Source: Bacteroidales bacterium
GTDB taxonomy: Bacteria > Bacteroidota > Bacteroidia > Bacteroidales > UBA932
Length of the DNA: 64,000 nucleotides
Assembly: GCA_017439305.1 (NCBI GenBank)
Contig: JAFSJK010000063.1
Location: forward strand, 14,367-78,366
Direction: 5' to 3'
Shown: positions 1 to 64,000 of the stretch, piece after piece
Layout of the letters: each line of letters starts with the position of its first letter
Numbering within the stretch: the stretch's first letter is position 1
Translations under genes and position numbers: made by a program
The notes under the pieces: generated by a model
What the model was told of the DNA's origin: nothing
Database searches by the model: none
The model's input: the letters and a program-made list of their open reading frames with translations, nothing else

Positions 1-1271
1 ATGCAGTCGATGGCCGGCAGGACCCACTTGCCATAGTGTCCGTTAGCGTTATCGTAGTTGCCGTCGAAATAGAAGTGGGCACGGAGTTTTCCGTCGGAGA
101 AGCCCTGGGTCAGTGCGCCGTCGGAGATTTCCAGGAGTACATACACCTTGTCGTCATAGTACACCTTCGCGCTCTTGAGGCCGCTCAGTTCGGCGCCGTC
201 GTAGCACTCCATCGTGGTGACATAGCTGGCAGGGAGATTGGCCCAGTCATCCGGATTGCCGTCGATGGTGACGCTGCCGCCCGCAGGGGCATCGCCGCCC
301 ATGCTCACGACCACAGGCTGGTCCTTCATGTTGCTGGCGCTCTTGTTGCCCCAGGTGTAGACCTTGATGGGCTGGCCATAGGTAACGCCCAGGTCGGCGA
401 GCGGGATACGGAGCTCGGTCTCGACGATGGCGTCGCCGAACATGGCGCCGGCGAGGGAATTCTCGGCGCAGACATACTCGTCACCCGATTCGCGGGCGCC
501 GGCCGGCGCGGTGGCCAGCATGGGATTGCCGGCGTCGTCCGCCAGGAAGAAATAGAGATACATCCATTTCTCGATACCCACGACGGCGTTGCCGTTGGCA
601 TCGGTCATGCCGGTGGCGACGTTGTTGTCGGCATCCACGGCCAGGTAGTAGTAACCACCACCCCACATCGCAGGATTGTTGTTGCGCTTGTGGTAGAAAT
701 AGAGATAATCCTTGTCGTAGGCGACCTTGAACTCCTTCAGCGGAGCGTCCTCATCATCGGAAGCGATACCGGTGGTCACGTCATCCCAGTCGGAGAAATC
801 ACCGTCAATCTTGATTTCGCTGTCGGAGGACGGCGGAGGAGTGGGTTCGACAGCCGGGGCCGTCTCGACGGTCAACGCCCTGGCGGTACCGAACTGCACG
901 CCGGCCAGCGAAGCGGCGAAGACGGCCGTGGTCTTCGTTCCGGGGGTCAGCTTGTCCGGGTCCACGAAAACCTTGCCGGTGACTTCGGATTCGCCCTTCT
1001 GCATGACCAGTTCCGTCGGATAGGTGATGCCGGCGCTGTTCATGGTGTTGGTTCCGTCCAGCGAGATGGCGATGGTGACATCGGAGGGAACGGGAGTGTC
1101 GGCAACGACCTTGAGCGTCGCTTCCGTCTCGGAGTTAGCCGTGGCTGAGAACGTGAACTTGACGGGCGTGCCGTCCGGGTTCAGGATCGGATTCACCTTC
1201 TCTTTCTCGCAGGAAGCGAAAGCGAAGGCGGCCATGACTGCAACGAACAGATACTTTGCAAATTTTCTCAT
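1..1271 (-). CDS. Surface lipoprotein with tandem IDGxFxDW (DOMON/CBM9-like) modules; 3' end runs off the window
   Basis: Not in the ORF track (open at the edge). My translation from ATG 1271 gives MRKFAKYLFVAVMAAFAFASCEKEK (lipobox) ... EIKIDGDFSDWDDV ... VTIDGNPDDWANL, with no stop before base 1. Confidence 0.8.
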   Translation of the reverse strand, partial: MRKFAKYLFVAVMAAFAFASCEKEKVNPILNPDGTPVKFTFSATANSETEATLKVVADTPVPSDVTIAISLDGTNTMNSAGITYPTELVMQKGESEVTGKVFVDPDKLTPGTKTTAVFAASLAGVQFGTARALTVETAPAVEPTPPPSSDSEIKIDGDFSDWDDVTTGIASDDEDAPLKEFKVAYDKDYLYFYHKRNNNPAMWGGGYYYLAVDADNNVATGMTDANGNAVVGIEKWMYLYFFLADDAGNPMLATAPAGARESGDEYVCAENSLAGAMFGDAIVETELRIPLADLGVTYGQPIKVYTWGNKSASNMKDQPVVVSMGGDAPAGGSVTIDGNPDDWANLPASYVTTMECYDGAELSGLKSAKVYYDDKVYVLLEISDGALTQGFSDGKLRAHFYFDGNYDNANGHYGKWVLPAIDC

Positions 1272-1310
1272 GGTGATATTAGTTAAATTTTGTGGTCTGT
1301 TTTCTACCTA

Positions 1311-1318
1311 CAAATATA
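1311..1318 (-). promoter_or_regulatory. Bacteroidetes -7 promoter box (TATATTTG)
   Basis: Matches TAnnTTTG, 40 bp upstream of ATG 1271. Confidence 0.55.
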
Positions 1319-1337
1319 TCGATAATATTCCGATTTT

Positions 1338-1382
1338 GTTCCGATTGGTTTCGAAATAATGTTTCGTTCGGTTTCGTTTTCG
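1338..1382. promoter_or_regulatory. Candidate AgaR operator (phased GTTTCG repeats)
   Basis: GTTCCG 1338/GTTTCG 1348 and GTTTCG 1361/GTTTCG 1371 at 10-bp spacing; same motif recurs near agaS and agaR. Confidence 0.55.
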
Positions 1383-1388
1383 AAATAC

Positions 1389-2666
1389 CTATTGGATATC
1401 AGCCTGATATTGTATCTCTTGGCCGGAAACGAGGTGGTCGCAGGCAATGGCCGGCCGGGAGGACTTGGACGCCTTGCAGGGGATCGTGACCCAGGCTTCC
1501 TCGCCCGGCATCAGGGTACGGAGGTCCAGGTCTCCCCGAACGCCCTCCACCTCCACGAAAGCGGAGCGGTAGATGGGAGCGACGCCCACATTGGCGATGA
1601 GGACGGACGCGCCCTCCCCTTCCTTGACCTGGAAATCCCGGATTTCAAACCGGTATCCCATGGACATGGCAGCCTCGGCGATGCGCTCCGGGGTCTGTTT
1701 CCCGGGCTGGTCGTTGCCGATGATGAACGTCATGTGGACCTTCGCCACCACATCTTCGAACACCCGTCCGTACATGCCTTCCTTGTCCAGGACATGCTTC
1801 TGGTCATAGTCGGAGTAGTAGCTGAACTCGCCTCCAGCGGGGGCTTTCTTGTAGCGGTCTTCGCCGAAGAACTTCCAGCCGGACCAGTTGTAACCGCTCC
1901 AGTCCTGGCACATGAAGGAGTCGTCGAAGTTGCCGAAGTTCAGGTCCAGCAGCTCTTTTTTCTTATGGAAAGGAGCATATTTCGCGTCGGAAGCATCGAT
2001 GGAGAAGAGCCACGGCGTATCCTGGAACCACTCGTCCATCTTGGGCAGGAACTGCGCCTGGAAGTCGTGCGAAGGGAAGGTCTGGCCGATAATGCAGGGG
2101 CCGTCATAGATGTGGTACTCCGCCCACAGGCCGAAACCCGTTTCCACGAAAGCCAGGCGGGGATCCTTGTCATACCGCTCGGCGAAACGGCGGTGGAACT
2201 CCATGTGGAAGCGCTGTAGTTCCTCGCAGCGCCAGTCGGGGAATTCCGTCTTGCGGCCTTCGCTCTTGGCGTTGGTGGCCTCATAACCCGGCCAGGACTT
2301 GATATAGTCCGGGACGGCGCAGGAGTAACCCGGATAGGTATAGCGGAAACGCACCACGACCTGATGGCCGCGGGCGGCCGCAGCCTCCAGCAGCTTGTCC
2401 ATGGGCGTCCAGTCGAACACGTCCTTTTCCTTGCACACGTCGTTGTACAGCATATAGGAGAACTCCAACTGCACATATTCTTTCTTCACGGAGCCGCTGG
2501 TGTTCCAAAGGACGATACCCGTCATCGGCTGCACGTGCGTGATGGACGACTGGAGAGGAATACGGGTGCCGTATTCTGCCGGCTTCTGGCCGGATTCGGG
2601 CTCCGTCTTGTTCTCGCAGGAACAGGAAACGAGGGCCAGGGACATAAGGAGGAACAGCTTCTTCAT
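1389..2666 (-). CDS. DUF4832-domain lipoprotein, putative glycoside hydrolase (TIM barrel)
   Basis: Lipobox LVSC; QPMTGIVLW N-terminus; FVETGFGLWAEYH; GGEFSYY; C-terminal MGYRFEI...NVGVAPIY typical of DUF4832. Confidence 0.7.
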   Translation of the reverse strand: MKKLFLLMSLALVSCSCENKTEPESGQKPAEYGTRIPLQSSITHVQPMTGIVLWNTSGSVKKEYVQLEFSYMLYNDVCKEKDVFDWTPMDKLLEAAAARGHQVVVRFRYTYPGYSCAVPDYIKSWPGYEATNAKSEGRKTEFPDWRCEELQRFHMEFHRRFAERYDKDPRLAFVETGFGLWAEYHIYDGPCIIGQTFPSHDFQAQFLPKMDEWFQDTPWLFSIDASDAKYAPFHKKKELLDLNFGNFDDSFMCQDWSGYNWSGWKFFGEDRYKKAPAGGEFSYYSDYDQKHVLDKEGMYGRVFEDVVAKVHMTFIIGNDQPGKQTPERIAEAAMSMGYRFEIRDFQVKEGEGASVLIANVGVAPIYRSAFVEVEGVRGDLDLRTLMPGEEAWVTIPCKASKSSRPAIACDHLVSGQEIQYQADIQ

Positions 2667-2667
2667 G

Positions 2668-3537
2668 TTACTCTCTGCTGAAAATCAGGACGCAGCTGAT
2701 GGCGGCCACAATACCGATGATCTGCGGCACGGTAGGGACGGCCGCGTAAAGGAGGAGGGAAATCACGCACATGATCACCGGGGCGCAGGCATCGGCCAGC
2801 GGAGCGATGACCATCGCCTTTCCATAGCGGTTGGCATATACCAGCGTGAAGGCGCCGATGGCGTTGAGGATCTGCACGAAGAACACTTTGACGGCCTCAC
2901 CCCAGCCGTCGGCTAGGACGTTGTTCTGTCCCTTGCCCATCAGCAAAGCCACGGGGATGAGCAGCACGGCCGAAATCGCCATGTACACGAACACGCTCTC
3001 CGCATCCGGGGTGTTGTTGTTCGCAAGCTTCATCACGAAAGCCTGGACGCCCCAGCAGATGAATACGATGGAGGCGAACAGGATCCAGATCCGGCTGGTA
3101 GCCGCACCGTCCTTGCTGTCGGGCAGGGCGAAGCAGACGAGGGCCACGAACGCCAGCGCGATGCCCAGGATGCCCAGCTTGGAAACTTTCTCCTTGAGGA
3201 CGGTGGCGGACAACAGCACCGTCACGATAGGCGCCACCGAGATCATCGGCATCACCAGATACGCCGGCGCATAGTCGAGAGCCAGGAACAATACGAGCTG
3301 CCCGCCGGCACCGAGCAGGCCCACAGCCAGGCTCAGCAGGGCCGGTTTCGTCCGGACGTCCAGCTTGAACTTGATGTTGACAAGGGCAGCCAGGGCGCAG
3401 GGAATCATGCTCAGGGCCCAAATCACGTAAACCATGGTCTTGGGGAGCGTGGTCTGGTCGCTGAATGCGCCCCAGATGCCCCAGGTAACCATCGTGATGA
3501 TGGCATATAACAGCCAGTTGTGCTTTTTCTGTGTCAT
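2668..3537 (-). CDS. DMT/EamA family transporter
   Basis: 289 aa, ~10 hydrophobic segments in two repeats, WGIWG motif. Confidence 0.85.
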   Translation of the reverse strand: MTQKKHNWLLYAIITMVTWGIWGAFSDQTTLPKTMVYVIWALSMIPCALAALVNIKFKLDVRTKPALLSLAVGLLGAGGQLVLFLALDYAPAYLVMPMISVAPIVTVLLSATVLKEKVSKLGILGIALAFVALVCFALPDSKDGAATSRIWILFASIVFICWGVQAFVMKLANNNTPDAESVFVYMAISAVLLIPVALLMGKGQNNVLADGWGEAVKVFFVQILNAIGAFTLVYANRYGKAMVIAPLADACAPVIMCVISLLLYAAVPTVPQIIGIVAAISCVLIFSRE

Positions 3538-3552
3538 AGTCGTCCGAAAGTA

Positions 3553-4689
3553 TTATTTCACGAAGGAGGCGACAAGGCGTCCCCATTCGTCGTTTTCGCG
3601 GATGCCGGTGAAAGCGGCGGAGCCGGGGCCCCACGCATAGAAGGGAACGGCGATGCCGTTATGGCTTTCGCTGGCGAAGAACACGCCGATCTCCCCTTTC
3701 TCCAGGTTCCCGTCCTGCAGGGTAAGGCAGCCGGTGGCATGGTCGGCGGTCATCACCACCAGGGTGTGCCCGTCGGCGGCCGCCCACTGGAGGACATCAC
3801 CCAGGGTACGGTCGAAGTCCAGGAGTTCCTCCATGGCCTTCGCGATGTCGTTCCCGTGCAGCCAGTCGTCAATGCAGGAGCCTTCCAGCATCATCACGAA
3901 GCCTTTTTCTCCGCTTTCACGGGACAGGATGTCCAGACCGCGGGCCACGGTGTGGCGGTACAGGTCGCCTCGCTCCATCACCACGGGCAGGTTATCCGGG
4001 GCCAGGATGCCGATGACCGGCAGTTCCGCCTGCATCAGTTCCTCTTCCGTACGGGCCACGGTATAGCCTGCCGCAGCCATTTCCTTCGTAATGTCACGCC
4101 CGTCGGTCCGCTTCACGGTGAACCAGTCCAGACCGCCGCCGGAGAGATAGTCCACGCCGCATTCCACATAATCTGCGATGAGGTCCTCCTGGTTATAGCG
4201 GTACTCGTTGTGGCAGCAGAAATCGCAAGGGGTCGCATCGGCGAAGTGGCAGGTGACGGCCACGCCGGTTTTCTTGCCCAGTTCCCGGGCCTTTACCAGG
4301 ATGGAAGGGATGTCCGTGCTGTCCGGCGCCGTACCCACATGGCTGTAGGCCGTCTTCTTGCCGGAAGAGAGGGCCGTTCCGCCCGCTCCGGAGTCCGTGA
4401 TGAGTTCATTGGTGCACCAGGTGCGGGACAGACCCACGTGGGTCATGTTGTCCAGATTCAGCTTGCCGTGGTTCAGCACCCAAGCGCAACTGACCTGTTC
4501 CAGGCCCATGCCGTCGCCGATCATGAAGATGATGTTGCGCACCTCGTTGTCCTGCGGCGGTTCCGCGACGGAAACGATGTCGTAGGTGTGCGGGGTGGCA
4601 TAATACTGCAGGGCGGCCTCTTTCTCCTTCTGCTTGCAGGAGACGGCCAGCAGGCCTGCGAACAAGGCAAGGACGGTAATCTTTCTCAT
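3553..4689 (-). CDS. Alkaline phosphatase (lipoprotein)
   Basis: Start reset to MRKITVLALFAGLLAVSC; NIIFMIGDGMG, TDSGAGGTA (Ser nucleophile), EGSCIDDWLH, TADH. Confidence 0.9.
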   Translation of the reverse strand: MRKITVLALFAGLLAVSCKQKEKEAALQYYATPHTYDIVSVAEPPQDNEVRNIIFMIGDGMGLEQVSCAWVLNHGKLNLDNMTHVGLSRTWCTNELITDSGAGGTALSSGKKTAYSHVGTAPDSTDIPSILVKARELGKKTGVAVTCHFADATPCDFCCHNEYRYNQEDLIADYVECGVDYLSGGGLDWFTVKRTDGRDITKEMAAAGYTVARTEEELMQAELPVIGILAPDNLPVVMERGDLYRHTVARGLDILSRESGEKGFVMMLEGSCIDDWLHGNDIAKAMEELLDFDRTLGDVLQWAAADGHTLVVMTADHATGCLTLQDGNLEKGEIGVFFASESHNGIAVPFYAWGPGSAAFTGIRENDEWGRLVASFVK

Positions 4690-4690
4690 G

Positions 4691-6334
4691 TCAGTCCTTC
4701 GGAATGATGGCGTCATCCAGGCCGGTGAAATCGTAACGGTACAGATAGGAAGTGGAGCCGTAGTCGTCAGCCACCCAGATGCAGCTGTTGGCATGGTCGA
4801 CGCAGATGGATTCCGGATTCTCGATTCCCCGGGCGGAATAGAAGCCCAGCATGGTTTCGGCGTCGCCGGTGAGGGCGAAGAAGCGGCGGGATTCGGAATC
4901 GATGACCCAAAGCCAGTCGGTGAGCGGGTCATAGCACAGGTCGGCGATCTCGGTGATGGTGGGATACATCTCCCGCAGGCCCTTCCGCCACAGGACTTCG
5001 CCGGTTTCCAGGTTGCAGAGGTAGAGGTAGGACCCCGTCTGCGTCCCGGCATAGGCCAGCCCGTCCTTGTAGTAAGTGAGGCCTTCCAGGCCAGCGTTGC
5101 CGAAGCCCTTGGCATCGTCGATCTTGAGGACGGATTCCACCCCCTTGAACGAACTCGACGCGAAGATGTTTTCCATGCTCGCCGCCGGGATGCTGCACAC
5201 ACTGCTGGGTTCACCGCCGATCAGCAGGTCTCCGTTGTCATATCGCAGGGAGATGGCTTCCGCGTCGATGCCGCTGCCGCTGGTGGTCTTCAGGGACGCC
5301 TTGTTCAGCACTTCTCCTTCGAAAGAAAGCTGCGCGATTTCGCCGCTGTCGCCCACGCCCCAGAGGAAGGAGGCATCCGCGCTCAGCGAGAGGCCGGAAA
5401 GTTCATTGAGACTGACCGTGTACTTGGTGCGCTGCCCCATTTCCGGCATGCTGGGTTTGGGACCGGTGTAGGCTTCCAGCTTGGAGGTAATGTCGCCCAG
5501 TTCCAGCACCTTGCCGGCTTTCAGCATGCCGTTCTGGAGGCCGTCCTCCGTGTTCCGGGTATAGGCAGCAGGCCAGGCGCCGTCCTTGCCGAAATACAGC
5601 GTGAATCCGCCTTTCAGGGTGACGCCGCCGGGAAACCAGACCGTCGTGGTCTTTCCGTCACCCGCAAGCGTCATCTCCAGGAAAGGATAGCCGTCGGAAA
5701 CCACCTTGGAGAAACTGGTTTCCGCTGAAGAATGGGCGTTCGAGTACCCCTGGAAACGCAGACCGGGGCGCTGGGCGCCTGCGATGATTACCTTGTCATA
5801 GCCGCCGGAAACAGTGAAAGTGATGGCGGCCGAAGCGTCGTGGAAGGCAAAGTTGGCCCCCTCCAGATAGGCCTGGGCCAACAGGATGTCCGCTTTCGTG
5901 AACGTGGTCGTGGCGTCCATCAGGCCGTCTTCAGCCTGAACGGCAGAGGCGGGCCAGGCTGCATAGAGATTGTCCGGAGTGGCCAGATATTCAAACAGGC
6001 CGCTTTCGAGCTTGAGGGTAGCAGTCTTGCCGTCGGACGAGATGTCCGAGGCCTTCAGGGCATACGTCTTGGCTGCCGGTCCGTAGGAACCGTGCACCAG
6101 GATCTCGTCACCCGCTTCCCATTTCCCTTTCAGGGGCGAAACCGTGAAGGTATAGTCCCCGGCCTTGGGCTTTCCGTCGTCAACAGGCTGGTCTTTGTCC
6201 TTGTCTTTGTCCTTGTCCGGGTCCTGGGTTTCCTTGCCGGGATTCGGATCATCTTTCTGCCCGCAGGAGACGCAACACGGCAGGAAAGCCAGCGACACTG
6301 CGAGGGTGAGAATGGGGAGTAAGCTCTTTTTCAT
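4691..6334 (-). CDS. Lipoprotein: fimbrillin-like N-domain plus SdiA-regulated/phytase-like beta-propeller
   Basis: Lipobox VSC then QKDD; KWEAGDEILV and NLYAAWPA (fimbrillin-like); C-terminal NELSGL, DAEAI, GLEGL, PESI repeats of YjiK/SdiA-type propellers. Confidence 0.6.
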   Translation of the reverse strand: MKKSLLPILTLAVSLAFLPCCVSCGQKDDPNPGKETQDPDKDKDKDKDQPVDDGKPKAGDYTFTVSPLKGKWEAGDEILVHGSYGPAAKTYALKASDISSDGKTATLKLESGLFEYLATPDNLYAAWPASAVQAEDGLMDATTTFTKADILLAQAYLEGANFAFHDASAAITFTVSGGYDKVIIAGAQRPGLRFQGYSNAHSSAETSFSKVVSDGYPFLEMTLAGDGKTTTVWFPGGVTLKGGFTLYFGKDGAWPAAYTRNTEDGLQNGMLKAGKVLELGDITSKLEAYTGPKPSMPEMGQRTKYTVSLNELSGLSLSADASFLWGVGDSGEIAQLSFEGEVLNKASLKTTSGSGIDAEAISLRYDNGDLLIGGEPSSVCSIPAASMENIFASSSFKGVESVLKIDDAKGFGNAGLEGLTYYKDGLAYAGTQTGSYLYLCNLETGEVLWRKGLREMYPTITEIADLCYDPLTDWLWVIDSESRRFFALTGDAETMLGFYSARGIENPESICVDHANSCIWVADDYGSTSYLYRYDFTGLDDAIIPKD

Positions 6335-6340
6335 ATCAGG

Positions 6341-7039
6341 TTATAAGGCCAATGCGTAGCCGCTTTCGACCGTACCGTCGGCGGCCACCACAAAGTAAAC
6401 GGGTGTCATGTGAATGTCGAAAACGGCGGTACCGTTTTCCGGGAACAGGTATTCCCAGCCGGGGACGGCGGGTTCAGGCCCGTAGCCCAGGCCAATGGCC
6501 ATTTTTTTAACACCGCTCCACTGCGGGTCCGCGGAGAGTTTCTCCAGGGCTTCGCGGCAGGAGGGGCAGCCCAGGTCCAGTACCAGCACCAGCGTACGGG
6601 TGTCGAATCCGGCCCATCCGGGGACGATGGCCTTCGTCCCTTCCAGATTGTACCCGATCCATTCCCGCCGCTGCAGGAAAGGATCGCATTCACCCGGACC
6701 CAGGACGCCGTCGGCCGCCATCCGCTCCACGGCCTTGCCGTACAAGGCGGCATTGCGGCAGGGAGAGAGGAGGTTGTAGAAGGCGCCGTCCATCCATTCC
6801 GAGTAAACGTAATAGGCCACGGTGTCCTGCTTCAACTGGTCGAAGAGCACATCCAGGGCCGCAAGGGCATCCTCTTCCGGGGCCGCGACGGCCAGTTCGG
6901 CAAAATCGGCGAACTGGTCCTCGGCCGCGTGGAAGTCCGAATAATCAATGCTGTGGGTATTCCAGAAGTTACCGACGCCGGATGCCTGGCACCCCGCAAG
7001 GAGCGCCAGGCACAGGACAGCGGTAAAGGTTCTTTTCAT
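6341..7039 (-). CDS. DUF5106-like lipoprotein with C-terminal thioredoxin-like CxxC domain
   Basis: LAGC lipobox; NFWN, FYNLLSPCRN; LDLGCPSC. Confidence 0.6.
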   Translation of the reverse strand: MKRTFTAVLCLALLAGCQASGVGNFWNTHSIDYSDFHAAEDQFADFAELAVAAPEEDALAALDVLFDQLKQDTVAYYVYSEWMDGAFYNLLSPCRNAALYGKAVERMAADGVLGPGECDPFLQRREWIGYNLEGTKAIVPGWAGFDTRTLVLVLDLGCPSCREALEKLSADPQWSGVKKMAIGLGYGPEPAVPGWEYLFPENGTAVFDIHMTPVYFVVAADGTVESGYALAL

Positions 7040-7044
7040 CAGGA

Positions 7045-7767
7045 TTACTTGACGGTCGTAATTTTCAGGAGGTGGCCCCAGCCTCTTTCGTCCACCTCGA
7101 TGCTGCTGTTGGGCATGTTGGAGAGTTCTCCCCAGTCGTATCCGTAGAAACGGATGCCGGTGTAGAAGACGTCCCCGATCTTATGCCCGGCGGGAACGGC
7201 GTTGTTGAAGAGCTCGCGGGCCAGGAGGATCTCATACTCGCCGCCGTTGCCCTTGCCGGTAACCAGGTTGTTGTTCGGAGGGAGGAGTTCATCCCACTTG
7301 CCTTCGCTGTTGCGCTGATGCAGCGTTCCGTCATAGGTCGTCCAGGCACCGCCGTCGGCCAGGGCGCCTTCGATGATGAAATCATACGGATCCAGGAAGT
7401 AGTTCTCGTAACCGGTCGTGAAATCGTTGTTGGTATCAAGGCATAGCCGGATGGGCATTTCGTCCTGGATGTCCATCAGGTCGTTCACCGCTTCCTTGTT
7501 GAACTTCATGTAGTAGTAGACGAAGTCCTTGTCCGAGCAGCAGCGGATTTCGGACACGGCGTCCCAAGGGGAGTTGGGATCGTTCTTCGCGCTGACGACG
7601 ACGTCGGACTTCAGGGCGGCCCAGTCGTCGAAGTTGCCGTCGATCTTGATGCCGAGGCCCTTGGTTTCTTCCTTCTTCTGCTCTTCCTCTTCTTCCTCAT
7701 TGTTCTTGTTGCAGGAAACGGCAAGGAGGGAAGCGGCCATGGCCAGGAGTGTCAAAAACTTTTTCAT
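7045..7767 (-). CDS. Surface lipoprotein, IDGxFxDW family (putative glycan-binding)
   Basis: Start reset to MKKFLTLLAMAASLLAVSC; acidic linker; GIKIDGNFDDW; paralog of 10657-11385. Confidence 0.75.
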   Translation of the reverse strand: MKKFLTLLAMAASLLAVSCNKNNEEEEEEQKKEETKGLGIKIDGNFDDWAALKSDVVVSAKNDPNSPWDAVSEIRCCSDKDFVYYYMKFNKEAVNDLMDIQDEMPIRLCLDTNNDFTTGYENYFLDPYDFIIEGALADGGAWTTYDGTLHQRNSEGKWDELLPPNNNLVTGKGNGGEYEILLARELFNNAVPAGHKIGDVFYTGIRFYGYDWGELSNMPNSSIEVDERGWGHLLKITTVK

Positions 7768-7789
7768 GGTATTGATTGATAATGGTTTG

Positions 7790-9166
7790 TTATAATTCAA
7801 ACAATTTGTTCCAACCGGTTTCGGCATCCCAGACGCCGTCGTTGGCCAGGGCGATGCTGTATTCGGGGCGGCCCGGCAGCAGCGGGTCCTCCAGGGCCAG
7901 GTACACCGTGCCGTGCTCGGCCGGGAGGTCGAACTGGACGTCCATCTCATGGGCACCAGGCTGCCACTCCCGGGGGTCTTCGCACGGGACGGAGGTGCTG
8001 GTCCCGTTTTTCTCCACGAAAACCAGCAGGGCCGTGCGGGGATTCATCGGAGCGGCGAAACCCTTGTTGGCAAACTTGATCTTGACGGTCATCTTCTTCC
8101 CAACCTCCCGCTTGGCGGGATAGGTGACCTCGTCGAGTACCAGGCGGTAACCCAGCCGGTTCTCGATTTCCTCCATGCAGCCGGAATTATTCCAGCGGTT
8201 CAGGACGGAACTGTTGTAGCCGCTGTTCAGGTAAGTCCAGTGATAATCTTCCATGTCCTTGATGGAAGCGTCACAGGTGCAATAGTTGGACACTTTGCAG
8301 GTCTCCCCGCCCATCAGGGTGTAGCGGGAATCGCGCTTCCAGAAAGTCCGGTCGCCTTTCTCGTTGTCAAAGGTGCCGTAATCGTCGGCCGACGCGCCGA
8401 AACAGTCGTTGTGGCCGCCCAGGCGGGACAGGTCCGACAAGTCATGGGCCGTCTCCGCCGTCAGGGTGTCCTTCATGGAGAGGCCGTACATCCGCATCTT
8501 GAACTGCGGGGTGCGCAGCGCGACCTGGCGGCTGTCCGGCAGGGCTCTCAGCAAGGCGTCCGTCAGGTGCCGGCGGGGATTGTAGTCGGCGTCCGTCTTC
8601 GGGTCCATGATGAAGTTTTCGGTGTAATACCACTCGCCCCAAACGCCTACGAAGCCGGCCTGCAGGACGAAGATTACATCCGCATTTTTCTGAAGGAGCG
8701 GCCGTAACTGGGCCACGTGCCGAAGGACGACCTGCTCTTCAGGGTCCCAGGGCTTGGCACTCTCGCTGTTCTGGTAGGCAAAGCGCAGGACGCATTTGAC
8801 ACCGGCCTCCCGGAGGGCGTCAAACGAAGTCTGGATCATGTCCAGGTAAGCCTGCGAGATGTCCCCTTTCATGAATTCGGTGAGGTAGAAGCCCACGTAC
8901 ATGAGCGTCTTCCCGTCGGCACGCAGCGCCTTGGCGGCCGAAACCCGGACGGGATTCGACGCGCTCTTGATGTCGATGGCGCCACCGTAGAAGCCCCTTT
9001 CCGGATTGACCAGGGGCACAGTGCTTTCCGTATAATGGACGGTCGCCACGTCTCCGTCCACGGTGATCTCACCGTAGTCGGTTTCGACGGGGCCCTTTTC
9101 CTGGCAAGCGAAGCACAGGAAGACAGGGAGGGAAAGCAACTGGATGAAGATGGGGAGTCTCATCAC
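7790..9166 (-). CDS. DUF4874/DUF4832 lipoprotein, putative glycoside hydrolase
   Basis: NPERGFY, QAGFVGVWGEWYY, GGHNDCF, MGGETC, LGYRL...GFAAPMNPR. Confidence 0.8.
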   Translation of the reverse strand: MMRLPIFIQLLSLPVFLCFACQEKGPVETDYGEITVDGDVATVHYTESTVPLVNPERGFYGGAIDIKSASNPVRVSAAKALRADGKTLMYVGFYLTEFMKGDISQAYLDMIQTSFDALREAGVKCVLRFAYQNSESAKPWDPEEQVVLRHVAQLRPLLQKNADVIFVLQAGFVGVWGEWYYTENFIMDPKTDADYNPRRHLTDALLRALPDSRQVALRTPQFKMRMYGLSMKDTLTAETAHDLSDLSRLGGHNDCFGASADDYGTFDNEKGDRTFWKRDSRYTLMGGETCKVSNYCTCDASIKDMEDYHWTYLNSGYNSSVLNRWNNSGCMEEIENRLGYRLVLDEVTYPAKREVGKKMTVKIKFANKGFAAPMNPRTALLVFVEKNGTSTSVPCEDPREWQPGAHEMDVQFDLPAEHGTVYLALEDPLLPGRPEYSIALANDGVWDAETGWNKLFEL

Positions 9167-9175
9167 GACAATGCC

Positions 9176-10579
9176 TTACAGGGTGAAAGTATAGAGCTTG
9201 TTGAAACCGGTGCTCTCGTTCCAGACGTCCTCATTGGCCAGCTGGATGGAGAACAGCGGATTGTCGCGGAGCGTCTCGCAAGGATCCGGCAGGTTCAGCG
9301 ACAGGGTCACTTCGCCGGAAACGCCGTCCGGAAGGGTTACGGTCTGGTCGATGGCGGTTTTCTCGCCCGGCATCCAGTAGCGCGGGTCGGAGTTCAGGCT
9401 CCAGGTCTTCAGCACCTTGCCGCCCTTGTCGGTGAGCACCAGCTCGGCGTCACGCGGATTCTGGACTGCGGCAAAGCCGTCATTGCGGAGGTCAAGCACC
9501 ACGCGGAAGGATTCTCCGGCCTTAGCACCCTTGGTGTATTGGCCCTTTTCCAGGACGAAGCGGTAGCCCAGTCGCTTCTGGATTTCCTCGAAGCAGCCAC
9601 CGGAACGCCAGCGGCCGATGACGCCGGAGTGATAGCTCTGGTTCAGGTAAGTGAAATGGTTGACGGCCATGTCGGCCAGCGCGCCGATGACGGTGGCGTT
9701 GGTGTTGCCTTCCGGCGGCACGCAGAGGCAGTAGTTCGAAAGGCCGCAGGTCTCGCCGCCCATGATGGTGTAGCGGCTTTCGGAACTCCAGTAGGCGCGG
9801 TCGTTCTTTCCGCGGTAGGTGCCCTGGTCATTGCCGCTGGCCAGGTAGCAGTCGTTGTGACCGCCCAGACGGCCCTTGGGATTCGCCTGATGGGCGGTGG
9901 CACGGGTCAGGGTATCGGAGTAGGAATACCCGTAAAGGTCCATTTTGAACTGCGGGGTACGGAGTTCGATCTGCCGGTCGGCAGGGACCGCGTCCAGCAG
10001 GGCGTCCACGATGGCCTTCCGGTTCGGGTCCTTGCTGTCCCCGTAGTTTTCGGTGTAGTACCATTCGCCCCAGCTGCCGATGAAACCGGCCTGGACAACG
10101 AAGATGATGTCGCCGTATTCCTGGATGATGGGTTTGAGCTGGGCGATATGGCGGAGCGCTTGCTCCGGGGTGGCGTCCCAAGGCTTATCCTTTTCGTCGA
10201 AGCCGTTGGAATAGCAGAAGCGGAGGATGCATTTGGCTCCGCCGTCGCGCATGGACGCAAAGTATTTCCGGACGGTTTCCAGATAATCGGCAGGAATGTC
10301 CGAACTGACGAAATCCGTGAGGTGGAACTCCAGGAGGTACAGCGTACGGGCCTGCTTGCGGTTGATGGAGACGTTGTCCTTGGAAATAGGCTTTGCGGAG
10401 GCGTTATGGATTTCCTGGGGCGTGTAAAAACCGCGTTCGGGATTGGGGATGACTTCATCGGAAGCCTTGTATGCAACGGCTTCCATGCCGGCGATCTGGT
10501 CGTCCGGTCCTTTGCCGCAAGCGACGGCCAGCAGCAGGAGCGCCCCGCAGGCGAAAGTGTTTCTAATCATGGGTTTCAC
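9176..10579 (-). CDS. DUF4874/DUF4832 lipoprotein, tandem paralog
   Basis: NPERGFY, QAGFIGSWGEWYY, GGHNDCY, MGGETC, LGYRF...GFAAVQNPR; start may be 10570. Confidence 0.8.
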   Translation of the reverse strand: MKPMIRNTFACGALLLLAVACGKGPDDQIAGMEAVAYKASDEVIPNPERGFYTPQEIHNASAKPISKDNVSINRKQARTLYLLEFHLTDFVSSDIPADYLETVRKYFASMRDGGAKCILRFCYSNGFDEKDKPWDATPEQALRHIAQLKPIIQEYGDIIFVVQAGFIGSWGEWYYTENYGDSKDPNRKAIVDALLDAVPADRQIELRTPQFKMDLYGYSYSDTLTRATAHQANPKGRLGGHNDCYLASGNDQGTYRGKNDRAYWSSESRYTIMGGETCGLSNYCLCVPPEGNTNATVIGALADMAVNHFTYLNQSYHSGVIGRWRSGGCFEEIQKRLGYRFVLEKGQYTKGAKAGESFRVVLDLRNDGFAAVQNPRDAELVLTDKGGKVLKTWSLNSDPRYWMPGEKTAIDQTVTLPDGVSGEVTLSLNLPDPCETLRDNPLFSIQLANEDVWNESTGFNKLYTFTL

Positions 10580-10590
10580 GGATTATGGTT

Positions 10591-10636
10591 AAAAAAGCAT
10601 GGGCGGGAACCCCGGGTTTGCGGAGACCCGCCCATG
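10591..10636 (-). terminator. Intrinsic terminator inside the PUL
   Basis: CATGGGCGGG/CCCGCCCATG stem followed by T6 on the minus strand. Confidence 0.65.
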
Positions 10637-10656
10637 GCTAGGTTAAAGGGATTCGG

Positions 10657-11385
10657 TTACTTCTTCACAGTCTTGACCTGGAGGGAAGGAGCGAGACCGC
10701 CGGGGTTATCGTCGGTGACGTGGGAATTCGGAAGGACGCCCACGGACTCCCAGTCCTGCTGGATGTCGAAGCCGATGGAGAAGTTGTCAGCGAGCTTCTT
10801 CGGCATGAGCTCACGGGCGATCTGGAACTCGTATTTGCCCTCGATGCCAGCGCCGGCGCAGAGACCGTTGAACTCGCCGAGGTCAGTCCAGGCCCAGCCA
10901 GTGCCGTTCGGCTCACCGGTCCACTCGTGCACGCCGGGCTCGTAGGAGCCGACCTTGGCGCCGTCAGGATAGACGAAGCCTTCGAACAGGAGCTCGGAGC
11001 AGGCATCGGAGAACTCGTCACCATAACCGCCGGTGGAAGCATCACCGTCCGTGTTGATGTAGCAGTGGAAAGGAACGTGCTCCACATCGGGCTCGTGGGT
11101 GATCTGGTCCTTGTCCCACTCGAAGTAGACAAACACGTACACCGCGTCGGCATACACCTTCACGACTTTGAGGGCCGTCTTCGTGGCCTCAGGGTCGCAC
11201 TTGGCCTCAGCGACGGAAGTGAGCTTGGCCCAGTCGGAGAAATCGCCGTCCACCTTGATGGGAGCGACATACTCCTCTTCCTTCTTGCCATCATCGTCGT
11301 CCTCGTCGTCATTGGGCTTGTTGCAGGAGACGGAGATCGCGAGGATCGAAGCCGTCATCGCCAGAAAAGAAAGGATCTTTTTCAT
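10657..11385 (-). CDS. Surface lipoprotein, IDGxFxDW family (putative glycan-binding)
   Basis: VSCNKPNDDEDDDD; PIKVDGDFSDW; immediately downstream of susD. Confidence 0.75.
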   Translation of the reverse strand: MKKILSFLAMTASILAISVSCNKPNDDEDDDDGKKEEEYVAPIKVDGDFSDWAKLTSVAEAKCDPEATKTALKVVKVYADAVYVFVYFEWDKDQITHEPDVEHVPFHCYINTDGDASTGGYGDEFSDACSELLFEGFVYPDGAKVGSYEPGVHEWTGEPNGTGWAWTDLGEFNGLCAGAGIEGKYEFQIARELMPKKLADNFSIGFDIQQDWESVGVLPNSHVTDDNPGGLAPSLQVKTVKK

Positions 11386-11436
11386 GATTTGTGTTTTTTG
11401 GGTTAATGTAAAAATGTTTGGGTTGTTTCAAGTGGT

Positions 11437-13212
11437 TTAATGTCTGTTCTGCTCGATGCCGCTGGAGTTGATTTCGTCCAGGGGGAGGAGCAGCGCGATG
11501 CGCGGATCGTTCGGCTGGATGATCTCCCAGTCGTGGCAGCCCACGAAGCGACGGTCCAGAGGCAGCTTGTTGCGGAAGGAGTCGAAGGCGCTGTGGCCCT
11601 CGTAGCAGAGCTCGCGACGACGCTCGTCCAGTACGCAGGAGAGGGCGGAATCATAGCCGCGCTCCTTGATGTTGGAGGAGGTCATCAGGGCATCGCCGGT
11701 GAGGCCGGCACGCTTGCGGATGGTGTTCACGTCGTCCAGGGCCTGGCTGTCCTTGCCGGTCTTGGCATAGGCTTCAGCGCGGTTCAGGACCACTTCGCCC
11801 CAACGGAGGAACACCGGCGAAGTCATCATCGGCAGACCGTCCTGATAGCTGAACTTGGAGCAGTAGTAGATCGCATAGCTACCGCCCATGTTGAAGCGGA
11901 CGCCCTTGCCGCGGGTGAAGTTCGGACGGACATAGACGCGGGCCTTGCCGTCGGTCTTGATGCCCGGGAAGCCGGCATCCTCGACATAGTACTCGGTGTA
12001 GGTGTTCACAATGGTGGGTTTGGCCGTGTAAGGCTTGCCCTGGTAGATGAAGGTCACGGAACCGTCGGCCTTCTGGGTGCAGTCAAAGGCGAAGTCGTCG
12101 GAGCAGGAGTTGCTCTTGTCGTCGGACTTGATGGGGAAAACCACCGTCACCTTGTCGGTCGTGGCATAGCCCTGGCCCTTGTACTCCGGCATGCTGAAGT
12201 AAGCGGCGAAACGCTTGTCCTCAGGATAGCGGCGGAAATTATCGATGAGGTTCTCGTTCCAATAGTGCTCACCCCAGCCGTTGCCGTCCTTGATGTACAT
12301 GGAGGCGATGGAAGCCTCGGCGTGCTCGCCGGCCCAGTCGTCGTTCTGGTCCAGGCGGATGCACCAGATGGTCTCCGGACTGTCATAGGTGTGCGTGGGA
12401 TAGTCGGCGAAGTCGTAGCCTGACGTGACGGCGGACGGTGCGTGGGCAAGCAGTTCGTTGCACTGCTCGATGCACTTCTCATTCTCGCCCATGTACAGAT
12501 ACACGCGGGAAAGGAGGGCGGTGGCGGCGTCCAGGCTCACATAAGCCTTGTCGTTGCCCTTGATGCGCTCGCTCTCGCCGTTCGCGAGATACTTCTTGGC
12601 CTCGAGGAGGTCGTTGACGACGGCGTCGTACACCTCACCCACGGTGGCACGCTTGGTGGTGGAGATGTCCAGGTCCTGGCGCAGCACCACGCCCGGGTTG
12701 TCACGGCCCTGCGCATACGGCATCGCGAAGAGGTTCACGAGCTGGAAGTGCAGGAGGGCACGGAAGAAGTAGTTCTCACCGAGCAGATGGTCGCTCAGGG
12801 GCGATGCGCCCGGGACGATGGCGTCGATGTTGGAATTCGCAGCGTTGATGATCTTGTAGCCGATCCACCAGGTGTAGTAGATGTTCTTGTGGGTGGGATC
12901 CTCGCTGTACATGTAGGCCTCGGTGAACGGGTCCTCGGACTTACCGGAAACCGTCACGTTGTTTCCCCGGAGCTCAGCGAGCTGGAAGTAATGGCGGATG
13001 TAGTAGTTTCCGCTCTCACCGCCGCTCTGGCCCTTGTAGGCGATACGATCCTTGAACAGGGTGTAAATGCCATCGGTGGTGTAGACCGCCGAGGAAGGGT
13101 TCTCGGCCAGCTGGGCGGAGGTCATGGAATCCGAAGAATAGAAGTCCATGTTGCAAGACGCCAGGGCGAGGGCCGCAAGTACGATTGTTACGATGGTAAT
13201 TATCTTTTTCAT
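11437..13212 (-). CDS. susD: RagB/SusD family lipoprotein
   Basis: Lipobox LASC; GENYFFRALLHFQLVNLF; RWGEVVLNRAEA; DERRRELCYEGH. Confidence 0.95.
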   Translation of the reverse strand: MKKIITIVTIVLAALALASCNMDFYSSDSMTSAQLAENPSSAVYTTDGIYTLFKDRIAYKGQSGGESGNYYIRHYFQLAELRGNNVTVSGKSEDPFTEAYMYSEDPTHKNIYYTWWIGYKIINAANSNIDAIVPGASPLSDHLLGENYFFRALLHFQLVNLFAMPYAQGRDNPGVVLRQDLDISTTKRATVGEVYDAVVNDLLEAKKYLANGESERIKGNDKAYVSLDAATALLSRVYLYMGENEKCIEQCNELLAHAPSAVTSGYDFADYPTHTYDSPETIWCIRLDQNDDWAGEHAEASIASMYIKDGNGWGEHYWNENLIDNFRRYPEDKRFAAYFSMPEYKGQGYATTDKVTVVFPIKSDDKSNSCSDDFAFDCTQKADGSVTFIYQGKPYTAKPTIVNTYTEYYVEDAGFPGIKTDGKARVYVRPNFTRGKGVRFNMGGSYAIYYCSKFSYQDGLPMMTSPVFLRWGEVVLNRAEAYAKTGKDSQALDDVNTIRKRAGLTGDALMTSSNIKERGYDSALSCVLDERRRELCYEGHSAFDSFRNKLPLDRRFVGCHDWEIIQPNDPRIALLLPLDEINSSGIEQNRH

Positions 13213-13229
13213 AACTCGTGCACGCTTGA

Positions 13230-16200
13230 TTATTTAACGATGCAGACTGCTACGCGGTTGCTTTCCGGAGTTGCGGAAGCGTCGCGGTCGCCGCCCTTGG
13301 AGGAGCAAGAGATCCTGTCAGCGGAGATACCGGCATTCCGAAGCATTTCGGCCACGGTTTCAGCACGTTTCTGGGACAGTTCCCTGTTGATTTCGGAAGT
13401 ACCGGTAGCCGTGTCGGCATAGCCGGTGATTTCGATCTTGGCATCAGGATTGTCCTTGAGGATCTGAGCGATCCGGCCCAGCTTGAAGGCCTCGTCAGGA
13501 CGGATCTCAGCCTTGCCGATGACGAAGAAGAGGTCATCGTTGTAGGTACCATCGAGCGTGGAGGCAGGGACCTTCTTCTCGACGATCTTCTCCACAATCT
13601 TTTCCACGGGAACCTGCTTCTCGACAATCTTTTCGACCACTTTCTCAACCACGGCAGGAGCGACGTTGGAGAAGCTCGCAGGCTGGGCGGCCGGGGCCTT
13701 CTTGGCTCCGCCGAAGGTGATCTCGAGGCCAAGGACTACAGACAGAGGAACAGGATAGTTGCTGGAGTACAGACCGGCGTGGTGATAGGTGTCGCCATCC
13801 AGGCGGACTTCCGGGTCCATGCCGGAGAAACGGGACAGGGTGAAGATATTGTCAGCAGCCGCGTAGACGCGGGCATTGGCGATATTCGCCTTCTGGATGA
13901 GCGTCTTCGGCAGGTTGTAAGCCAGAGTCACGTTACGGAGACGGAAGAAACTGCCGTCCTCCAGGTAACGGGAGGAAGTACCGTTGGAACCATCAGCACG
14001 GGCGGCCACCAGCGCAGGGTGGGTGGCGACGTCGCCTTCCTTCTTCCAGCGCTTCCAGCCGAGGCCGTTCTTGATGGACATCTGGTTGAGGCCGGTGTAG
14101 GCACCGTCGGAGTCCATCTGCTCACGGTTCTTATTGTAGATCTGGTTGCCGAAGACGAAGTTGCCGTTGGCGCTGAGGGTGAAGTTCCAGAAGCGGAGGC
14201 TGGTGTTGATACCGCCGCTGAACATCGGGGAGGCCTTGCCCACCAGTTGCTGGGTGGCTTCGGCGAGCTTGTTGGTCACGGCGGACTTCATCTTGGCCTG
14301 CGTGTTTCCGTTCTCGTCGATGTAGAAGATCGGATTGCCGGACTCGTCCAGGTCGGGAACGAAGGTCTCCCACATCGGAAGACCGTTCTCGCGGTCGACA
14401 CCCAGCCACTTGGGCATGTACCAGGAGTAGACGTCCTCACCCTCGCGGATGACCTGGTTGACGTCACCGCGGTTCATCACGATGTCGGCGTGGCCCGGAA
14501 GCTCGATCACGCGGTTCTGGTTGAGACCCAGGTTGAGACCGATGTTCCAGCCGAAGTTCTTCCGGTTGAAGATGGCGCCGTCCGTGGCGAATTCAACACC
14601 CATGTTACGTACGGTGCCCACGTTGTCCATGACGGCGAAGAAACCGGTGGACGGGGACATCGGGGATTCCAGGAGGATCTTGGTGTTGATGGTGTGATAG
14701 AGGTCGATCGTGAAGTTCCAGTTCTTCAGGAGGGTGGCATCCAGACCGAGGCTGGTCATGTAAGCCTCTTCCCAACCGAGGTTCGGGTTGGCCATGCGCT
14801 CCAGGATGGCGGTCTTGGTGCCGTTGTACTGGCCGCTGAGGGAGAAGGTGTCCTGATAGGAGAAGGCCGGGATGTTGTCGTTACCGGTCTTACCGTAACC
14901 CGCGCGCAGCTTGAGGAAGGTCAGCGGGCTGTTCTTCATGAAATTCTCATTGGAGATAATCCAGGCTGCGGAAGCGCCCGGGAAATAACCGCCGCGATTG
15001 TTGGGACCGAACTTGTAGCTCTCGTCATAGCGGATGGAAGCGGTGAGGATGTACTTGCCCAGGTAGGAATACTGTGCCTGAGCGAGCCAGGCCCAGGAGC
15101 GGGAGTGGTAGTCACGGCCGCTCACGCTGCTCATCACGGTGTTGGAGAGGGAACGCTGGCCGATCGGGAACTGGATACCGGCAGCACCCATGTCGCGGGA
15201 ATAGCCTTCGCCATACTCCCAGCCCACGGTGGCGTTCAAGTCGTGGTCGCCGAAGGTCTTGTGGAACTTCGCGAGGTCGGTCGTGCCCCAGCCGGTCCAT
15301 TCGCCGTCACTGTTCTCGAGGCTGCCGCCGGTACCCATACCGTCATAGGTGCGGGGGTCGACGTAGTACTCGTAGAAGGAGTGGGAAGTGTCGTAGCGGT
15401 TCATGGAGGTGAGGGTGAGCCAGTCGGTCACGACCCAGACGAACTGGAGGTCGCCGGTAAGGCTCTCGCCATGTCCCTTGGAATAGTTGTAACTTTCACT
15501 GTGCAGCACGTTGGAGGGGTTCTGGGTCCACCAAGTACCGCCGCCGTAACCGTCGGAACGGGACTTGCCGTCCATGAAGATGTATTCTCCGGTAGAGTGC
15601 CACTTGCCGTTCTCGTCCTGTTCCATCACATAAGGGACGTCCCAAGGCATGGCATAGTAGGAATATTCCAGGGTACGCCAGGAAGAAGTGCCCTGGTCAT
15701 AGGATTTCGCGTAATTGAGACGCACCGACATGGTCAGACGGTCCGCGAGCGGAACCGACAGGTTCATGCGGGCGGAAGTCTTCTTGAAGTTGGTGTTGAT
15801 GAGGGTACCCTTCTCATTGTAGTGGTCGGCACTCACGAAGTAGTTGACCTTGCCAGCCTTGCCGGAAGCGGAAGCGTAGTAGTCCTGCACCATGCCCAAC
15901 TTGAAGTTGTTGTTCACCCAGTCGAAGTCCTGCTCCAGCAGGCTCTCGGGATAGGTGAGGTCGAACAGGGTCGAGGAGAACATGCCCTTCGCGTAGTTGT
16001 AGAGTTCCTTGGAGTTCATCGGGCGGAAGGTACCCATCAGGGCCTTCTTGATACCGCCGTTGGCCTTGAATTCCACGGTGGTATTGTCGGCCGAGCCGCT
16101 CTTGGTGGTAACCACGATGACACCGCCGGAAGCGGCCGCACCGTAAAGGGCGGTGGCGGAAGCGTCCTTCAGGACGGTGATGGTCTCGATGTCGTTGGGG

Positions 16201-16775
16201 TTGAAGGAACCGCCGGCGACGCCGTCCACCACATAGAGAGGACCCGCGCCTGCGGTGATGGAACCGGTACCGCGGATGCGGATGTCGGCATTGTCACCAG
16301 GCTGGCCGGAGCCGTTCATGACCACGACGCCGGCCACCTTGCCTTGCAGCATGTTACCCACGTCGTTGGAGCTCACGTCACGGAGCTTCTCACCGCTCAT
16401 CGAGACGACGGCACTGGAGAGTTCCGCTTTCTTCTGGGTAGTGTAACCCAGGACCACGACTTCGTCGAGGGCCTCGGTGTCGGGGTTGAGGGCTACGTTG
16501 ATGACAGCACGGCCGTTGATAGCTTCCGTCACGCTGACATAACCCAGGGACGAGAACGTAATCGTGGCGTTCGCAGGCGCCGTAATCACGAACTTACCGT
16601 CGAAATCGGTGATGGTTCCGTTTCCGCCGGAGAGCATGACTCCCGCCCCGATGAGGGGCTGGCCATCCGAGGCGTCCGTAACCTGGCCCGTGACGGTGAC
16701 GTTTTGGGCCGTTGCAGGGATGGCAAGCGCGATGGCGGCCATTACCGCAAGCAGGTAGGAATAGATTTTTCTCAT
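13230..16775 (-). CDS. susC: SusC/RagA TonB-dependent transporter fused to a C-terminal OmpA-like domain
   Basis: IRIRGTGS, PLYVVDG, VLKDASATALYGAAASGGVIVVTTK, FFRLRNVTLAY; barrel ends LGLEITF at aa 1021 (nt 13713); then 160 aa with VEKIVEK linker and ITGYAD..G...N..LS..RA..V. Confidence 0.92.
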   Translation of the reverse strand: MRKIYSYLLAVMAAIALAIPATAQNVTVTGQVTDASDGQPLIGAGVMLSGGNGTITDFDGKFVITAPANATITFSSLGYVSVTEAINGRAVINVALNPDTEALDEVVVLGYTTQKKAELSSAVVSMSGEKLRDVSSNDVGNMLQGKVAGVVVMNGSGQPGDNADIRIRGTGSITAGAGPLYVVDGVAGGSFNPNDIETITVLKDASATALYGAAASGGVIVVTTKSGSADNTTVEFKANGGIKKALMGTFRPMNSKELYNYAKGMFSSTLFDLTYPESLLEQDFDWVNNNFKLGMVQDYYASASGKAGKVNYFVSADHYNEKGTLINTNFKKTSARMNLSVPLADRLTMSVRLNYAKSYDQGTSSWRTLEYSYYAMPWDVPYVMEQDENGKWHSTGEYIFMDGKSRSDGYGGGTWWTQNPSNVLHSESYNYSKGHGESLTGDLQFVWVVTDWLTLTSMNRYDTSHSFYEYYVDPRTYDGMGTGGSLENSDGEWTGWGTTDLAKFHKTFGDHDLNATVGWEYGEGYSRDMGAAGIQFPIGQRSLSNTVMSSVSGRDYHSRSWAWLAQAQYSYLGKYILTASIRYDESYKFGPNNRGGYFPGASAAWIISNENFMKNSPLTFLKLRAGYGKTGNDNIPAFSYQDTFSLSGQYNGTKTAILERMANPNLGWEEAYMTSLGLDATLLKNWNFTIDLYHTINTKILLESPMSPSTGFFAVMDNVGTVRNMGVEFATDGAIFNRKNFGWNIGLNLGLNQNRVIELPGHADIVMNRGDVNQVIREGEDVYSWYMPKWLGVDRENGLPMWETFVPDLDESGNPIFYIDENGNTQAKMKSAVTNKLAEATQQLVGKASPMFSGGINTSLRFWNFTLSANGNFVFGNQIYNKNREQMDSDGAYTGLNQMSIKNGLGWKRWKKEGDVATHPALVAARADGSNGTSSRYLEDGSFFRLRNVTLAYNLPKTLIQKANIANARVYAAADNIFTLSRFSGMDPEVRLDGDTYHHAGLYSSNYPVPLSVVLGLEITFGGAKKAPAAQPASFSNVAPAVVEKVVEKIVEKQVPVEKIVEKIVEKKVPASTLDGTYNDDLFFVIGKAEIRPDEAFKLGRIAQILKDNPDAKIEITGYADTATGTSEINRELSQKRAETVAEMLRNAGISADRISCSSKGGDRDASATPESNRVAVCIVK

Positions 16776-16838
16776 GGCGAGATCTATTGGTTATTAACTA
16801 TAATAAGATGAAAAAAATATATCAACTGTTGCCGAAGC

Positions 16839-18065
16839 CTATAATAAATCATTCAGGCCGATCAGGTTAAAGGCCCGGAAGTACTTGTCCATGTCGCGTT
16901 CGATCCGGCCCAGGACCACCTCTTCCGCGTCGATGCCGACCCGCTTCAGGTTGTCGAACAGGAAGCCGCGGGCGGCCAGGGGTTTCGGCTGCTGCCAGAT
17001 GTAACGGCAGCAGGTGGCGACGATCCAGTCCTGACGCTCCGGGGTAAGTTCGTGGAGATCCTTCCCCTGCTCGTCTTCGTGGAGCCATTTTTCCCAGCGA
17101 TGGGAAGCGTGGACGGCCTCCAGGAGGGTTTCCTTCATCCGGGACGGGACGGCGATACGGCCTTCCGCATCCAGTTTCTTCTCCACTTCCTCCAGTTCGC
17201 AGAGGGCGCGGTACTCACTCATCGTGAATTCGGGACCCACGTTGGCGGCGCCCATGCCGCAGAGAGGATACTCCTCGGGGTTAGCTACATCATCGGTATA
17301 GTGACCCTTGATGTAGCTACCCAGAGGACGTACCTTGGATGTCAGCCGCTTCGCCACTTCACCGTCAAACACCGTCGTGTCCAGGTCGGTGCCCACTTTC
17401 CCGACGATGAAGCAGGGCCATACATCCCCCAAACCAACGTTTACCAACCCTATTTTCAAATCATGGATGAAAGTGTCGAAAGTTGTTTCGTCCGCCAGGC
17501 CGCCGTGGACCTCTTCCGTACCCACCTCGTAGGAGATGGGGGGAAGGCCCTTTTCCTTGCGGAAACGCTCCACATGGTCGATGAGCTCGACGGTGCGGGC
17601 GGCCACCAGATGGATGTCGATGATCTCCCCCTTGGGGACGTTGATGTCCACCGTGGGATCCACGTGGATCAGGTCGTATCCGGCGAGGACGGCCGCCTCG
17701 AAGGACTTCTTCACGCCGTCCATCGCATCTTTCACGGACCATTTCTCCGTACGCTGCCGGTCCTTGAGCCAGGGACCGCCGTGGTCGATGGCGATGATCA
17801 CGGGGCCGGTGAAATGGACGCGTTCGGTCTCGAAACGCACCAGCCGCGTGAACTGCTCCTGGGTCATCCCGGTATAACCGCCGTCGCAGTCTACCTGGTT
17901 GAGGGTGGCCGCGAAGTAGATGGGCGCATTGTTGCGCTTGGCGGCGCGCAGGGAGGCGCGGATGACGGACGGGGAGTTGGGGCAGGCCGCGAAGATTGTG
18001 CGGCGGATGCCCGTCTCACGCTCCAGCTGGTCGATGCGGTGAAGGAGATTCTCAGTTTTTGCCAT
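16839..18065 (-). CDS. kbaZ: KbaZ/GatZ/AgaZ family protein (likely tagatose-6-phosphate 4-epimerase)
   Basis: Start reset to MAKTENLL; ATLNQVDCDGGYTG, DHGGPW, IHVDPT, EVGTEE, KGHYTD, ANVGPEF. Confidence 0.88.
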   Translation of the reverse strand: MAKTENLLHRIDQLERETGIRRTIFAACPNSPSVIRASLRAAKRNNAPIYFAATLNQVDCDGGYTGMTQEQFTRLVRFETERVHFTGPVIIAIDHGGPWLKDRQRTEKWSVKDAMDGVKKSFEAAVLAGYDLIHVDPTVDINVPKGEIIDIHLVAARTVELIDHVERFRKEKGLPPISYEVGTEEVHGGLADETTFDTFIHDLKIGLVNVGLGDVWPCFIVGKVGTDLDTTVFDGEVAKRLTSKVRPLGSYIKGHYTDDVANPEEYPLCGMGAANVGPEFTMSEYRALCELEEVEKKLDAEGRIAVPSRMKETLLEAVHASHRWEKWLHEDEQGKDLHELTPERQDWIVATCCRYIWQQPKPLAARGFLFDNLKRVGIDAEEVVLGRIERDMDKYFRAFNLIGLNDLL

Positions 18066-18069
18066 AGTT

Positions 18070-19194
18070 CTAATTATATAAGGTGACGCCTTCCACCACG
18101 CGGGAAATATTGCCCGAAACGGAAGGGGTGTCGGGGCACAGCCCCGTATCGATCGATTTGAACAGTCCCAGCATCTGGCCCACGAAAGCATAGCTCACGC
18201 AGCCGTAGCAGGGGGGCATGGAAGGCGTGATGCCGGTTTCCACGCAGAGGTCGTAGCTGTCTTCCTCCAGCTCGGGCTTCTCGAAGCAGGCCACCAGGAC
18301 GCCTTTCACGTTATTGTTGGCCTTGACCTGGCGGATGAGGTCCAGTTCATAGCGGCGCACCGCCGGATTCGGGGAGACCAGATACACCAGCAGAGAGTCT
18401 TCCTTCACGACGGCCTTGGGACCGTGGCGGAAGCCCAGGAAGGAGTCGAAGGCGCACATGACGGCGCCGTCGGTGAGTTCCTGGAGCTTGAGGCGGCATT
18501 CCTCGGCCACGCCCTTCAGCGGACCGGAGCCCAGGAAGATGGCGCGCTTGAAATCGCGCGAAGCCAGCCGTTCGATGGCCGGTTCATACTTGTACATGGC
18601 TTTCTCCACGCAGGTCGCCACCTCCTTGATGAGGGGGGCGTCTTCCTCGATGCGGCTGATATTGGCGATCATCGAGCAGCAGAGCAGCATGGTGGAATAG
18701 CTGCTGGTCATCGCCAGGGACAGGTCGTTGGTCTCCGGAGGGAGGAGGATGCAAAGGATGTTGTCCCCCTTGGTCCGGGCCAGCTGGCCGTCCTTGTTGC
18801 AGGTGATGAAGATATGGGCCACCTTACCGGCGGTCTTCTCCACGGCCTTGATGGCGCCCACGCTCTCCGGGCTGTTGCCGGAACGGGCGAACGACACCAG
18901 CAGCACCTTGCTGTCGCTGTCGAAGTACATCTGCGGGTTGGTGATGATATCGGTGGTGGCAATGGCGTGCGCCCCCTTGAAGCCAGTAGAGTACAGGGCC
19001 GGTTCCAAAGCGTCGCCGATGTAGGCCGACGTGCCGGCGCCCGTCAGGATGATCTCATAGCCGTCCCGGAGGTATTTACCCGTGAATTCCTCGATCTCCT
19101 GCTTGTGGGCACGGACATAATCCAGGGTCTTCAACCACATCCTGGGCTGCTGAAGGATCTCCTTGTAAGTGTTATAATCGTGTGTCATCGACAT
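18070..19194 (-). CDS. agaS: AgaS-type SIS-domain galactosamine-6-phosphate deaminase/isomerase
   Basis: EILQQP, ILTGAGTSAYIG, SFARSGNSPES, AMTSSYS, LKLQELT, LGFRHGPK, SRVVEGV; start 19194 or 19188. Confidence 0.9.
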   Translation of the reverse strand: MSMTHDYNTYKEILQQPRMWLKTLDYVRAHKQEIEEFTGKYLRDGYEIILTGAGTSAYIGDALEPALYSTGFKGAHAIATTDIITNPQMYFDSDSKVLLVSFARSGNSPESVGAIKAVEKTAGKVAHIFITCNKDGQLARTKGDNILCILLPPETNDLSLAMTSSYSTMLLCCSMIANISRIEEDAPLIKEVATCVEKAMYKYEPAIERLASRDFKRAIFLGSGPLKGVAEECRLKLQELTDGAVMCAFDSFLGFRHGPKAVVKEDSLLVYLVSPNPAVRRYELDLIRQVKANNNVKGVLVACFEKPELEEDSYDLCVETGITPSMPPCYGCVSYAFVGQMLGLFKSIDTGLCPDTPSVSGNISRVVEGVTLYN

Positions 19195-19208
19195 AGTATC
19201 TAGCTTTG

Positions 19209-19216
19209 CAAATGTA
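19209..19216 (-). promoter_or_regulatory. -7 promoter box (TACATTTG) for the agaS-kbaZ-susCD arm
   Basis: TAnnTTTG match just upstream of agaS. Confidence 0.55.
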
Positions 19217-19234
19217 TAAAACATCCGGCAAAAT

Positions 19235-19351
19235 GTTTCGATTTGTGTTTTGAAATTTTGAATTGAAAAAATCGAAACAGAGCCCGTAATTCTGCAACAA
19301 GCTCTGTTTCAATATATTATGGATATTTTAAAAATGTTTCAGACAGTTTCG
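19235..19351. promoter_or_regulatory. Candidate AgaR operators upstream of agaS
   Basis: GTTTCG 19235, CGAAAC 19273, GTTTCA/GTTTCG at 19336/19346 (10-bp spacing). Confidence 0.5.
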
Positions 19352-19357
19352 ATTATT

Positions 19358-20149
19358 TTATAGGACAACCGTTTCAACATTGATCTTCATCGCCTTGAGC
19401 TGCCGTTTCACATTGGCGGGCAGGTTATTGTCCGTAATGACCGTATGGATTTTCTGGGTTTCGGCGATGAAGGCGAGGGCCCGCTTGTTCACCTTGGAGG
19501 AATCGAAGACGGCAATCACCTCCCGGGCGCGGGAGATCATCACCTGGTTCGTGCTGGCTTCCTCCACGCTGGGGGTGGAGAGGCCGGTCTCCACCGAGAA
19601 ACTGTCCACGCCCAGGAACAGCTTGTCACAGTAGAAAAGCTTCAGGTTGCTCTCCGCCAGCGGCCCCACGATGGAGAGGCTGCTCTCACGCACGGAACCG
19701 CCCAGCAGGATAACCTTGAAACGCTTGTATTTCAATGCTTCCATCATCGCGACGATGGAGTTCGTGATGATCGTGAGATCCTCGAAACGATGCAGGTTCT
19801 TGACCACTTCCAGGGCGGTGGAGCCGGAGTCCACGAGGATGGTGTCCCCGTTCTTGATATGGGCAGCTGCGGCACGGCCAATGGCCTCCTTCTCGCGCGC
19901 GTTTACCAATTTCTTGAAGTTCACGTGCCGCTCCTCCACCTCGTCATTGATAGGGGAAGCTCCGAGGATGGCGCCTCCGTGAACCCGCACCAGCAACTTC
20001 CTTTCCTTCAGGATGCGAAGGTCCTTTCGGATCGTCACTTCCGAAACGCCGAAACGTTTGCTGAGTTCGCTTACATTGACGGAAGAGTCGTCCTTCAGGA
20101 GCTGAAGGATGGCGGAACGGCGGCCCTGGGCTGAATCGTAGATATCCAT
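19358..20149 (-). CDS. agaR: DeoR-family transcriptional regulator (AgaR-like)
   Basis: Start reset to MDIYDSAQGRR; ELSKRFGVSEVTIRKDL HTH; LVDSGST; DKLFLGVD; DSSK. Confidence 0.88.
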   Translation of the reverse strand: MDIYDSAQGRRSAILQLLKDDSSVNVSELSKRFGVSEVTIRKDLRILKERKLLVRVHGGAILGASPINDEVEERHVNFKKLVNAREKEAIGRAAAAHIKNGDTILVDSGSTALEVVKNLHRFEDLTIITNSIVAMMEALKYKRFKVILLGGSVRESSLSIVGPLAESNLKLFYCDKLFLGVDSFSVETGLSTPSVEEASTNQVMISRAREVIAVFDSSKVNKRALAFIAETQKIHTVITDNNLPANVKRQLKAMKINVETVVL

Positions 20150-20171
20150 TGAAATAGCATTAGTGTTGGGG

Positions 20172-20262
20172 CAAAGATAAGGAATATTTTTATACGAAAC
20201 AAAACGAAATACTTTTTTTACCCATAAATCGAAACCAAGTGAAATATTTTCGGTTTTTTTCG
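20172..20262. promoter_or_regulatory. Divergent agaR/pfkB promoter region with phased CGAAA/TTTCG repeats
   Basis: -7 box TATCTTTG (minus, 20172-20179); CGAAAC/CGAAAT 20195/20205; CGAAAC/TGAAAT 20230/20240; TTTCG 20248/20258. Confidence 0.6.
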
Positions 20263-20289
20263 CATCTTTGCAACATAAAACCACATAGC

Positions 20290-21243
20290 ATGAAAAAGTA
20301 CGACATCGCAGCCATCGGCGAACTCAACGTAGACATCATCCTGAACGGCATCGAATCGGAGCCGGAAATCGGCAAGGAAAAGTTCTGCAAGGACATGATC
20401 GTCACACTGGGCAGTTCCACGGCCATCTTTGCCGCCAATGCGGCCGCCCTGGGCAGCAAGGTCTGCTTCGTGGGCCTGGTCGGCCGGGATTCTTTCGGCC
20501 AGCTCGTCCGCACTTCCCTGGAAGCCAAGGGCGTCGCCACCCAGTTCATCGGCGAGGGGGACACCCCCACCGGCGCCACCATCTGCATGAATTACGGCGA
20601 AGACCGCGCCAACCTCACCTATCAGGGTTCCATGGACGTGATGGGTTTCGACCAGATTGACAAGAGCGTTTTCGACCTGGCCAGGCACATCCACCTTTCC
20701 TCCCTGTTCATGCAGAGCGCCCTGCTGAGGGACATCCATCAGGTACTGGACCTCGCGGCGGAAAAAGGCTGCACGGTGTCGCTGGACACCCAGTGGGACC
20801 CGATGGAGAAATGGGCGCTGGATTATCCCAGGGTGCTGCCCAAGGTAACGGTTTTCATGCCCAACGAGAAAGAGTTGTGCGCGCTTACCGGCAAGGATTC
20901 GCTGGATGACGCCATCGCCGAGGTGCTCCCCTGCCTGGGCGGAATCATGCTGGTGAAATGCGGCTCCAAGGGTTCCCTGCTGGTGAAGAAGGACGGCTCC
21001 CGGAAACTGCTCCCCGCTTTCCTGAACAAGGAAGTCGTGGATGCCATCGGCGCCGGCGACAGTTTCAACTCCGGCTTCATCAGCGCCTTCGTGAAAGGAC
21101 TTCCGGCCGAAGTCTGCCAGATAACCGGCAACCTTACGGGCGCGGTGAACACCACCGCCGCGGGCGGAACCGGTGCCTTCACCTCCCTGGAGGACGTCCG
21201 GAAGGTGTGCAAGGAGCGCTTCGGACAGGAACTCGCCCTGTAG
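20290..21243 (+). CDS. PfkB family carbohydrate kinase
   Basis: Start reset to MKKYDIAAIGELNVD; GSSTAIFAANAAALG; DAIGAGDSFNSGF. Confidence 0.9.
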   Translation: MKKYDIAAIGELNVDIILNGIESEPEIGKEKFCKDMIVTLGSSTAIFAANAAALGSKVCFVGLVGRDSFGQLVRTSLEAKGVATQFIGEGDTPTGATICMNYGEDRANLTYQGSMDVMGFDQIDKSVFDLARHIHLSSLFMQSALLRDIHQVLDLAAEKGCTVSLDTQWDPMEKWALDYPRVLPKVTVFMPNEKELCALTGKDSLDDAIAEVLPCLGGIMLVKCGSKGSLLVKKDGSRKLLPAFLNKEVVDAIGAGDSFNSGFISAFVKGLPAEVCQITGNLTGAVNTTAAGGTGAFTSLEDVRKVCKERFGQELAL

Positions 21244-21277
21244 ATGGAATCAGGAAAACAGTAAAACATACGCGACC

Positions 21278-22468
21278 ATGAAAACGAGAAAACTGCTTGC
21301 CTTGCTGCTGTTGTTGCCGCTGCTCACTTACTGCGACAAGAAGAACCCGGACCCGATCGAGGATGATCCCATCGAGAAACCCGAACCGGGACCGGTGGAT
21401 CCCGTCGACGAGGATCCCTATGCCGATGCGGCCACCGAGGTGAAAAACGGGGACCTCATCCTCGTGACCAACGAGAGAATGCAGGCTTTCCTGGAAGACG
21501 TAACCTACCCCGAGCGGGATTATAGCGAAACGCACATCCTGGACGAAAAATACGCCCCCACCGCCCCCGGCAACGCGGACAAGCCCCAGGAATACTCCAT
21601 CCGCTGGACGAAAGCCAACGCAGAGGGCGACAAGATCGTGAAACTCTGGGAGGATGACGGCTGGAGCCGCGAAATGACCGTCGAAAGCGGCGAATACTAT
21701 GTGAACATCATCAACCTCCGCCCGAACGCCCATTATCATTATGAGGTGAAAGGCGCGGGCGGCAAGACGGTGACTTCCGGCGAATTCGACACCAAGGGCC
21801 TTGTGTATCAAGTCCTTTTCAAGGCAAACGTGCGCAACGCGCGTGACCTGGGCGGCTGGAAGGCAGCCCGCGGCAAGACGGTGAAATACCGGATGATCTA
21901 CCGCGGCGGACGCCTGCAGCCCAGCACGCTCACCAGCAAGCGCGGCAAGGAAGACCTGAAGGCCCAGGGCATCCTGGCCCAGCTGGACCTGCGCGGCAAG
22001 AGCGACGTGCTGAGCGGTCCGACCGTGGACTACATGGACTTCTGCGCCCCTGTCATCGAGGAGGGCTACACCCAGATGCTCCGTGATGACGGCGCCAAGG
22101 TGAAGCAGTGCTTCGAATATATCACCCAATGCGTGAAGGACAACAAGCCCGTCTACTATCACTGCTCCCTGGGCCGCGACCGTACCGGCACCCTCACGAT
22201 GCTCCTCCTGGGCGTCCTGGGCGTGAACGAGGGCGACATTTCCAAGGAATACGAACTCACCCAGTTCGCTCCCTACGAGTGGGCCACCTCCGGTGGCGAG
22301 ACCACGAAGATGACGCGCCGGGCGGACTACAAAGGCGCCGCCAACTACATCTGGAACAACTTCGTCAGCGATGGCGAGACCTTTGCCCAGGGCGTGATGA
22401 AGTATCTGCTTTCCATCGGCGTGGAAGAGAAGACCATCCTCGATTTCTGCGCCCTGATGCTTGAATAA
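21278..22468 (+). CDS. Lipoprotein tyrosine-phosphatase-like (CX5R) enzyme with FN3-like domain
   Basis: Start MKTRKLLALLLLLPLLTYC; NARDLGGW, IYRGG, LDLR, HCSLGRDRTG. Confidence 0.85.
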   Translation: MKTRKLLALLLLLPLLTYCDKKNPDPIEDDPIEKPEPGPVDPVDEDPYADAATEVKNGDLILVTNERMQAFLEDVTYPERDYSETHILDEKYAPTAPGNADKPQEYSIRWTKANAEGDKIVKLWEDDGWSREMTVESGEYYVNIINLRPNAHYHYEVKGAGGKTVTSGEFDTKGLVYQVLFKANVRNARDLGGWKAARGKTVKYRMIYRGGRLQPSTLTSKRGKEDLKAQGILAQLDLRGKSDVLSGPTVDYMDFCAPVIEEGYTQMLRDDGAKVKQCFEYITQCVKDNKPVYYHCSLGRDRTGTLTMLLLGVLGVNEGDISKEYELTQFAPYEWATSGGETTKMTRRADYKGAANYIWNNFVSDGETFAQGVMKYLLSIGVEEKTILDFCALMLE

Positions 22469-22489
22469 TCAACAAAACACTGCATAGCC

Positions 22490-24028
22490 ATGAACAAGAA
22501 ATGCTGGGCCTTGATGCTCCTCCTCCCCCTGCTCGCTTTCTGCGGGAGCAAGGACGATCCCCAAAAAACGGACCCCGAACCCAAACCGGATGTCAAAGCC
22601 GAAATCGTTATCGACGGTGAGAGTGAATTCAACGTCGGCTGCGAAGAGGGATCCGGCACTTTGTCTTTCACGTCCAATGTCGATTGGACGGCAACGCCTG
22701 ACGATTCCTGGCTGACCGTGACCCCGACCAGCGGCAAGGCATCCAAGTCTCCCGTCACCGTCACGTTCTCTTACGGACAGAACCCGAACCAGAAGAACCG
22801 GTCCACCTATATCGTCCTCTCCGCCGTCGGTGCGGAAAAGAACATCTCCGTCGTCCAGGCCGGCGATCCCATGGCCGGTGCGGCTACGGAACTCAAGAAC
22901 GGTGACCGGGTCCTGGCCAACAGCCCGCTGGTAGAAAAGTTCCTTACCGAGGTGACTTACGAGGACAAGACCTATAAGGAATACACCAAGATCTTCGACT
23001 ACTACGGCGGTTTCGACGGCGTGAACCTCACCTGGGAAAACTGGGAGACCGAGTGGCCCGACGGTGACAAGCCCGAATCTTACAGCCTCCGCTGGAAGAA
23101 AGAGGACATGGAGTCCGGCAAGATCAAGCTCCATCTGGAGGACAAGCTCGGCTGGTCCGGCGACATGGAGATTGCGGAGGGTTCCCGTTATGTAAACATC
23201 ACCAACCTGGTTCCCAACGACAAGTATACCTACAAGGTGACCACGGCCAGCGGAAAGGTCCTCACCGAGGGCGGTTTCAGCACGACGGGGACTATCCACC
23301 AGTGCTTCTTCTCCGGTAACGTCCAGAAAAAGAAAGGCGTCACCCTCAAGGGCGAAGGCGCACGCAACTGCCGTGACCTGGGCGGCTGGAAGACGCTGGA
23401 CGGCAAGACGGTCAAGTACCGCATGGTGTACCGCGGCGGCCGCCTGAACGAGAAGTGGACCCCGTATCCGCTCAATGAGCAGGGCGAGAAAGAAGTCCTG
23501 TTCGAGGGCATCGGCGCCGAGCTGGATCTCCGCGGCAAGTCCGACGTGATCCACGAGCCGGCCGTCGAAGGCCTGCTCCACTGCTCCCCCGTCATCGAGC
23601 AGGGCGGCAAGACGATGCTCACCGCCGACAAGGAGAAGACCAAGGAGTGCTTCGAATTCGTGGTGAACTGCCTGCGCCAGGGCAAGCCGGTCCATTTCCA
23701 CTGCTCCCTGGGCCGCGACCGCACCGGCACCCTGAGCATCCTGCTGATGGGCCTGCTGGGCGTCCGCGAGGGTGACATCGCCAAGGAATATGAACTGACC
23801 TATTTCGCTCCCGTGGGTTACAGCGTGTCCTCCTCCGACAAGGCGAGCAACACCAAGCCCCTCTTCAAGAACACCCGCATGGAATGGGTGTACAGCGACG
23901 TGGTTCCCTACTTCTGGGAGCTCGCCGGAGAGGGAACCTTCGCCCAGGGCGTCGAGAATTACCTCCTGAACGTTGCCGGTGTCAGCCAGAAAGACATCGA
24001 TGATTTCCGCAACATGATGCTTGAATAA
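22490..24028 (+). CDS. Lipoprotein tyrosine-phosphatase-like enzyme with BACON domain (paralog)
   Basis: Lipobox AFC; FTSNVDWTATPDDSWLTVTPTSG (BACON); NCRDLGGW; HCSLGRDRTG. Confidence 0.85.
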   Translation: MNKKCWALMLLLPLLAFCGSKDDPQKTDPEPKPDVKAEIVIDGESEFNVGCEEGSGTLSFTSNVDWTATPDDSWLTVTPTSGKASKSPVTVTFSYGQNPNQKNRSTYIVLSAVGAEKNISVVQAGDPMAGAATELKNGDRVLANSPLVEKFLTEVTYEDKTYKEYTKIFDYYGGFDGVNLTWENWETEWPDGDKPESYSLRWKKEDMESGKIKLHLEDKLGWSGDMEIAEGSRYVNITNLVPNDKYTYKVTTASGKVLTEGGFSTTGTIHQCFFSGNVQKKKGVTLKGEGARNCRDLGGWKTLDGKTVKYRMVYRGGRLNEKWTPYPLNEQGEKEVLFEGIGAELDLRGKSDVIHEPAVEGLLHCSPVIEQGGKTMLTADKEKTKECFEFVVNCLRQGKPVHFHCSLGRDRTGTLSILLMGLLGVREGDIAKEYELTYFAPVGYSVSSSDKASNTKPLFKNTRMEWVYSDVVPYFWELAGEGTFAQGVENYLLNVAGVSQKDIDDFRNMMLE

Positions 24029-24038
24029 ATACGCAGAT

Positions 24039-25439
24039 ATGAAAAAACTGTTAGTACTCGCGGCCCTCGCCGCCGTAGCCTTGTCTTGTGCCAAGAAGGA
24101 CGAGTACGGCTACACTATCAAAGACAACCAGATCGTCTACAACACACCTGCCCGTCCGGCAGACCAGCAGTCCATGCTGGGCTTCGCCGCCGAACCCATC
24201 GAGCACGTCCGGGTCGGGCTCGTCGGCCTGGGCGACCGCGGCACGGGCGCCGTCCGCCGCTTCCCCTTCATCGAGGATGCCACCATCGTCGCCCTCTGCG
24301 ACCTGATGCCCGATCGCGTGGAGAATGCGCAGAAGATCCTTGAAGAGCTGGGAGCCCCCCGCGCCCAGTATGAGTACAGCGGAGAAGAAGGCTACAAGCA
24401 GCTTTGCGAACGGGACGACATAGACCTCGTATACCTGGCCGTGCCCTGGCAGCTCCACACCCCCATCGCCGTCTATGCGATGGAGCACGGAAAGCATGTC
24501 GCCATCGAAGTTCCTGCCGCCACTTCCATCAAGGAGTGCTGGGACCTGGTGAACACCTCTGAGCGCACGCGGAAGCACTGCATGATGCTGGAGAACTGCT
24601 GCTACGATTTCTTCGAGCTCACCTGCCTGAACATGATCCAGCAGGGCCTGTTCGGCGAGGTCGTCCACGTGGAAGGTTCCTACTGCCACAACCTGGAGCC
24701 CTATTGGGACCAGTACCAGGGTGACTGGCGGATGACCTACAACAAGGACCACCACGGCGACGTGTATCCCACGCACGGCATCGGCCCCATCTGCCAGGAC
24801 CTCAACATCCACCGCGGTGACAGGATGGAAGTCCTGGTGTCGATGGACACGGACGCTTTCGCCGGCCAGGAAATGGCTGACAAGCGCTATGGCAAGGGCA
24901 CCGTGGCGAAGTACGCCAACGGTGACAACACCTCCACCCTCATCCGCACCCATAACGGCAAGTCCATCCTCGTGGAGCACAACGTGGTGACCCCTCGTCC
25001 CTACAACCGGATGTACCAGGTGACGGGCACCAAGGGATTTGCGAACAAGTATCCCAACGAAGGTCTCGCCTTGGGTTCCGACCTGGTGAAGGCACCCGTC
25101 GCCTACGATGACCTGGATGCCGAAGAGTACATGTCCGATGCCGACCGTGACGTCGTCATGGAGCAGTACAAGCACCCCATTCTCAAGGAGTTGGAGGAAA
25201 AAGCCCGCGAAGTGGGCGGCCACGGCGGAATGGACTTCATCATGGACTACCGGCTCATCTACTGCCTCAAGCACGGCCTGCCGCTGGACCAGGATGTGTA
25301 TGACGCCGCCGAATGGAGCTCCCTCGTGGAACTGACCGAGGTTTCCATCAACCATGGCAGCATGCCGGTCGTGATGCCGGACTTCACCCGCGGTGAATGG
25401 AACAAGATCCAGGGTCTGACCTTCGCCAAAGCGGAATGA
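24039..25439 (+). CDS. GH109-like Gfo/Idh/MocA enzyme (NAD+-dependent alpha-N-acetylgalactosaminidase)
   Basis: VRVGLVGLGDRG, GKHVAIEVP, MMLENCCY, YPTHG, GGHGGMD, DVYDAAEWS; lipobox LSC. Confidence 0.85.
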   Translation: MKKLLVLAALAAVALSCAKKDEYGYTIKDNQIVYNTPARPADQQSMLGFAAEPIEHVRVGLVGLGDRGTGAVRRFPFIEDATIVALCDLMPDRVENAQKILEELGAPRAQYEYSGEEGYKQLCERDDIDLVYLAVPWQLHTPIAVYAMEHGKHVAIEVPAATSIKECWDLVNTSERTRKHCMMLENCCYDFFELTCLNMIQQGLFGEVVHVEGSYCHNLEPYWDQYQGDWRMTYNKDHHGDVYPTHGIGPICQDLNIHRGDRMEVLVSMDTDAFAGQEMADKRYGKGTVAKYANGDNTSTLIRTHNGKSILVEHNVVTPRPYNRMYQVTGTKGFANKYPNEGLALGSDLVKAPVAYDDLDAEEYMSDADRDVVMEQYKHPILKELEEKAREVGGHGGMDFIMDYRLIYCLKHGLPLDQDVYDAAEWSSLVELTEVSINHGSMPVVMPDFTRGEWNKIQGLTFAKAE

Positions 25440-26806
25440 CCATGTCCGGGAAACTGTTTTGCCTTTTCACGGCCGTCGCCTTTGCGACGGCCGTGATGGT
25501 AGGATGCAACAAGCCCGAGCCTGAAAAGGAACCGGATCCTGTTGAACTGGAGGATCTCAAACTCTCCGTGCCCGTCAAGGACAACTGGGTTTTCTCCGGC
25601 AAGCCTACGCTTACCGTCAACGTGGAGAATCCGAATCCGGTCGCCGCGAAAGCGGAAGTGAAGGTCCGGATCGCCACCGACACGAAGAAGGAAGTGACCA
25701 CTTTCACCAAGGAGGCGGAGGTGCCCGCCAAAGGGTCGATGGACATTGACATGACCGTTCCCGAGGAACTGGCTCCGGGCTTCTACAAGGCTTCCTGCTA
25801 TGTCAACAACCGGTCGGCCCGGATGTTCAACTTCGGCGTATCTCCCGAAAAGATCGTCTCCGCGCCCGACAAACAGGCCGACTTCGACACCTTCTGGGAC
25901 GCGACCATCACCCAGCTCGAGAACGTGGAAATGAACGAAACCCTCATCGAGCTTACGGACCGGAGTTCCAGCGCGGTGAAAGTGTATTTCGTTGAGATGC
26001 AGTCGATTCCGGATGGTCTGGAGGGCGATCCCGTCCTCATCCACGGTTACTACCTGGAGCCGCAGGACGGCCAGAAGCACCCCGTCCTCATCCACTATTT
26101 CGGCTACGACGACCTCAAGCCCGGCGGCAAGCTGGACTGCCCGTCCGGCGGTTCCAAGGCGGAGTTCGCCGAGTTCTACCTGTCCACCCGCGGCCAGATC
26201 ATCAACAACCGGACGGCCGCCCAGCGGAAGGACGGTGTGGAGAAAGATTTCGTGAACACCTACGGGGACTGGTTCGCCTTCAACTTCGGCGACCGCGACG
26301 GTTACTACTACCGCGGCGCCTTCATGGACTGCGTCCAGGCCGTCCGCTTCATGGCGACGCGGGAGACCAGCGACATGGACAACGTCTTTGCCGAAGGCTC
26401 CAGCCAGGGTGGCGCATTCTCCTATGCCGCAGCCGCGCTGAGCCCCTACCCGCTCCGGGCCATCGCTCCCTGCGTGGCCTTCCTCGGTGACTTCCCGGAC
26501 TACTTCAGCATCGTGGACTGGCCCGCGAACGTGGCCCTGAAGAACAAGGGTTCGATGACTGACGCGGAAATGTACACCTTCCTGTCCTACTTCGACACGA
26601 AAAACCTGGCCACGCGCATCACCTGCTCCGTCATCGCGTGCAGCGGCCTGCAGGACGGAACCTGCCCGCCGCACACCAACACGGCCCCGTACAACAACCT
26701 GACCGTCCAGGACAAGCAGATGTTCTACTACCCGCAACTGGCCCACCAGATTCCCAGCGACTGGAACAGCAAGTACATGAAGTTCTTCCGCGACCGGATC
26801 AAATAA
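25436..26806 (+). CDS. CE7/acetylxylan esterase family lipoprotein
   Basis: YYRGAFMDC, GSSQGG nucleophile elbow, GLQDGTCPP; ATGA overlap with GH109. Confidence 0.8.
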   Translation: MTMSGKLFCLFTAVAFATAVMVGCNKPEPEKEPDPVELEDLKLSVPVKDNWVFSGKPTLTVNVENPNPVAAKAEVKVRIATDTKKEVTTFTKEAEVPAKGSMDIDMTVPEELAPGFYKASCYVNNRSARMFNFGVSPEKIVSAPDKQADFDTFWDATITQLENVEMNETLIELTDRSSSAVKVYFVEMQSIPDGLEGDPVLIHGYYLEPQDGQKHPVLIHYFGYDDLKPGGKLDCPSGGSKAEFAEFYLSTRGQIINNRTAAQRKDGVEKDFVNTYGDWFAFNFGDRDGYYYRGAFMDCVQAVRFMATRETSDMDNVFAEGSSQGGAFSYAAAALSPYPLRAIAPCVAFLGDFPDYFSIVDWPANVALKNKGSMTDAEMYTFLSYFDTKNLATRITCSVIACSGLQDGTCPPHTNTAPYNNLTVQDKQMFYYPQLAHQIPSDWNSKYMKFFRDRIK

Positions 26807-26846
26807 CGGATAATACGGCTGAAAAAGGCATTCTATTGCTTTATTA

Positions 26847-26904
26847 CAAAAGACATAAGGGATGGGGCGACTTTTTTTCGGAGCCCCATCCCTTATGTCT
26901 TTTG
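26847..26904. terminator. 22-bp perfect inverted repeat between convergent genes
   Basis: CAAAAGACATAAGGGATGGGGC ... GCCCCATCCCTTATGTCTTTTG. Confidence 0.75.
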
Positions 26905-26932
26905 AAATGTATGTCTTCTGAAAGACCCGAAC

Positions 26933-29137
<2,205 letters not shown>

Positions 29138-29141
29138 TCAA

Positions 29142-31139
29142 TTAACGCTTAAACTCAACGATAAGGGCGGAACGGGGCTCGACGGCGAGGCCGTCACAAA
29201 GGGTGACCGGCTCGCCGGAAAGGACGTCGCGTCCCGTAACGGGACCGGAGACAAATTCGTCATAATGGGCCCAGTCGAGGGTACGCTCCTCATCCGTGTT
29301 GTTGATATACACGAAGACGGCATCCGTATCGTCATAGCGGAAATACGCATAGGTATTGTCGGTGTAGTTCACGGCTTCCACGTTCTTCCGGGAAAGGAAA
29401 TGGAGCGTCTTGCCGTGGTGGATGACCGGGCAGCCCTTGCGCCAGCGGAAAAGGGCGCGTGCGTAGTCGTGCAAGCCTGCCGCAGCAGTATAGTCCGCCT
29501 CGGAAGTATACCCCGCCGCAGCGCGGCCTTCTTCCGTAAACAGGTCGGCTTCATCCCCTTCCCAGCCACCCGGGAAGTCAATCCGCTTGGAGCCGTCATG
29601 ATGGAATCCCGGACGTTCGCAGAACATCATCTCATCGCCGTAGTACAGCTGCGGGATGCCCCGGAGGGTGGCCAGCAGCGTCAGCGCCAGCCGCATCCGG
29701 GCCGGATCGTGCCGGAGCACATCGCCCGTCCGCGCGTGGTCGTGGTTGGCAAAGAAGATCATCAGGTTGTCGAGATCCTTGTACGCGAAATCTTGTGCCA
29801 AAACACTGTACACCCGCGTCATACCCTCGTCCCACCACACCTGGTCCTCGGTCAGGGCACGGAGCATCGCCTGCTGGAGCGGGAAGTCCATGATGCAGGG
29901 GAGATGGCTGTCGAAACCGTTCTTGTTGGGGTTTCCGGCCTGCCAATAAGCCACTTGCGGGATGTTCATGTCCCAGCATTCACCCACGATGTTCATGTTC
30001 GGGTACTCACGGCGCACCGCCTTGCACCACTCGGCCATCGGCTCGGGCTCATTATAGGGGTACGTATCCACGCGGAGGCCGTCCAGGCCCGCATACTCGA
30101 TCCACCACACGGCCCACTGCTGGAAATATCTCAACACATAGGGGTTATCCAGGTTCATGTCCGGCATCGACGGCACAAACCAGCCGCTTTGCTGCCGCTC
30201 CCGGTCCTTCACGGAAGCGTGCGGGTCCATATACACGGAGAACAGGGCGTTCATCTGCATATACGGCTCGGTGACGTGGTACCAGTCAGGGAAAGGCGGA
30301 TTGTCCATCCACCAGTGGGCCGTGCCGCAATGGTTGGTGACGATGTCCATAATGACTTTCAGCCCCTTCCCATGGGCCTGGTCCACAAATTCCTTGTAGA
30401 GCGCGTTGTCGCCGAAGCGCGGGTCGATGTGGTAATAATCCCCGCAGGCGTAACCGTGATAGGACTCCTTCGGCTGGTTGTCCAGCAGGAGCGGCGTGTT
30501 CCAGATAGCCGTCGCACCCAGGTCGGCGATATAGTCCAGATGGTCGATAAGTCCTTGGATATCACCACCGTGCCGGGCTACCGGATCCTGCCGGTCCACG
30601 ACGTCCGGCGTCTCGGGCACGGTCCACGGAACGGCAGAGCCGTCCTCATAAGCCTCCCCGTCCCAGGCCCGGTCGTTACCGGAACGGGCCGAAGCAAACC
30701 GGTCGGGCATGATGAGATAAACCAGGTCGGCCGTCGTGAAACTCGCCCGCTCGGCACTCCCCTTCTCCCGCTCGCGGATCAGATAGGGATACTTGACTTC
30801 CTTCTCTCCGTCGTCCACCACCAGGTAGTACGTTCCGGGCTCGGCATTGGCCTGGATCTCGACGTCGACGAACAGATAATCCGGACTGGCGGCCTGATGG
30901 AGGGCCTTTGCAACAACCCCTTTCCCGCCTTCGATGCGGATTTCCTTGCCGCCGATGCCGGTTCCCTGCACCATCAGCTGCAACGGAGTCTTCATTCCGG
31001 TCCACCAGCTCAGCGGTTCCACGCGCGTCACCTCCTCCCGGGTTGCATCGGGAATCTTCGCCGGGTCGAAAGCCGCATGGCAGCCAGTCAGCCCGGCAGC
31101 CACGGCCGTCGCCATCATCATTTTCCTGATTTCATTCAT
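29142..31139 (-). CDS. GH13 cyclomaltodextrinase/neopullulanase (SusA-like)
   Basis: RVEPLSWW N-domain, YLIMPDRF, YHGY, DIVTNH, GLRVDTY, VGECW, NHD. Confidence 0.93.
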   Translation of the reverse strand: MNEIRKMMMATAVAAGLTGCHAAFDPAKIPDATREEVTRVEPLSWWTGMKTPLQLMVQGTGIGGKEIRIEGGKGVVAKALHQAASPDYLFVDVEIQANAEPGTYYLVVDDGEKEVKYPYLIREREKGSAERASFTTADLVYLIMPDRFASARSGNDRAWDGEAYEDGSAVPWTVPETPDVVDRQDPVARHGGDIQGLIDHLDYIADLGATAIWNTPLLLDNQPKESYHGYACGDYYHIDPRFGDNALYKEFVDQAHGKGLKVIMDIVTNHCGTAHWWMDNPPFPDWYHVTEPYMQMNALFSVYMDPHASVKDRERQQSGWFVPSMPDMNLDNPYVLRYFQQWAVWWIEYAGLDGLRVDTYPYNEPEPMAEWCKAVRREYPNMNIVGECWDMNIPQVAYWQAGNPNKNGFDSHLPCIMDFPLQQAMLRALTEDQVWWDEGMTRVYSVLAQDFAYKDLDNLMIFFANHDHARTGDVLRHDPARMRLALTLLATLRGIPQLYYGDEMMFCERPGFHHDGSKRIDFPGGWEGDEADLFTEEGRAAAGYTSEADYTAAAGLHDYARALFRWRKGCPVIHHGKTLHFLSRKNVEAVNYTDNTYAYFRYDDTDAVFVYINNTDEERTLDWAHYDEFVSGPVTGRDVLSGEPVTLCDGLAVEPRSALIVEFKR

Positions 31140-31152
31140 CCCTCCGAAAAGC

Positions 31153-32595
31153 CTATTTTGTCAATACGATATATTGTCCCGGAGCAAGGGTGGCCGTGAA
31201 GGTACCCTTGGGGACTTTCTCGCCGGTGAACCAGTTGGTGAAACCGCGGCCGACGGGCACGGAAACCTCCACAGGATCGGATTGCAGGTTCATGAACGCG
31301 GTGACGACCCTTTCGGTCACGGGGCGGTTGTCCACCGCTTCGGGCGTCTCATCCGGATGCTCGACAGGACCCGGATCGACAATCAGTTTGGGAGTCACGC
31401 CGAAATTCGCAGCCACGATGACTTCGTTGCCCTTGACCTTGCGGGAGAAGGCGATGACACCGTCGGGGGCATCGATGTACTCGATGGGACCGCCCTTCTC
31501 GCCGGCGGCGAGGGCGGGATTGCCGTGCTTGAGGTCCACAAGCTTCTTCCAGAAGGCCGTGTATTCATTGGCGCTCCAGTCCGTAATCGGGTCTTTTTCA
31601 AAGAATGCCAGACGGCGGGAGAGGCCGATTTCCTGACCGGTATAGATCAGCGGCTGGCTGCCCGGAAGGGTGAAGCACAGGACAGCGCAGGCGTCTGCGG
31701 CGGCGCCTTCCCGCTCGAACTCAGTGCCGGACCAGGAGTTCTCGTCATGGTTGGACGTGAAGGTCAGGCGGTAGGCTTCCTTCGGGAAACGGGCGGCGTC
31801 ACGGGCGATGTAATCCTTCAGGTCAGCGACCGTCTTGCCGCCCTGGGCGAGACTGTTCAGGAGATGATGAAGTTCCCAGGCATAGTTCGCATCGAAGGTC
31901 TCGGTGGCATCGGCCAGGTTGTCACGCTCCGCCTCGGCAAGGAGGTAAATGTCAGGATAGTCGGCGTTCATCTTGGGCAGGATGCCCTTCCAGAATTCGG
32001 CGGGGACTTCGCCGGCCGCGTCGCAGCGGAAGCCGTCAACCCCCTTTTCCAGCCAGAAGCGCATCGCGTCGTCCTGGGCATACCAGACTTCCTGGTTGTC
32101 ATAGTTGAGGCTGCGGGTATCGGTCCAGTCATACTCCCAGATGGCGTTGCCCAGGGAGTCCCGCTCGTAGAAATCGTCCGGTTTTTCGGTCATCCACACG
32201 TTGTCCGGGGCCGTCTGGTTGGCCACCCAGTCCAGGATGACCTTGAAACCGAGCTTGTGTGCCTCGGCCAGGAGATGTTCGAAATCCTCCATCGTCCCGA
32301 ATTCGGGATTGACTTTCTTGTAGTCGGAAATGGCATAGTAGGAGCCGAGGGTGCCCTTGCGGCCTTCGGTGCCGATCTCGTACATCGGCATGAGCCAGAG
32401 GATATCCACCCCGAGGTCCTTCAGGCGGGGCAGCTGGGCCTCCACGCCCTGGAACGTGCCTTCGGGCGAGAACTGGCGGATATTGACTTCATACATCACG
32501 GAGTTGTAGGTCCAATCCGGATGGACCGACGGGGCGGTCTGCCTGCAGGCTGCGAGGGACAGCAAGGCGACACTCAGAAACAGTAGTTTTTTCAT
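31153..32595 (-). CDS. GH13 alpha-amylase family lipoprotein
   Basis: YEVNIRQF, DWVANQT, GFRCD, LAEAE, NHDENSW. Confidence 0.92.
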   Translation of the reverse strand: MKKLLFLSVALLSLAACRQTAPSVHPDWTYNSVMYEVNIRQFSPEGTFQGVEAQLPRLKDLGVDILWLMPMYEIGTEGRKGTLGSYYAISDYKKVNPEFGTMEDFEHLLAEAHKLGFKVILDWVANQTAPDNVWMTEKPDDFYERDSLGNAIWEYDWTDTRSLNYDNQEVWYAQDDAMRFWLEKGVDGFRCDAAGEVPAEFWKGILPKMNADYPDIYLLAEAERDNLADATETFDANYAWELHHLLNSLAQGGKTVADLKDYIARDAARFPKEAYRLTFTSNHDENSWSGTEFEREGAAADACAVLCFTLPGSQPLIYTGQEIGLSRRLAFFEKDPITDWSANEYTAFWKKLVDLKHGNPALAAGEKGGPIEYIDAPDGVIAFSRKVKGNEVIVAANFGVTPKLIVDPGPVEHPDETPEAVDNRPVTERVVTAFMNLQSDPVEVSVPVGRGFTNWFTGEKVPKGTFTATLAPGQYIVLTK

Positions 32596-32627
32596 ACGCG
32601 CGTGTTATTAATCGGGTTAAAGATAAG

Positions 32628-32666
32628 AAAAAACCGGGAGCGCCGTATCCGGAACTCCCGATTTTT
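32628..32666 (-). terminator. Intrinsic terminator
   Basis: AAAAACCGGGAG/CTCCCGATTTTT stem with T-tract on the minus strand. Confidence 0.55.
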
Positions 32667-32698
32667 CCGACGAAAGGCCCGTTTGGGCGGACGGACCG

Positions 32699-33721
32699 TC
32701 AACGGAGCGAAGCCTTCGCCGTCTCCAGGGCATCGATGACCCGGTCGCACCAGGCATCGAAAGCCGGGTCCGGGCGCTGCAGTTCGGGATGGGCGAAGAT
32801 ATGGGCGATTGTCCGGCGTACGCCCTGCTCGAAGCGGACCGTGGCCTGGAAACCCGGGACGGCGCGCTTGAGTTTCGCGTTGTCAAAGAGGACCGTTGTC
32901 GCTTTGTCCCCGATGAGACCGCCGCGGAAGTCGTAAGGGCCGGCCGCATCCAGGAATTCCGAGGAGACATGGACCGCCTTCAGCGGAACCCCGAGGGCAT
33001 CGGCGATCGTCTGGTAGATCTGGTTCCAGGTCAGGGTTTCGTCGGAGGTGATGTGGAAAGTGTTACCCAGGGCATGCGGATTGCCCATCAGGCCGATGAA
33101 CCCCTTCGCAAAGTCGCTGTTGTGGGTGAGGGTCCACTGGGAAGTGCCGTCGCCGTGGATGATGACCGGCTTCCCATCCAGCATCCGCTGCAGAACCTGC
33201 CAGGAGCCGTTGTCACCATGGACCCCGAGGGGCACGGAGCGCTCGTCATAGGTGTGGGACGGGCGGATGATGGTCACGGGAAATCCCTCGCTGCGATGCT
33301 TTTCCATCAGGAAGTTCTCGCAAGCGATCTTGTCGCGGGAATACTGCCAATAAGGATTCACCAACGGCGTTCCTTCCGTGATGAAAGGACTCGCCGCCGG
33401 CTTCTGGTAGGCCGATGCGCTGCTGATGTACATGTACTGCTTCGTGCGCCCTTTGAACAGGCGCCAGTCCCGCTCCACCTGCGCCGGGACGAAGCCGATG
33501 AAATCGCACACACAGTCCCACTGTGTGTCAGCCAGCAACTTTTCCACGGCGGCATCGTCGTTGATGTCGGCCTGGAGGATCCGCACGTTCGCGGGAACTC
33601 CGTCATTCCGGTTTCCCCGGTTCAGGAGCGTCAGTTCCCACTCCCCTTCCGCCGCAAGTTGCGCGGTGATGGCGGAACTGATCGTTCCCGTTCCACCGAT
33701 GAACAAAGCTTTCCGTCTCAT
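32699..33721 (-). CDS. NAD-dependent epimerase/dehydratase (extended SDR)
   Basis: LFIGGTGTISS, YISSASAY, YSRDK. Confidence 0.88.
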   Translation of the reverse strand: MRRKALFIGGTGTISSAITAQLAAEGEWELTLLNRGNRNDGVPANVRILQADINDDAAVEKLLADTQWDCVCDFIGFVPAQVERDWRLFKGRTKQYMYISSASAYQKPAASPFITEGTPLVNPYWQYSRDKIACENFLMEKHRSEGFPVTIIRPSHTYDERSVPLGVHGDNGSWQVLQRMLDGKPVIIHGDGTSQWTLTHNSDFAKGFIGLMGNPHALGNTFHITSDETLTWNQIYQTIADALGVPLKAVHVSSEFLDAAGPYDFRGGLIGDKATTVLFDNAKLKRAVPGFQATVRFEQGVRRTIAHIFAHPELQRPDPAFDAWCDRVIDALETAKASLR

Positions 33722-34749
33722 TTCCATTCCTGATCATCCATCGGATATCGGACGCCCCATCCCTTGCGGAATCCGTCCATCAGTCCCATGATATAAAGCG
33801 TCTCTTCCATAGGCATCTGCGGAGGCTCGATAAGCCCTGCAGCGATCGCATCCCGACAGGCCATGAACTGGTACTCGTAACCCGTAATCTGCTGCGGTAC
33901 CCGGATTTCCTCCACGAAAACCCGGTCGGGCCCGTTCACCGTGATGCGCTGGGGATTGTTCACGTTGTCGATGACGATGTTCCCTTCCGAACCCGCAATG
34001 ACGCCGGTATTGTCTCCGACACAAGCCGCCGACGTCTGCATATTGGCCAGGATACCGTTCCCCAGGACAAGGGAAATGGCATTGGTGAGGTCCATCCCCG
34101 TGTCGGTCTTCACGCACTGCGAATCCATCGACAGGATGGGCTCGTCGCAGAACATCCGCACGAAGTTCAGGGTATAGACGCCCAGGTCCAGCAGAGAGCC
34201 GCCACACAGGTCGGGACGCATGATCCGCTCCTTGCCCTCCATGCTGTACCCAAGGGTGGCGGTGATGAGCCGCGGCTTACCTATACGACCTTCTTTCAAG
34301 AGATTACGGACGATTTGGACAGCCGGCTGATACCGCGTCCAAATCGCCTCGGCGAGAAAGACTTTCTTCTCCCGGGACAGGTCCACGATGACCTTCGACT
34401 GGGCATAATTCGCCATAAAAGCCTTCTCCACGAGGCAAGGCTTTCCCTTTTCAAGCGCCTCCTTCGTGATGTCGAAGTGATGCGAATGCGGCGTGGCCAC
34501 ATAGATGAGATCCACATCCGGATCGTCCACCACCTCGGAATACGAGCCATAGGCGCGCTCGATACCCCATTTGGCCGCGAAGGCCTGCGCCTTCCCCAGC
34601 GACCGGGAACCGATTGCAAAACAACGAAGCCCCGGCTTGCCATCCGGCGCAACCCGATGGGCCTCCCACAGCCCGTTCAGTGTTTCCGCCGCCTTCTCGG
34701 CGATCCATCCGGCGCCGACAATGCCAACATTGAAAGATTGTCCGTCCAT
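33718..34749 (-). CDS. Gfo/Idh/MocA family oxidoreductase
   Basis: GIVGAGWIA, YVATPHSHH, LVEKAF, GGSLLDLGVY. Confidence 0.9.
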   Translation of the reverse strand: MDGQSFNVGIVGAGWIAEKAAETLNGLWEAHRVAPDGKPGLRCFAIGSRSLGKAQAFAAKWGIERAYGSYSEVVDDPDVDLIYVATPHSHHFDITKEALEKGKPCLVEKAFMANYAQSKVIVDLSREKKVFLAEAIWTRYQPAVQIVRNLLKEGRIGKPRLITATLGYSMEGKERIMRPDLCGGSLLDLGVYTLNFVRMFCDEPILSMDSQCVKTDTGMDLTNAISLVLGNGILANMQTSAACVGDNTGVIAGSEGNIVIDNVNNPQRITVNGPDRVFVEEIRVPQQITGYEYQFMACRDAIAAGLIEPPQMPMEETLYIMGLMDGFRKGWGVRYPMDDQEWK

Positions 34750-34751
34750 GC

Positions 34752-34934
34752 TTATTTGTTTTTACGTTTTTCCAGAAAGCGGTCCACCCCAGCCATCACC
34801 ACCCCATACAAGAGGCCTGCGACGACGAAATAGGCCCAGCCCATTCCCCAGTGCCAGATCCAGTTCCCCACCAGCATGAATAGCGCGAACACGACACCGT
34901 GCACCAGGGCCGAAATGACATATTCTCTGTTCAT
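34752..34934 (-). CDS. Small two-TM membrane protein
   Basis: 60 aa, two hydrophobic helices, basic tail, tightly spaced in operon. Confidence 0.7.
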   Translation of the reverse strand: MNREYVISALVHGVVFALFMLVGNWIWHWGMGWAYFVVAGLLYGVVMAGVDRFLEKRKNK

Positions 34935-35026
34935 AAGGAATTCTTTTTCAAGTGGTCAGTATCACAAAGATACGCTTTCCCCTCCGTATTTGCAACCCCG
35001 CCCATCTGCCTCCCGGGCCGGACGTT

Positions 35027-35065
35027 TGGCGCAAGTGGTAGCAAATGCCGGCGGCACCTGCATCA
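35027..35065. repeat. Degenerate REP-like doublet
   Basis: TGGCGCAAGTG ... CACCTGCATCA; upstream flank resembles that of the 35642 array. Confidence 0.45.
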
Positions 35066-35081
35066 AAGGACGAAAGACCAT

Positions 35082-35116
35082 AAAAAAGGAGGCTGGCTCA
35101 ATTTGAGTCAGCCTCC
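35082..35116 (-). terminator. Intrinsic terminator
   Basis: GGAGGCTGGCTCAA/TTGAGTCAGCCTCC stem, T6 on the minus strand. Confidence 0.7.
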
Positions 35117-35179
35117 TGTTCCCGAGTCTCCATTTATCGGTTCCGGTCATGGAGACCCGTCAACGGACTGTCTTCCGAA

Positions 35180-35524
35180 TCATTCCTCCCCGGACAAGCC
35201 CTCCAGGATTCCGTCAACCGCACTCCCGACACGTTCCAAGGCCTTTTTGGTGATGGCCTTCGTGAAACGTGCACTGAGCTGCGCCACCTCCTTGAGCTGC
35301 TCGTTGGTGAAGTCACAATCCTTCGCCGTTTCGGTAATCGCATCGAACTTGGCTTTGAGAGCATCGATATCCTTGACATCAAAGCTATCCTTTTCCACGG
35401 TCTTGCAGAGCGATTCCATCTGGGAGATAACCTTTTCCTCCTTCGACTGGCAGGAAGTCAGCAAAGAGAAAGCAAAAAGCAGGGCGACGACTGTCGCGAC
35501 CTTGGTAAAAACGTTGATTCTCAT
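35180..35524 (-). CDS. Small helical lipoprotein, unknown function
   Basis: MRINVFTKVATVVALLFAFSLLTSC lipobox; -7 box at 35549-35556. Confidence 0.75.
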   Translation of the reverse strand: MRINVFTKVATVVALLFAFSLLTSCQSKEEKVISQMESLCKTVEKDSFDVKDIDALKAKFDAITETAKDCDFTNEQLKEVAQLSARFTKAITKKALERVGSAVDGILEGLSGEE

Positions 35525-35641
35525 AAGACTGAAGATTGATTTGTGTGACAAAGATAAGCATTTCAACGGCTTTCGCAAAGCCCGTCACTCCCCGGCCTTC
35601 GCAACCCAGCCCAAGGCTATCAGCATCCCGGGTCTGGCGTT

Positions 35642-35850
35642 TGGCGCAGGTGGGGATGCTCGCTGGCGCAGGTGGGGATGCTTGCTGGCGCAGGTGGGGA
35701 AAAGAGGGTAGGACCTGCGCCACTGGAGAGCGCACAGACACGATTTGTGGCGCAGGTCCCTTACCCAAAAACCCACCTGCGCCACGACCAGGTCTCACCT
35801 GCACCAAAAATTGGCCTCACCTGCGCCAAAACCAAGTTCCACCTGCGCCA
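35642..35850. repeat. REP/REPIN-like palindromic array, copy 1
   Basis: Core TGGCGCAGGT(G/C) forward at 35642, 35664, 35686, 35748; reverse at 35712, 35774, 35796, 35818, 35840. Confidence 0.85.
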
Positions 35851-35879
35851 AAACCAGGTTCTTTCGCTCCATTATTGAC

Positions 35880-36827
35880 TTACCCCTCCCCTTTTCCGAT
35901 ACTGGGGCAGGCTTTTCCAAGCAGCCGGGCGACGGTATCCTGTCCCAGACCGAAGCAACGGGCAAGCTGGGACATGGAGGTTCGGTAAGAGCGGTAGACA
36001 TATGGGAGCAGCCGGGCTTTCTTCTCCCGGGGAAGTTCCAAAAGAGAGCAGTGGAACCAGCCTTTCGCGATGCTGTCGATAGTTTTGAGCATTTCGGTAT
36101 CGTTTTGCCTCTGCCGGGGATTGTCGACCAGCTTCTGATGCATCTCGGCCATGTTGACCGTGCCAAGGGTCTTGAGGAAGAACGCCTGATCGTTTCCGAA
36201 GGCGGATTCCAGGTAGGCGTGGTCACAGGCCGATGCGGGTTCCAGCCCGCCATCGGCATTGACGACCCAGGGAAGACCGTCCAGGGAATCATGGGTATGG
36301 AAGCAGGCCTCCTTTTCCCTCCGCGTCATGGTATCTGCCCTGCGGAAGCCATCGGAGACCTTTCCCTGGCAGAACATGCCGCGGTAGCCGGACCATCGGT
36401 AATCTTCCACCCTGGACAGGGCGTCCAGCGCATTTTTGGGGACATAGGCCAAGGTGTTCCGGAGATACCAGTCGGAATCCAGGTAGAGGGCGACGGCCGA
36501 TGTATGCTTCAGTACCTTCCGCTGCCGATATTTTCTGCTGTAATACTGGGAATACATCCGCAGCCATTCCACCTTGAAGGCATCGGCGTCGTCTTGACCG
36601 GAGGCGAGGATGGTGGCATGGCCGTGGTTGGACATGGCGATGTGGATGACGACGATTACATTCTTCCGCCGGGCGCAAATGAAAATGTACTTGACCATTA
36701 CGTCATAATCCTCGTCATCCCGGCAGAGTACCAGTTGCGTCATCCCTTCCAGACTGACATGGTACGGGTAGACTTTCCGGACACTGCCGTCCGGCAGCGT
36801 CCGGGTACAGATCCTCTCGAAAGCCAT
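35880..36827 (-). mobile_element. REP-associated tyrosine transposase (RAYT, Y1 HUH) with C-terminal HTH-like tail
   Basis: YHVSLEG, MSNHGH (HUH), LAYVPKNA (catalytic Tyr), DYRWSGY; flanked by repeat arrays. Confidence 0.8.
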
Positions 36828-36829
36828 AT

Positions 36830-37285
36830 TCAGTTGGCTTTCTTACCGCGTGACGGCTGAATCGGAAAAACCGTCAGTTCCCGACCGTCGACCAGAGGTC
36901 CGCCGACCAAGGGCCGGGACACGGTCCTGTCATCGAATCCATACGACCTTTTGATGGCCGCCGCAAACGCTTCAAGTTTGGGGATGGCATCGAACATCAT
37001 CAGACTCCAAAACTCTTCCGCCCGTTCATATGGCTGGGCACATCCCAGAATCTCCGCCATCGATACCAGCCGGACGGCCTGGCAGATTGCCTGGTCTCTG
37101 GTCCGCCACAGATATTCTGTCATGTCGTGAACCAACTGCTTGAGCCTCCTGTCGCACTCGGCAGCGTGGCCCAACTGTGCCCGGCAATTCTCCGCAGCGA
37201 ACTCTTCCTCTGTAACAAACGCCTCTTCCGTTGAGAAATGGAACTTCCCATCATCGTCCACCAGCACTTCCAAAAACTTTTTCAT
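36830..37285 (-). CDS. Hypothetical protein directly upstream of RAYT
   Basis: Start MKKFLEVLV; stop 2 bp before the RAYT ATG. Confidence 0.65.
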   Translation of the reverse strand: MKKFLEVLVDDDGKFHFSTEEAFVTEEEFAAENCRAQLGHAAECDRRLKQLVHDMTEYLWRTRDQAICQAVRLVSMAEILGCAQPYERAEEFWSLMMFDAIPKLEAFAAAIKRSYGFDDRTVSRPLVGGPLVDGRELTVFPIQPSRGKKAN

Positions 37286-37569
37286 GGCAAGATTTATTAT
37301 TTTACCGGGCCGCCACCGTTGGCGGTCCAAGTGCAAGGATAGGGATTATCCATATTTAGCCGTTCGGAAAACGAAATGGACTTCTTGCAATCTAACGGGT
37401 TGGCCAGCAGAATTTTATGACGACGTTGGATGTTGTCTCTTTTTTCGAAAAACAGCATATCTTTTTGATTGTCAGCAAATTGCGAATGCCGGACAGGAGC
37501 AAGAATGTACAGCAGCAGCCATTGCCCTGCCAGATGGTGTCTTCCGTACGGGCTCGAGGCGGGGGAATG

Positions 37570-37778
37570 CGGCGCAAGTGGGGATGTTTGCTGGAGCAGG
37601 TGGGAGCAAATATTGGCGCAGGTGGAGAAAAGAGGGTAGGACCTGCGCCATTGGAGAGCGCACAGACACGATTTGTGGCGCAGGTCCCCTACCCAAAAAC
37701 CCACCTGCGCCACGATCAGGCCTCACCTGCACCAAAACCAGGCCTCACCTGCACCAAAACCAGGTCTCACCTGCGCCA
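37570..37778. repeat. REP/REPIN-like palindromic array, copy 2
   Basis: Forward cores 37570, 37592, 37614, 37676; reverse 37640, 37702, 37724, 37746, 37768; central ~90 bp nearly identical to copy 1. Confidence 0.85.
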
Positions 37779-37845
37779 AAACTTTGGCCTCCCCTGTTCT
37801 CCGAGCCGGTCGGCACCTATGATTAGGCTTCACCTGCACCCAGGG

Positions 37846-39306
37846 CTAGCCGGCCTGGACCGCATGCCGCTCGACGACCTTGCCGTCGCGGTGGAGTTCG
37901 AAACAGTCGGAGCCGTCGGCGAGCGTGACGCGGTGGAGACGGAGTGAAGGGTCGGAGCGCACGGCGCTCTTCGCAGCGGCGAGGGCCTTTTCTCCGTCAG
38001 AATAACGGAAGAAAAGGGGGTCCTGGGGCGCACTGCCAAGGGGCAAGGACTCCGGGGCCGCACCGCCAGAGGACAGGGATTCCGGACCAGGGGACACAAT
38101 GGTCCCGGCCGGCCCTTCTCCCGCAGGTTTTTTCCTTTCATAGGCGAGCAGGCGGGCGTCTTCGGCCCGGGCGCGTTCAGCGTCGTATTGGCGGTCCCAT
38201 TCGCGATAGTATTCCATTTTCGGGTCCTCGAAAAGGGACATCTGTTCGGTGGTTTCGTGGGTAAGTTTCGAGACGCCGAGGCCCACCTGGCGGAGGGGCG
38301 ACACTCCGTCCCAGACCTCGGGAAGCATCCGGCGGGCCTCGTTCAGGATGACGGCCGTGATGTCCGTCGGCTGGCCCGTCTGGCACTGCCTCTGGGCGAC
38401 GGAGAAGTCACTGTACTTGATGAACATGGACACGGTCGATGCACGGAAGCCGTCCCGGCGGATGCGGTGGGCGACGATGCAGGCCACGTTGAAGAGAGCC
38501 CGGTCGATGTCCTTCGGATCGGACAGGTCCTTCGGGAAGGTCCGCTCCGCGCTGTAGCTCTTGGCCTCCTGGACCTCCGTTTCCACCGGGGAATCATCCC
38601 GGCCGTTCGCATTCTCGTGCAGCTGTACGGCGAACTTCTGACCCACTAGGCGGGTAAGCTGCCCCACACTGAGCCGTGCCAGATCCCCGATGGTGCGGAT
38701 GCCATAGGCGAGAAGCCGCTCCTCGGTCTTTTTCCCGACCCAAAGGAGGTCTCGCACGCCCAGGGGCCACATCTTCTCCCGGATCTCGCTCTCCCAGAGG
38801 GTATGGACCTTGTCCGGCTTCTCGAAGTCCGACGCCATCTTCGCCAGAAGCTTGTTCGAGCCCACACCGACATTGACCGTGAACCCCAGGCGGGACTTGA
38901 TTTCGTCCTTGAGGCGGGTGGCGACCGCCACCGGATCCTGCGCCCCGCATCGGTACGTCATGTCGATGAAACACTCGTCGATGGAAAACTGCTGCAGCAC
39001 CGGAGAATAGCTCCGGCAGATGGCGATGAACCCTTCGGAACAGCGCTTATACCATTCCCAATCCCCATGTACGATAACCAGTTGCGGGCATATCCGCAGC
39101 GCCATCGACACCGGGATGGCCGTTCGGATGCCTAGCTTCTTCGCCGGCATCGACGCGGCCGAAACAATGCTGCGCCGGTCGTTCGGGTCCCCGGACACGA
39201 CCGACGGGACCAGCCGGATATCCTGCCCTCCTTCCATGACGATCTTCACCGCCGACCAACTGACGAAAGCGGAATTCACATCGATATGGAAAATGACCCG
39301 GGGCAT
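37846..39306 (-). CDS. dinB: DNA polymerase IV (Y family) with C-terminal extension
   Basis: HIDVNSAF, SIDECF, NKLLAKMAS, KPD, LWVGKKT, clamp motif QMSLF. Confidence 0.92.
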   Translation of the reverse strand: MPRVIFHIDVNSAFVSWSAVKIVMEGGQDIRLVPSVVSGDPNDRRSIVSAASMPAKKLGIRTAIPVSMALRICPQLVIVHGDWEWYKRCSEGFIAICRSYSPVLQQFSIDECFIDMTYRCGAQDPVAVATRLKDEIKSRLGFTVNVGVGSNKLLAKMASDFEKPDKVHTLWESEIREKMWPLGVRDLLWVGKKTEERLLAYGIRTIGDLARLSVGQLTRLVGQKFAVQLHENANGRDDSPVETEVQEAKSYSAERTFPKDLSDPKDIDRALFNVACIVAHRIRRDGFRASTVSMFIKYSDFSVAQRQCQTGQPTDITAVILNEARRMLPEVWDGVSPLRQVGLGVSKLTHETTEQMSLFEDPKMEYYREWDRQYDAERARAEDARLLAYERKKPAGEGPAGTIVSPGPESLSSGGAAPESLPLGSAPQDPLFFRYSDGEKALAAAKSAVRSDPSLRLHRVTLADGSDCFELHRDGKVVERHAVQAG

Positions 39307-39439
39307 CTATTCTTCGAAAAACTGTGTAAAAAGGGCGGATTCACACAAATTAAGACCAAAAGGACAGATAATTGTGCATGGACGGCCATTATACACAATT
39401 AATTGCTCCGAAATACCCGGTAAATGTCATAAAGTATTC

Positions 39440-40357
39440 TCATTGTTCTTTAAAAACGAGCCTTGAACCAACGTCCATAATTTGTTTTTTTGTTGGCTCC
39501 ACTCTCATTCTGTATACACTCGCAAGTCGTTGAGTAGAATACGCAGCAACTATGGCATATGTCCCATGAATACCAACCGCATTCATCCTTTCTGAGACGA
39601 CACGCCCATTCTGGATTAATTCAAGGTTGTTTGAGAAACTCAAAGAAATACCCCGCTCTGCGTTATAAAAAGTATGCTCTACAAGGTAGTGAAAGACATC
39701 ACTGTCGGTCAACATTAGAATGGTCCGAACATATGTTGCTATGCCACTACCGGAATCTTCGAAATACTCGGTTGAAATACGGTCGTCACTTTCCAACTTA
39801 TACGCCCCATTGTATAGGGATATCAGTTTTTTTCCGTCATTTGAAATGATAAAAGGTTCCTTTTCCGGGGAGAGGGTAAAACTGTATTTATCATCGTCCT
39901 CGTCTGTCCACCTACCCCAAAAGGGAGATTGCTTCGTTCTATCACCATACTCGACAATTGCCGCTTCCGCATTGTATTTTTCTCTACACTTTTTATAGCC
40001 GCCTTCCACTCTTTTAGATTTCTTATTCAAGGTCAATATGGATTCATAGCCAAATGACCCTTCGTAAACCAGATTTATCTCATCATCAGAGATTGTCTCA
40101 ACATAATATTCCAATTTTGGGTAGCACACTATCCGTGGTAGCGCAGCACCTTCTGCCATCTGGATAAAAGGCAGGTCATTCTGAATATAGTCTCCACCGA
40201 TAAACAGACTCGTCTTTACACCCTCATAGTCCGCCCGCCATTCTCCGTATGCCCATTCATACCCTTCCGGCAAACTGCCATCAACAATGGTCGTCGTATA
40301 ATTAGCGCATGACACTGAAACACTCAGTAACAAAAACAATAATAACACATTTTTCAT
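39440..40357 (-). CDS. Hypothetical exported/lipoprotein, AT-rich
   Basis: 305 aa ORF with signal/lipobox VSC; AT-rich codons unlike neighbours. Confidence 0.65.
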   Translation of the reverse strand: MKNVLLLFLLLSVSVSCANYTTTIVDGSLPEGYEWAYGEWRADYEGVKTSLFIGGDYIQNDLPFIQMAEGAALPRIVCYPKLEYYVETISDDEINLVYEGSFGYESILTLNKKSKRVEGGYKKCREKYNAEAAIVEYGDRTKQSPFWGRWTDEDDDKYSFTLSPEKEPFIISNDGKKLISLYNGAYKLESDDRISTEYFEDSGSGIATYVRTILMLTDSDVFHYLVEHTFYNAERGISLSFSNNLELIQNGRVVSERMNAVGIHGTYAIVAAYSTQRLASVYRMRVEPTKKQIMDVGSRLVFKEQ

Positions 40358-40502
40358 AGTTGAAGAGATTATTATGCGGTCCTGATTCTTACGATCCTAT
40401 TTACGGCAAACCATTCGGATTATTATTAAGACAAATATACTAAAACAGAACAAAAGATACGCTACGAAAGGCCGATTTCACACCTGTAACACACCCACCC
40501 GT

Positions 40503-40534
40503 AAAAAGAAAAGCACCTGCGTTTCCGCAAGTGC
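40503..40534 (-). terminator. Terminator downstream of tRNA-Pro
   Basis: GCACCTGCG-TTTC-CGCAAGTGC hairpin plus T-tract on the minus strand. Confidence 0.55.
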
Positions 40535-40548
40535 CTGGTTCTATGCGG

Positions 40549-40622
40549 TCGGGGTGATGTGACTCGAACACACGACCCTCTGGTCCCAAACCAGATGCGC
40601 TAGCCAACTGCGCCACACCCCG
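40549..40622 (-). tRNA. trnP: tRNA-Pro(TGG)
   Basis: CGGGGTGTGGCGCAGTTGGCTAGCGCATCTGGTTTGGGACCAGAGGGTCGTGTGTTCGAGTCACATCACCCCGA; cloverleaf, anticodon TGG; -7 box at 40635-40642. Confidence 0.96.
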
Positions 40623-40781
40623 ATGCAGGGACTGCAAAGGTACGCGTTTTTTGCGGAACGGCAAACAAGGCGGAAGGAAGCGTTCGGTCAATTTGTATTA
40701 GATACAATATTTATTATGCTGATTATAAGCAAATTAAAGAAAATCTTAATTCATCTTATTGTTTAGAAGAAATTTATTGCA

Positions 40782-40789
40782 TATCTTTG
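40782..40789 (+). promoter_or_regulatory. -7 promoter box (TATCTTTG) of the xylose operon
   Basis: TAnnTTTG 20 bp before xylR ATG. Confidence 0.6.
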
Positions 40790-40809
40790 TCCAAACGAAC
40801 ACCACAGAC

Positions 40810-41526
40810 ATGGAAAACGAACTGGCCAAGATTCATCTTTCGGTTGACTGCACGGTGCTCGGTTTCGACGGAAACCGGCTGGAAGTGCTGCTGATCCGCC
40901 GCACCGGCGAGGAAGGCGGGCGGGAATTCCACGACATGAAACTGCCCGGCAGCCTGATCCTGGACAACGAGGAACTGGATGACGCCGCACGGCGCGTGCT
41001 GACGGAACTCACCGGCCTCAAGAACATCACCCTGCAGCAGTTCAAGGCCTTCGGGTCGATGGACCGCACCAAGAATCCGAAAGACGTCCACTGGCTGGAG
41101 CACGCCCAGAAGGCGCACGTCCACCGGATCGTCACGGTGGCCTACATGGCCCTGGTGAAGATCGGACGGGCCATGACCCGCGAGATGGAGGGGTCCGAGG
41201 CGCTGTGGGTCCCCGTCGGGGCCATCCCTCCCCTGGCGTTCGACCATAACGAGATCATCGGCGAGGCCCTGGCGCACCTCCGGAGCTTCGCATCGATGGA
41301 CCCGTCCATCCTGTACGCCCTTCTCCCCCGGAAATTCACCGTCACCCAGCTCCGGAACCTCTATGAGGTCGTCTTCGGAACCAAGCTGGACCCGGCCAAC
41401 TTCTACAAGAAGATGATCCAGCTGCCCTACCTCGTCGCCCTGGACGAACACGAGAGAGGAGTTGCCCACCGGGCCGCCCGGTACTTCCGCTTCGACAAGA
41501 ACATCTACAACAAATCCCGCTTATAA
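40810..41526 (+). CDS. xylR: NrtR-family (NUDIX-wHTH) regulator of xylose operon
   Basis: LSVDCTVLGFDG, KLPGS, LAFDHNEI, FTVTQLRNLYE, RAARYFRF; precedes xylBA. Confidence 0.8.
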   Translation: MENELAKIHLSVDCTVLGFDGNRLEVLLIRRTGEEGGREFHDMKLPGSLILDNEELDDAARRVLTELTGLKNITLQQFKAFGSMDRTKNPKDVHWLEHAQKAHVHRIVTVAYMALVKIGRAMTREMEGSEALWVPVGAIPPLAFDHNEIIGEALAHLRSFASMDPSILYALLPRKFTVTQLRNLYEVVFGTKLDPANFYKKMIQLPYLVALDEHERGVAHRAARYFRFDKNIYNKSRL

Positions 41527-41528
41527 CC

Positions 41529-43022
41529 ATGTATTTACTCGGTTACGACGTCGGAAGTTCTTCCGTCAAGGCCAGTCTCGTGAGCGTCGAGACCGGCAAG
41601 TGCGTCGCCACGGCCTTCTATCCGAAGAGCGAGGCGCCCATCATGTCCCGTCAACCCGGCTTCGCCGAACAGGATCCGGCCATGTGGTGGGCCAACCTGA
41701 AGCTCGCCACCGCCGACATCCTGGAGCAGGTCCGCGGCAAGGCCACCCTGCAGAGCAAGGCCTTCTCGCCCGCCGACATCAAGGCCATCGGCATTTCCTA
41801 CCAGATGCACGGCCTCGTGTGCGTGGACAAGGACCATAACGTCCTGCGCCCGTCCATCATCTGGTGCGACTCCCGGGCCGTTCCTTACGGCAACAAGGCT
41901 TTCGAGGACCTGGGTGCCGACTGGTGCCTGGACCACCTGCTCAACAACCCCGGCAACTTCACCGCCGCAAAACTCGCCTGGGTGAAGGAGAACGAGCCCC
42001 AGCTGTACGAGCGCATCAACAAGATCATGCTCCCGGGCGACTACATCGCCATGCGCCTGACCGGGACGGTTTGCACCACTGTCAGCGGCTTGTCCGAGGG
42101 CATCTTCTGGGATTTCCGCGAGAACAAGGTGTCCGACCGCCTGCTGGAGGAGTTCGGCTTCGACGCGAACGTCATTCCGCAGATCCGTCCCACCTTCGCC
42201 CCGCAGGGCGTCCTGTCCAGGGAAGCGGCGGAGATCCTGGGCCTCGCCCCGGGCATCCCGGTCACTTACCGCGCCGGCGACCAGCCCAACAACGCCCTTT
42301 CCCTCAATGTCTTCAATCCGGGCGAAATCGCCTCCACCGCCGGAACTTCCGGTGTCGTGTACGGCGTGAACGGAACGGTCAACTATGACCCGCAGAGCCG
42401 CGTGAACACCTTCGCCCACGTGAACCATACGACGGAACAGACCCGCCTGGGCGTCCTCCTTTGCATCAACGGTACCGGCATCCTGAATTCCTGGATCCGC
42501 CGCAACATCGCCCCGGAGGGCATCTCTTACTCCGATATGAACGACGTCGCCGCCAACGTACCCATCGGCTCGGACGGCGTGTCCATCCTCCCCTTCGGCA
42601 ACGGCGCCGAACGGATGCTCGGGAACAAGGACACCGGCTGCAGCATCCACGGGGTCAACTTCAACCGCCACGGCAAGGCCCACCTGATGCGCGCCGCACA
42701 GGAAGGCATCGTGTTCTCCTTCCAGTACGGAATCGAGATCATGGAGCAGATGGGCATCCCGGTGAAGATGATCCACGCCGGCAAGGCCAACATGTTCCTC
42801 TCCCCGATCTTCCGCAACACCCTCGCGGGCGTGTCCGGAGCCACCATCGAGCTGTATGACACCGACGGCTCCGTGGGCGCCGCCAAGGGAGCGGGCATCG
42901 GCGTCGGTATCTACCGGGACAACAACGAGGCCTTCGCCACCCTGGAGAAACTCGCCGTCATCACCCCTTCGCACGAAGAGGAGTACAAAGAAGCTTACGA
43001 GAATTGGAAATCAAACTTATAA
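41529..43022 (+). CDS. xylB: Xylulokinase
   Basis: LGYDVGSSSVK, ISYQMHG, IIWCDSR, AGDQPNNA, AGTSG. Confidence 0.93.
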   Translation: MYLLGYDVGSSSVKASLVSVETGKCVATAFYPKSEAPIMSRQPGFAEQDPAMWWANLKLATADILEQVRGKATLQSKAFSPADIKAIGISYQMHGLVCVDKDHNVLRPSIIWCDSRAVPYGNKAFEDLGADWCLDHLLNNPGNFTAAKLAWVKENEPQLYERINKIMLPGDYIAMRLTGTVCTTVSGLSEGIFWDFRENKVSDRLLEEFGFDANVIPQIRPTFAPQGVLSREAAEILGLAPGIPVTYRAGDQPNNALSLNVFNPGEIASTAGTSGVVYGVNGTVNYDPQSRVNTFAHVNHTTEQTRLGVLLCINGTGILNSWIRRNIAPEGISYSDMNDVAANVPIGSDGVSILPFGNGAERMLGNKDTGCSIHGVNFNRHGKAHLMRAAQEGIVFSFQYGIEIMEQMGIPVKMIHAGKANMFLSPIFRNTLAGVSGATIELYDTDGSVGAAKGAGIGVGIYRDNNEAFATLEKLAVITPSHEEEYKEAYENWKSNL

Positions 43023-43043
43023 CTTTTTAAAACACAAAACATT

Positions 43044-44360
43044 ATGGCAAAAGAGTATTTCCCGACAATCGGTAAGATCCCCTTCGAGGGACCCGAGTCC
43101 AAGAACCCGATGGCGTTCCACTTCTATGACGCGGAGCGCGTGGTGATGGGCAAGAAGATGAAGGACTGGTTCAAGTTCGCGATGGCCTGGTGGCACACCC
43201 TGGGCCAGGCTTCCGCCGACCCGTTCGGCGGCCAGACCCGCTCCTACGAGTGGGACAAGGGCGAAGGCCCCTGCTCCCGCGCCCGCGCCAAGGCTGACGC
43301 CGGTTTCGAGATCATGCAGAAGCTGGGAATCGGCTACTACTGCTTCCACGACATCGACCTGGTAGAGGATACCGAGGACATCGAAGAGTACGAGGCCCGC
43401 ATGAAGGACATCACCGACTACCTCGTGGAGAAGCAGAAGGAAACCGGCATCAAGAACCTCTGGGGCACGGCCAACGTGTTCGGTAACAAGCGCTACATGA
43501 ACGGTGCCGCCACGAACCCGCAGTTCGACATCGTCGCCCGCGCCGCCCTCCAGATCAAGAACGCCATCGATGCCACCATTAAACTCGGCGGTACCGGTTA
43601 CGTGTTCTGGGGCGGCCGTGAAGGCTACTACACTCTGCTGAACACCCAGATGCAGCGCGAGAAGGACCACCTCGCCAAGATGCTCACCGCCGCCCGCGAC
43701 TATGCCCGCGCCAACGGCTTCAAGGGCACCTTCCTCATCGAGCCGAAGCCGATGGAGCCCACCAAGCACCAGTACGATGTGGACACGGAGACCGTGATCG
43801 GCTTCCTCCGCGCCAACGGCCTGGACAAAGACTTCAAGGTGAACATCGAAGTGAACCACGCCACCCTCGCCGGCCACACCTTCGAGCACGAGCTCACCGT
43901 GGCCGTTGACAACGGCTTCCTGGGTTCCATCGACGCGAACCGCGGCGACGCCCAGAACGGCTGGGATACCGACCAGTTCCCGGTGGATCCGTACGACCTC
44001 ACCCAGGCGATGATCCAGATCATCCGCAACGGCGGCTTCAAGGACGGCGGCACCAACTTCGACGCCAAGCTCCGCCGCTCTTCCACCGACCCGGAGGACA
44101 TCTTCATCGCCCATATCAGCGCGATGGACGCCATGGCCCACGCCCTGCTGAACGCCGCCGCCGTGCTCGAGGAGAGCCCGCTCTGCGAGATGGTCGCGAA
44201 GCGTTACGCTTCCTTCGACAGCGGCCTCGGCAAGAAGTTCGAGGAAGGCAACGCCACCCTCGAGGAACTCTACGAGTACGCCAAGGCGAAGGGCGAGGTC
44301 GTTGCCGAATCCGGCAAGCAGGAACTCTACGAGACTCTGCTGAACCTCTACGCGAAGTAG
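43044..44360 (+). CDS. xylA: Xylose isomerase (class II)
   Basis: [47 protein letters not shown]. Confidence 0.98.
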
Positions 44361-44364
44361 CCTT

Positions 44365-45810
44365 ATGGCCAGTTACAGACAAACAGGTAGCCCCGGCTAC
44401 CTGTTTTCCATTGTCCTCGTGGCCGTCATCGGCGGCCTGCTGTTCGGATATGACACCGCCGTCATCTCCGGTGCGGAGAAAGGCCTGCAGGCGTTCTTCC
44501 AGAGCGCAGGCGACTTCACCTACACGGACGGATGGCACGGATTTACGACCTCCAGCGCCCTTATCGGCTGCATCATCGGTGCATTCCTGTCGGGCTTCAT
44601 GGCTTCCCGCCTGGGTCGTAAGAAGTCCCTCTTCTGCGCCGGTATCATGTTCTTCCTGAGCGCATTGGGATCCTATTATCCGGAATTCCTGTTCTTCCAG
44701 AAGGGCGTAGCTACAAAAAGCCTGCTCGTCGCGTTCAACCTGTATCGCGTGCTCGGCGGCATCGGCGTGGGCCTTGCCTCGGCCCTGTGCCCGATGTACA
44801 TCGCCGAGGTCGCCCCGGCGAACAAGCGCGGCACCCTCGTGTCCTGGAACCAGTTCGCCATTATCTTCGGCCAGCTCGTGGTGTATTTCGTGAACTTCCT
44901 GATCATCCGCTCGCACGCAAACGATCCGGCCGTCGTGGAATGGACCAACGCCGTGGGCTGGAGAGTGATGTTTGTGTCCGAATGCGTCCCGGCCGGCCTG
45001 TTCACCCTGCTGATCCTCCTCGTCCCGGAGACGCCGCGTTTCCTGGCCCTCAACGGGCAGGATGACAAGGCCCTCACGGTACTCTCAAACATCAACGGCG
45101 AGGCCAAGGCCCGCGAAATCCTCGCGGAAATCAAGGCCACGGCGGTGGAAAAGACCGAGAAGCTGTTTGCCTACGGATTCATGGTCATCTTCATCGGCTG
45201 CATGCTCAGCGTGTTCCAGCAAGCCATCGGCATCAACGCCGTGCTGTATTTCGCCCCGCGCATCTTCGAGTCGATGGGCGTCTCGAACAACATGCTGTTC
45301 ACGGTCATCATGGGCGTGATCAACATCTCGTTCACCCTCGTCGCGGTGTTCACGGTGGAGAAACTCGGGCGCAAACCGCTCCTCATCACGGGTTCTCTCG
45401 GCATGGCCGTCGGCGCCCTGGGCGTTGCCCTTTCGAACGTCATGACCCTTCCGGCCTTCGTCGCTCCCCTGTCCATCATGATCTACAGCGCGTGCTTCAT
45501 GTTCAGCTGGGGCCCGATCTGCTGGGTGTATATCTCCGAACTCTTCCCGAACACGATCCGCTCGCAGGCCACGGCCATTGCGGTCGCCTTCCAATGGATC
45601 TTCAACTTCATCGTCTCCTCCACCTTCGTCCCGATGTACAACATGAAGCTCGGAGCCATGGGGGACAGTTTCGGCCACTTCTTCGCCTATGCCCTGTACG
45701 GAATCATCTGCATCATCGCCGCCGTCTTCGTCTGGCGCCTGGTGCCGGAGACCAAGGGCAAGACGCTCGAAGATATGACCAGATTATGGCGGGAAAGAAT
45801 GAAAAAATAA
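44365..45810 (+). CDS. xylE: D-xylose:H+ symporter (MFS sugar porter)
   Basis: GGLLFGYDTAVISG, PETPRFL, QQAIGINAVLYFAP, PETKGKTLE. Confidence 0.93.
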   Translation: MASYRQTGSPGYLFSIVLVAVIGGLLFGYDTAVISGAEKGLQAFFQSAGDFTYTDGWHGFTTSSALIGCIIGAFLSGFMASRLGRKKSLFCAGIMFFLSALGSYYPEFLFFQKGVATKSLLVAFNLYRVLGGIGVGLASALCPMYIAEVAPANKRGTLVSWNQFAIIFGQLVVYFVNFLIIRSHANDPAVVEWTNAVGWRVMFVSECVPAGLFTLLILLVPETPRFLALNGQDDKALTVLSNINGEAKAREILAEIKATAVEKTEKLFAYGFMVIFIGCMLSVFQQAIGINAVLYFAPRIFESMGVSNNMLFTVIMGVINISFTLVAVFTVEKLGRKPLLITGSLGMAVGALGVALSNVMTLPAFVAPLSIMIYSACFMFSWGPICWVYISELFPNTIRSQATAIAVAFQWIFNFIVSSTFVPMYNMKLGAMGDSFGHFFAYALYGIICIIAAVFVWRLVPETKGKTLEDMTRLWRERMKK

Positions 45811-45843
45811 CTATATTTGAGCCATAAACAAAACACTGATACC

Positions 45844-46239
45844 ATGGAAGAAGAAAAAGTGAACCCGATGGACCTCAACGGTGACGGAAAGGTTACCCTG
45901 GGAGAGAAAGTCCAGTACTATGCCGGCAAAGCCAGCGACAAGGTCGAAGAGGCCGCCAAGAAGGTCTACGAAGGCGTGAAGGAAGATGCCAAGGATGCCC
46001 TCGAGGACGCCAAAGTTCTCGCCGCCAAGGCCAAGGACAAGGCGGGCGAAGTCGCCGGAAAGGCCAAGGACAAGGCCAAGGAAGTCTACGACAAGGCTGC
46101 CGACAAGGCCAAGGACCTCTATGCCGACGCCAAGGAAGAAGTCGGCGAGGCCGTGGACAAGGCCAAGGCGAAAGGCGCCGAGGTCGTGGGCAAGGCCAAG
46201 GCCAAGCTCCAGAAGGACAAGGACGAGAAGGAGGCTTAA
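45844..46239 (+). CDS. LEA-like 11-mer repeat protein with EF-hand-type loop
   Basis: DLNGDGKVTLGE then KAKDKAGEVAG-type 11-residue repeats. Confidence 0.7.
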   Translation: MEEEKVNPMDLNGDGKVTLGEKVQYYAGKASDKVEEAAKKVYEGVKEDAKDALEDAKVLAAKAKDKAGEVAGKAKDKAKEVYDKAADKAKDLYADAKEEVGEAVDKAKAKGAEVVGKAKAKLQKDKDEKEA

Positions 46240-46250
46240 TTCTCCCGCAG

Positions 46251-47900
46251 ATGAAAAGATTGCTCTTATCGGCCACCCTGACCCTGGTCAGCGTGGCCGG
46301 TTTCGCCTGCACGAACCTCATCGTGGGCAAGCTGGCTTCCGTCGACGGAAGCGTGATGTGCACCTACAACTGCGACGGCTTCGGCTTCGCCTCCCCGCTT
46401 TCCTGGTCGGCTCCGGGACGCCACGCCCCGGGCGAGATGGTCGCCATCCGCGGCTGGGGTCCGGAATCCCCCGTGTACCACGTCGCGCAGGCCGACTATA
46501 CCTACGGCGTCGTAGGCCTGATGAACGAACGGCAGGTAGCCATCATGGAGACCACCTGGGACGGCCGGAAGGAACTGGCCCGCTCCGAGGGGGCCTTCGA
46601 CTATTTCACCCTGATGCATATGGCCCTGCAGCGGAGCGCATCGGCCCGGGAGGCCATCGAAGTGATGCACAACCTGGTACAGGAATACGGCTATAACGCC
46701 ACCGGCGAATCCTTCGCCGTATGCGACCCCCAGGAAGCCTGGATCATGGAACTCATCGGCAAGGGGCCAGGCCGGAAGGGCGCCGTGTGGGTAGCCCGCC
46801 GCGTCCCGGACGACTGCATCTCGGCCTATGCCAACGCCAGCCGCATCCGCCAGTTCCCGCAGGCGAAGAAAGCGGACAAGAAGAAAGGCTTCTGCATCGT
46901 CGAGGGCGAATGCATGTATGCGGCCGATGTCATCTCCTTTGCCCGTGAAATGGGCTGGTATGAAGGCCCTGACAAGGACTTCAGCTTCCGAGAGGCCTAC
47001 GGACCGCTGGATTTCAGCGCCATCCGCTACTGCGAGGCCCGCGTGTGGAGTTTCTTCCGCCACCACTACGACAAGGACGTGATGGACTCCTATCTCCCTT
47101 TCATCAACGGCCACACCGAAATCTGCGACGAACTCCCCCTCTGGATCAAGCCGGACAAACCCCTGAGCGTCCGTGACCTGATGGCCGACATGCGCGACCA
47201 CTACGAGGGCACCGCCCTGGATATGACGGTCGACGTCTCCGCCGGTCCCTGGGCCTCTCCCTATCGCAACCAGCCTATCAGCTTCCAGGCTTCCGACGGG
47301 ACCGCGATGTTCCGCGAGCGGCCCATCGGCTGCCAGCAGAGCGGCATGACGATGGTGTGCCAGATGCGTTCCTTCCTGCCCGACGAGGTGGGCGGCGTGA
47401 CGTATTTCAACATGGACGACGCCACGATGGTCGCCTACGTCCCGGTCTATTGCAGCATCGACCGCGTCCCGGAACCGTTCCGCCGCGAAAACAACAACAT
47501 CCGGGAGTTCTCCACGAAGAGCGCCTTCTGGATGAACAACTTCGTGGCAAACATGGTCTATCCCCGCTGGAGCGCGATGATCGGCGACCTCCGCGAAGCG
47601 CAGTCCGAGTTGGAAGATTATTACGCCGAGGACCAGAAGGAAGTGGAAAAGCAGGTTGCCGGCTTCACCCACCAGGAGCGCGTGGACTACCTCACCGCGA
47701 AAACCGAGGCCTACACGGACCAGATGATGGAACGTTGGGACAAACTCGCGAAACTCCTGATCGTCAAGCATAACGACCAGATCATGCAACCGTCCGAGAA
47801 CGGTGTCGTGGTGGCCGGCCGGCGGAGTTCCCCGGCCTACGCCCCGGCATTTGTCGATGCAGTGAAAGAGGTAACCGGAGAACGGTATGTAAAGCCGTAA
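46251..47900 (+). CDS. Peptidase C69 family dipeptidase
   Basis: Signal peptide then CTNLIVG (N-terminal Cys nucleophile), MNERQV, GESF, EARVW. Confidence 0.9.
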   Translation: MKRLLLSATLTLVSVAGFACTNLIVGKLASVDGSVMCTYNCDGFGFASPLSWSAPGRHAPGEMVAIRGWGPESPVYHVAQADYTYGVVGLMNERQVAIMETTWDGRKELARSEGAFDYFTLMHMALQRSASAREAIEVMHNLVQEYGYNATGESFAVCDPQEAWIMELIGKGPGRKGAVWVARRVPDDCISAYANASRIRQFPQAKKADKKKGFCIVEGECMYAADVISFAREMGWYEGPDKDFSFREAYGPLDFSAIRYCEARVWSFFRHHYDKDVMDSYLPFINGHTEICDELPLWIKPDKPLSVRDLMADMRDHYEGTALDMTVDVSAGPWASPYRNQPISFQASDGTAMFRERPIGCQQSGMTMVCQMRSFLPDEVGGVTYFNMDDATMVAYVPVYCSIDRVPEPFRRENNNIREFSTKSAFWMNNFVANMVYPRWSAMIGDLREAQSELEDYYAEDQKEVEKQVAGFTHQERVDYLTAKTEAYTDQMMERWDKLAKLLIVKHNDQIMQPSENGVVVAGRRSSPAYAPAFVDAVKEVTGERYVKP

Positions 47901-47905
47901 GCCGG

Positions 47906-47953
47906 GAAGGACGGAAAGACCCGGACTAAACCGAATTGGTCTTTCCGTACTTC
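47906..47953. terminator. Hairpin between convergent genes, overlapping the 47926 stop
   Basis: GAAGGACGGAAAGACC/GGTCTTTCCGTACTTC. Confidence 0.5.
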
Positions 47954-49356
47954 TCGATCTCGGCTTCCTTGCTCTTCATCTCCAGCTGCGCGGCGATATA
48001 GACGGCCTGGTGGATATCCCAGTAGGAGACCGCCTTGTCGAGTTCAGCTTCGAGCCTGGACAGTTCTTCCTTCAGTTTCTCCACTTTCCGGGCGGCCGCA
48101 TCGCGGGATTCCGTCTTTGTCTTTACGCTTTTGCCCTTGCTGATGGCTTCGTTCAGGTCATCTTCCCGGGTCTGGAGCGTCTGTTCCGCGGCCTCGATCG
48201 CATCCTGCTTTTTCGTGATGAGTCCCGGATGCGTGTCAATGATCTTGTCCGTTGCGTTGAACACCGTTTGGGCCGTCTTCGTCTTCGCTTTCAGGATGGC
48301 CAGTTCATGGTCGCGGAACCAGCTGCGGTAGCGGCACCAGGCGTGCAGCCACACCTTGGCAATGCTTTCCACGGCATCGCCCAGGATAATCTTGCTGTAC
48401 TCCTCGAAATGCTTCTGGTAAGCCTCGGTCCCCAGATAGTATTCCGTCGAGATCTGCTTGGGATCCCGGTCTGCAGGAATCAGGTCATAGGCCATCAGGT
48501 ACGAATACTGGGAAATGCCGCTCATGTAATCCCAGGTATTGTTGTTGTCGTCGCCCCAGTCCCAGGAAAATGACCGGTCGCGCAGTTCCTTTTCCACATA
48601 TTTGATCAACGGTGAAGGCTCCGTGTCCTCATTCAGGAGCGGATAGCCGTCCTTGTCGTAATAGAAGCGCTCATTGTACTCGTCGATCTTGTAGGCAGCC
48701 TGGACCTGGTCATCCCACATCTTCTCGATGAACGCGTGCACTTCGTTCTTGTTATAGAAAGAACGGGCGTCGCAATGCAAGGGCATATGGCCGTCGGCGA
48801 TATAGTGGGAAAGGATGAAGAACCGCATCGCGATGTGATTGTTGGAAGGGATCACGGGAGCGCCGGGATTCTCCATCGTCAGGATCTTGAAGGAGTCGAT
48901 CAGGCTTTCCGTGAATGACTCGCAACGGTCGCAAAGGTTGTGGCGCTTGAACTGGATGTACGGCTGATCGTACAGGACGGAACCCTTTCCCCTGTTGAAC
49001 ATCCGCAAGGTCTGGGGCATCTTCCTGAACTTCGACTCGATCCGGATCTTCGGGTTCTCGTCATTGACCTCCTCCGGTTCGCCGTCGATCTCGCCTACGT
49101 CGTCCGCGAGGGCCGACTCGAGGCCGGAGCCCTTCTTCTGGTAGTCCGCCAGGGGGAAGTACTTGGCGATATGGCTGTTGGACATGTCCTTGAAGACAGA
49201 ATCGGGATACCAGGCCCCCTGGAGGACCAGGTCCCGGTAGTTCTTGAACCAGGTGATGAGGGCTTTGGCGTCATCCTGCTGTTTCACCGGAATCTTCGCA
49301 TACTCGATGCGCTTCATCGCCATCATGGCGAGCCAGGCGTGGGTGTATTGCTTCAT
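47926..49356 (-). CDS. Zn-dependent phospholipase C / S1-P1 nuclease fold protein with C-terminal coiled coil
   Basis: H6, AWYPD(52), H62, HYIADGHMPLH, HAFIE; C-terminal ~130 aa heptad-rich; no signal peptide. Confidence 0.65.
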   Translation of the reverse strand: MKQYTHAWLAMMAMKRIEYAKIPVKQQDDAKALITWFKNYRDLVLQGAWYPDSVFKDMSNSHIAKYFPLADYQKKGSGLESALADDVGEIDGEPEEVNDENPKIRIESKFRKMPQTLRMFNRGKGSVLYDQPYIQFKRHNLCDRCESFTESLIDSFKILTMENPGAPVIPSNNHIAMRFFILSHYIADGHMPLHCDARSFYNKNEVHAFIEKMWDDQVQAAYKIDEYNERFYYDKDGYPLLNEDTEPSPLIKYVEKELRDRSFSWDWGDDNNNTWDYMSGISQYSYLMAYDLIPADRDPKQISTEYYLGTEAYQKHFEEYSKIILGDAVESIAKVWLHAWCRYRSWFRDHELAILKAKTKTAQTVFNATDKIIDTHPGLITKKQDAIEAAEQTLQTREDDLNEAISKGKSVKTKTESRDAAARKVEKLKEELSRLEAELDKAVSYWDIHQAVYIAAQLEMKSKEAEIEKYGKTNSV

Positions 49357-49393
49357 GATGCTGGGGCGTTTCGGGGTAATGGATCAGAACGGA

Positions 49394-51013
49394 CTATTTC
49401 TTCGCCGGTGCCGGACGGGCCATGCGCCAGGGATTGAAGTCGGACATCAACTCCAGGGCGGCCCGGTCGGGGGCGTTGCGGACTTCGCTCTTCACGTTGA
49501 AGATCATCGTCGGGGCGTCTTCCGGCGTGTAGGCAGGCCATTCGGGAATCTCCGGGCAGTTCGGATTGCCGGTACGCATGAAGGCGAGGAGGGCGGCGGA
49601 CATCTGGTCGGAGACACCGCGCGGCTCGGCGCCGCCACCGGTATGGGTGACCATCAGGTCGGTATTCTTGAACCAGTAGCAGATGTCGGAACAGTGGAAA
49701 GCGCGGATACGGCCGCCGAAGAGCGGGGCGTTGTAGTCGAACCAGGCCAGATAGACCGGCGCCTTCTGCTGGCTCTTGGCATCGGCCGTGGCGAGGACGT
49801 TCTTGCGCTGGGCCACGGTAAGGTTCACCAGTTCAATGGGTTTCTTGTCCGGGAAAGCGGCCTGGTAAGCCTTGAGGATTTCCTCGGCGTTGGCCTGGCC
49901 GAACTGGTCGCGGACAACCGCGACGGCCCCGTCGAACGTAAGGTTCTCCATCTCCAGGTTCTCCTTGCTCAGGGAGAATTCGGAGGACGTGGTGCAGAGG
50001 ATCAGCGGAATGTCCGCAGCCATGTCATCCTTGAAGAAACCGTCGGCCGGAAGGACAGAGCCGTCCGCCACCGGGGAAAAGCCGCCGAGTCCGGAAGCGA
50101 CCCGGTGGGCAAAGGCATAGTATTCCTCCCAAGGCATCGCCTGCAGCTTTTTCACGTCGCCACGGACATTCTTGAGGATGGCCGCGCCGATGGCGGCGGA
50201 GGTGGCGGGATCCATGGCCGACGTCGCATTGCCGCTCAGGGCTACAGCCTTGTGTACCAACCCCTTGGCAGCAGGCATCGAAATCACGTCGCAGACCTTG
50301 GCACCGCCGCCCGACTGGCCGATGATGGTCACGTTGCCGGGATCACCGCCGAAGTTCGCGATATTGTCGTGGACCCACTGCAAGGAGGCGACGAGGTCCA
50401 GGATGCCCACATTGCCGGACTCCTTGAAGGCGGGATTGCCCGAGGAGGAAAGGTCCGTGAAGCCGAAGGCATTGAGCCGGTGGTTCACGCTCACGAAGAC
50501 GATGTCGCCGCCGCGGGCGAGGTTCGCACCGGTATAGCCGTCCTGTTCGACGCTGTTGCCCGAGGAAAAGCCGCCGCCGTGCATCCACACCAGGACCGGA
50601 CGCTTCTTGCCGTCCGGAGCCGGAGTCCAGACGTTCAGGTTCAGGCAGTCCTCACTCACATCATAATAGTTCCAGTGGTCCGTGAAGGTACTGGAGTTGT
50701 TCCTCCACTTGTTGTCCATGTTCTGGGGCGCATCGTTGCCGTAGAACATCGCCGGGCGGATGCCCTCCCAGCTTTCAGGCTTCTGCGGGGGCAGGAAGCG
50801 GTTCGCACCGCCGGTCGGGGCACCGTAAGGGATGCCCAGGTAAGTGTAGACATCGTCCAGGATGTAACCCTGGACCTTGCCGTACTGGGTCTGGGTGACG
50901 GCGTAGTCGTCACCGACAAAGAGACGCTGCCCGTCATTCTGGGCGGCCTTTTTCTCACCACTGCAGCAGGATGCTACGAGGAGTGCGGGGAGAAAGAATC
51001 GGAGGAGCTTCAT
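49394..51013 (-). CDS. Type-B carboxylesterase (lipoprotein)
   Basis: Start reset to MKLLRFFL; SEDCLNLNVWTP, HGGGF, GDPGNVTIIGQSGGG, FHCSD. Confidence 0.92.
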   Translation of the reverse strand: MKLLRFFLPALLVASCCSGEKKAAQNDGQRLFVGDDYAVTQTQYGKVQGYILDDVYTYLGIPYGAPTGGANRFLPPQKPESWEGIRPAMFYGNDAPQNMDNKWRNNSSTFTDHWNYYDVSEDCLNLNVWTPAPDGKKRPVLVWMHGGGFSSGNSVEQDGYTGANLARGGDIVFVSVNHRLNAFGFTDLSSSGNPAFKESGNVGILDLVASLQWVHDNIANFGGDPGNVTIIGQSGGGAKVCDVISMPAAKGLVHKAVALSGNATSAMDPATSAAIGAAILKNVRGDVKKLQAMPWEEYYAFAHRVASGLGGFSPVADGSVLPADGFFKDDMAADIPLILCTTSSEFSLSKENLEMENLTFDGAVAVVRDQFGQANAEEILKAYQAAFPDKKPIELVNLTVAQRKNVLATADAKSQQKAPVYLAWFDYNAPLFGGRIRAFHCSDICYWFKNTDLMVTHTGGGAEPRGVSDQMSAALLAFMRTGNPNCPEIPEWPAYTPEDAPTMIFNVKSEVRNAPDRAALELMSDFNPWRMARPAPAKK

Positions 51014-51045
51014 ATGGAAAAGTGTTTGGTGAAATATCCTGATTA

Positions 51046-53190
51046 TTAAGGTCTTGCATCCGTATTCGCCAACGACAGCCCGACGTCGTACATCAAGTTG
51101 ATGTTGGCCAGGGTACCGGTGAGGTCCCAGTCGTCCCGGTATTCGTCGCAGGGTTTGTGGTACCACGATTCCATCGGGTATTTGCCGGCGTCGCGCGGAT
51201 CCAAGGGATGGAGGCCGTTTTCCACTACGACGGCAGGGACGCCTTTCTTGACAAAGTTGTAGTGGTCGGAGCGGAAGAACCAGCCGTCGGAATTGTCATC
51301 GTCAAAAAAGATTTCCCGTCCCTGGGCCGATGCGGCCGCTACAAAGTAATCATCCAGCGAACTTTCCCCGCCGCCCAGGATGACGATATCCCGCGTCAGG
51401 GGGGCCGGGCCGATGCTTTCGAAGTTCAGGCAGGCCACCGTCTTTTTCATGGGAAGCGCGGGATGTTCACAGTAGTACTGCGAACCGAACAGACCGCTCT
51501 CCTCCGAGGACGGGAACAGGAACAGGATGGAGCGGCGGGTCGGCTGCGGCAGGGCGAGGAACTTGCGGGCAGCCAGGAGGACACCCGCCATGCCGGAGGC
51601 GTTGTCAGTCGCTCCGTTGTAGATTTCATCCCCGGTCTCGTCGGGCTGGCCGAATCCCAGATGGTCCCAATGGCCGCAGAGGACCACCACCTCATCCTTC
51701 AAGTCGGTCCCGGGAAGGATGGCGCCCACATTGCGGGTTTCCTGGATCTCGGCATGGACGTCCATCTCGACCCGGCTGCGCATCTGGAGCGGGATGGCCT
51801 TGAAACCCGGTCTTTTCGCGGCCGCAAGTATTTCATCCAAATCCATCCCGGCCGCCCTGAACAGTTTCCGGCAGCCGTCCTCGTGCAGCCAGCCTTTCAT
51901 GGCCAGTTCACCGGCATTCCCCGTCTCGGGGTCATAGAGGGCCAGGTTTCCTTCCAGATGGCCATTGACACAGACGTGCCAGCCATAGCTCGCCGCCTCC
52001 GTATTGTGCAGAACCAGGCATCCTGCCGCTCCCTGGCGGAGTGCCTCTTCGAACTTGTACAGCCACCGGCCATAATAGGTCATGTTCCTTCCCCGGAAAA
52101 GCGTAGCATCGTAATACCCGGGATCGTTCACCATCGCGATGACGATCTTGCCCCGGACATCCACCCCTTCATAATCGTTCCAGCCATACTCCGGAGCCTG
52201 GATGCCGAAGCCGCAGAAAACATACTCGGCCTCGGGAATCACCACCTTCTCCCCTGCCCGGGCCGTCCAGACGATCAGGTCGTCGGGGTAGCCGAGCTCG
52301 ACCTTGCGCGGTCCTTCCGCCACGATTTTCCCGCCGGCAGGCCGGCAGGTGACGGCCACCATCCTGAAGGGTTGGACCCAACTGCCACCGAATGCCGGCT
52401 GCAGGCCCAGCCCGGCCAGCTGCCGTTCCAGATAGTCCACCGTAATGTCCTCATAGGGAGTCATCGGCTTCCGGCCGCCGAAGGCATCGGAAGAGATGGT
52501 CTTGATCCATTCCCGGAGGATCGCCTCGTCCTTTTGCGCGGGATCCTGGGCTATAGCCGGCAAACGGACCTCCCTGAGGATGTCCGCTTCGGCCATGTCC
52601 TGGGGATTCGTACCAGGAGCATCCTGCGGGATGGGCTCTCCCAATTCTTCGAACAGTTGGACCCAATACGCGGGATAGGTTCCGTCGGGTCCCTTGAAAT
52701 TCATCGGGTAACTGTCGAACAGCGGCGTCCCGTCCGGCCGGCGATAGCTTTCCCACACCAGCTCAGAGCAGTACTGGCGGCCATTGTCGGGCTGGAACCA
52801 GTAATCGTACGGCTGGCCCAGGAAACGCTTGGCGTTGTCGATGAACTGCGGGGAGAAGCCTTCCTTCAACCGCTTTACCAGCAAGATGGGCTTCTGCCCG
52901 TCAGCTCCGGTGAAATCGCGGATAAGCGTATCCAGCGGATGCCGGTCCACCCCCCGCTTCATCGTAGCGTCGATAACCCAGACGGTGTCGTCGGCCACTT
53001 CCACGATGGCGACGTGGATGATATTCACGTTCCCATGTCCCACCGAAGCCGCGATGGCTCCGGCCGCCGTCCCCTCATCCCCCTCTGAAGGAACTCCGCA
53101 AAAGATCAGATCCCCGCTCTGCAGGCTCTCCGTCCGGGGAGCGCAGGCGACCAGGACCGCTGTCAGAATGGCTATGATTCCCGTTTTCAT
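51046..53190 (-). CDS. Fusion: YiiX/YebB permuted papain-like domain + PA-domain M28 peptidase (lipoprotein)
   Basis: GDLIF, HVAIV, YCSELV; then HWDHLG, NGATDNASG, SEESGLFGS, FRSDH, YHKPCD. Confidence 0.8.
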   Translation of the reverse strand: MKTGIIAILTAVLVACAPRTESLQSGDLIFCGVPSEGDEGTAAGAIAASVGHGNVNIIHVAIVEVADDTVWVIDATMKRGVDRHPLDTLIRDFTGADGQKPILLVKRLKEGFSPQFIDNAKRFLGQPYDYWFQPDNGRQYCSELVWESYRRPDGTPLFDSYPMNFKGPDGTYPAYWVQLFEELGEPIPQDAPGTNPQDMAEADILREVRLPAIAQDPAQKDEAILREWIKTISSDAFGGRKPMTPYEDITVDYLERQLAGLGLQPAFGGSWVQPFRMVAVTCRPAGGKIVAEGPRKVELGYPDDLIVWTARAGEKVVIPEAEYVFCGFGIQAPEYGWNDYEGVDVRGKIVIAMVNDPGYYDATLFRGRNMTYYGRWLYKFEEALRQGAAGCLVLHNTEAASYGWHVCVNGHLEGNLALYDPETGNAGELAMKGWLHEDGCRKLFRAAGMDLDEILAAAKRPGFKAIPLQMRSRVEMDVHAEIQETRNVGAILPGTDLKDEVVVLCGHWDHLGFGQPDETGDEIYNGATDNASGMAGVLLAARKFLALPQPTRRSILFLFPSSEESGLFGSQYYCEHPALPMKKTVACLNFESIGPAPLTRDIVILGGGESSLDDYFVAAASAQGREIFFDDDNSDGWFFRSDHYNFVKKGVPAVVVENGLHPLDPRDAGKYPMESWYHKPCDEYRDDWDLTGTLANINLMYDVGLSLANTDARP

Positions 53191-53279
53191 CCTTACGAAG
53201 ATAGTGGAAAAAACAATACAATCCACCATCCTGTCCCGAATCTGGAAAAAAATACGTATTTTCGTGGAAACATCTGTTT

Positions 53280-54311
53280 ATGAAAGCAATCCAGATCAGT
53301 CAGCCTTTCGCCCTGGACCTCATCGCCCTCGAGCAGCCGGTCTGCGGGGAAGAGGAGGTATTGCTGAAAATCCGCTACGTGGGGTTCTGCGGAAGCGACC
53401 TGAACACCTTCCGGGGCGGAAACGCCCTGGCAAAACAGCCAGTCATCCCCGGTCACGAAATCGGGGCCGAAATCATCCGGACGGGATCCCGGGTCCCGGC
53501 GGAACTCCGCCCCGGCATGACGGTGACCGTCAATCCCTATACGAACTGCGGGAACTGCGCCGCGTGCCGGAACCGCCGCTACAATGCCTGCGAGCACAAC
53601 GAAACGCTGGGCGTCCAGCGGGATGGCGCCATGCGGGAGTACTTTTCCGTCCCTTGGCAAAAAGTCATTGTGGCTGAAGGCCTTACCGCCAGGCAATGTG
53701 CGCTGGTGGAACCGATGAGCGTGGGATTCCACGCCGTGAGCCGGGCCCAGGTGACGGACAACGATACCGTCGTCGTTCTGGGATGCGGCATGGTGGGCGC
53801 CGGCGCCATCGTCCGGGCATCGCTGCGCGGGGCCACGGTCATCGCCGTGGATGTGGACGGGAAGAAACTGGAAGTCGCGCGGATCCTCGGTGCCGCCCAC
53901 ACGGTCAACGCCGCGACGGACGATGTCCGGGAGCGGGTGGCCGGGCTGACGGAAGGCCGGATGGCCGATGTCGTCATCGAAGCGGTCGGAAGCCCCCTGA
54001 CCCAGAACCAGGCCATCGACTGCGTCGGTTTCACCGGACGGGTCACCTTTATCGGCTATGCCCAGGAAGATACGGTGTTCCATTCCCGCCTGTTTGTTCA
54101 GAAGGAACTGACCATCAGCGGCTCCCGCAATGCGCAGCCGGAGGATTTCAGGGCTGTCATCCAGTATCTCCGGCGGGGAACCTGCCCCTACGACCGGCTG
54201 ATATCCGCCGTCGTCCAACCCGAAGAGGCCGCGGCCGCCATGGCCGCCTGGCACGCGGATCCCGGGAAAGTGTTCCGCATCCTGGTTGAATTCAATTCCA
54301 ACGAGTCATGA
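53280..54311 (+). CDS. Zn-dependent dehydrogenase (L-galactonate dehydrogenase-like)
   Basis: GFCGSD, PGHEIG, CGNCAACRNRRYNAC, GCGMVG, GSRNA. Confidence 0.85.
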   Translation: MKAIQISQPFALDLIALEQPVCGEEEVLLKIRYVGFCGSDLNTFRGGNALAKQPVIPGHEIGAEIIRTGSRVPAELRPGMTVTVNPYTNCGNCAACRNRRYNACEHNETLGVQRDGAMREYFSVPWQKVIVAEGLTARQCALVEPMSVGFHAVSRAQVTDNDTVVVLGCGMVGAGAIVRASLRGATVIAVDVDGKKLEVARILGAAHTVNAATDDVRERVAGLTEGRMADVVIEAVGSPLTQNQAIDCVGFTGRVTFIGYAQEDTVFHSRLFVQKELTISGSRNAQPEDFRAVIQYLRRGTCPYDRLISAVVQPEEAAAAMAAWHADPGKVFRILVEFNSNES

Positions 54312-55240
54312 TCTACCGGAAACTGGGAAACACCGGCCTGAAGGTGTCCGTCATCGGATACGGCGCGTCGTCCCTCGGCGGCGTCTTCCACGACTTTGAC
54401 GAGCAGAGAGGCATCGAGTCCGTCTTCACTGCCATCGAAGCCGGCATCAACCTTTTCGATGTCTCCCCCTATTATGGGTATTACAAGGCGGAAAAGGTGC
54501 TCGGGAAAGCCCTGAAAAGTATCCCCAGGGGCAAGTTCTACCTGTCCACGAAAGTGGGCCGGTACGGAGAGGACGGCCACAATACCTGGGATTATTCCGC
54601 GGAACGGGCTACGCGCAGCGTGTATGAAAGCCTGGAACGGCTGAACATCGACTATATCGACATCATCAATGTCCACGACATCGAGTTCGCGGACCTGCAA
54701 CAGGTGGCGGACGAGACCATCCCGGCCCTGGTGAGGCTGAAGGAGGAAGGCGTGGTGAAGCACGTCGGCTGCACGGATCTTCAGCTGGAGAATCTCCGGT
54801 GGATGGTGGAGCACGTCCCGGAAGGAACCCTCGGCAGCGTACTGAACTTCTGCCACTATTGCCTCAACGACGACAAACTGGTGGATTTCCTGGACTTTTT
54901 CGAGGCGCACCACATCGGCGTAATCAACGCCTCCCCTTTCTCGATGGGTCTGCTCACCCGACGCGGCGTCCCGGTCTGGCATCCTGCGCCGAAGCCCCTG
55001 GTCGAAGCCTGCGCCCGGGCGGCGGAGCATTGCGAGGCCAAGGGCTATCCCATTGAAAAACTGGCGATGCAGTATGCCCTGCAGAACAACCGCATCGCTT
55101 CCACGGTCTTCAGTACGACGCGGCCGGAGAATGTTCTCCGGAACGTGGAATACGTCAATGAACCCATGGACTTGCAGCTGCTGCAGGAAGTGCAGGAAAT
55201 CATCGGCGACCAGCGGCGCGTCTCCTGGGCCAATACGTGA
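54308..55240 (+). CDS. Aldo/keto reductase (L-galactose dehydrogenase-like)
   Basis: GYGASSLG, FDVSPYYG, STKVGRY, VHDIEF, NASPFSMGLLT. Confidence 0.85.
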   Translation: MIYRKLGNTGLKVSVIGYGASSLGGVFHDFDEQRGIESVFTAIEAGINLFDVSPYYGYYKAEKVLGKALKSIPRGKFYLSTKVGRYGEDGHNTWDYSAERATRSVYESLERLNIDYIDIINVHDIEFADLQQVADETIPALVRLKEEGVVKHVGCTDLQLENLRWMVEHVPEGTLGSVLNFCHYCLNDDKLVDFLDFFEAHHIGVINASPFSMGLLTRRGVPVWHPAPKPLVEACARAAEHCEAKGYPIEKLAMQYALQNNRIASTVFSTTRPENVLRNVEYVNEPMDLQLLQEVQEIIGDQRRVSWANT

Positions 55241-55244
55241 TGCC

Positions 55245-56162
55245 ATGAAAATCATCGACGCTCATACCCATCTCTGGCTTAGCCAGGATACCGTCGTGAA
55301 CGGGAAAGCGATCCGGTCCCTCCCGAACGGCCGCAGCCTGTTCATGGGCGAAGAAGTGCAGATGCTCCCGCCGTTCCTGGTGGACAGTGTCAACAGCGCC
55401 GAAGTCCTCCTGTCCAACATGGACTATGCGCAGGTGTCCGCGGCGGTCGTCACCCAGGAATTCATCGACGGGCCGCAGAACGATTACCTGGAGGACGTGA
55501 AGCGCCGCTATCCGGACCGGTTCTTCGTCTTCGGGATGTGCGAATTCCGCCGGCCGGACTTCCTTCCCGAAGCCATTGACCTGATGGACAGGGGCTTCCG
55601 GGGAATCAAGATTCCCGCCGCCCGGCTGCTCCTCCCGGAAGGCCGGGTGCGGCTGGACAGTCCCGAAATGATGCGGCTGTTCCACCTCATGGAAGACCGG
55701 GGCCTGATTCTGCACGTGGAATTGGCCGACGGAAACCTGCAGGTCGGGGAGATGGAGACGGTCATCGCCGAATGCCCCCGCCTGAAGGTGGTCATCGGCC
55801 ATTTCGGGATGGTCACGCGTCCCGGCTGGATGGATCAGATCCGGCTGGCCCGGCATCCGTCCGTGTATGTGGAGAGCGGCGGCATCACCTGGCTTTTCAA
55901 TGCCGAATTCTACCCCTTCCCCTCGGCTGTGCGCGCCATCCGGGAAGCGGCGGACGAAGTGGGAATCGACAAGCTGATGTGGGGCTCCGACTATCCCCGC
56001 ACCATCACGGCCATCACTTACAGGATGTCCTACGATTTCATCGTGAAAAGCGACCTCCTCTCCGCTGGCGAAAAGGAGAAGTTCCTCTGTACCAACGCCC
56101 GGAACCTTTTCGGCTTCCGGAACCTGCCGGACCTGCCCTATATCCGGAACATGTCGGAATGA
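55245..56162 (+). CDS. Amidohydrolase_2 family lactonase (L-galactonolactonase-like)
   Basis: IDAHTHLW, IGHFG, WGSDYP. Confidence 0.82.
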   Translation: MKIIDAHTHLWLSQDTVVNGKAIRSLPNGRSLFMGEEVQMLPPFLVDSVNSAEVLLSNMDYAQVSAAVVTQEFIDGPQNDYLEDVKRRYPDRFFVFGMCEFRRPDFLPEAIDLMDRGFRGIKIPAARLLLPEGRVRLDSPEMMRLFHLMEDRGLILHVELADGNLQVGEMETVIAECPRLKVVIGHFGMVTRPGWMDQIRLARHPSVYVESGGITWLFNAEFYPFPSAVRAIREAADEVGIDKLMWGSDYPRTITAITYRMSYDFIVKSDLLSAGEKEKFLCTNARNLFGFRNLPDLPYIRNMSE

Positions 56163-56187
56163 ACACTGATTCAACACTATAACTGTC

Positions 56188-57333
56188 ATGACCAACATTA
56201 TCTCCAAGACGCTTTCCTCAGCAGTCTTCACCCTGGTCGCCCTGGCGGCCCTTTCCTGCTCCCCTTATACGGACCAGCCCATCCGTTCCGGCGAAATCTG
56301 GCCCGATGACCGGGGCGAACACATCAACGCCCACGGCGGCGGCATCCTTTACTATGACAACACCTTCTACTGGTTCGGAGAGCACAAGGGAGAGCGCTCC
56401 AGCGCCGCTTTTGTCGGTGTCACCTGCTATTCCTCCAAGGACCTGGTGAACTGGAAATACGAAGGTGTCGCCCTTCCGATCTCCGAGGATCCGGAAAGTG
56501 AAATCACGAGCGGCTGCGTGCTCGAGCGTCCGAAAGTCATCTACAACGAAAAGACCGGCAAGTTCGTCATGTGGTTCCACCTGGAACTCAAGGGCCAGGG
56601 CTACAGCGCCGCCCGTTCCGCCGTCGCCGTCAGCGACAAGGTCACGGGACCGTACACCTACCTGGGGTCCGGCCGGGTCAATCCCGGCATCATGGCCGAA
56701 AACGTGACGGAAGAGGATTTCGCCTGGTTGGACAGCCTGACGGAAGTTCCGACCTCCTGGACGCCCGAATGGCTGGAAGCCGTCTCCCGCGGCCTGTTCT
56801 TCAAGCGGGATTTCGAAGGCGGTCAGATGGCCCGGGACATGACTCTCTTCGTCGATGACGACGGAAAAGCCTACCATATCTACGCCTCGGAGGAGAACCT
56901 GACGCTCAACATCGCCGAGCTGTCCGACGACTACCTTTCCCACAGCGGACGGTATGTCCGCGTGGCTCCGGCCGGGCACAACGAGGCTCCCGCCATCTTC
57001 AAGCGGAACGGAACCTACTGGATGATTACCTCCGGCTGCACGGGCTGGGACCCGAATGCGGCCAGGATGTTCTCCGCCCCTTCCATCTTCGGCCCGTGGG
57101 AGCAGCATCCGAATCCCTGCCGTGGTGACAAGTCTGAAATCACTTACGGTGGTCAAAGCACCAACATCCTTCCCATCCCCGGGAAGAAGGACCTCTACAT
57201 GTTCATGGCCGACATCTGGCGTCCGCGCAACCCGATCGACGCCCGGTACATCTGGCTGCCCATCCAGTTCGACGAGAACGGGACCCCGTACCTCGAATGG
57301 ATGGACGAGTGGAATATCGAGGAGTATAAGTAG
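56188..57333 (+). CDS. GH43 family hydrolase (GH43_24-like exo-beta-1,3-galactanase), lipoprotein
   Basis: HINAHGGG, LERPK, ARDMTLF, NEAPA, GGQST, YIWLP. Confidence 0.85.
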   Translation: MTNIISKTLSSAVFTLVALAALSCSPYTDQPIRSGEIWPDDRGEHINAHGGGILYYDNTFYWFGEHKGERSSAAFVGVTCYSSKDLVNWKYEGVALPISEDPESEITSGCVLERPKVIYNEKTGKFVMWFHLELKGQGYSAARSAVAVSDKVTGPYTYLGSGRVNPGIMAENVTEEDFAWLDSLTEVPTSWTPEWLEAVSRGLFFKRDFEGGQMARDMTLFVDDDGKAYHIYASEENLTLNIAELSDDYLSHSGRYVRVAPAGHNEAPAIFKRNGTYWMITSGCTGWDPNAARMFSAPSIFGPWEQHPNPCRGDKSEITYGGQSTNILPIPGKKDLYMFMADIWRPRNPIDARYIWLPIQFDENGTPYLEWMDEWNIEEYK

Positions 57334-57662
57334 TCTCCGTCAGCGACAGTTATTCATATTCTCCAAATAGCCGCACGTAGGGTACCGTTACAGACGTCTT
57401 GAAGGGGGTCTGCCATGCGCCAAAGCACGATATCGGCACTTGGCGCACAAGAAAAGGCAGCTTGTGCGTCAAAAGTTGGATTTGTGTGCGGCAATTTGTC
57501 GAAACGATCCCCAATTCGCCCTGCGAAGAAGAACAATGGACCCGAAGGGTGGAGAGAAGGAATCAAATGGTATGCCTGGATACTTGTCAAAACGTCATAT
57601 CACAAGGAAGCCTACATTCCCATACTATTCTTATTTTTGTGAGTCGTTATTAAAAAGAGTAT

Positions 57663-58583
57663 ATGAAATCAAATGCACCTCTGGTCTATTCGAAACCCTT
57701 GAATCGACAACCAGAACAAAACAGTAATGCCCTTGAAGGTGAAGGGAAAAAACCAAAGGTAACAGAAAGAATTGTTGATAGGTTAGATCTCCAACTGCTT
57801 CTTGCCGTCATCGTTTTTTTTGTATCTGCCTGGGCTTTCCTAAACGGGCGCATTTGCAACTTTACAGGAAGTGAGCCTATCAACGTTCAGATGAGTTACA
57901 TCTTGGTACATTATATACTCACGCTAGTATTGGTTCTTTGCGTGTGCATTACCGCCGTCAAAGGTAATTTCGTCCTCAGGGAAGATGATGAAGACATCTC
58001 AGATGAAAATGTAATCTGCAGCATTAAGCTTTTCATTGAAGGCTGGTTCCCGACACTTCTCCTATGTGTAGGCGTATTGATCACTTCCTCCATTATTCCG
58101 TGGTATCTCTGGTTCCTATGCGCTGTTGTACTCCTTGTGATAAAGCTCAAGAGTTTCGACGTTACTCTTCCTTCCCGCTTGTGTTTCGCTCTTGGAGTGA
58201 TTATACTTTTCCCAATCTTTGTCTCAACAATGACTATCGTTGAAAAAGAGGTTGATGTCGTTTTGGATAAGGATTATTATTCGCTCTCAGATGACGTGAC
58301 CGTTTCCATTCAGTCCAAAGGCTATGCTTGCAGACATTCCCTTGTGTGTTTGGGTGATCCGCATTCCAGTTATACGGTTGATAACAATAAGATAATCCTG
58401 CCAGCTTCTTACATAGAGAATGGGAGTATCTCTGTCGGCACGGTCAGCCCGGCGAGTGGATTTCAAAACTTTTTTGTATATCCGTATCGAAAGATTTTTA
58501 ATCTCCCCATTCAATATCCTTCTCTTGGAAATCACTTAAAAGAGCGGGCGTATTTCACTTCAAAACAGGTCATTGTTAGATAA
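57663..58583 (+). CDS. Hypothetical multi-pass membrane protein, AT-rich
   Basis: 306 aa, ~5 TM segments then soluble C-terminal domain. Confidence 0.65.
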   Translation: MKSNAPLVYSKPLNRQPEQNSNALEGEGKKPKVTERIVDRLDLQLLLAVIVFFVSAWAFLNGRICNFTGSEPINVQMSYILVHYILTLVLVLCVCITAVKGNFVLREDDEDISDENVICSIKLFIEGWFPTLLLCVGVLITSSIIPWYLWFLCAVVLLVIKLKSFDVTLPSRLCFALGVIILFPIFVSTMTIVEKEVDVVLDKDYYSLSDDVTVSIQSKGYACRHSLVCLGDPHSSYTVDNNKIILPASYIENGSISVGTVSPASGFQNFFVYPYRKIFNLPIQYPSLGNHLKERAYFTSKQVIVR

Positions 58584-58597
58584 ATACATTCTTTGCG

Positions 58598-59500
58598 ATG
58601 AAGAAAAACAATAAAACATGGATTCTCTTCTGCGGACTGTTGCTGTGCGCCTTGTTCATTGTGGTTCTCCCGGCAGTCAGTGCCCTGAAGAGCCAGTCCA
58701 GGTCGGCGTCTCTTCAGAAAGACAATCACTTGAGAGTTGAGAATAATGCCATTTATTTGGACGATCGCGAGGTCTATCGCTTTCTCCCGGTTGACGGCGG
58801 CAATGCCAGGCTTGGCGGGGCTTCTTCATTCTCTTTTTCGAAAGAAAAATCAATCACATTTGAATATACTAATCAGCATATTAAAAGCTTTTTAATTGGA
58901 GAGACTCCTGTAACAAAAGAATTGTGGGAATATGTCGTTGCTGATAAAATACCCGAAAACTCAGATGGCTTTTATTTCTATCCTCATACTTTTTCCTATA
59001 AAGACTGGTTAATTTTCCTTGTGCGGCTCCGGGAACTGACTGGGAAATCCTTCCGCCTCCCCACCAAGGATGAATGGGAATTTGCCGCAAGAGGGGGTAT
59101 ACACAGCAAGGGATACACATATTCCGGCTCGGATGATATTGATGAGGTCGCTTTTTACAAGGGTAATTTTTCTTATCCTGTCGGAAAGAGTTTCCCTTAT
59201 GGTAAAAAGAAAAAGCCCAATGAGCTTGGATTATTTGATATGAGTGGAGGCGTTTATGAGTTGACTTCCACCCATATATACGAGTCCAATCCTATTTTCT
59301 TGAATGAGTACAATACCCTTCTTGGGAAAAAAGAGCGGAATGAAAAACTCACCGGGGACGATGTTAAGCATTTGCAGTTTCTCGAGAGTTATATCTGCAT
59401 GGGAGGTGCGTATGATCAGCCTGCCGAGTATTGTCAGCTGAATATGCTTCCTTCTCATTTCCCCACCGAGTCAGGTGCTAGAATCATCATGGAGTACTAA
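58598..59500 (+). CDS. FGE-sulfatase (SUMF1) domain protein, membrane-anchored
   Basis: IGETPVT, FRLPTKDEWEFAARGG, PNELGLFDMSG, GARI. Confidence 0.85.
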   Translation: MKKNNKTWILFCGLLLCALFIVVLPAVSALKSQSRSASLQKDNHLRVENNAIYLDDREVYRFLPVDGGNARLGGASSFSFSKEKSITFEYTNQHIKSFLIGETPVTKELWEYVVADKIPENSDGFYFYPHTFSYKDWLIFLVRLRELTGKSFRLPTKDEWEFAARGGIHSKGYTYSGSDDIDEVAFYKGNFSYPVGKSFPYGKKKKPNELGLFDMSGGVYELTSTHIYESNPIFLNEYNTLLGKKERNEKLTGDDVKHLQFLESYICMGGAYDQPAEYCQLNMLPSHFPTESGARIIMEY

Positions 59501-59593
59501 ATTACCATCGACACGCTCATTGCCTCGAAGGAAGCCCACATCACCGAGTTGGAAGCTTACAAGAAGAGTATCATTTTCATACATTTCCAGTGA
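59501..59593 (+). pseudogene. Type I R-M specificity subunit (HsdS) C-terminal remnant
   Basis: My translation: ITIDTLIASKEAHITELEAYKKSIIF, resembling the HsdS conserved helix (ID.LI..KE..I.ELE.YKKSLI); no start codon. Confidence 0.5.
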
Positions 59594-59619
59594 TTCCAGT
59601 TACAATAAACAGGATGTTT

Positions 59620-59790
59620 CACTGGTGTCCATTTATTTTTTATAAACTAATACGTAAACGCAAATTCAAGTTGTCCGGCCGTTTCGCATACTTCTTCCAA
59701 CTTCTCGGAGCCATCAAACAGGTCCTGGATTGGAGTCTTGTCCGTCAACACACGACTTACCGAACGCGGCTTTTATACACGGTGGGATAA
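59620..59790 (-). mobile_element. IS4-family transposase 3' remnant with probable right end
   Basis: Minus-strand SRVLTDKTPIQDLFD (stop 59647) resembles Bacteroidetes IS4 C-termini as I recall them; followed by GGACACCAGTG, similar to IS4-type ends. Confidence 0.4.
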
Positions 59791-59891
59791 GGAACCTGTG
59801 ACGGAGAAGCAGATATAGGCAGTTGTTCTCTCGCACCATGAAACGTTTGTGCGTTCGGAGGAGAGGATACAACTGATGTATTAGCCCGAAG

Positions 59892-60008
59892 GAGGCGTCG
59901 AATGGAAATGGCTGATTGTTAGCAAATTACGCTTAAGTGACTGCTCTATTTAGCCCACTCAATTAATCACAATCGCCTGACTATCAACCACTTCCATTCG
60001 ACAGCCTC
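59892..60008. repeat. ~117-bp imperfect palindrome (31/32-bp arms)
   Basis: GAGGC-GTCGAATGGAAATGGCTGATTGTTAG vs reverse complement GAGGCTGTCGAATGGAAGTGGTTGATAGTCAG. Confidence 0.7.
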
Positions 60009-60265
60009 GGGGATGTCCCGATGTTCTTCCGGAGCAGGTAGGCGATTTCGGCTTGGTGGGTGGACCTGTACAAGCGACAGAACGGCTGCTTCATCGAGGT
60101 GGCCGTCTTTATTTGCCGGGATTATTTGGATATACCGGATTTCTTTCTACCTTTGCACTCCGAAATCCCGACACACAACAACTCCGGGCGAAAGCCATCA
60201 GAGGGGAAACTGTACCCTCATGGCTGGGATTCCGGTATCATTCATTGTCATATTGTTGTGTGCGT

Positions 60266-60721
60266 ATGTCCGAAAACAACTATCAGCTGGTCGCCTGGAC
60301 CGAAAACGGAGAGGTCAAGTTCTCCGGTGTTGCCTTATGGGAGCAGGAAATGCTTCTTTGGGATGAGTATTATTCTCTTTACTATTCCGAGGACAAAGGA
60401 TGGGAGAGGTATTCCCGCCTTGTCCACATCGCTTGGCAGTGGGGTATGCTGCTCCTGGAGATGAAGGAGTATTGGAAGGCTTATGGCCGTTTTACCGATG
60501 GACTATATGCCTGCCGGGATGCGATGCGTTTTCTCCATTTCCCGGAAGATGGCGGTGTCCATCCATTCCTCCTTGCGATGGATGACTTGCTCGAGGGTTG
60601 TCATAAGGCCGCCCTGGAAGATGATAACCTGGAGGAGGTCTATTTTGAGGACAGCTTCCGTGATATCCGCCGTCAGCACTGGGAGAAGACAGCAGACCCC
60701 GAAAACGGAGGCTCGTTCTAA
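60266..60721 (+). CDS. Hypothetical helical protein
   Basis: Probable start MSENNYQL; 151 aa. Confidence 0.55.
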   Translation: MSENNYQLVAWTENGEVKFSGVALWEQEMLLWDEYYSLYYSEDKGWERYSRLVHIAWQWGMLLLEMKEYWKAYGRFTDGLYACRDAMRFLHFPEDGGVHPFLLAMDDLLEGCHKAALEDDNLEEVYFEDSFRDIRRQHWEKTADPENGGSF

Positions 60722-60767
60722 ACAGATTTTATTATTTTTGTACATCTCAATCACCTTTTCAAGAGCC

Positions 60768-61535
60768 ATGACGAACCATCCTGATACAATCATCCCTGAA
60801 GAAGCGACGCGCGAAACGAGGGAACTCGAGGGTGATTTCGAGGAAGAGCAGATCCGCTTGGAGAATGCCCATGACAATTATCTCAAGGCGGTCGAGAATG
60901 ACGTGAACAGGTGCTCGTCCGCTTATGTCGACCTCGCCCGCAGGCTATGGAAAGCGGCGGAGGAAAGGGACTATCTGAGTATCCCGGGCATCGTGGATAC
61001 AGTGACAGTTCCGGAAGGGGCCTCGCTCCTGGTCCGGGAGTGCCGGCAAACTAACTTTGGCGATAAAAGCGAACTGTATGTCCGGGATTCCGATGGGAAG
61101 AAGCACGCAGCAATCTTCCATTACCTCGGCGTCGAGGATACGTCCATGGGGGCCTGGCAGACATACCTTCTGCACCAGTTGTGGCACTGCCTGCCCCTCT
61201 GGTGGCATTCCAACTACGCACGAAGGGTATATGTCTGTTCGAAAGAGGACCTGGCCACAACCACCCTCGGCAAAGCGAGGCGCTCCTGGAGGACGAGATA
61301 TATGATGAGACGGCTAGGAAGCAACTACCGTCCCATGGATTTGGACACGTTGGATCTTACTCCGGAGCTATTCTTCTGGGACGGCAGATACTACGTCTCC
61401 TGCTGCTACTGGTCCGAATTCGGAGGCCTCATCCGGGAGTATGCCGAACTCATCCTCTCGGACGGACGGATGGAAAAGTTCCTGGTTTTTGCCAAGAAGA
61501 CGCTCTTCAAGTATGATTGCGGGGTCATTTACTGA
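60768..61535 (+). CDS. Hypothetical protein
   Basis: Probable start MTNHPDT; 255 aa; aromatic/His-rich LHQLWHCLPLWWHSNY. Confidence 0.6.
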   Translation: MTNHPDTIIPEEATRETRELEGDFEEEQIRLENAHDNYLKAVENDVNRCSSAYVDLARRLWKAAEERDYLSIPGIVDTVTVPEGASLLVRECRQTNFGDKSELYVRDSDGKKHAAIFHYLGVEDTSMGAWQTYLLHQLWHCLPLWWHSNYARRVYVCSKEDLATTTLGKARRSWRTRYMMRRLGSNYRPMDLDTLDLTPELFFWDGRYYVSCCYWSEFGGLIREYAELILSDGRMEKFLVFAKKTLFKYDCGVIY

Positions 61536-61676
61536 ATCCCGGATGTTTCTGTCAGATGCTAAAGCCGAACGTCTTCTTTGTGGGCATCGTCCATTTGTCT
61601 CCGAACTTGCCTCCATCCGTGCGTGGAGGTTCGGGAAGGGGAGGTAATGTGGAGTGGAGTGTCAAAAGTGGTGTCA

Positions 61677-62714
61677 TCATTGGCACCATTTTGAAAACTC
61701 CACATGAGATAGGATCATTTCACATGCTGCTTCGATGATGTTATCCTCACTATCATATTTAACCCTCTCAACATCTAATTGTATCTCGATATCGGGCGGA
61801 ACGCCGTTCTCATAATCAATTCCGGATCTTGAAATAAGCTTTATCGTCGGTATCCGGTATAACCAACCATTTGATAGTTCATGATAAACTGGAATGCTTG
61901 TTCCCCCTGATGTCTTGACCCCGACAATACAAATATTATTACATCCTTTTGCACTCGCTGCAAAAATGGATGCCGCACTATATGACCTGTTGTCAATCAG
62001 AACAATAAGTGGTTTTTGCCAGAGCTTGCTCTTTTCCTTGATCCCGGGCTTGAGCAGCATCCCGTTTTGTTTTAAATCATCGCGGATGTCATTATGCCTG
62101 ACCAGTGATTTGAACAGTTCTTTTTCAAGGGGCAGGAATTTGAGCAGTGTCCTCACATTCTCGTACGCCCCGCCTCGGTTACCCCTCAAATCCAAGATAA
62201 GCCCCTGGCAATCTTTACAATAGGCTAACGCTTCATAAACCTGGTCATCTGATATATCATCCAAGAAACTGGCATATTCAATATATCCGACCAATCCATT
62301 ATGAATGGTGTTGTAACGCAATCCCCCTGCTATTTTTACATCCTCGCCTAAATAATAAGAAACGAGCAAACGAGATACATGTGTGACTAAATCAATCCGA
62401 TACCCGGACCATTCTTTCGTATCCGTTTTCAAGCTTACATGTCCGTCGTTCAACTCTCCGAGCATCTGGCATAAAACGGAGAACAGTTGACTGTCATCCA
62501 TGTCATCGCTGACCTGTCCACGATATTTCGTATAGACGGTATCCCAGTTCACGTCTCTATTGGGAAAACAGACGTATTTTTGGTTCACGGCATTCCAGAG
62601 CTCGTCAAACACCTCCGTTGATGTCGCTGCCGTCCTGTCGGGAAATAATGTATCACACGAGACGAGGGACATCAAGATGACGGCAGCCGTCAAGACAATT
62701 CTCTTATAGCTCAT
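61677..62714 (-). CDS. S41 family peptidase (lipoprotein)
   Basis: Start MSYKRIVL, lipobox VSC; LNDGHV, ILDLRGNRGG, SYSAASIF, GVPPDI. Confidence 0.9.
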   Translation of the reverse strand: MSYKRIVLTAAVILMSLVSCDTLFPDRTAATSTEVFDELWNAVNQKYVCFPNRDVNWDTVYTKYRGQVSDDMDDSQLFSVLCQMLGELNDGHVSLKTDTKEWSGYRIDLVTHVSRLLVSYYLGEDVKIAGGLRYNTIHNGLVGYIEYASFLDDISDDQVYEALAYCKDCQGLILDLRGNRGGAYENVRTLLKFLPLEKELFKSLVRHNDIRDDLKQNGMLLKPGIKEKSKLWQKPLIVLIDNRSYSAASIFAASAKGCNNICIVGVKTSGGTSIPVYHELSNGWLYRIPTIKLISRSGIDYENGVPPDIEIQLDVERVKYDSEDNIIEAACEMILSHVEFSKWCQ

Positions 62715-63480
62715 AATCAAAATGCTTGGTGAGACCGAAACGGAAAGCAATCCCGAGTTCAAGAAATTGTAGTTGCAAACGGTCAGGAATGACCTTGCCG
62801 GAAGAAAAGCAATAGTGACGTAAAGATAACATCAGACAGTTTCCGTGATTCAATGTCCGGCAGACTCCGACTCGAAGGTCATTTCCCGGGAAGGCATTGA
62901 ACGAATAATCTGAAGAATACACGATCCCCCACATGTTGGTAGGCGACAGAAATGCAATGAAGGGGATTCTGTCTTCCATTTTGACAGACCATCTTCGAGG
63001 CAGTTTCCATTCTGCAGAGAGACACATTTTGGCATCATAGTCGAGGGTATAAAAACAGAAGTACTCTTGTTGCCCTAACTCAAATGCTCTGGTGAACAGG
63101 TCGTTTCTCATGAATCCAAGGGCACCCCCAACTTTCACGGAAAAAATGCTATTGGTGTATACGCCGGCCAAACCGCCAAAGGAAAAATCCAGTCGCCTGT
63201 CAAGCATCGTAGACAGATCCTTGTGATACATATTGCCCAGCCAACAGTAGGAAGCGTCGATATCAGAAAAAAAGACGGCATTTGTACTGCTGGCAGAGAA
63301 ACAGAGGCTTATCCCGACGAGTGGACCATTGTAGACCAATGGAGAGTAGAAAGCATACTTTACGCCCATCATACCACCATTCAAGGATGGAGTAAGTGAT
63401 AAGGTTGGCCTATCCCGTTCTTCCGCATAAGACAACGTCGGCAGAAACAGAAGAAGGAAGATGAATGCTTTCAATTTCAT
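62704..63480 (-). CDS. Outer-membrane beta-barrel (DUF3316-like)
   Basis: Signal peptide, YSPLVYNG, alternating strands ending ELGIAFRF; overlaps the S41 gene. Confidence 0.6.
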   Translation of the reverse strand: MKLKAFIFLLLFLPTLSYAEERDRPTLSLTPSLNGGMMGVKYAFYSPLVYNGPLVGISLCFSASSTNAVFFSDIDASYCWLGNMYHKDLSTMLDRRLDFSFGGLAGVYTNSIFSVKVGGALGFMRNDLFTRAFELGQQEYFCFYTLDYDAKMCLSAEWKLPRRWSVKMEDRIPFIAFLSPTNMWGIVYSSDYSFNAFPGNDLRVGVCRTLNHGNCLMLSLRHYCFSSGKVIPDRLQLQFLELGIAFRFGLTKHFDYEL

Positions 63481-63618
63481 TGAATGATAATACTCTTACG
63501 GTGTCAAAGATAACCATATTCCCATGCACCTCCAAATTCAGAGTACTAGTCGAGCTGATGGCTTGGATTCGTCACTGGCGCGCCGACATTTCTCCCCCTC
63601 ATGCATGAAATGCCATAA

Positions 63619-63654
63619 TCGCGAAAAGGCAGCCACGCGGCTGCCTTTTCGTGA
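63619..63654. terminator. Strong hairpin, likely bidirectional terminator
   Basis: CGAAAAGGCAGCC-ACGC-GGCTGCCTTTTCG. Confidence 0.6.
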
Positions 63655-63855
63655 TTCCGTTGGGACGGTCGGAGAATGTGCCATAGAAGCGCCTACAACG
63701 CTGTTTTTCATTGACTTGAGGAGAAATCTTGACACTCCGAAATGTCATGAAAAATCGGGGCAACTCTAAATCGGGGAGACAAGATTTAGCCCCTTGTATC
63801 CCCCCATAATAGGTTGCATTTTTGTGTGAAAGTTAAACTATTTGCAACGAGTATT

Positions 63856-64000
63856 ATGGTTATTTTGTACAATCTTAGATTTTATGTCCATGACCTCAAT
63901 GGAAGCGTCATGGCTCGCGCGAGGTGGGAACACAAGACTCGCGCAGTTGTCTTTGCTTGCGGCGTGTTTGCCGAAAAGAGTAAATGGGATTCTGACCAGC
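63856..64000 (+). CDS. Probable 5' end of a tyrosine integrase (arm DNA-binding domain), truncated by the window
   Basis: My translation: MVILYNLRFYVHDLNGSVMARARWEHKTRAVVFACGVFAEKSKWDSDQ, resembling Bacteroidetes integrase N-termini (R.RW....V.F..G....KWD). Confidence 0.45.
   Translation, partial: MVILYNLRFYVHDLNGSVMARARWEHKTRAVVFACGVFAEKSKWDSDQ

What the first reader, a model, noticed from the sequence alone, without database searches (positions are those of the whole stretch)
1..26806. ~27-kb AgaR-controlled PUL for an unidentified galactosamine/GalNAc- and phosphate-bearing glycan
Seen: divergent arms around agaR encode AgaS, KbaZ, PfkB, DMT, GH109, CE7, three DUF4832 proteins, alkaline phosphatase, two CX5R phosphatases, a phytase/SdiA-like propeller and SusCD, but no classical GH2/20/92 or sulfatase. 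Established: AgaR/AgaS/AgaZ serve GalN(Ac) use and GH109 cleaves alpha-GalNAc. Inference: the target is probably a phosphorylated or acetylated GalN(Ac) polymer (microbial teichoic acid, capsule, exopolysaccharide or fungal galactosaminogalactan) rather than a plant or mucin glycan. That would be a PUL for eating other microbes' surfaces.
Basis: partly seen in the sequence, partly recalled or inferred. Interest (0 to 1): 0.75.

Follow-up and report, generated by a model that had tools for sequence, protein, structure and literature searches.

The report
Galactosamine-polymer feeding locus with phosphatases
A rumen Bacteroidales bacterium carries one repressor-controlled gene cluster that most likely lets it import and eat a galactosamine-rich, phosphate-associated slime polymer made by other microbes (of the bacterial Pel or fungal galactosaminogalactan kind), a food source for which no such cluster has been described.

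Summary
About 27.6 kb, running 834 bp past the window start, form two divergent operons around an AgaR-like DeoR repressor. They encode SusC/SusD, two clear and one marginal DUF4874/DUF4832 TIM-barrel hydrolases, GH109, CE7, an alkaline phosphatase, two CX5R phosphatases, a DMT permease, AgaS, a GatZ-like protein and a PfkB kinase. Thirteen products are lipoproteins.

The set is co-conserved in three congeners and many ruminant-gut MAGs. A conserved GTTTCR direct-repeat operator sits at all promoters.

A wider PUL variant occurs in Paludibacteraceae, Dysgonomonas, Alkaliflexus and Alistipes. It joins the same hydrolase family and AgaS to homologues of a GH36 alpha-galactosaminidase and a GH31 alpha-galactosidase. 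Some of these carry purple acid phosphatases instead.

One DUF4832 enzyme is published as dispersing Pel, an alpha-1,4-GalNAc/GalN polymer. The best reading is therefore a PUL for Pel- or galactosaminogalactan-like exopolysaccharide that carries or binds phosphate. The substrate is inferred, not shown. The "phytase-like" propeller is a YjiK-type propeller with no phosphatase evidence.

The scan noted related loci on other DNA before (e1-2003826, e1-3860747).

The parts
1..1271 (-). G1: 701-aa surface lipoprotein, cut by the window edge (continues 834 bp upstream, contig C59:13532-15637). No Pfam family. Likely a glycan-binding protein.
   Evidence: no family; weak CBM9-like/Big_2 leads. A 675-aa homologue lies inside the PUL in L020 and L023. 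Lipobox FASC.
1348..1376 (+). Operator-like GTTTCG repeats upstream of G1
   Evidence: GTTTCGTTCGGTTTCG at 1361, with a further half-site at 1348.
1389..2666 (-). G2: divergent DUF4832-like lipoprotein (marginal family member)
   Evidence: 22.7 bits, cut-off 29.2. (hhalign weak). (keeps W-x-E-Y and GGE). Conserved at 61-85% identity in 18 related loci.
2668..3537 (-). G3: EamA/DMT inner-membrane permease, candidate GalN(Ac) importer
   Evidence: 95.8 bits. Conserved in 43 of 79 related loci.
3553..4689 (-). G4: alkaline phosphatase lipoprotein
   Evidence: PF00245, 182 bits. Start and lipobox. D-S-G active-site motif.
4691..6334 (-). G5: surface lipoprotein with an N-terminal beta-sandwich region and a C-terminal YjiK/SdiA-regulated-type beta-propeller. 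Function unknown.
   Evidence: pLDDT 87; YjiK Z 24.5. Invariant acidic and His residues. 0 of 400 other Bacteroidales genomes carry it.
6341..7039 (-). G6: DUF5106-domain lipoprotein, function unknown
   Evidence: Conserved in 36 of 79 loci.
7045..7767 (-). G7: acidic-linker surface lipoprotein, paralogue of G10 (likely glycan-binding)
   Evidence: lipobox plus poly-Glu. (33% identity to G10).
7790..9163 (-). G8: DUF4874+DUF4832 TIM-barrel glycoside hydrolase lipoprotein
   Evidence: 147 and 182 bits. Motifs NPERG, WGEWYY, GGHNDC and MGGETC.
9176..10570 (-). G9: DUF4874+DUF4832 TIM-barrel glycoside hydrolase lipoprotein
   Evidence: AF2 pLDDT 86: barrel plus beta-sandwich. (beta-amylase and GH5, Z 13). 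(AFDB DUF4832 clusters, TM 0.8).
10657..11385 (-). G10: surface lipoprotein next to SusD, likely SGBP
   Evidence: Conserved in 59 of 79 loci.
11437..13212 (-). SusD-like lipoprotein
13230..16775 (-). SusC-like TonB-dependent transporter with a C-terminal OmpA domain
   Evidence: Plug, CarbopepD_reg_2; OmpA 65.5 bits at residues 1083-1171. Linker seen.
16839..18065 (-). G13: GatZ/KbaZ-like protein. Either a tagatose-6-P 4-epimerase or an aldolase helper subunit.
   Evidence: 94 bits against cut-off 569. (3txv, 2e-18). 82-91% identical in related loci.
18070..19194 (-). G14: AgaS-family sugar-phosphate deaminase/isomerase
   Evidence: agaS_fam, 341 bits. (3odp 4e-73, 3c3j 2e-67).
19235..19351 (.). 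Operator half-sites between the agaR stop and the agaS start
   Evidence: GTTTCAGACAGTTTCG at 19336. Position is conserved in 6 loci.
19358..20149 (-). G15: DeoR-family, AgaR-like repressor
   Evidence: (AgaR is the best model, 237 bits, cut-off 260).
20195..20262 (.). Divergent promoter region with two operators: TTTCGTTTTGTTTCG (agaR side) and TTTTCGGTTTTTTTCG (pfkB side)
   Evidence: 15-mer conserved in 6 loci. (exact 15-mer occurs only twice in the 3-Mb genome)..
20290..21243 (+). G16: PfkB-family sugar or sugar-phosphate kinase
   Evidence: nearest are YdjH and ribokinases; specificity open.
21278..22468 (+). G17: Y_phosphatase3 (CX5R) lipoprotein
   Evidence: HCSLGRDRTG.
22490..24028 (+). 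G18: BACON + FN3 + Y_phosphatase3 (CX5R) surface lipoprotein
24039..25439 (+). G19: GH109 N-acetylgalactosaminidase lipoprotein
   Evidence: (6t2b 8e-86, 2ixa 5e-69). GGHGG loop.
25436..26806 (+). G20: CE7/AXE1-type serine esterase lipoprotein with a 150-aa N-terminal extension
   Evidence: 152.8 bits. GSSQG. 59-63% identical in distant type-B PULs.

Best explanation
This is an accessory, AgaR-like-repressor-controlled polysaccharide utilisation locus of a ruminant-gut Bacteroidales bacterium. Its likely substrate is an alpha-linked galactosamine / N-acetylgalactosamine polymer of the Pel or galactosaminogalactan type that carries, or is complexed with, phosphate groups.

Proposed mechanism (all steps inferred unless marked as shown):
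1. Surface lipoproteins G1, G7, G10 and SusD bind the polymer.
2. Surface DUF4874/DUF4832 hydrolases (G8, G9, perhaps G2) cut the chain.
3. The BACON-tagged and plain CX5R phosphatases and the alkaline phosphatase remove phosphate that would block hydrolysis or transport.
4. SusC imports the oligomers.
5. In the periplasm, GH109 removes terminal GalNAc and CE7 removes acetyl groups. In relatives, a GH36 alpha-galactosaminidase homologue and a GH31 alpha-galactosidase finish depolymerisation.
6. The DMT permease takes up the monosaccharide.
7. A kinase yields GalN-6-P, which AgaS converts to tagatose-6-P plus ammonia.
8. Tagatose-6-P enters glycolysis by one of two routes. Either the GatZ-like protein acts as a 4-epimerase to give fructose-6-P, or PfkB phosphorylates it and a class II aldolase encoded elsewhere cleaves the product.
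9. The DeoR repressor binds GTTTCR direct repeats at all promoters and is released by a pathway intermediate.

Shown here: gene content, lipoprotein signals, co-conservation, the conserved operator motif, and family memberships. Inferred: the substrate, the enzyme specificities, and the order of steps.
For: Gene content and export signals.

Synteny: the whole set, phosphatases included, is conserved in G009, G012, G021, in L020, L022, L023 and in about 30 ruminant MAG loci. The locus is patchy, present in 3 of 24 congeners and 0 of 16 other families, as expected of an accessory PUL.

Operator: a 15-mer is conserved in 6 loci whose intergenic DNA is otherwise diverged. 3 of 16 genome-wide strict matches fall in about 450 bp of PUL intergenic DNA.

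GalN link:
- AgaS matches 3c3j and 3odp, and the best regulator model is AgaR.
- AgaS lies 1-3 kb from the DUF4832 PUL also in Paludibacteraceae, Dysgonomonas and Alkaliflexus.

Alpha-GalN/GalNAc/Gal link:
- GH109.
- The gene after pfkB in all three congeners and in type-B PULs is a homologue of F. plautii GH36 alpha-galactosaminidase (6e-56; PMC11762096).
- The GH31 of G012 and type-B PULs matches GH31 alpha-galactosidase (6e-156).

DUF4832 precedent: S. intermedius SIR_1591 (TIM barrel plus DUF4832, 468 aa) disperses Pel aggregates as well as PelA does (PMC12345266). The G9 model has the same architecture and the same beta-amylase-like neighbours.

Phosphate link:
- AlkP and CX5R phosphatases are conserved in type-A loci.
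- Unrelated purple acid phosphatases, one fused to a beta-helix domain, sit in Paludibacteraceae type-B PULs.
- This genome also fuses GH18 to the same CX5R domain.
- Gram-positive pel operons with a DUF4832 gene also carry a secreted CotH kinase and a polyphosphate polymerase.

Expression: contigs 95-99% identical to the locus occur in sheep and cattle gut RNA libraries.
Against: No substrate was tested.

The DUF4832 family is very large (4247 clusters at 50% identity), so specificities may differ.

The published evidence for SIR_1591 is an aggregate-dispersal assay, not a defined bond cleavage.

Neither Pel nor fungal galactosaminogalactan is known to be phosphorylated.

The window's own PUL lacks the GH36 and GH31 genes; their homologues lie on other contigs.

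No NagA-type deacetylase was found in the genome at 92.6% completeness, so the fate of GalNAc is unclear.

Most type-B PULs showed no phosphatase within 10 kb.

The RNA-library contigs come from relatives and could include DNA carry-over.
Confidence: 0.5

Rival explanations
1. The target is a teichoic-acid-like or capsular phosphoglycan whose backbone contains GalNAc joined through phosphodiester bonds (for example GalNAc-1-phosphate or GalNAc-polyol-phosphate repeats of Gram-positive walls). The phosphatases act after phosphodiester cleavage, and the DUF4832 enzymes cut the glycosidic links.
For: Three bona fide phosphatases are core, mostly surface-exposed members. Non-homologous phosphatases occur in type-B PULs. 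Rumen Gram-positive walls are abundant (established knowledge).
Against: No glycerophosphodiesterase or other recognisable phosphodiesterase was found in the locus. CX5R and alkaline phosphatases are monoesterases (established knowledge). Most type-B PULs with the same hydrolases lack phosphatases, so phosphate is not part of the conserved core. The alpha-galactosidase and alpha-galactosaminidase homologues fit a Gal/GalN/GalNAc chain better.
Confidence: 0.2
2. The locus harvests alpha-GalNAc-capped host or dietary glycoconjugates (salivary or intestinal mucin cores, blood-group-A-like epitopes). It would follow the two-step deacetylase plus galactosaminidase route known from Flavonifractor plautii.
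For: GH109 and the GH36 FpGalNase homologue are known from mucin and blood-group glycan degradation. The carriers live in animal guts.
Against: None of the usual mucin enzymes (GH2, GH20, GH29/95, GH33, GH84, sulfatases, M60 peptidases) is in the locus. Up to three endo-type TIM-barrel hydrolases and several phosphatases have no role on short O-glycans. The rumen, where most carriers were sampled, has little mucus (established knowledge).
Confidence: 0.1
3. The locus degrades head groups of inositol-phosphate glycolipids (plant or fungal glycosyl-inositol-phosphoryl-ceramides, GPI-type anchors). The phosphatases would act on inositol phosphates.
For: Y_phosphatase3 members include PTP-type phytases (PMC6409689). 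A histidine acid phosphatase sits with the GH36 homologue on contig C7. A second PUL with a ceramidase-like gene and GH20 shares the exact 15-mer operator.
Against: The locus has no inositol catabolic genes. The hexosamine of these lipids is GlcN rather than GalN (established knowledge). The propeller is not phytase-like by structure. The AgaS/tagatose branch is unexplained under this reading.
Confidence: 0.05

Closest known systems
E. coli / Shewanella aga (GalNAc/GalN) catabolic clusters under the DeoR-type repressor AgaR
   Same: A DeoR-family autoregulated repressor sits next to agaS and a GatZ/KbaZ-family gene. AgaS-family deaminase feeds a tagatose-phosphate branch. The repressor gene is divergent from, or adjacent to, its targets (PMC4694137).
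   Different: There is no PTS, no AgaA/NagA deacetylase and no KbaY/AgaY aldolase in the locus. A DMT permease and a PfkB kinase take their place. The catabolic genes are fused to a SusCD uptake and depolymerisation system. All three aga-type proteins score below equivalog cut-offs.
Sus-like polysaccharide utilisation loci of Bacteroidota
   Same: An adjacent SusC/SusD pair, surface glycan-binding lipoproteins, lipoprotein glycosidases and esterases, and one local regulator.
   Different: The regulator is a DeoR repressor rather than an HTCS, SusR or ECF/anti-sigma system. The cytoplasmic catabolic pathway is inside the PUL. The main hydrolases belong to a family not yet in the classical CAZy repertoire. 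Three phosphatases are core members. SusC carries an OmpA domain.
Hydrolases for alpha-1,4-GalNAc/GalN exopolysaccharides: PelA hydrolase domain, Sph3, Ega3, and S. intermedius SIR_1591 (TIM barrel + DUF4832)
   Same: G8 and G9 carry the same Pfam DUF4832 module, have the same size (about 465 aa against 468 aa) and the same predicted barrel-plus-beta-sandwich architecture with beta-amylase-like neighbours as described for SIR_1591.
   Different: Those enzymes belong to the producer's own biosynthetic operon and trim or disperse its matrix. Here the enzymes are lipoproteins of a consumer's uptake locus. Direct sequence comparison with SIR_1591 was not possible.
Flavonifractor plautii two-step A-antigen route (GalNAc deacetylase + GH36 galactosaminidase FpGalNase)
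   Same: A GH36 homologue of FpGalNase (6e-56) is a member of the orthologous PULs. This implies that free-amine GalN ends are produced and cleaved.
   Different: In this genome the homologue lies on another contig (C7), next to a CX5R phosphatase, a histidine acid phosphatase and a CotH kinase. No homologue of the F. plautii deacetylase was recognised.

Membership tests
Sus-like PUL | Adjacent susC (TonB-dependent transporter) and susD genes | tested here: met
   Plug and CarbopepD_reg_2 at 13230-16775; SusD_RagB and SusD-like_3 at 11437-13212.
Sus-like PUL | Co-oriented glycan-degrading enzymes and a local regulator, conserved together | tested here: met
Sus-like PUL | Induction by, and growth on, the cognate glycan | not testable with these tools
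   Only the presence of near-identical contigs in ruminant RNA libraries could be shown.
aga (GalN/GalNAc) regulon | AgaR: DeoR-type repressor with operators at its own and target promoters | tested here: inconclusive
   AgaR is the best NCBIfam model, but 237 bits is below the cut-off of 260. Conserved GTTTCR repeats lie at four promoter regions. Binding was not tested.
aga (GalN/GalNAc) regulon | AgaS GalN-6-P deaminase/isomerase | tested here: met
   Met at family level: 3c3j 2e-67 and 3odp 4e-73. agaS_fam scores 341 bits, below the subfamily cut-off of 529.
aga (GalN/GalNAc) regulon | KbaY/AgaY class II tagatose-bisphosphate aldolase partner of KbaZ | tested here: not met
   None in the locus. 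Class II aldolases occur only on C13 and at the end of contig C86. Dysgonomonas-type PULs do carry one.
aga (GalN/GalNAc) regulon | AgaA/NagA GalNAc-6-P deacetylase and PTS uptake | tested here: not met
   TIGR00221 was not found in the genome at 92.6% completeness. An EamA permease replaces the PTS. Type-B PULs carry an Amidohydro_2 gene that is absent here.
DUF4874/DUF4832 glycoside hydrolases (SIR_1591 type) | Both Pfam modules above cut-off | tested here: met
   G8 and G9 score 147-191 bits. G2 does not meet it (22.7 bits).
DUF4874/DUF4832 glycoside hydrolases (SIR_1591 type) | TIM barrel followed by a beta-sandwich, with nearest solved folds beta-amylase or clan GH-A | tested here: met
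   AF2 model pLDDT 86. VIA-align gives beta-amylase and GH5 at Z 13. This matches the description in PMC12345266.
DUF4874/DUF4832 glycoside hydrolases (SIR_1591 type) | Sequence relatedness to SIR_1591 itself, and hydrolysis of alpha-1,4-GalNAc polymer | not tested
   The SIR_1591 sequence could not be obtained with the tools. Activity needs the bench.
GH109 | NAD-binding Rossmann domain + GH109 C-domain, close to characterised members, GGHGG loop | tested here: met
   (130.7 bits). (6t2b 8e-86, 2ixa 5e-69). (GGHGG at residue 393).
CE7 acetyl esterases | AXE1 domain with GxSxG nucleophile | tested here: met
   (152.8 bits). (GSSQG). Whether it removes O- or N-acetyl groups is not testable here.
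PTP-fold phosphatases (Y_phosphatase3) | HCX5R(S/T) P-loop in a Y_phosphatase3 domain | tested here: met
   (106 and 97.6 bits). (HCSLGRDRTG in both). Substrate unknown.
Beta-propeller phytase | Phytase-like domain above cut-off and a phytase as nearest fold | tested here: not met
   PF13449 scores 24.8 bits, below 27.6. Nearest folds are YjiK (Z 24.5) and glutaminyl cyclases (Z 22); phytase 1poo reaches Z 14.8 among generic propellers.

The most novel reading that the evidence does not exclude
The locus is the catabolic mirror of the Gram-positive pel operons that combine a DUF4832 hydrolase with a secreted CotH kinase and a polyphosphate polymerase. Under this reading, rumen Firmicutes make a phosphorylated or polyphosphate-complexed Pel-type GalNAc/GalN matrix. 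This Bacteroidales PUL strips the phosphate with surface CX5R and alkaline phosphatases, then depolymerises the chain and burns the galactosamine. That would mean Pel-type biofilm polymers carry a so far unseen phosphate modification, and that biofilm matrix is a cross-fed nutrient in the gut.
Probability: 0.2. Interest if true: 0.85.

Novelty: new variant of a known kind. Interest (0 to 1): 0.66.

Why it matters
Pel and galactosaminogalactan are major biofilm and virulence polymers. Their known degrading enzymes all come from the producers themselves. A dedicated consumer locus would have three consequences:
- It would show that these matrices are recycled as food in gut ecosystems.
- It would supply a set of natural, surface-active enzymes (DUF4832 hydrolases, GH36 and GH31 partners, glycan phosphatases) with defined teamwork.
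- It would give the large uncharacterised DUF4874/DUF4832 family (over 4000 clusters at 50% identity) a testable substrate.

Two findings raise a further question. Non-homologous phosphatases recur in two PUL variants, and phosphate-metabolism genes sit in Gram-positive pel operons. Together they make it directly testable whether these polymers are phosphate-modified.

Tried and rejected
1. Direct comparison of G8/G9 with S. intermedius SIR_1591 was not possible. No tool gave access to that sequence. Three look-ups of distant family members landed in other contexts: one next to Amidohydro_2, one in an ABC-transporter sugar locus, and one on a short contig. None landed in a pel operon.

2. Foldseek against the PDB gave only generic TIM-barrel hits for G9 and WD40/NHL hits for G5. 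VIA-align was more informative.

3. The idea that the propeller is a phytase was rejected.

4. The idea that the APH-family kinase next to the permease in G009 and G021 is a mere neighbour was revised. It is also conserved in type-B PULs. In this genome, however, its 87%-identical orthologue lies on contig C2 between a GH3 and a nucleotidyltransferase, so it is not listed as a part.

5. The PRK/uridine-kinase-domain gene left of G1 was rejected as a member, because it has no counterpart in any related locus.

6. CotH is not a neighbour of any of the 79 related loci, so the CotH link rests on contig C7 and on the literature only.

7. The GTTTCR operator was not found in type-B loci.

8. Literature searches for a described Pel, GAG or teichoic-acid PUL found none. 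One search was wasted on a bad term.

9. The GH31 on contig C1 beside a propeller paralogue resembles alpha-xylosidases, not GalNAc-ases, so that truncated locus was left uninterpreted.

Full report
**Anatomy.** The window is contig C59:14367-78366 of a 2.99-Mb, 92.6%-complete, roughly 59% G+C Bacteroidales genome. Related records are ruminant-gut MAGs, some labelled Candidatus Cryptobacteroides. Codon-position G+C picks one clear frame per gene.

Pfam, NCBIfam and PDB sequence searches give two divergent operons.

The minus arm runs as follows:
- agaR-like DeoR (19358-20149)
- AgaS-family SIS (18070-19194)
- GatZ/KbaZ-like (16839-18065)
- SusC with an OmpA tail (13230-16775)
- SusD (11437-13212)
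- lipoprotein G10
- two DUF4874+DUF4832 proteins (9176-10570, 7790-9163)
- lipoprotein G7
- a DUF5106 lipoprotein
- a propeller lipoprotein (4691-6334)
- alkaline phosphatase (3553-4689)
- EamA permease (2668-3537)
- a divergent DUF4832-like protein (1389-2666)
- a 701-aa lipoprotein that runs 834 bp past the window start

The plus arm runs as follows:
- PfkB (20290-21243)
- two CX5R phosphatases, the second with BACON and FN3 modules
- GH109
- CE7

Start-codon review shows 13 lipoprotein signals, many followed by acidic stretches. Gene spacing is operon-like. Catalytic motifs are intact. The flanks are unrelated: UvrA and a uridine-kinase-domain gene on the left, and GH97 plus two GH13 on the right.

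**Co-conservation.** The G9 family is patchy. It occurs in 3 of 24 congeners and in none of 16 other families sampled. The propeller protein was found in 0 of 400 other Bacteroidales genomes.

Where the locus exists, the whole set travels together despite rearrangements. This holds for G009, G012 and G021, for three metagenome contigs, and for about 30 of 79 loci recovered from species-representative genomes. I call this form type A.

All three congeners carry one extra gene after pfkB. It is a 608-aa protein with a strong match to the Flavonifractor plautii GH36 alpha-galactosaminidase (9awt 6e-56, 8x1b 1e-55). G012 adds a GH31 that matches GH31 alpha-galactosidases (6e-156). In this genome the GH36 homologue sits on contig C7.

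**A wider variant.** Type B occurs in Paludibacteraceae, Dysgonomonas, Alkaliflexus, Alistipes, Tidjanibacter and a Bacteroides MAG. Its gene order is:
- AgaS, 1-3 kb upstream
- PfkB or a class II aldolase
- an Amidohydro_2 protein
- the GH36 homologue
- SusC and SusD
- a G10-like lipoprotein
- DUF4832
- the GH31 alpha-galactosidase type
- EamA
- CE7 (59-63% identical to the window's)
- an APH-family kinase

In a Paludibacteraceae subset there are also two purple acid phosphatases, one fused to a beta-helix and Big_2 module. The conserved core across orders is therefore DUF4832, alpha-glycosidases for Gal/GalN/GalNAc, AgaS with the tagatose-phosphate branch, and a DMT permease. Phosphatases of unrelated families were added at least twice.

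**Regulation.** Upstream of the repressor gene, a 15-mer (TTTCGTTTTGTTTCG) is conserved in six loci whose intergenic DNA is otherwise diverged. It lies just upstream of a Bacteroidetes-type TAnnTTTG promoter element.

Further GTTTCR pairs at a 10-bp period lie at three places: the pfkB promoter (20247), directly after the agaR stop and at the agaS promoter (19235-19351), and upstream of the last gene (1348-1376).

A strict pattern has 16 matches in the genome. Three of them lie in about 450 bp of PUL intergenic DNA. This supports one repressor controlling both arms, but binding is untested.

E. coli AgaR is a DeoR-type autoregulator of agaZ and agaS (PMC4694137). I recall its operator as being rich in TTTC repeats, but I could not verify that here.

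The exact 15-mer occurs only once more in the genome. That copy lies upstream of a DeoR paralogue (32% identity) beside a second SusCD locus with a ceramidase-like gene and a GH20.

**The hydrolases.** G9 folds with confidence (pLDDT 86) into a TIM barrel followed by a beta-sandwich. Its nearest solved folds are beta-amylases and GH5 enzymes at Z about 13, with no close relative. AlphaFold DB holds many DUF4832 clusters at TM about 0.8.

The family is large, with 4247 clusters at 50% identity. Conserved Glu residues follow strands 4 and 7 (WGEWYY and MGGETC).

The only functional datum I found is from S. intermedius. SIR_1591 is a 468-aa TIM-barrel plus DUF4832 protein described as beta-amylase- and beta-galactosidase-like. 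It disperses Pel-dependent aggregates as well as the PelA hydrolase does, and that polymer is GalNAc-rich (PMC12345266).

In Streptococci and Clostridia, the DUF4832 gene accompanies pel genes together with a secreted CotH kinase, a polyphosphate polymerase and DUF4956 (bioRxiv 10.1101/768473).

**The phosphate question.** Three gene products are solid phosphatases: AlkP at 182 bits and two HCX5R proteins. At least one of these is surface-tagged by BACON.

The propeller is not a phytase by any test. It is a YjiK-type propeller (Z 24.5) related in fold to bacterial glutaminyl cyclases. Its role is unknown, although it keeps many invariant acidic residues.

Elsewhere in the same genome, the CX5R domain is fused to a GH18 (contig C13). 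On contig C7 another copy sits in a small cluster with a CotH kinase, next to the GH36 homologue and a histidine acid phosphatase. This argues that the CX5R domain works on glycans in this lineage.

Whether the phosphate is covalently bound to the polymer or belongs to a bound polyanion such as polyphosphate cannot be told from sequence.

**Catabolism.** AgaS membership is firm at family level. The GatZ-like protein is remote from E. coli KbaZ and GatZ (94 bits against a cut-off of 569). Its best solved relative is the S. meliloti protein 3txv. PfkB has no specific assignment.

The locus has no class II aldolase. The genome has one on C13 and a fragment on C86. Two routes from tagatose-6-P therefore remain open: 4-epimerisation by the GatZ-like protein, or PfkB plus an aldolase encoded elsewhere.

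NagA was not found. A PIG-L-domain fusion protein exists on C65. How GalNAc is deacetylated is an open point; CE7 is the only esterase in the locus.

**Expression.** Near-identical DNA occurs in cattle, sheep and other ruminant gut metagenomes. Four RNA libraries hold contigs 95-99% identical to G9, G10, susC, susD, the GatZ-like gene, agaS and GH109. This is weak evidence that related loci are transcribed in vivo. It says nothing about the inducer.

**Verdict.** The enzyme set across the PUL family comprises a Pel-type endo-hydrolase family, GalNAc-ase, galactosaminidase and alpha-galactosidase homologues, and AgaS catabolism. This fits an alpha-linked Gal/GalN/GalNAc exopolysaccharide (Pel or galactosaminogalactan-like) better than teichoic acid, mucin or plant glycans. 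In the ruminant type-A form, phosphate is a lineage-specific extra.

No published PUL of this kind was found in the library searched. Earlier notes of this scan describe related loci in other genomes and reached similar readings.

Noticed in passing
window 13263-13529 (C-terminal 160 aa of SusC, 13230-16775): The SusC-like transporter continues past its last barrel strand. A Pro/Ala and VEKIVEK-repeat linker leads into a complete OmpA peptidoglycan-binding domain (65.5 bits).
   Followed up: partly
genome contig C44:36150-45316 (L032:150-9316): A second SusCD locus with a neutral-ceramidase-like gene and a GH20, next to a DeoR paralogue (32% identical to the PUL repressor). Its upstream region holds the only other exact copy of the 15-mer operator TTTCGTTTTGTTTCG in the genome. 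This may be a cross-regulated, possibly glycosphingolipid-directed, locus.
   Followed up: partly
genome contig C7:26551-33557 (L027:7551-14557): A small cluster of four genes: a histidine acid phosphatase, a GH36 alpha-galactosaminidase homologue (orthologue of the gene found inside the PUL in congeners), a CX5R phosphatase, and an 800-aa secreted CotH kinase with LTD, Fn3_assoc and CHB_HEX_C modules.
   Followed up: partly
genome contig C13:41278-43515 (L029:7278-9515): A single 745-aa protein fuses a GH18 (EndoS-like TIM barrel) to a Y_phosphatase3 CX5R domain. This suggests a phosphatase acting on phosphorylated N-glycans or chitin-like glycans.
   Followed up: no
genome contig C1:1-4858 (L035): The contig starts inside a paralogue of the propeller protein (44% identity over the last 148 aa). 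This is followed by a GH31 of alpha-xylosidase type and an EamA permease. It is probably a second related locus, truncated by the assembly.
   Followed up: partly
window 26933-32595: GH97 and two GH13 genes (one cyclomaltodextrinase-like), convergent with the PUL's plus arm. This is an ordinary starch/maltodextrin gene set and not part of the finding.
   Followed up: no
L104:14635-20851 (Alkaliflexus imshenetskii DSM 15055): Three further DUF4832 paralogues (893, 571 and 511 aa, 32-37% identical to G9) lie in tandem after the type-B PUL of a cultured organism. This could be a useful experimental system.
   Followed up: no
AlphaFold DB cluster list for the G9 model: One DUF4832-fold cluster representative (1173 aa) is annotated as a 2',3'-cyclic-nucleotide phosphodiesterase/3'-nucleotidase. 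This is another physical link between this hydrolase fold and a phosphoesterase. Several other representatives appear fungal, judging by their annotations.
   Followed up: no

Follow-up and report, generated by a model that had tools for sequence, protein, structure and literature searches.

Paired DUF4874/DUF4832 lipoproteins as candidate depolymerases of a galactosamine-rich polymer in a Bacteroidales PUL

Two neighbouring lipoprotein genes in a Bacteroidales contig encode predicted barrel proteins, P0001 and P0002. On balance we favour the view that they are the depolymerases of a PUL for a foreign polymer rich in GalNAc or GalN, most likely an alpha-1,4-linked polymer of the Pel or galactosaminogalactan type. 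Such polymers hold the biofilms of many bacteria and fungi together. If the two proteins are indeed alpha-GalN(Ac) polymer hydrolases, then a family of more than 4000 clusters without a solved structure acquires a physiological role. A PUL type of the ruminant gut and of other Bacteroidota would be assigned a substrate, and there would be new biofilm-degrading enzymes to study. In the literature searched we found no account of other microbes consuming Pel or galactosaminogalactan, and its full texts yielded no description of a PUL for either polymer.

The window (the whole stretch of 64,000 nucleotides that we analysed) carries both genes in a 15-gene operon. Its order is AgaR, AgaS, AgaZ-like, SusC, SusD, CBM9-like lipoprotein and then the enzymes P0002 and P0001. 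A divergent arm encodes a PfkB kinase, two PTP-like phosphatases, GH109 and an esterase. For comparison we used 80 related loci, the 80 best matches to P0002 in a scan of genome contigs (best-match loci). The features of the locus are:

1389..2666, minus strand: P0126, a third, divergent family member (sub-threshold Pfam DUF4832 match, E 9e-5)
2668..3537, minus strand: EamA-family inner-membrane transporter (homologue in 29 of the 80 best-match loci)
3553..4689, minus strand: alkaline phosphatase family protein
4691..6334, minus strand: SdiA-regulated / phytase-like beta-propeller protein
6341..7039, minus strand: DUF5106 protein
7045..7767, minus strand: another IDGxFxDW (CBM9-like) family lipoprotein (included in alignment A2; 36% identity to P0003)
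7790..9163, minus strand: P0001, DUF4874+DUF4832 lipoprotein, paralogue A (Pfam matches, 43% identity to P0002)
9176..10570, minus strand: P0002, DUF4874+DUF4832 lipoprotein, paralogue B (Pfam matches, AlphaFold2 fold)
10657..11385, minus strand: P0003, 242-aa CBM9-like beta-sandwich lipoprotein (fold match)
11437..13212, minus strand: SusD-like protein (Pfam)
13230..16775, minus strand: SusC-like TonB-dependent transporter that carries an additional OmpA domain at its C-terminus (Pfam)
16839..18065, minus strand: AgaZ/GatZ/KbaZ-like protein (NCBIfam agaZ_gatZ, 95 bits)
18070..19224, minus strand: AgaS-family sugar-phosphate isomerase/deaminase (NCBIfam, 341 bits)
19358..20284, minus strand: AgaR-like DeoR repressor (NCBIfam AgaR, 237 bits)
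20239..21243, plus strand: PfkB-family sugar kinase, first in the divergent arm
21278..24028, plus strand: a pair of PTP-like (Y_phosphatase3) proteins, of which the second also has BACON and FN3 domains
24021..25439, plus strand: GH109-type protein (Pfam Glyco_hydro_109_C, E 5e-38)
25397..26806, plus strand: AXE1/CE7-like esterase

The open reading frames of the two enzyme genes span 7790-9166 and 9176-10579 on the minus strand, with likely ATG starts at 9163 and 10570, and the products are 458 aa (P0001) and 467 aa (P0002) long. Both match the full length of DUF4874 and then DUF4832, in that order. P0001 scores 147.2 bits (E 4e-43) and 181.9 bits (E 2e-53), P0002 146.9 bits (E 5e-43) and 191.2 bits (E 3e-56), against gathering cut-offs of 30.1 bits for DUF4874 (PF16173) and 29.2 bits for DUF4832 (PF16116). 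Lipoprotein boxes are present at both N-termini (LAVAC-GKGPDD and LCFAC-QEKGPVE). The initial annotation described two paralogues with shared motifs, and this holds: an alignment of the two proteins (463 columns, E 4e-125) gives 43% identity, both contain GVWGEWYY or GSWGEWYY, GHNDC and GGETC, and both retain the family core residues NPERG, GxWGEW, HNDC, GGE and GYR.

The genes were also described as a tandem pair. They are neighbours, but their sequences indicate two old paralogue lineages from separate clades and not a local duplication. The lineages differ in a clade-specific manner at only 8 positions, none of them at the predicted active site. P0002 is the copy that all close relatives retain, and its orthologue in the closely related locus L001 is 88-92% identical; the Atlas record for P0002 begins at residue 4. 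In the third member, P0126, the motifs WGEW, HNDC and GGET of the pair are replaced by WAEY, FDDS and GGEF. This protein aligns with A1, our alignment of 55 family sequences, over 141 columns in hhalign, and 16 of the 80 best-match loci contain a homologue.

The shared motifs are near-invariant across the family and hence are not a matter of chance. Of 164 aligned stretches from the family, 161 have E172, 161 have D243 and 158 have E276, each of the three columns containing 2-4 gaps, and all three residues are invariant in A1. E172, D243, E276, H241, N242 and R207 are present in both P0001 and P0002. This large family comprises 4244 clusters at 50% identity, with cellulosomal dockerin fusions among its members; thus specificity surely varies within it. 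Sister clusters carry Pfam GH42 matches, or dockerin, GH3, CBM or T9SS tails. Longer relatives have N-terminal extensions of about 290 aa. We considered whether these are a fused CBM9-like lipoprotein and rejected the idea, as the hhalign probabilities were 6% and 0.7%.

The AlphaFold2 model of P0002 (pLDDT 92.8, pTM 0.90) is a (beta/alpha)8 barrel with eight barrel strands, plus a C-terminal beta-sandwich, and we attribute this build to P0001 as well. Strands 4, 6 and 7 have E172, D243 and E276, respectively, at their C-terminal ends or past them. E172 follows strand 4 (DSSP 159-163) by 9 residues and is preceded by Gly171, D243 ends strand 6, and E276 comes immediately after the strand at 273-275 (strand 7). 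Strand 5 terminates in the invariant Arg207, and there are several other invariant Arg, Lys and His residues. A fold search of the PDB gave 139 matches at E <0.001, of which the best 50 are glycoside-hydrolase TIM barrels from GH26, GH27, GH14, GH157, GH5, GH1 and GH3. The predicted structure therefore supports a glycoside-hydrolase-like fold, but the matches are weak (TM about 0.3) and none is close. Searches of the PDB by sequence and by profile returned no match to the family.

The proposal that these are retaining enzymes of clan GH-A finds support in the fold, but the retaining GH-A mechanism is not supported. The secondary-structure order of the model and the fold matches give the (beta/alpha)8 barrel, and the invariant carboxylates sit after strand 4 and at strand 7, E276 being in the position of the clan's nucleophile Glu. 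The barrel and the carboxylate positions are shared with GH42, GH5, GH26 and GH157 and with GH14 beta-amylase. In contrast to clan GH-A, the strand-4 Glu occurs in a Gly-Glu context within a G-x-W-G-E-W loop instead of the Asn-Glu motif. None of the 55 A1 members matches Pfam GH42 (PF02449) at E values up to 1. An hhalign comparison of A1 with eight Bacteroidales GH42 catalytic domains reached 54% probability over strands 1-3 only, and a forced full-length alignment puts the Asn-Glu motif out of register and leaves the catalytic residues unpaired. The strand-4 loop may resemble the GxGxxGE loop of GH14 beta-amylase; a search of 301 Bacteroidota genomes and of the control genomes turned up no GH14 sequence.

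The genes were placed just downstream of susCD, and they are. The susC/susD pair is adjacent and shares its orientation with the enzyme genes, and a single gene, that of P0003, lies between susD and the enzymes. P0003 is acidic (pI 4.25), its AlphaFold2 model has a pLDDT of 90.2, and its best Foldseek matches are the CBM9 entries 1i82 and 7nwn (E 1e-4). Judging from this model and its SusE/F position, it is probably a surface glycan-binding protein. SusC, SusD, a glycan-binding lipoprotein, surface enzymes, a local regulator and catabolic genes are all typical of Bacteroidota PULs of the Sus paradigm. The regulator here, however, is an AgaR-type repressor and not a hybrid two-component or ECF system.

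Contigs from ruminant metatranscriptomes, with a similarity of 92-97%, extend over susC, susD and the P0003 lipoprotein gene into the 5' part of the P0002 gene. In X31 the depth is 15-93 from susC to the 5' part of P0002, against 0-3 for the downstream genes. The P0001 region has almost no cover by RNA-library contigs, although the P0001 copy may be missing from the close relatives that predominate in those samples. This gap, together with the frequency of inactive paralogues in PULs, could also be taken to mean that P0001, P0002 or both have a hydrolase-derived fold but bind glycans without catalysis. We regard this as very improbable: every near-invariant family residue is retained in P0001, as it is in P0002.

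The substrate is suggested by the surrounding genes. The AgaR context seen in the initial annotation is borne out by the best NCBIfam matches (AgaR, the AgaS family and agaZ_gatZ), although all lie under the equivalog cut-offs. The clue to GalN(Ac) that was drawn from it holds: PfkB and GH109 genes flank the enzymes along with the Aga genes, and the association recurs elsewhere. GH109 is a family of NAD-dependent alpha-N-acetylgalactosaminidases. Among the best-match loci 77 are from Bacteroidota, one is from a Chloroflexota MAG and one from an unclassified metagenome record. The gene order of the window is kept in loci L001 and L002. SusD occurs in 52 of the 80, SusC in 48, and a P0003 homologue likewise in 48, mostly directly upstream of the enzyme gene. 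AgaS and GatZ are each found within 8 kb in 17 of the 80. In Marinoscillum (L085) AgaS, PfkB, a class II aldolase, DeoR and EamA adjoin the enzyme gene, and an Anaerolineales MAG (L086) has a LacD-type aldolase and PfkB. Hence the link with tagatose/galactosamine catabolism recurs in Cytophagia and Chloroflexota.

Evidence from the literature for a GalNAc polymer comes from SIR_1591 of S. intermedius, a DUF4832 protein of a Gram-positive pel operon. According to a 2025 paper, it disperses alpha-1,4-GalNAc Pel aggregates, and the purified protein is as effective as the PelA hydrolase on GalNAc-rich Pel aggregates, in an assay of aggregate dispersal and not of bond cleavage (PMC12345266). Pel operons of streptococci and clostridia are described as carrying the DUF4832 gene as a conserved accessory (Whitfield et al. 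2020, bioRxiv 10.1101/768473; PMC12345266). As described, SIR_1591 resembles our proteins in its Pfam domain DUF4832, its length (468 aa against 467 aa for P0002), its link to a GalNAc polymer, and its architecture, a TIM barrel and a beta-sandwich formed by a single N-terminal strand together with the C-terminal ~110 residues. In contrast, it has a transmembrane-helix anchor, belongs to the producer's biosynthetic operon and is thought to serve dispersal, whereas P0001 and P0002 are lipoproteins in an uptake locus, in a host with two old paralogues, a third divergent member and no PelG found. The proposed kinship is one of Pfam membership and described architecture, and sequence identity may be low. 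No streptococcus-like protein is among the best 150 representatives listed, and no Bacillota cluster with DUF4832 only is among the Atlas matches listed. The initial annotation presented the proteins as candidate new glycoside hydrolases. The putative hydrolase family is barely characterised, and we found no CAZy assignment for it in the literature searched, but the SIR_1591 paper already gives the action of one member, so it is not wholly new.

Known galactosaminidases appear to be absent. The genome itself (92.6% complete) was searched for PelG, GH114 and GH135 and none was found; hence the target polymer probably comes from other organisms, and the role has no rival here among the known galactosaminidase families. 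GH114 (Ega3), GH135 (Sph3), GH166 (PelA hydrolase domain) and GH191 share with P0001 and P0002 the proposed substrate class and barrels of the (beta/alpha)8 type. However, their barrels are smaller and modified, with an Asp as nucleophile and a Glu as acid/base (PMC12054363), and in Pfam they belong to the PF03537 or Spherulin4 type, which has no relation to our proteins. Neither P0001 nor P0002 matches PF03537 or PF12138 (GH114/GH135/GH191 type), and the genome holds no such match. GH191 was rejected as a home for the family, being related to PF03537 (PMC12054363).

We propose the following route, in which the hydrolytic step, its substrate, the parts played by the residues and the placement at the surface are inferred. 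The polymer would be captured at the cell surface by the acidic CBM9-like lipoprotein or lipoproteins and SusD. P0001 and P0002, likewise placed at the surface by their predicted lipid anchors, would cut it by means of a catalytic pair, E172 from the loop beyond strand 4 and E276 from the end of strand 7, assisted by D243 (at the end of strand 6). The oligomers would be imported via SusC and trimmed by GH109, the esterase and the phosphatases. The released GalN(Ac) would then enter the AgaS/kinase/AgaZ route under the control of AgaR.

Alternatively, P0001 and P0002 may hydrolyse another galacto-configured glycan (a plant or host galactan, a mucin-type glycan or a capsule) in which GalNAc is minor, and the Aga genes would handle a side product. 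The dockerin proteins in the family and the GH42 matches (beta-galactosidase type) of the sister clusters are in keeping with this, as is the Anaerolineales locus, where the part examined has no AgaS. GH109 also acts on host-type terminal alpha-GalNAc. Yet AgaS-family and AgaR-like genes are in the operon itself and AgaS and DeoR recur in Marinoscillum, the operon yielded no further glycosidase family typical of loci for galactan or mucin, and the sole tested family member, SIR_1591, acts on a GalNAc polymer (PMC12345266). We consider this alternative fairly unlikely.

The phosphatases raise a further possibility. Four phosphatase-type genes lie in the window's locus, and in two other loci (L099 and L100) a tandem DUF4874/4832 pair stands beside three beta-helix plus purple-acid-phosphatase proteins. 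This recurrent link hints at a phosphorylated substrate. The true substrate could then be a GalNAc polymer that bears phosphate, either phosphorylated Pel or a phosphoglycan resembling teichoic acid, with a barrel that needs phosphate or cleaves beside it and phosphatases as obligatory partners. Invariant Arg207 and the other invariant Arg, Lys and His residues would suit such a substrate, but conserved Arg and His are ordinary in clan GH-A active sites, and only 15 of the 80 best-match loci have the alkaline phosphatase and 5 the PTP-like gene. In Gram-positive pel operons DUF4832 is coupled to a CotH kinase and a polyphosphate polymerase (PMC12345266). On the other hand, the passages of that paper on polyphosphate and CotH report no phosphate on Pel (0 occurrences of "phosphorylat"), and SIR_1591 and the PelA hydrolase disperse the same aggregates. 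We think that a phosphate-dependent enzyme is unlikely. The same holds for a wider scheme, which we would call doubtful: the family would be specialised on a phosphate-modified GalNAc polymer, the CotH/polyphosphate-polymerase module would phosphorylate Pel, and the rumen PUL would strip the phosphate (PTP-like phosphatases, alkaline phosphatase, phytase-like propeller) and depolymerise the chain, with the paralogues dividing modified and unmodified stretches between them. The phosphatase link could nevertheless point to the role of the CotH and polyphosphate genes in those operons.

Three minor observations concern the locus. The start of AgaR is probably later than annotated, since its relatives are 263 aa long. 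The OmpA extension of SusC is absent from relatives. Related minimal SusC/SusD-enzyme loci occur in the oral genera Tannerella and Capnocytophaga.

The two open reading frames of the initial annotation are indeed present on the minus strand, at 7790-9166 and 9176-10579. Their likely ATG starts lie at 9163 (P0001, 458 aa) and 10570 (P0002, 467 aa); residue 4 of P0002 is the first residue in its Atlas record. Each protein covers the complete Pfam DUF4874 and DUF4832 models at scores well over the gathering cut-offs, and no NCBIfam model was found for either. They are 43% identical and carry an N-terminal lipoprotein box (LAVAC then GKGPDD in P0001, LCFAC then QEKGPVE in P0002). The pair is part of a long minus-strand operon, listed here in order of transcription:

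19358-20284, minus, AgaR-like repressor
18070-19224, minus, AgaS family
16839-18065, minus, AgaZ/GatZ-like
13230-16775, minus, SusC
11437-13212, minus, SusD
10657-11385, minus, P0003, 242-aa lipoprotein
9176-10570, minus, P0002
7790-9163, minus, P0001
7045-7767, minus, second P0003-family lipoprotein
6341-7039, minus, DUF5106
4691-6334, minus, SdiA-regulated/phytase-like propeller
3553-4689, minus, alkaline phosphatase
2668-3537, minus, EamA transporter
1389-2666, minus, P0126, third, divergent DUF4832-like lipoprotein
3-1271, minus, larger lipoprotein, truncated at the edge of the window

A divergent plus-strand arm encodes a PfkB kinase, two PTP-like phosphatases (one with BACON), a GH109-type protein and an AXE1-like esterase. 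Directly after this GalNAc-related arm, 26933-32595 (minus strand) encodes one GH97 protein plus two proteins of the GH13 alpha-amylase family, of which one is cyclomaltodextrinase-like. The 2.99-Mb genome has three DUF4832 matches, all inside the window.

Both enzymes do contain the three motifs quoted for them (GxWGEWYY, GHNDC and GGETC), and these are a family core and not a chance resemblance, as seen in an alignment of 55 diverse family sequences (A1) and in 164 aligned stretches. E172, D243 and E276 (P0002 numbering) are invariant in A1, together with N46, P47, G50, R111, Y123, R207, R237 and R340, and P0001 has all of them. Among the 164 stretches, E172 and D243 are each retained in 161 and E276 in 158, with 2-4 gaps per column. 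In P0126 the three motifs read WAEY, FDDS and GGEF. Three cysteines are co-conserved throughout the family: C244, beside the predicted catalytic D243 (HNDC), C278, two residues after E276 (GGETC), and C329. C244 and C278 are retained in about 135 of 160 stretches, and a disulfide, or some other feature close to the predicted active site, may account for this. In this area the paralogues differ most by an 11-residue insertion after strand 7 (residues 287-299, low pLDDT at 293-296), present in P0002 and missing from P0001.

The AlphaFold2 model of P0002, built from A1 (pLDDT 92.8, pTM 0.90), combines a (beta/alpha)8 barrel, spanning roughly residues 44-336, with a beta-sandwich formed by strand 33-36 and residues 341-466. 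E172 is on the loop GFIGSWGEW, nine residues past strand 4 (159-163), and E276 immediately after strand 7 (GGE). R207 and D243 (GGHND) end strands 5 and 6, respectively. Foldseek against the PDB returns weak matches only (E about 1e-6, TM about 0.3), and the best 50 of the 139 with E below 0.001 are all glycoside-hydrolase barrels (GH26, GH27, GH14 beta-amylase, GH157, GH5, GH1, GH3). Because of the model and these matches, the predicted fold is hydrolase-like and the modelled placement of both Glu at strands 4 and 7 holds. The sole strong viral fold match is a phage (Ackermannviridae sp.) DUF4832 protein (BFVD entry A0A8S5R645, E 3e-18, TMq 0.57).

Whether these enzymes belong to clan GH-A, as initially proposed, is a separate matter. 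The barrel and the Glu after strands 4 and 7 speak for it, but the strand-4 Glu lacks the Asn-Glu context. A search of Pfam GH42 with all A1 members gave no cross-hit, and hhalign of A1 against GH42 reaches 54% probability at most, confined to strands 1-3. Hence a simple filing under clan GH-A is argued against. Atlas neighbours grade into clusters bearing GH42 Pfam hits, a sequence-level lead towards the clan and not proof. No PDB chain matched by sequence or profile search, no structure of the family has been solved, and no CAZy family for it was found in the searched literature. GH191 was considered and rejected, being a different, GH114-like family (PMC12054363).

Four lines of evidence converge on a GalN(Ac)-containing polymer as the substrate of P0001 and P0002. 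The operon's regulator and catabolic genes are of the Aga type, accompanied by the GH109-type protein (an alpha-N-acetylgalactosaminidase family). The link to Aga/tagatose-type catabolic genes is found again in distant lineages: Marinoscillum (L085) has EamA, DeoR, AgaS, PfkB, class II aldolase and amidohydrolase genes flanking the enzyme gene, and that of an Anaerolineales MAG (L086) is preceded by genes for a LacD-type aldolase and PfkB. Two Pel studies describe a DUF4832 gene as a conserved accessory gene in the pel operons of streptococci and clostridia (PMC12345266; Whitfield et al. 2020, bioRxiv 10.1101/768473). The former, from 2025, covers the family's one partly characterised member, Streptococcus intermedius SIR_1591: 468 aa with a TIM barrel and a DUF4832 sandwich. 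The purified protein equals the PelA hydrolase domain in how efficiently it disperses GalNAc-rich Pel aggregates. Finally, PelG, GH114 and GH135 were sought in the bacterium's own genome (92.6% complete) and none was found. The target polymer therefore probably comes from other organisms, and the depolymerase role is not contested there by any known galactosaminidase family.

SIR_1591 represents the hydrolase family as known so far, from the producer's pel operon. P0001 and P0002 would be a consumer-side, PUL-borne, multi-paralogue version; full-text literature searches turned up no account of a PUL that targets Pel or galactosaminogalactan. One related locus (L098, 360-11731) looks like a producer-side counterpart: a T9SS-tailed DUF4874/DUF4832 protein is encoded in the midst of exopolysaccharide biosynthesis genes, those for four GT4-type transferases, a CE4 deacetylase and two asparagine-synthase-like proteins.

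Phosphate-handling genes accompany the family in several unrelated settings, and this gene context suggests that the natural substrate may carry phosphate. The window locus has four phosphatase-type genes, and Gram-positive pel operons contain a CotH kinase and a polyphosphate polymerase, according to the same two studies (PMC12345266; bioRxiv 10.1101/768473). In loci L099 and L100 (1-13085) a tandem DUF4874/DUF4832 pair adjoins three proteins of about 940-1130 aa, each with a beta-helix, Pur_ac_phosph_N and Metallophos domains (purple-acid-phosphatase type).

Three window lipoproteins share an IDGxFxDW module (10657-11385, 7045-7767 and 3-1271, all minus strand). The first, P0003, is modelled as a CBM9-like beta-sandwich (pLDDT 90.2), the solved structures that it matches best belong to family 9 carbohydrate-binding modules (Foldseek 1i82, 7nwn, E 1e-4), and it is strongly acidic (pI 4.25). 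These matches and the acidity make P0003 a plausible candidate for binding glycans at the cell surface, and its ligand may be a cationic polymer.

Gene order is unchanged in the closest relatives, L001 (P0002 orthologue 88-92% identical) and L002, which carry only the P0002-type enzyme. Within 8 kb of the enzyme in the 80 loci closest to P0002, we counted homologues of SusD (52 loci), SusC (48), P0003 (48, in most immediately upstream of the enzyme gene), EamA (29), DUF5106 (28), the SdiA-regulated propeller (24), P0126 (16) and alkaline phosphatase (15). AgaS and GatZ occur in 17 each; for these two, as for DeoR and PfkB, the 8-kb flank restricts the count. In 21 loci the enzyme gene is present in two to four copies. 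In a tree of 112 copies, P0002 and P0001 fall into separate well-supported clades (SH-aLRT 100 and 96-100), and a P0002-type gene followed by a P0001-type gene is also seen in L013, L016, L017, L031 and L033. By this phylogeny the tandem is an old paralogue pair, lost by some lineages, rather than a recent duplication. In P0129 (1147 aa) and P0130 (936 aa), two relatives, a single polypeptide comprises a pair of complete DUF4874+DUF4832 modules, a natural fusion mirroring the tandem.

Oral and other Bacteroidota look, from their sequences, to carry a minimal locus. In Tannerella forsythia ATCC 43037 (L084) a FecR anti-sigma factor (Pfam) comes first, and the enzyme gene follows after ORFs that resemble SusC and SusD by weak tblastn matches. 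ORF sizes point to the same layout in Capnocytophaga (L062, L079) and Dysgonomonas (L043), and a related Capnocytophaga locus (L082) gives a weak SusC/SusD match. The oral habitat is common to these bacteria and Pel-producing streptococci.

The window stretch is present in bovine and other animal gut metagenomes from at least 10 studies. In sheep and cattle metatranscriptomes, contigs 92-97% alike extend over susC, susD and the gene for P0003 and into the 5' part of the P0002 gene. Depth in run X31 is 15-93 over this front part, 0-3 over downstream genes and about 0 for P0001; the evidence consists of contigs, for which DNA carry-over is possible. Because the cover is so uneven along the operon, it suggests that relatives transcribe the operon front in vivo.

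Beyond the barrel, the SusC gene also encodes a linker and a complete OmpA-type domain (13230-13712, minus strand; Pfam OmpA, E 6e-18). This tail is absent from L001, whose SusC has 1021 aa, and from L002, and a contig of metatranscriptome run X28 (record 19) joins 13214 to 13741, leaving out the OmpA-type part.

Follow-up and report, generated by a model that had tools for sequence, protein, structure and literature searches.

One gene of the window (the whole 64,000-nt stretch of DNA that was analysed), which comes from a 90-contig MAG of an uncultured rumen Bacteroidales bacterium, encodes a SusC-type importer that runs on into an OmpA_C domain. We consider it likely, with a probability of about 0.7, that this is a SusC importer onto which a mobile OmpA_C cassette was recently grafted, whereby the cassette would act as a non-covalent peptidoglycan tether. 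The fusion lies in one ORF, as an earlier note on this DNA had described, with a full-length TIGR04056 match and a PF00691 match in the same polypeptide (Table 1). That note knew of no characterised example, and no paper turned up in our full-text literature searches that describes OmpA fused to a SusC or a TonB receptor. To our knowledge, judging from the searched literature and general background, the additional domains reported in TonB-dependent transporters sit at the N-terminus. A peptidoglycan-binding domain that is conserved, under selection and C-terminal would add a new element to the design of these transporters.

Table 1. Features of the susC-ompA fusion gene and its susD neighbour (positions in the window)
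Feature	Position	Strand	Basis or remark
susC-ompA fusion gene	13230..16775	(-)	single ORF, 1181 aa + stop
Signal peptide, residues 1-23 (...PATA/Q end)	16707..16775	(-)	sequence reading; cleavage site inferred
CarboxypepD_reg-like N-terminal domain, residues 28-108	16452..16694	(-)	PF13715 (CarbopepD_reg_2), E 1e-13
TonB-box-like motif DEVVVLGY, residues 104-111	16443..16466	(-)	sequence reading
Plug domain, residues 116-219	16119..16430	(-)	PF07715, E 1.5e-15
22-strand SusC barrel, residues 220-1021, final strand PLSVVLGLEITF	13713..16118	(-)	TIGR04056 + AF2 strands
Linker part 1, Gly/Ala/Pro/Ser-rich low complexity, residues 1022-1041	13653..13712	(-)	sequence; pLDDT <50
Linker part 2, (V/I)(V/I)EK tetrads around central VPVE, residues 1042-1070	13566..13652	(-)	sequence
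OmpA_C-like peptidoglycan-binding domain, residues 1079-1181	13233..13541	(-)	PF00691 + fold
Asp1121	13413-13415	(-)	putative peptidoglycan contact
Arg1137	13365-13367	(-)	putative peptidoglycan contact
Cys1178, invariant	13242-13244	(-)	alignment
17-nt spacer TCAAG...CGAGTT, tail stop to susD	13213..13229	(-)	probably part of grafted cassette
susD partner, 591 aa lipoprotein	11437..13212	(-)	PF07980 + PF14322 (SusD_RagB/SusD-like_3)

The transporter part resembles canonical SusC/RagA proteins (TIGR04056; B. thetaiotaomicron SusC) over its full length. The TIGR04056 profile matched residues 27-1021 (model positions 2-981 of 981; 738.2 bits versus a cut-off of 368.25), and the SusC/RagA signature TIGR04057 was recognised in the plug region (residues 195-225; 53.3 bits versus 46.2). 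The CarboxypepD_reg-like N-terminal domain, the plug, the DEVVV-type TonB-box motif, the barrel-final aromatic residue and a susD gene directly downstream in a polysaccharide utilisation locus (PUL) are shared as well. We take DEVVVLGY to be the TonB box, an assignment from general knowledge of SusC proteins. Residues 2-17, in the signal peptide region, form a helix of low pLDDT in the AF2 model. From its sequence, the gene product is predicted to be a working, energised SusC-type TonB-dependent glycan importer. The susD gene is flanked by genes for a DeoR regulator, a SIS protein, a GatZ/KbaZ-like protein and two DUF4874/DUF4832 proteins. The difference from the canonical proteins lies at the C-terminus. 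The final strand closes normally with ...LGLEITF, whereby Phe1021 is encoded at nt 13713-13715. Canonical SusC/RagA proteins and the 65-91% identical orthologues end at this final Phe, whereas the studied frame does not stop at the usual barrel-final aromatic residue and goes on for a further 160 codons. Both the normal terminal strand and the length of the extension are as the earlier note had read them, and so is the distance to susD: the stop lies at 13230-13232 and the susD ATG at 13212, which leaves a gap of 17 nt. The barrel-final Phe is kept in 92% of the tailed homologues.

The junction is authentic. Metagenome contigs from two other studies cover positions 13502-14200 and 13408-13779 without indels, a tailed orthologue of identical length is present in another sample, and the tail is preceded by neither a separate start nor a signal peptide of its own. 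A database search gave 712 matches, the best 120 of which are nearly all 1150-1280 aa long with Plug and OmpA, and more than 110 full-length proteins have the same SusC and OmpA_C architecture. The division of the MAG into many contigs and the breakage of a second tailed gene across two of them might suggest an assembly chimera or a sequencing error, by which a stop after ...ITF was lost and susC was joined to a separate OmpA gene. However, such an artefact would have to recur in the contigs of both other studies, in the orthologue of equal length and in hundreds of homologues, and it was rejected on account of the independent junction-spanning contigs and the homologues with the same fusion; its probability is vanishingly small. 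The fusion is thus confirmed as a genuine in-frame product of SusC, linker and OmpA_C, neither a chimera nor the chance read-through that had already been doubted. Contigs from RNA runs match only short conserved pieces of the gene, away from the junction. Nor is the protein a single case: the databases hold hundreds of members of the conserved tail family of which it is part, and these tailed homologues are automatically named only "SusC/RagA". This genome carries the tail on 3 of its 34 SusC genes.

The tail begins with a linker of 57 aa (residues 1022-1078), the Pro/Ala- and VEK-repeat stretch that had been recognised before, and continues into a complete OmpA_C domain. The PF00691 OmpA profile matched residues 1083-1171 with 65.5 bits (gathering cut-off 27.2; E 5.9e-18). 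A structure prediction had been proposed in the earlier note, and in the full-length AF2 model the last barrel strand spans residues 1010-1022, whereas the OmpA fold stands apart from the barrel with a disordered linker in between. The linker has no secondary structure in this model and a pLDDT below 50, which gives no support to a helix or coiled coil but does not refute one either. The tail domain shows a beta-alpha-beta-alpha-beta-beta fold with a pLDDT of 71-89. According to the model, this topology (strand end at 1022, disordered linker, separate OmpA fold) fits a periplasmic tail. Sequence matches of the tail in the PDB are 9uu2 and Pal. Foldseek aligned the tail with 9uu2 (TM 0.81), Pal (TM 0.78-0.81), A. 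baumannii OmpA 3td3 (TM 0.78) and OprF-C 5u1h (TM 0.75, rmsd 2.0), and A. baumannii OmpA 3td5 is also among the solved peptidoglycan-binding domains that match its fold. In the alignment, Asp1121 and Arg1137 correspond to the conserved Asp/Arg pair of Pal and, like Cys1178, do not vary among 91 homologues; the retention of the two peptidoglycan-contact positions that had been pointed out is thereby borne out. According to one report on A. baumannii OmpA, the conserved pair makes contact with diaminopimelate in the peptide stem (PMC6572160).

We propose that the last barrel strand would exit into the periplasm and lead through the flexible linker of about 55 aa to the OmpA_C domain, which would bind peptidoglycan non-covalently through its Asp/Arg pocket, so that the SusCD complex would be stapled to the sacculus. 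Peptidoglycan binding by the tail, and with it the tethering of selected SusCD importers, is the most likely function that sequence and model point to. It might instead be that the tail is an interaction module, by which tails pair in the SusC2D2 dimer via the VEK repeats and the Cys, or dock in the periplasm to TonB, a glycosidase or a sensor. The linker is a repeat of constrained length (median 55 aa in 176 tailed proteins; 5-95% range 50-69), Cys1178 is invariant, OmpA_C domains and the OmpA stalks of Bacteroidota are known to oligomerise, and the periplasmic portion of C. gingivalis OmpA (5wtl) is among the fold matches. On the other hand, the two positions responsible for diaminopimelate contact in solved OmpA-like domains do not vary here, the fold is matched best by domains bound to peptidoglycan, the modelled linker is neither helical nor a coiled coil, and the same Cys occurs in plain OmpA proteins. 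We therefore consider an interaction module unlikely.

Under the tether reading, the most probable consequence would be the immobilisation of energy-dependent importers, which would stay in the cell-bound outer membrane and provide additional staples between outer membrane and wall. A role as a brace of the barrel against the pull of TonB is less likely. Placement near TonB motors, exclusion from vesicles and envelope anchoring, as put forward in the earlier note, are likewise consequences that the tail may have. When fused to a C-terminal 3xFlag, B. thetaiotaomicron SusC was found mostly in the outer membrane fraction (PMC6222051), thus a C-terminal extension is tolerated. The same observation weakens the rationale of vesicle exclusion, since a tail-less SusC is mostly outer membrane-located already.

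The tail is under purifying selection. Compared with the tailed orthologue, its dN/dS is 0.17 (barrel 0.09) and its amino acid identity 81% (barrel 95%), so that the tail has been evolving faster than the barrel since its acquisition. The OmpA core has a constant length of 102 aa across the tailed homologues, and tails are about 72% identical where their barrels are only about 31% identical. Single genomes carry the tail on 6-9 SusC genes, and in some ruminant-gut genomes it is present on 22-35% of SusC. No truncated or frameshifted tail was found in 80 GTDB loci. The distribution is narrow and patchy: tailed proteins were found only in ruminant-gut Bacteroidales MAGs, with none among 8 further species of this genus and about 5 tailed species among the 61 of a tail-rich genus. 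Searches of 400 order-level and 400 phylum-level sampled genomes, at E-value cuts that would miss very divergent tails, gave no tail; the genome scan worked with patterns specific to the studied tail. From this rare and patchy occurrence it follows that the tail is dispensable. The tail-rich genomes keep a full ordinary set of OmpA-domain ORFs (233-499 aa), and a role of the tail as a substitute for a lost canonical OmpA or Pal was rejected for this reason.

The tail has been gained recently by this orthologue, a point that the earlier note had missed: in the barrel tree, the tailed pair sits about 15 nodes deep among proteins that lack the tail. Its closest relatives by barrel (65-91% identity, more than 100 clusters) have the same PUL synteny and no tail; these orthologues end with ...DVKF and a stop. 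A single ancient fusion with vertical descent was rejected for the studied gene, because the nesting of the tailed pair within tail-less orthologues would require more than 10 losses versus one gain. The uniform codon style claimed in the earlier note failed: the GC3 of the tail is 0.706, whereas the lowest value in the 87 sliding 160-codon windows of the barrel is 0.762 and that in the susD windows 0.812. Recent gain, very patchy presence across species with many tail-less orthologues, deviant GC3, faster divergence of the tail than of the barrel between two orthologues and the full set of ordinary OmpA-domain proteins would also be expected if the tail were a nearly neutral recombination accident, a hitch-hiking OmpA cassette without effect on transport that is heading for loss. 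However, the low dN/dS of the tail, its constant core length, the high identity of tails on divergent barrels, the retention of several tailed SusC genes in single genomes and the lack of damaged tails in the 80 loci all speak against such an accident, which we regard as very improbable.

The spread of the tail is modular. In the barrel tree, the tail state must have changed at least 20 times, and tailed barrels interleave with the tail-less paralogues of this genome. A donor within the same genome is unlikely, as its other two tails are just 53-61% identical to the studied one; the nearest tail found (P0005) is 76% identical over the last 200 aa. The tail resembles the periplasmic half of the family's own 8-stranded OmpA, in line with the Bacteroidales OmpA architecture that the earlier note had recognised: the plain 362-aa OmpA L092 has the ...NRVAVC(I/L)VK end and the FGKAK-Pro/Ala-VVEK junction of the tail. 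In the GTDB loci in which the tailed ORF was parsed, a SusD-sized ORF lies at most about 30 nt behind the tailed gene. The spacer pattern after the tail is common to the tails of the C81/C12 gene, L049 and L016 and is unlike the spacers of tail-less orthologues and of the tail-less SusC genes of the same genome; thus the 17-nt spacer probably belongs to the grafted cassette. The self-contained cassette unit would then consist of the end of the last strand, the linker, OmpA_C, the stop and the 17-nt spacer. It probably derives from the periplasmic half of the tail family's own 8-stranded OmpA, has probably moved repeatedly among susC genes via recombination at the susC-susD junction, and was recently grafted onto an otherwise tail-less orthologue.

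Going further, rumen Bacteroidales might swap this wall-anchor cassette on and off susC genes, which would lead to a strain-specific coupling of importers to the sacculus and affect vesicle retention as well as TonB-dependent transport, either by keeping the barrel aligned with the ExbBD-TonB motor in the peptidoglycan layer or as a brace against its pull. This extension is tentative, and we rate it as rather doubtful. If it is true, the tailed proteins would be the first class of TonB-dependent transporters with a dedicated C-terminal periplasmic domain. The tail offers a handle on the questions of whether it matters for TonB energisation that SusCD can move laterally or is coupled to the wall, how importers stay out of outer membrane vesicles and which share abundant barrels have in tethering the outer membrane to the wall. 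Pairs of tailed and tail-less orthologues with 86-91% barrel identity in the same PUL are natural, ready-made controls, and the cassette is small enough for transfer to a B. thetaiotaomicron SusC. With one cassette on many barrels and its repeated state changes, the family is a clean case of domain shuffling among paralogous PULs.

Several known systems share parts of this design. The order of barrel, flexible or repeat linker and OmpA_C, with an internal beta-signal, is that of the two-domain porins OmpA and OprF; here, a SusC of 1000 aa takes the place of the small 8-strand barrel at the N-terminus. The tail is 35-46% identical to the Bacteroidales 8-stranded OmpA proteins L004, L006 and L092 (362-390 aa), and both have a D-x-x-T-G loop variant and an ...NRV.VC..K end. 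The 8-stranded OmpA is, however, a structural barrel, whereas the studied protein is predicted to be a plugged 22-strand, TonB-energised importer with a SusD lid. Pal, YiaD and YfiB have the same peptidoglycan-binding fold, the Asp/Arg pocket and a presumed role as staples between outer membrane and wall. Unlike the studied protein they are lipid-anchored, and Pal acts with Tol, whereby no TolB-binding role is implied for the tail. PorE of type IX secretion is likewise part of a Bacteroidota outer membrane-associated machine that a C-terminal OmpA_C domain ties to peptidoglycan, and its structure (6top) is among the fold matches of the tail. The match to the PorE model NF052230 is partial and, with 55 bits, far under the cut-off of 600; PorE, a lipoprotein, carries TPR and beta-propeller domains and, in contrast to the studied protein, has no transporter barrel.

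The product of the susC-ompA gene scores 738 bits (cut-off 368) with the SusC/RagA model TIGR04056 (NCBIfam) over residues 27–1021 (model positions 2–981 of 981), and the SusC signature, the plug, and the CarboxypepD_reg-like N-domain were all found. Its last barrel segment (...PLSVVLGLEITF) ends with Phe1021 (nt 13713–13715), after which the frame stays open for 160 further codons, here called the tail. All sequence tests place the protein within SusC/RagA; its one departure is that the chain continues past the barrel, into a tail that is classified as a PF00691 member. The in-frame fusion of SusC, linker, and OmpA domain that the earlier note had claimed was borne out by these matches within one ORF, and so was susD, a PF07980/PF14322 protein, starting 17 nt behind the fusion stop. 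A chance read-through is ruled out by the OmpA match (E 5.9e-18) within the in-frame extension.

Features of the susC-ompA gene and the surrounding PUL, in minus-strand order
Feature	Position	Strand	Details
Upstream PUL genes	16839-20284	-	DeoR regulator, SIS (AgaS-like), GatZ/KbaZ-like
susC-ompA ORF	13230..16775	-	1181 aa
Tail part 1		-	Gly/Ala/Pro-rich segment
Tail part 2		-	VVEK/IVEK tetrad repeats flanking central VPVE
Tail part 3, OmpA domain PF00691	residues 1083-1171	-	65.5 bits vs 27.2
susD		-	
Downstream PUL genes	7790-11385	-	242-aa protein (zero Pfam matches), two tandem DUF4874/DUF4832 proteins

Two studies that do not include the probable source sample contributed Logan contigs spanning the barrel-tail junction, one of 2306 nt (window 13502–14200) with ten substitutions and zero indels and one of 372 nt (window 13408–13779) that is identical; no indels were reported in any Logan run. 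P0004, the tailed orthologue from another sample (locus L091), has exactly the same length, 94% barrel identity, and the same neighbors. With residues 940–1181 as query, 712 proteins were matched, and nearly all of the best 120 have 1150–1280 aa and carry the CarboxypepD_reg-like N-domain, Plug, and OmpA jointly. An assembly artefact is ruled out by the indel-free independent contigs, the orthologue of equal length, and the matches that share the fusion architecture; the SusC-OmpA fusion is a real feature. Within the window's own genome, 3 of 34 SusC genes are tailed. The end of contig C81 and the start of contig C12 (loci L002 and L005) overlap by 141 identical nt, and thus an apparent fourth tailed copy at a contig edge belongs to the C81 gene, as its terminal part. 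The assembly break there falls inside the conserved tail of the second tailed susC, and the two contigs can be joined. Another SusC of this genome (C10:9022–12309, minus strand) has an unusually long frame (1250–1301 aa) with no OmpA tail; its surplus is N-terminal and may be an upstream open frame ahead of the true start.

When only the barrel (residues 230–1021) was used as query, the tail was found only on P0004 and one fragment, while the next clusters, at least 100 of them ranging from 91% down to 64% identity, comprise proteins of 980–1030 aa that lack PF00691. The tail-less locus L089 (86%) has the gene order of the window, namely susC, 14 nt, susD, a 246-aa gene, and a DUF4874/DUF4832 gene. 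The downstream PUL part is syntenic in both L089 and the tailed L091, and since the downstream genes are equal at the tail-less locus, the tail is independent of the substrate. Tail-less orthologues end with ...LGLDVKF and a stop, followed by a spacer unrelated to that of the tailed genes. P0004 reads ...LGLDV-TLGG... at the junction, and in P0005, the bearer of the nearest other tail, the tail starts after ...VEVTLGKAK. These junction sequences seem to place the left crossover within the two or three final barrel codons and the right crossover where susD starts. Both alleles of the window susC, tailed and tail-less, are present in run X9, a bovine gut/rumen metagenome (window 13738–13803), where the tail-less contig matches the window as far as nt 13741 in the last barrel strand and then continues with ...GIDVKF and a stop. 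A maximum-likelihood tree of the orthologues nests the tailed pair some 15 nodes down a tail-less ladder, many branches of which have SH-aLRT values of at least 95. This tree is explained by one gain of the tail, a recent one; an ancestral tail, which would require more than 10 losses, was rejected. The GC3 of the tail (0.706; OmpA core 0.68) is low against that of the 160-codon windows of the barrel (all at least 0.762) and of susD (all at least 0.812), which fits a foreign origin.

Across the family, the OmpA cores are approximately 72% identical, whereas their barrels share approximately 31%. A tree of 209 barrels (tailed proteins, tail-less orthologues, and the SusC set of the window genome) yielded at least 20 tail-state changes, compared to a mean of 69 with shuffled labels, and tailed clades were interspersed with tail-less paralogues of the window genome, some of which have barrel ends matching subfamilies whose members elsewhere, in other genomes, bear the tail. 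The 17-nt spacer behind the tail (13213–13229) consists of TCAAG, seven variable bases, and CGAGTT, followed by ATG. It recurs behind the tails of unrelated susC genes (C12, L049, and L016) and is absent behind the 31 tail-less susC genes of the window genome. We infer that the mobile unit would begin where the last strand ends, would include the spacer, and would spread via recombination between susC-susD junctions. In the tail-rich genome G152, two tailed susC genes (C49:86798–87304 and C62:4582–5088) have identical scores and frame lengths (1179 aa), pointing to either a very recent duplication or a contig present twice in the MAG.

With one genome per GTDB species, 105 of 105 tail-pattern matches came from ruminant-gut 'Bacteroidales bacterium' MAGs. 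Tail-rich genomes carry the tail on 8/36, 7/20, and 6/17 SusC genes, a Pfam scan suggesting a ninth tailed SusC in the first, and retain ordinary OmpA-domain proteins. At least one of them belongs to the GTDB family of the window genome, because two family samples have a genome in common. Tailed SusC proteins occur in none of eight other species of the window genus, in 1 of 150 other genomes of the family (a second match was a 466-aa plain OmpA), and in about 5 of 61 species of the tail-rich genus; none were found in order-level and phylum-level samples of 400 genomes each. In these genome samples, searched in a way that would miss very divergent tails, the distribution is very patchy. Hundreds of such fusion proteins are present in databases, named plainly 'SusC/RagA family'.

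The OmpA core has a constant length of 102 aa (101–103) among 115 proteins. In an alignment of 91 full-length homologues, which end with ...NRVAVCIVK, Asp1121, Arg1137, Gly1118, Asn1130, and Cys1178 are invariant. The best solved relatives by sequence are 9uu2 ('Major outer membrane protein', OmpA C-like domain) and Pal, whose Asp and Arg align with Asp1121 and Arg1137; the earlier statement that the tail keeps the peptidoglycan-contact positions thus holds. In Acinetobacter baumannii OmpA, the equivalent pair is reported to mediate non-covalent peptidoglycan association (PMC6572160). Structure prediction agreed with the proposed architecture: the AlphaFold model of the whole protein (mean pLDDT 76) has its final barrel strand at 1010–1022 and a linker (1024–1071) with pLDDT values under 50, followed by a beta-alpha-beta-alpha-beta-beta domain (1077–1180) that stands apart from the barrel. 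A model of the tail superposes on the peptidoglycan-binding domains of OprF-C 5u1h (TM 0.75, rmsd 2.0), A. baumannii OmpA 3td3/3td5, Pal, and 9uu2. Linkers of 176 tailed proteins have a median of 55 aa (5–95%: 50–69), with abundant Val, Glu, and Lys. L092, a plain 362-aa OmpA from a related genome, shares 46% identity with the window tail and has a similar end (...ENRVAVCLVK); its barrel-to-linker passage (...SFGKAK-PAPAP...VVEK) closely resembles that of the window protein (...ITFGGAKK-APAA...VVEK). The tail probably derives from the 8-stranded OmpA of this family, specifically from its periplasmic half. Between the window and L091, the barrel shows a dS of 0.33 and a dN/dS of 0.09, and the tail 0.64 and 0.17, respectively; the tail is constrained, somewhat less so than the barrel. 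At the parsed loci, tailed ORFs are full-length except where a contig end or the first-ATG start choice shortened them, and the next ORF lies at most about 30 nt away and is SusD-sized (455–693 aa) where the locus allows.

The protein is a complete importer that a flexible linker connects, in the periplasm, to an intact OmpA_C domain with a conserved pocket, its tail under selection. TonB-dependent barrels have both their termini in the periplasm, OmpA_C domains attach non-covalently to the peptide stem of peptidoglycan, and the existence of two-domain OmpA/OprF proteins demonstrates that an internal beta-signal is acceptable to BAM. The window protein would work like such two-domain proteins, but with a transporter as the barrel. 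In Bacteroides thetaiotaomicron, a SusC fused C-terminally to 3xFlag was detected mostly in the OM fraction, and other SusC-like proteins were seen in both OM and vesicles (PMC6222051). The tail would staple selected SusCD complexes to the sacculus. We rank first the consequence that energy-dependent importers would be retained and immobilized in the cell-bound OM, as they serve no purpose in vesicles, and second an extra OM-wall tethering via abundant barrels. Positioning or bracing relative to TonB ranks lowest, because a flexible linker is unable to withstand a periplasm-ward pull. Literature searches turned up no account of these fusion proteins, in line with the earlier note, which knew of no characterized example; to our knowledge, reviews of Bacteroidetes transporter domains treat N-terminal additions only.

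Nucleotides 13407–13415 encode Asp1121-Thr-Ala (family consensus Asp-Ser-Ala), so that the peptidoglycan-contact Asp opens a D-(S/T)-(A/I/L/V/M/T) tripeptide. In Bacteroidota, this tripeptide serves as the general motif for O-glycosylation. OmpA-like proteins are reported to be major O-glycoproteins in Porphyromonas gingivalis (PMC6112661). Glycosylation beside the binding pocket of the tail could modulate wall binding.

Follow-up and report, generated by a model that had tools for sequence, protein, structure and literature searches.

The trio of agaS, kbaZ-like and pfkB genes in a rumen Bacteroidales MAG, found without an aldolase partner, suggests a three-step route from galactosamine (GalN) to fructose-6-P, as yet undescribed for amino sugars. 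These genes and agaR are part of a SusC/SusD polysaccharide utilisation locus (PUL). In the reading that we prefer, at about even odds, the segment would form the cytoplasmic catabolic core and regulator of this PUL, with PfkB yielding GalN-6-P, AgaS tagatose-6-P and the KbaZ-like protein fructose-6-P. The wider proposal of a self-contained shunt, in which AgaS links a novel galactosamine 6-kinase of the PfkB family to a novel subfamily of GatZ-fold tagatose-6-P 4-epimerases, and which would have arisen repeatedly in gut and rumen Bacteroidales via loss of KbaY and been missed in Bacteroidetes by a 2017 survey, is offered tentatively, at somewhat short of an even chance.

The substrates and reactions of the module are all ones that we infer. 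The target glycan probably contains alpha-GalNAc/GalN, and probably phosphate. Galactosamine, or GalNAc, would be released at the surface and in the periplasm by GH109 and a GH36-like enzyme, together with phosphatases and an exported esterase or amidohydrolase, and the freed sugar would be taken up by an EamA-type transporter. PfkB would phosphorylate the imported sugar at C6, AgaS would deaminate and isomerise GalN-6-P to tagatose-6-P, and the KbaZ-like metalloenzyme would turn tagatose-6-P into fructose-6-P, epimerising C4 through a retro-aldol/aldol mechanism, so that a tagatose-bisphosphate aldolase would be unneeded.

The module, its regulator and the surrounding PUL

The stretch of DNA analysed (the window) is 64 kb long, and the module and its candidate operator sites are arranged in it as follows.

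16839..18065, minus strand: KbaZ-like protein (408 aa), a divergent GatZ/KbaZ-fold enzyme and candidate tagatose-6-P 4-epimerase
18070..19194, minus strand: AgaS-type double-SIS galactosamine-6-P deaminase/isomerase (374 aa; TIGR02815, PDB matches)
19235-19243, 19270-19278 and 19346-19354, no strand assigned: three exact copies of AATCGAAAC, candidate AgaR operator half-sites, in the agaR-agaS intergenic region (19235..19354)
19358..20149, minus strand: DeoR-family AgaR-like repressor (263 aa; NF040755, DeoRC and HTH_DeoR domains)
20227..20235, plus strand: fourth exact AATCGAAAC, located where the divergent agaR and pfkB promoters lie; its end is 55 nt ahead of the pfkB start
20290..21243, plus strand: PfkB-family sugar kinase (317 aa; PF00294), proposed GalN (or GalNAc) 6-kinase

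A sequence-only reading had placed agaS, kbaZ and a PfkB kinase here, and all three genes are present as claimed, their start codons alone having been trimmed. The open reading frames span 16839-18191 (-) for the KbaZ-like protein, 18070-19224 (-) for AgaS, 19358-20284 (-) for the AgaR-like protein and 20239-21243 (+) for PfkB. The true start of the KbaZ-like protein is Met43 at 18065, giving 408 aa, and 408-409 aa is the length of essentially all listed homologues; the probable starts of the other three lie at 19194, 20149 and 20290, respectively. The agaS stop falls 4 nt before the kbaZ-like start, and PfkB is the sole kinase of the module.

The same reading had found no KbaY/AgaY aldolase, PTS or NagA/AgaA deacetylase in the window, which profile searches uphold. 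The whole assembly, which is 92.6% complete in 90 contigs (the window lies on C59), gave zero matches to NagA (TIGR00221) and to the aga-type PTS IID family PF03613, and it lacks the aga-type PTS and AgaA/NagA deacetylase of a canonical aga regulon; at this completeness, such genome-wide absences fall short of proof. Upstream of the window the contig extends for 14 kb, over which unrelated genes alone occur.

Exact copies of AATCGAAAC occur four times in the 64 kb, all in the two intergenic regions flanking agaR, and across 75 related loci the density of the core TCGAAAC rises 13-fold within 300 nt of agaR. Through such TCGAAAC-type sites, AgaR would repress both divergent promoters. The candidate AATCGAAAC sites precede both transcription units.

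AgaS, encoded by a single-copy gene in this genome, scores 341 bits on TIGR02815 (cut-off 529.2) and matches the solved AgaS proteins 3c3j, 3odp and 3i0z in the PDB over its full length (E 1e-66 to 1e-73), and the regulator reaches 237 bits on the AgaR model NF040755, just under the cut-off of 260. It could be speculated that the module does not serve galactosamine: the target glycan would instead release some different amino or keto sugar phosphate for the AgaS-like protein, whose product the KbaZ-like protein and PfkB would then convert. AgaS, AgaR, the KbaZ-like protein and PfkB all fall under curated NCBIfam cut-offs, and the locus, with its merely presumed target glycan, is unusually phosphatase-rich. 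However, the AgaS matches, the near-threshold regulator score and the occurrence of GH109 in the locus and of a GH36-like enzyme in relatives, both families that include alpha-GalNAc-cleaving enzymes, make this very improbable. The surrounding PUL genes are the following.

2668..3537, minus strand: EamA/DMT 10-TM transporter (PF00892, 95.8 bits), candidate inner-membrane sugar importer
3553..10579, minus strand: alkaline phosphatase, SdiA-regulated/phytase-like protein, DUF5106 protein and two DUF4874/DUF4832 proteins
11437..13212, minus strand: SusD-family lipoprotein (PF07980 and PF14322)
13230..16775, minus strand: SusC-type TonB-dependent transporter (TIGR04056, 738 bits) with a C-terminal OmpA-like domain (residues 1083-1171), directly downstream of kbaZ-like
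21278..24028, plus strand: two Y_phosphatase3 (CX5R) lipoproteins (PF13350, 106 and 97.6 bits), the second with BACON (48.9 bits) and FN3 domains
24021..25439, plus strand: GH109 (alpha-N-acetylgalactosaminidase family) lipoprotein (PF21252, 130.7 bits, and GFO_IDH_MocA; lipoprotein signal)
25397..26806, plus strand: AXE1/CE7-like serine esterase with a lipoprotein signal (PF05448, 152.8 bits), candidate extracytoplasmic deacetylase

Of the 19 related loci that were clustered, 9 have an orthologue of the EamA/DMT transporter. In Paludibacteraceae operons, the AXE1-like gene is placed between kbaZ-like and pfkB. A role for its product as a cytoplasmic GalNAc-6-P deacetylase was ruled out because all 15 orthologues examined, those in the Paludibacteraceae operons included, carry a signal peptide and a lipobox-like Cys. 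The candidate deacetylases and the GH36-like enzyme of related loci are predicted from their signal peptides to be exported, which fits entry of GalN rather than GalNAc.

Aldolase linkage and the kinase

Comparison with 99 related loci (19 other genomes first, then 80 further loci) showed agaS, kbaZ-like and pfkB to be adjacent in all 19 genomes and in most of the 80 further loci. Of 200 sampled genomes from the order, 10 encode both the KbaZ-like protein and PfkB and none encodes just one of the two; AgaS occurs in those 10 plus one more, where the match is truncated and lacks the first 47 residues. Among 78 scorable loci, 20 have a class II aldolase of ~280 aa directly after pfkB, and the other 58, counted with a flank of at least 5 kb, have none; on the KbaZ-like tree, this linkage switched at least four to five times. 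These comparisons indicate that the aldolase is dispensable and has been lost repeatedly, and that the KbaZ-like gene is kept under purifying selection.

The earlier reading had allowed for an alternative in which PfkB is a tagatose-6-P kinase and the aldolase lies elsewhere. In its full form, PfkB would be a tagatose-6-P 1-kinase, the bisphosphate would be cleaved by Fba, by the aldolase on contig C86 or by an unassembled one, the KbaZ-like protein would be a non-catalytic helper, and the GalN/GalNAc kinase would be encoded elsewhere. In other Bacteroidales families, the orthologous and ancestral-looking operons run agaS, kbaZ-like, pfkB, aldolase, with a PfkB 45-49% identical to that of the window; this order matches the textbook succession of deaminase, tagatose-6-P kinase and KbaYZ aldolase and fits the alternative there, and so the alternative stays. 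It also gains from a close relative (G318) that carries an unlinked orthologue of the operon aldolase, from Alistipes loci in which the KbaZ-like gene adjoins an aldolase without agaS and pfkB, and from a second class II aldolase in the window's own genome, given an assembly that is 92.6% complete. The Alistipes contexts gave no clue to a kinase, and literature searches on Alistipes with AgaS returned nothing relevant.

Against this, among ten genomes without a linked aldolase, nine (completeness 85-100%, at least 94% in eight and 98-100% in several) encode a single class II aldolase, 70-91% identical to housekeeping Fba. One of the genomes searched (G044) is 100% complete, carries the trio, lacks NagA and has housekeeping Fba only. 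Class II FBP aldolases strongly disfavour the tagatose epimer. The search for kbaY that had been suggested gave PF01116 matches on contigs C13 and C86 only, none on C59, and no KbaY/GatY-type orthologue with which a KbaYZ/GatYZ heteromeric aldolase could be formed, in this 92.6%-complete assembly. The partial C86 gene, on a 3.1-kb contig beside an FGGY kinase, is not the missing KbaY, as its product is a non-orthologue that shares 36% identity with the operon aldolase, about as much as housekeeping Fba does; it may possibly act as a functional substitute. A LacD-type class I aldolase was likewise rejected, the sole PF01791 match in the window's genome being DeoC; four further genomes (G330, G347, G044 and G249) also gave one match each. 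The PF00274 search was empty, its controls being likewise silent.

The kinase itself also speaks against a tagatose-6-P substrate. PfkB (PF00294, 144 bits) has YdjH, ribokinases, KDG kinase and fructokinase as its nearest PDB entries, and no LacC or Pfk-2 chain is among its 60 best PDB matches. It scores 54.8 against 216.4 on TIGR03168 (the 1-PFK/hexose kinase subfamily that holds the known tagatose-6-P kinases), 26.6 against 469 on the LacC model NF010033 and 84.4 against 420 on the tagatose kinase model NF049991, on which S. meliloti TagK, 27% identical to PfkB, scores 429.5. Judged by these scores, PfkB resembles free-sugar kinases and falls outside the LacC/FruK/Pfk-2 phosphosugar-kinase subfamily. 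An ESM Atlas look-up returned generic "carbohydrate kinase" clusters only, and literature searches found nothing on a PfkB-family galactosamine kinase, which counts against the proposed 6-kinase role. In the ~100 loci compared, no other kinase is conserved; PfkB is the only one, save for one APH/HAD protein in G044. Taken together, textbook chemistry with an unlinked aldolase is considered rather unlikely. The proposed route from GalN via GalN-6-P and tagatose-6-P to fructose-6-P draws on the strict trio, the repeated aldolase loss and the position of PfkB outside LacC/Pfk-2, and is weakened by the aldolase-bearing orthologous operons and by the weak homology of the KbaZ-like protein to true epimerases.

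The KbaZ-like protein

Members of the GatZ/KbaZ family from Agrobacterium, Sinorhizobium and E. coli reportedly interconvert tagatose-6-P and fructose-6-P (PMC11907403). The earlier reading had invoked such epimerases of Agrobacterium and Sinorhizobium, yet the homology does not carry over to the window protein, given 94.5 bits against a cut-off of 568.8 on the agaZ_gatZ equivalog TIGR02810, 20-25% identity to the characterised epimerases and two changed GatZ signature residues. That model gives 704 bits for E. coli GatZ and 669 for the S. meliloti protein, and the window protein is also below the equivalog cut-offs of PRK15458 (81 against 707) and PRK15052 (54 against 579). It belongs to the Pfam family PF08013 (117.6 bits, gathering score 26.7, residues 58-420 of the long ORF), and its AF2 model (pLDDT 90.5, pTM 0.90) has the GatZ/KbaZ fold, an extended class II aldolase-like TIM barrel, with 2fiq and 3txv as best Foldseek matches (TM 0.73-0.77, E 1e-19 to 1e-20).

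In GatZ, Asp87-His88, Glu171 and His257 are the metal ligands and base proposed to carry out epimerisation, Cys20 also belongs to the set, and Glu44 and Lys279 form the GatZ/KbaZ signature against class II FBA (PMC11907403). The window protein retains the first five as D94, H95, E184, H255 and C28, which are invariant across 20 Bacteroidales sequences, and has lost the signature (E44 to Ala, K279 to Asn). Its gene shows the strongest constraint within the module, with a dN/dS of 0.02-0.09, and is under strong purifying selection. The substrate of the protein could differ from that of the characterised epimerases. A fusion of HAD, cupin glucose-6-P isomerase and KbaZ-like domains, found in two sequence clusters, ties the subfamily to hexose-6-P interconversion.

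The residue changes could also make space for a C1 phosphate, as would suit a scheme in which PfkB is a tagatose-6-P kinase and the KbaZ-like protein epimerises tagatose-1,6-bisphosphate to fructose-1,6-bisphosphate or is a self-sufficient aldolase. Its full class II aldolase-type complement of metal and acid/base residues, the adjacency of pfkB and kbaZ-like in most operons and one fused gene are consistent with this. However, none of the loci would then contain an entry kinase, PfkB is like free-sugar kinases, the KbaZ-like protein would be redundant wherever the aldolase is present, and GatZ-family members are not known to act on the bisphosphate; this scheme is regarded as improbable. The KbaZ-like/PfkB fusion gene was seen once and may be a gene-calling artefact; if real, it would suit consecutive steps better and count against the three-step route preferred here.

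Significance and relation to known systems

GalNAc and GalN are major parts of mucins, blood-group antigens and microbial surface polymers, and a 2017 survey of gut genomes reported the agaS/agaA pathway in Actinobacteria, Firmicutes and Proteobacteria only (PMC5583593). If true, a PUL-embedded route without PTS or aldolase would partly close this gap for Bacteroidales of the rumen and gut. Proteins whose present annotation is "non-catalytic aldolase subunit" or "carbohydrate kinase" would gain catalytic roles, and tagatose biocatalysis would gain a divergent tagatose-6-P/fructose-6-P epimerase subfamily of interest to it. The repeated aldolase loss may be viewed as a natural experiment, suggesting that the role of the GatZ-fold protein goes beyond chaperoning KbaY. 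Literature searches on a tagatose-6-P epimerase in GalNAc catabolism found nothing relevant; an acidobacterial preprint had recorded an orphan kbaZ without kbaY, offering no interpretation.

The module resembles the E. coli aga/gat systems (AgaS, KbaY/KbaZ, GatY/GatZ) in its AgaS-type deaminase, its DeoR-family AgaR and a GatZ/KbaZ-fold gene by agaS, with 20-23% identity of the KbaZ-like protein to E. coli GatZ and KbaZ. Unlike them, it lacks a PTS, AgaA/NagA and a KbaY orthologue (in a 92.6%-complete assembly), has PfkB in place of PTS phosphorylation and lies inside a SusC/SusD locus. The non-PTS GalNAc pathway of Shewanella (AgaK, AgaAII, AgaS, AgaZ, AgaY) likewise has permease and kinase entry for PTS, followed by AgaS. 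Unlike in the window module, its kinase is reported to be of the BadF type, its deacetylase cytoplasmic and its aldolase AgaY (Leyn et al. 2012).

The nearest relatives of the KbaZ-like protein outside Bacteroidales, at 35% identity, are encoded on a Klebsiella IncF plasmid and in Listeria monocytogenes. They share the Asn at GatZ K279, have Ile at the E44 position (Ala in the window) and, as in the window, have no adjacent KbaY gene; however, they sit by a fructose-type PTS (on the Klebsiella plasmid also by transaldolase and transketolase), not by AgaS or PfkB.

The rhizobial tagatose/galactitol route (Agrobacterium, Sinorhizobium pSymB) shares the pairing of a PfkB kinase with a GatZ-fold protein, the lack of an aldolase and the proposed fructose-6-P end product. 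Going by the wording of the paper on these enzymes, PDB 3txv is probably tied to the characterised rhizobial epimerase. While the rhizobial proteins rank as true equivalogs on the TagKinase (429 bits) and agaZ_gatZ (669 bits) models, the window proteins score 84 and 94.5 bits, and the input of the window route, unlike that of the rhizobial one, would be an amino sugar entering via AgaS.

Gene content and regulation of the locus

The window (G000:C59:14367-78366) lies in an assembly of 2.99 Mb in 90 contigs, and its closest public relatives are rumen Bacteroidales MAGs, with RUG12336 the nearest (KbaZ-like protein 99% identical). A four-gene segment is embedded in a SusC/SusD polysaccharide utilisation locus extending from ~1400 to ~26800 of the window:

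2668-3537, EamA transporter
11437-13212, SusD
13230-16775, SusC-OmpA, whose C-terminal part forms an OmpA-like domain (Pfam OmpA, residues 1083-1171)
16839-18191 (ORF; true start 18065), minus strand, GatZ/KbaZ-like protein, 408 aa
18070-19194, minus strand, AgaS, its stop 4 nt ahead of the kbaZ-like start
19358-20149, minus strand, DeoR/AgaR-like regulator
20290-21243, plus strand, PfkB kinase, divergently transcribed
21278-24028, strand opposite to the susC/susD side, two Y_phosphatase3 lipoproteins (CX5R)
24021-25439, strand opposite to the susC/susD side, GH109 lipoprotein
25397-26806, strand opposite to the susC/susD side, AXE1-like lipoprotein
Elsewhere within the locus, two DUF4874/DUF4832 proteins, an alkaline phosphatase and a phytase-like/SdiA-regulated protein

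Over the window's final 8 kb (56000-64000), G+C drops from ~0.60 to 0.43-0.51.

The repeat AATCGAAAC, a candidate AgaR operator half-site, has four exact copies in the 64 kb, all in the two intergenic regions flanking agaR, and one copy ends 55 nt upstream of the pfkB start. Across 75 related loci, the sequence within 300 nt of agaR contains the core TCGAAAC at 13-fold higher density. The placement of the repeat and this enrichment make it likely that pfkB is co-regulated with agaS and the kbaZ-like gene. The ancestry of 16839-21243 appears mosaic, as the KbaZ-like protein is 99% but PfkB only 82% identical to the RUG12336 counterparts; among the sampled genomes, the nearest KbaZ-like protein is found in another genus (87%), whereas a same-genus genome carries a 62% copy (L055, L035, L036 and L043 compared). 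These disagreeing identities, together with a closest KbaZ-like protein in another genus, suggest that rumen Bacteroidales have recombined the locus or exchanged it horizontally.

A conserved trio and a recurrently absent aldolase

In the most economical reading, to which we give an even chance, the trio of agaS, kbaZ-like and pfkB alone carries galactosamine (GalN) to a glycolytic intermediate. PfkB would form GalN-6-P, AgaS would convert this to tagatose-6-P, and the KbaZ-like protein would yield fructose-6-P. Sampling 200 genomes from the order and 150 from the family turned up the KbaZ-like protein in 10 and 9, respectively. The three genes lie side by side in all 19, mostly accompanied by a divergent agaR, with susC/susD coming next. 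Within the 200-genome sample, PfkB was confined to exactly the 10 genomes with the KbaZ-like protein, and AgaS to the same 10 plus one extra truncated match. Given this adjacency and matching occurrence, the trio is one functional unit, and the strict pairing of AgaS with the KbaZ-like protein implies that AgaS does not directly yield a glycolytic compound, which supports the proposed shunt.

The sequence-only reading had claimed that aldolase, PTS and NagA are missing from the window, and assembly-wide searches confirmed this, in an assembly that is 92.6% complete. Profile searches returned no class II aldolase (PF01116) on the window's contig and no match to NagA or aga-type PTS IID in the assembly, and the 14 kb that precede the window on its contig hold unrelated content. 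The PF01116 matches in the assembly were the housekeeping aldolase Fba on contig C13 (NF005481, 620 bits) and a partial gene on contig C86, and the sole PF01791 match was DeoC. The 3.1 kb C86 (L002:2-1890) has a C-terminal FGGY kinase fragment, a 322-aa protein for which a family match was sought and none obtained, and, neighbouring the kinase, the first 132 aa of an aldolase truncated by the contig end; this aldolase shares 36% identity with the operon aldolase of some relatives, and is no closer to it than Fba.

The comparison was extended to 80 named loci from rumen MAGs, Tidjanibacter, Alistipes, Paludibacteraceae, Muribaculaceae and Porphyromonas, which display several gene arrangements. 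In nine genomes of other families, the operon is extended by a class II aldolase of ~280 aa (PF01116, 278-292 bits) and often by an Amidohydro_2 protein and a GH36-like protein. The aldolase adjoins in 20 loci and is absent in 58 whose flanks both span at least 5 kb, requiring at least 4-5 changes of linkage on the KbaZ-like tree; in the window's clade of 30 members, no scorable member has it linked. Operons with the aldolase look ancestral and match the textbook steps, which speaks against the shunt, as does orthology, suggesting a single PfkB function throughout. Textbook chemistry with a substitute aldolase is thus a rival reading, yet a rather unlikely one: whole-genome searches of ten aldolase-unlinked genomes found in nine, some of them 98-100% complete, a single class II aldolase, 70-91% identical to housekeeping Fba, and only G318 had an unlinked operon-aldolase orthologue, beside an MFS gene. 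General phosphofructokinases of E. coli can phosphorylate tagatose-6-P, and the same is quoted for Pfk-2. In Alistipes (L082:8554-11227, also L091, L117, L120 and L123), KbaZ-like paralogues adjoin an operon-type aldolase without agaS or pfkB. In L082, a Zn-dependent alcohol dehydrogenase is encoded directly upstream of the pair, which may therefore belong to a gat-like polyol route.

The KbaZ-like protein and the PfkB kinase

The KbaZ-like protein is an enzyme under strong constraint: its dN/dS, measured from the window to members of the aldolase-less clade that includes it, is 0.02-0.09. AgaS within the same loci has higher values, as PfkB usually does. Its retention under such constraint after repeated aldolase loss points to an aldolase-independent function and so supports the shunt. 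A confident AlphaFold2 model (pLDDT 90.5) best matches E. coli GatZ (2fiq) and the S. meliloti protein 3txv (TM 0.73-0.77). Residue alignment with GatZ, KbaZ and the S. meliloti protein revealed that Asp87-His88, Glu171, His257 and Cys20 of GatZ, proposed to bind metal and start retro-aldol epimerisation (PMC11907403), are retained. Glu44 and Lys279 are replaced by Ala and Asn, respectively, and a C-terminal segment of 23 residues is missing. The protein falls outside the curated agaZ_gatZ equivalog (94.5 bits vs a cut-off of 568.8), on which the S. meliloti protein, whose gene adjoins a bona fide TagKinase, scores 669. By sequence, it is too distant from the assayed epimerases for direct function transfer, which counts against the shunt.

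PfkB finds its best family and PDB matches among kinases whose substrates are unphosphorylated (YdjH, ribokinases, KDG kinase, fructokinase and adenosine kinase), and neither of the tagatose-6-P kinases LacC and Pfk-2 is among its best 60 PDB matches. It scores 54.8 on the 1-PFK subfamily model (cut-off 216) and shares 27% identity with the S. meliloti tagatose kinase. No second conserved kinase was found across ~100 compared loci, and the shunt is supported because this sole pathway-specific kinase resembles a free-sugar kinase. Epimerisation or cleavage by the KbaZ-like protein at the bisphosphate level could accommodate its divergence from GatZ, but is improbable beside such a kinase.

Sugar entry and comparison with known systems

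In related loci, the Amidohydro_2 and GH36-like proteins have signal peptides, as do, with a lipobox-like Cys, 15 of 15 AXE1-like orthologues examined, even when their gene is placed between kbaZ-like and pfkB. Such an exported AXE1-like protein encoded between cytoplasmic ones is seen in Paludibacteraceae-type operons (L025:8171-9586; L113, L114, L116, L125 and L133). NagA was found in four relatives, and neither in the window's assembly nor in the 100%-complete G044, whose class II aldolase is housekeeping Fba only. The exported GH109, AXE1-like, Amidohydro_2 and GH36-like proteins and the absence of NagA fit deacetylation outside the cytoplasm followed by GalN import. That the trio acts on a different substrate has a very slight chance.

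The Amidohydro_2 (with signal peptide) and GH36-like genes recur just past the catabolic genes (L027:12287-15470 and most of L055-L134; GH36-like in 13 of 19 loci L025-L043). The window has neither at that position; contig C7 encodes a GH36-like homologue (46% identity). By analogy with the A-antigen system of Flavonifractor plautii, the pair may serve as a periplasmic GalNAc deacetylase plus an alpha-galactosaminidase. Exported phosphoesterases are unusually many in the window's locus (3553-6334 and 21278-24028: two Y_phosphatase3, an alkaline phosphatase and a phytase-like protein), and the G044 variant (L025:2-7199) has three purple-acid-phosphatase-like proteins in their place. This recruitment of different phosphatase types to the same module suggests a phosphorylated GalNAc/GalN glycan as target, e.g., a teichoic-acid-like polymer.

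Tagatose-6-P 4-epimerisation by GatZ-family proteins is known in galactitol/tagatose catabolism and for E. coli GatZ/KbaZ (PMC11907403), and a gut-genome survey placed the aga pathway in three other phyla only (PMC5583593). In the literature, no description was found of such epimerisation in amino-sugar catabolism or of a GalN-to-fructose-6-P shunt in Bacteroidota. Among 886 representatives at 50% clustering, fusions of HAD phosphatase, cupin glucose-6-P isomerase and KbaZ-like domains were seen in two clusters from sediment metagenomes (P0127, P0275; L149:254-2737), and a KbaZ-like/PfkB fusion occurred once, on one sediment-metagenome contig (P0129; L150:70-2331), possibly a merged gene call. 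The nearest non-Bacteroidales relatives (35% identity) are encoded on K. pneumoniae plasmid CP128789.1 (L145:6362-10250) and in Listeria monocytogenes (L146:4045-10012). At both loci the kbaZ-like gene directly follows fructose-type PTS IIB/IIC genes with no adjacent KbaY, and on the plasmid it precedes a transaldolase gene, with transketolase and HAD hydrolase genes nearby. These loci look like another aldolase-less use of the KbaZ-like subfamily.
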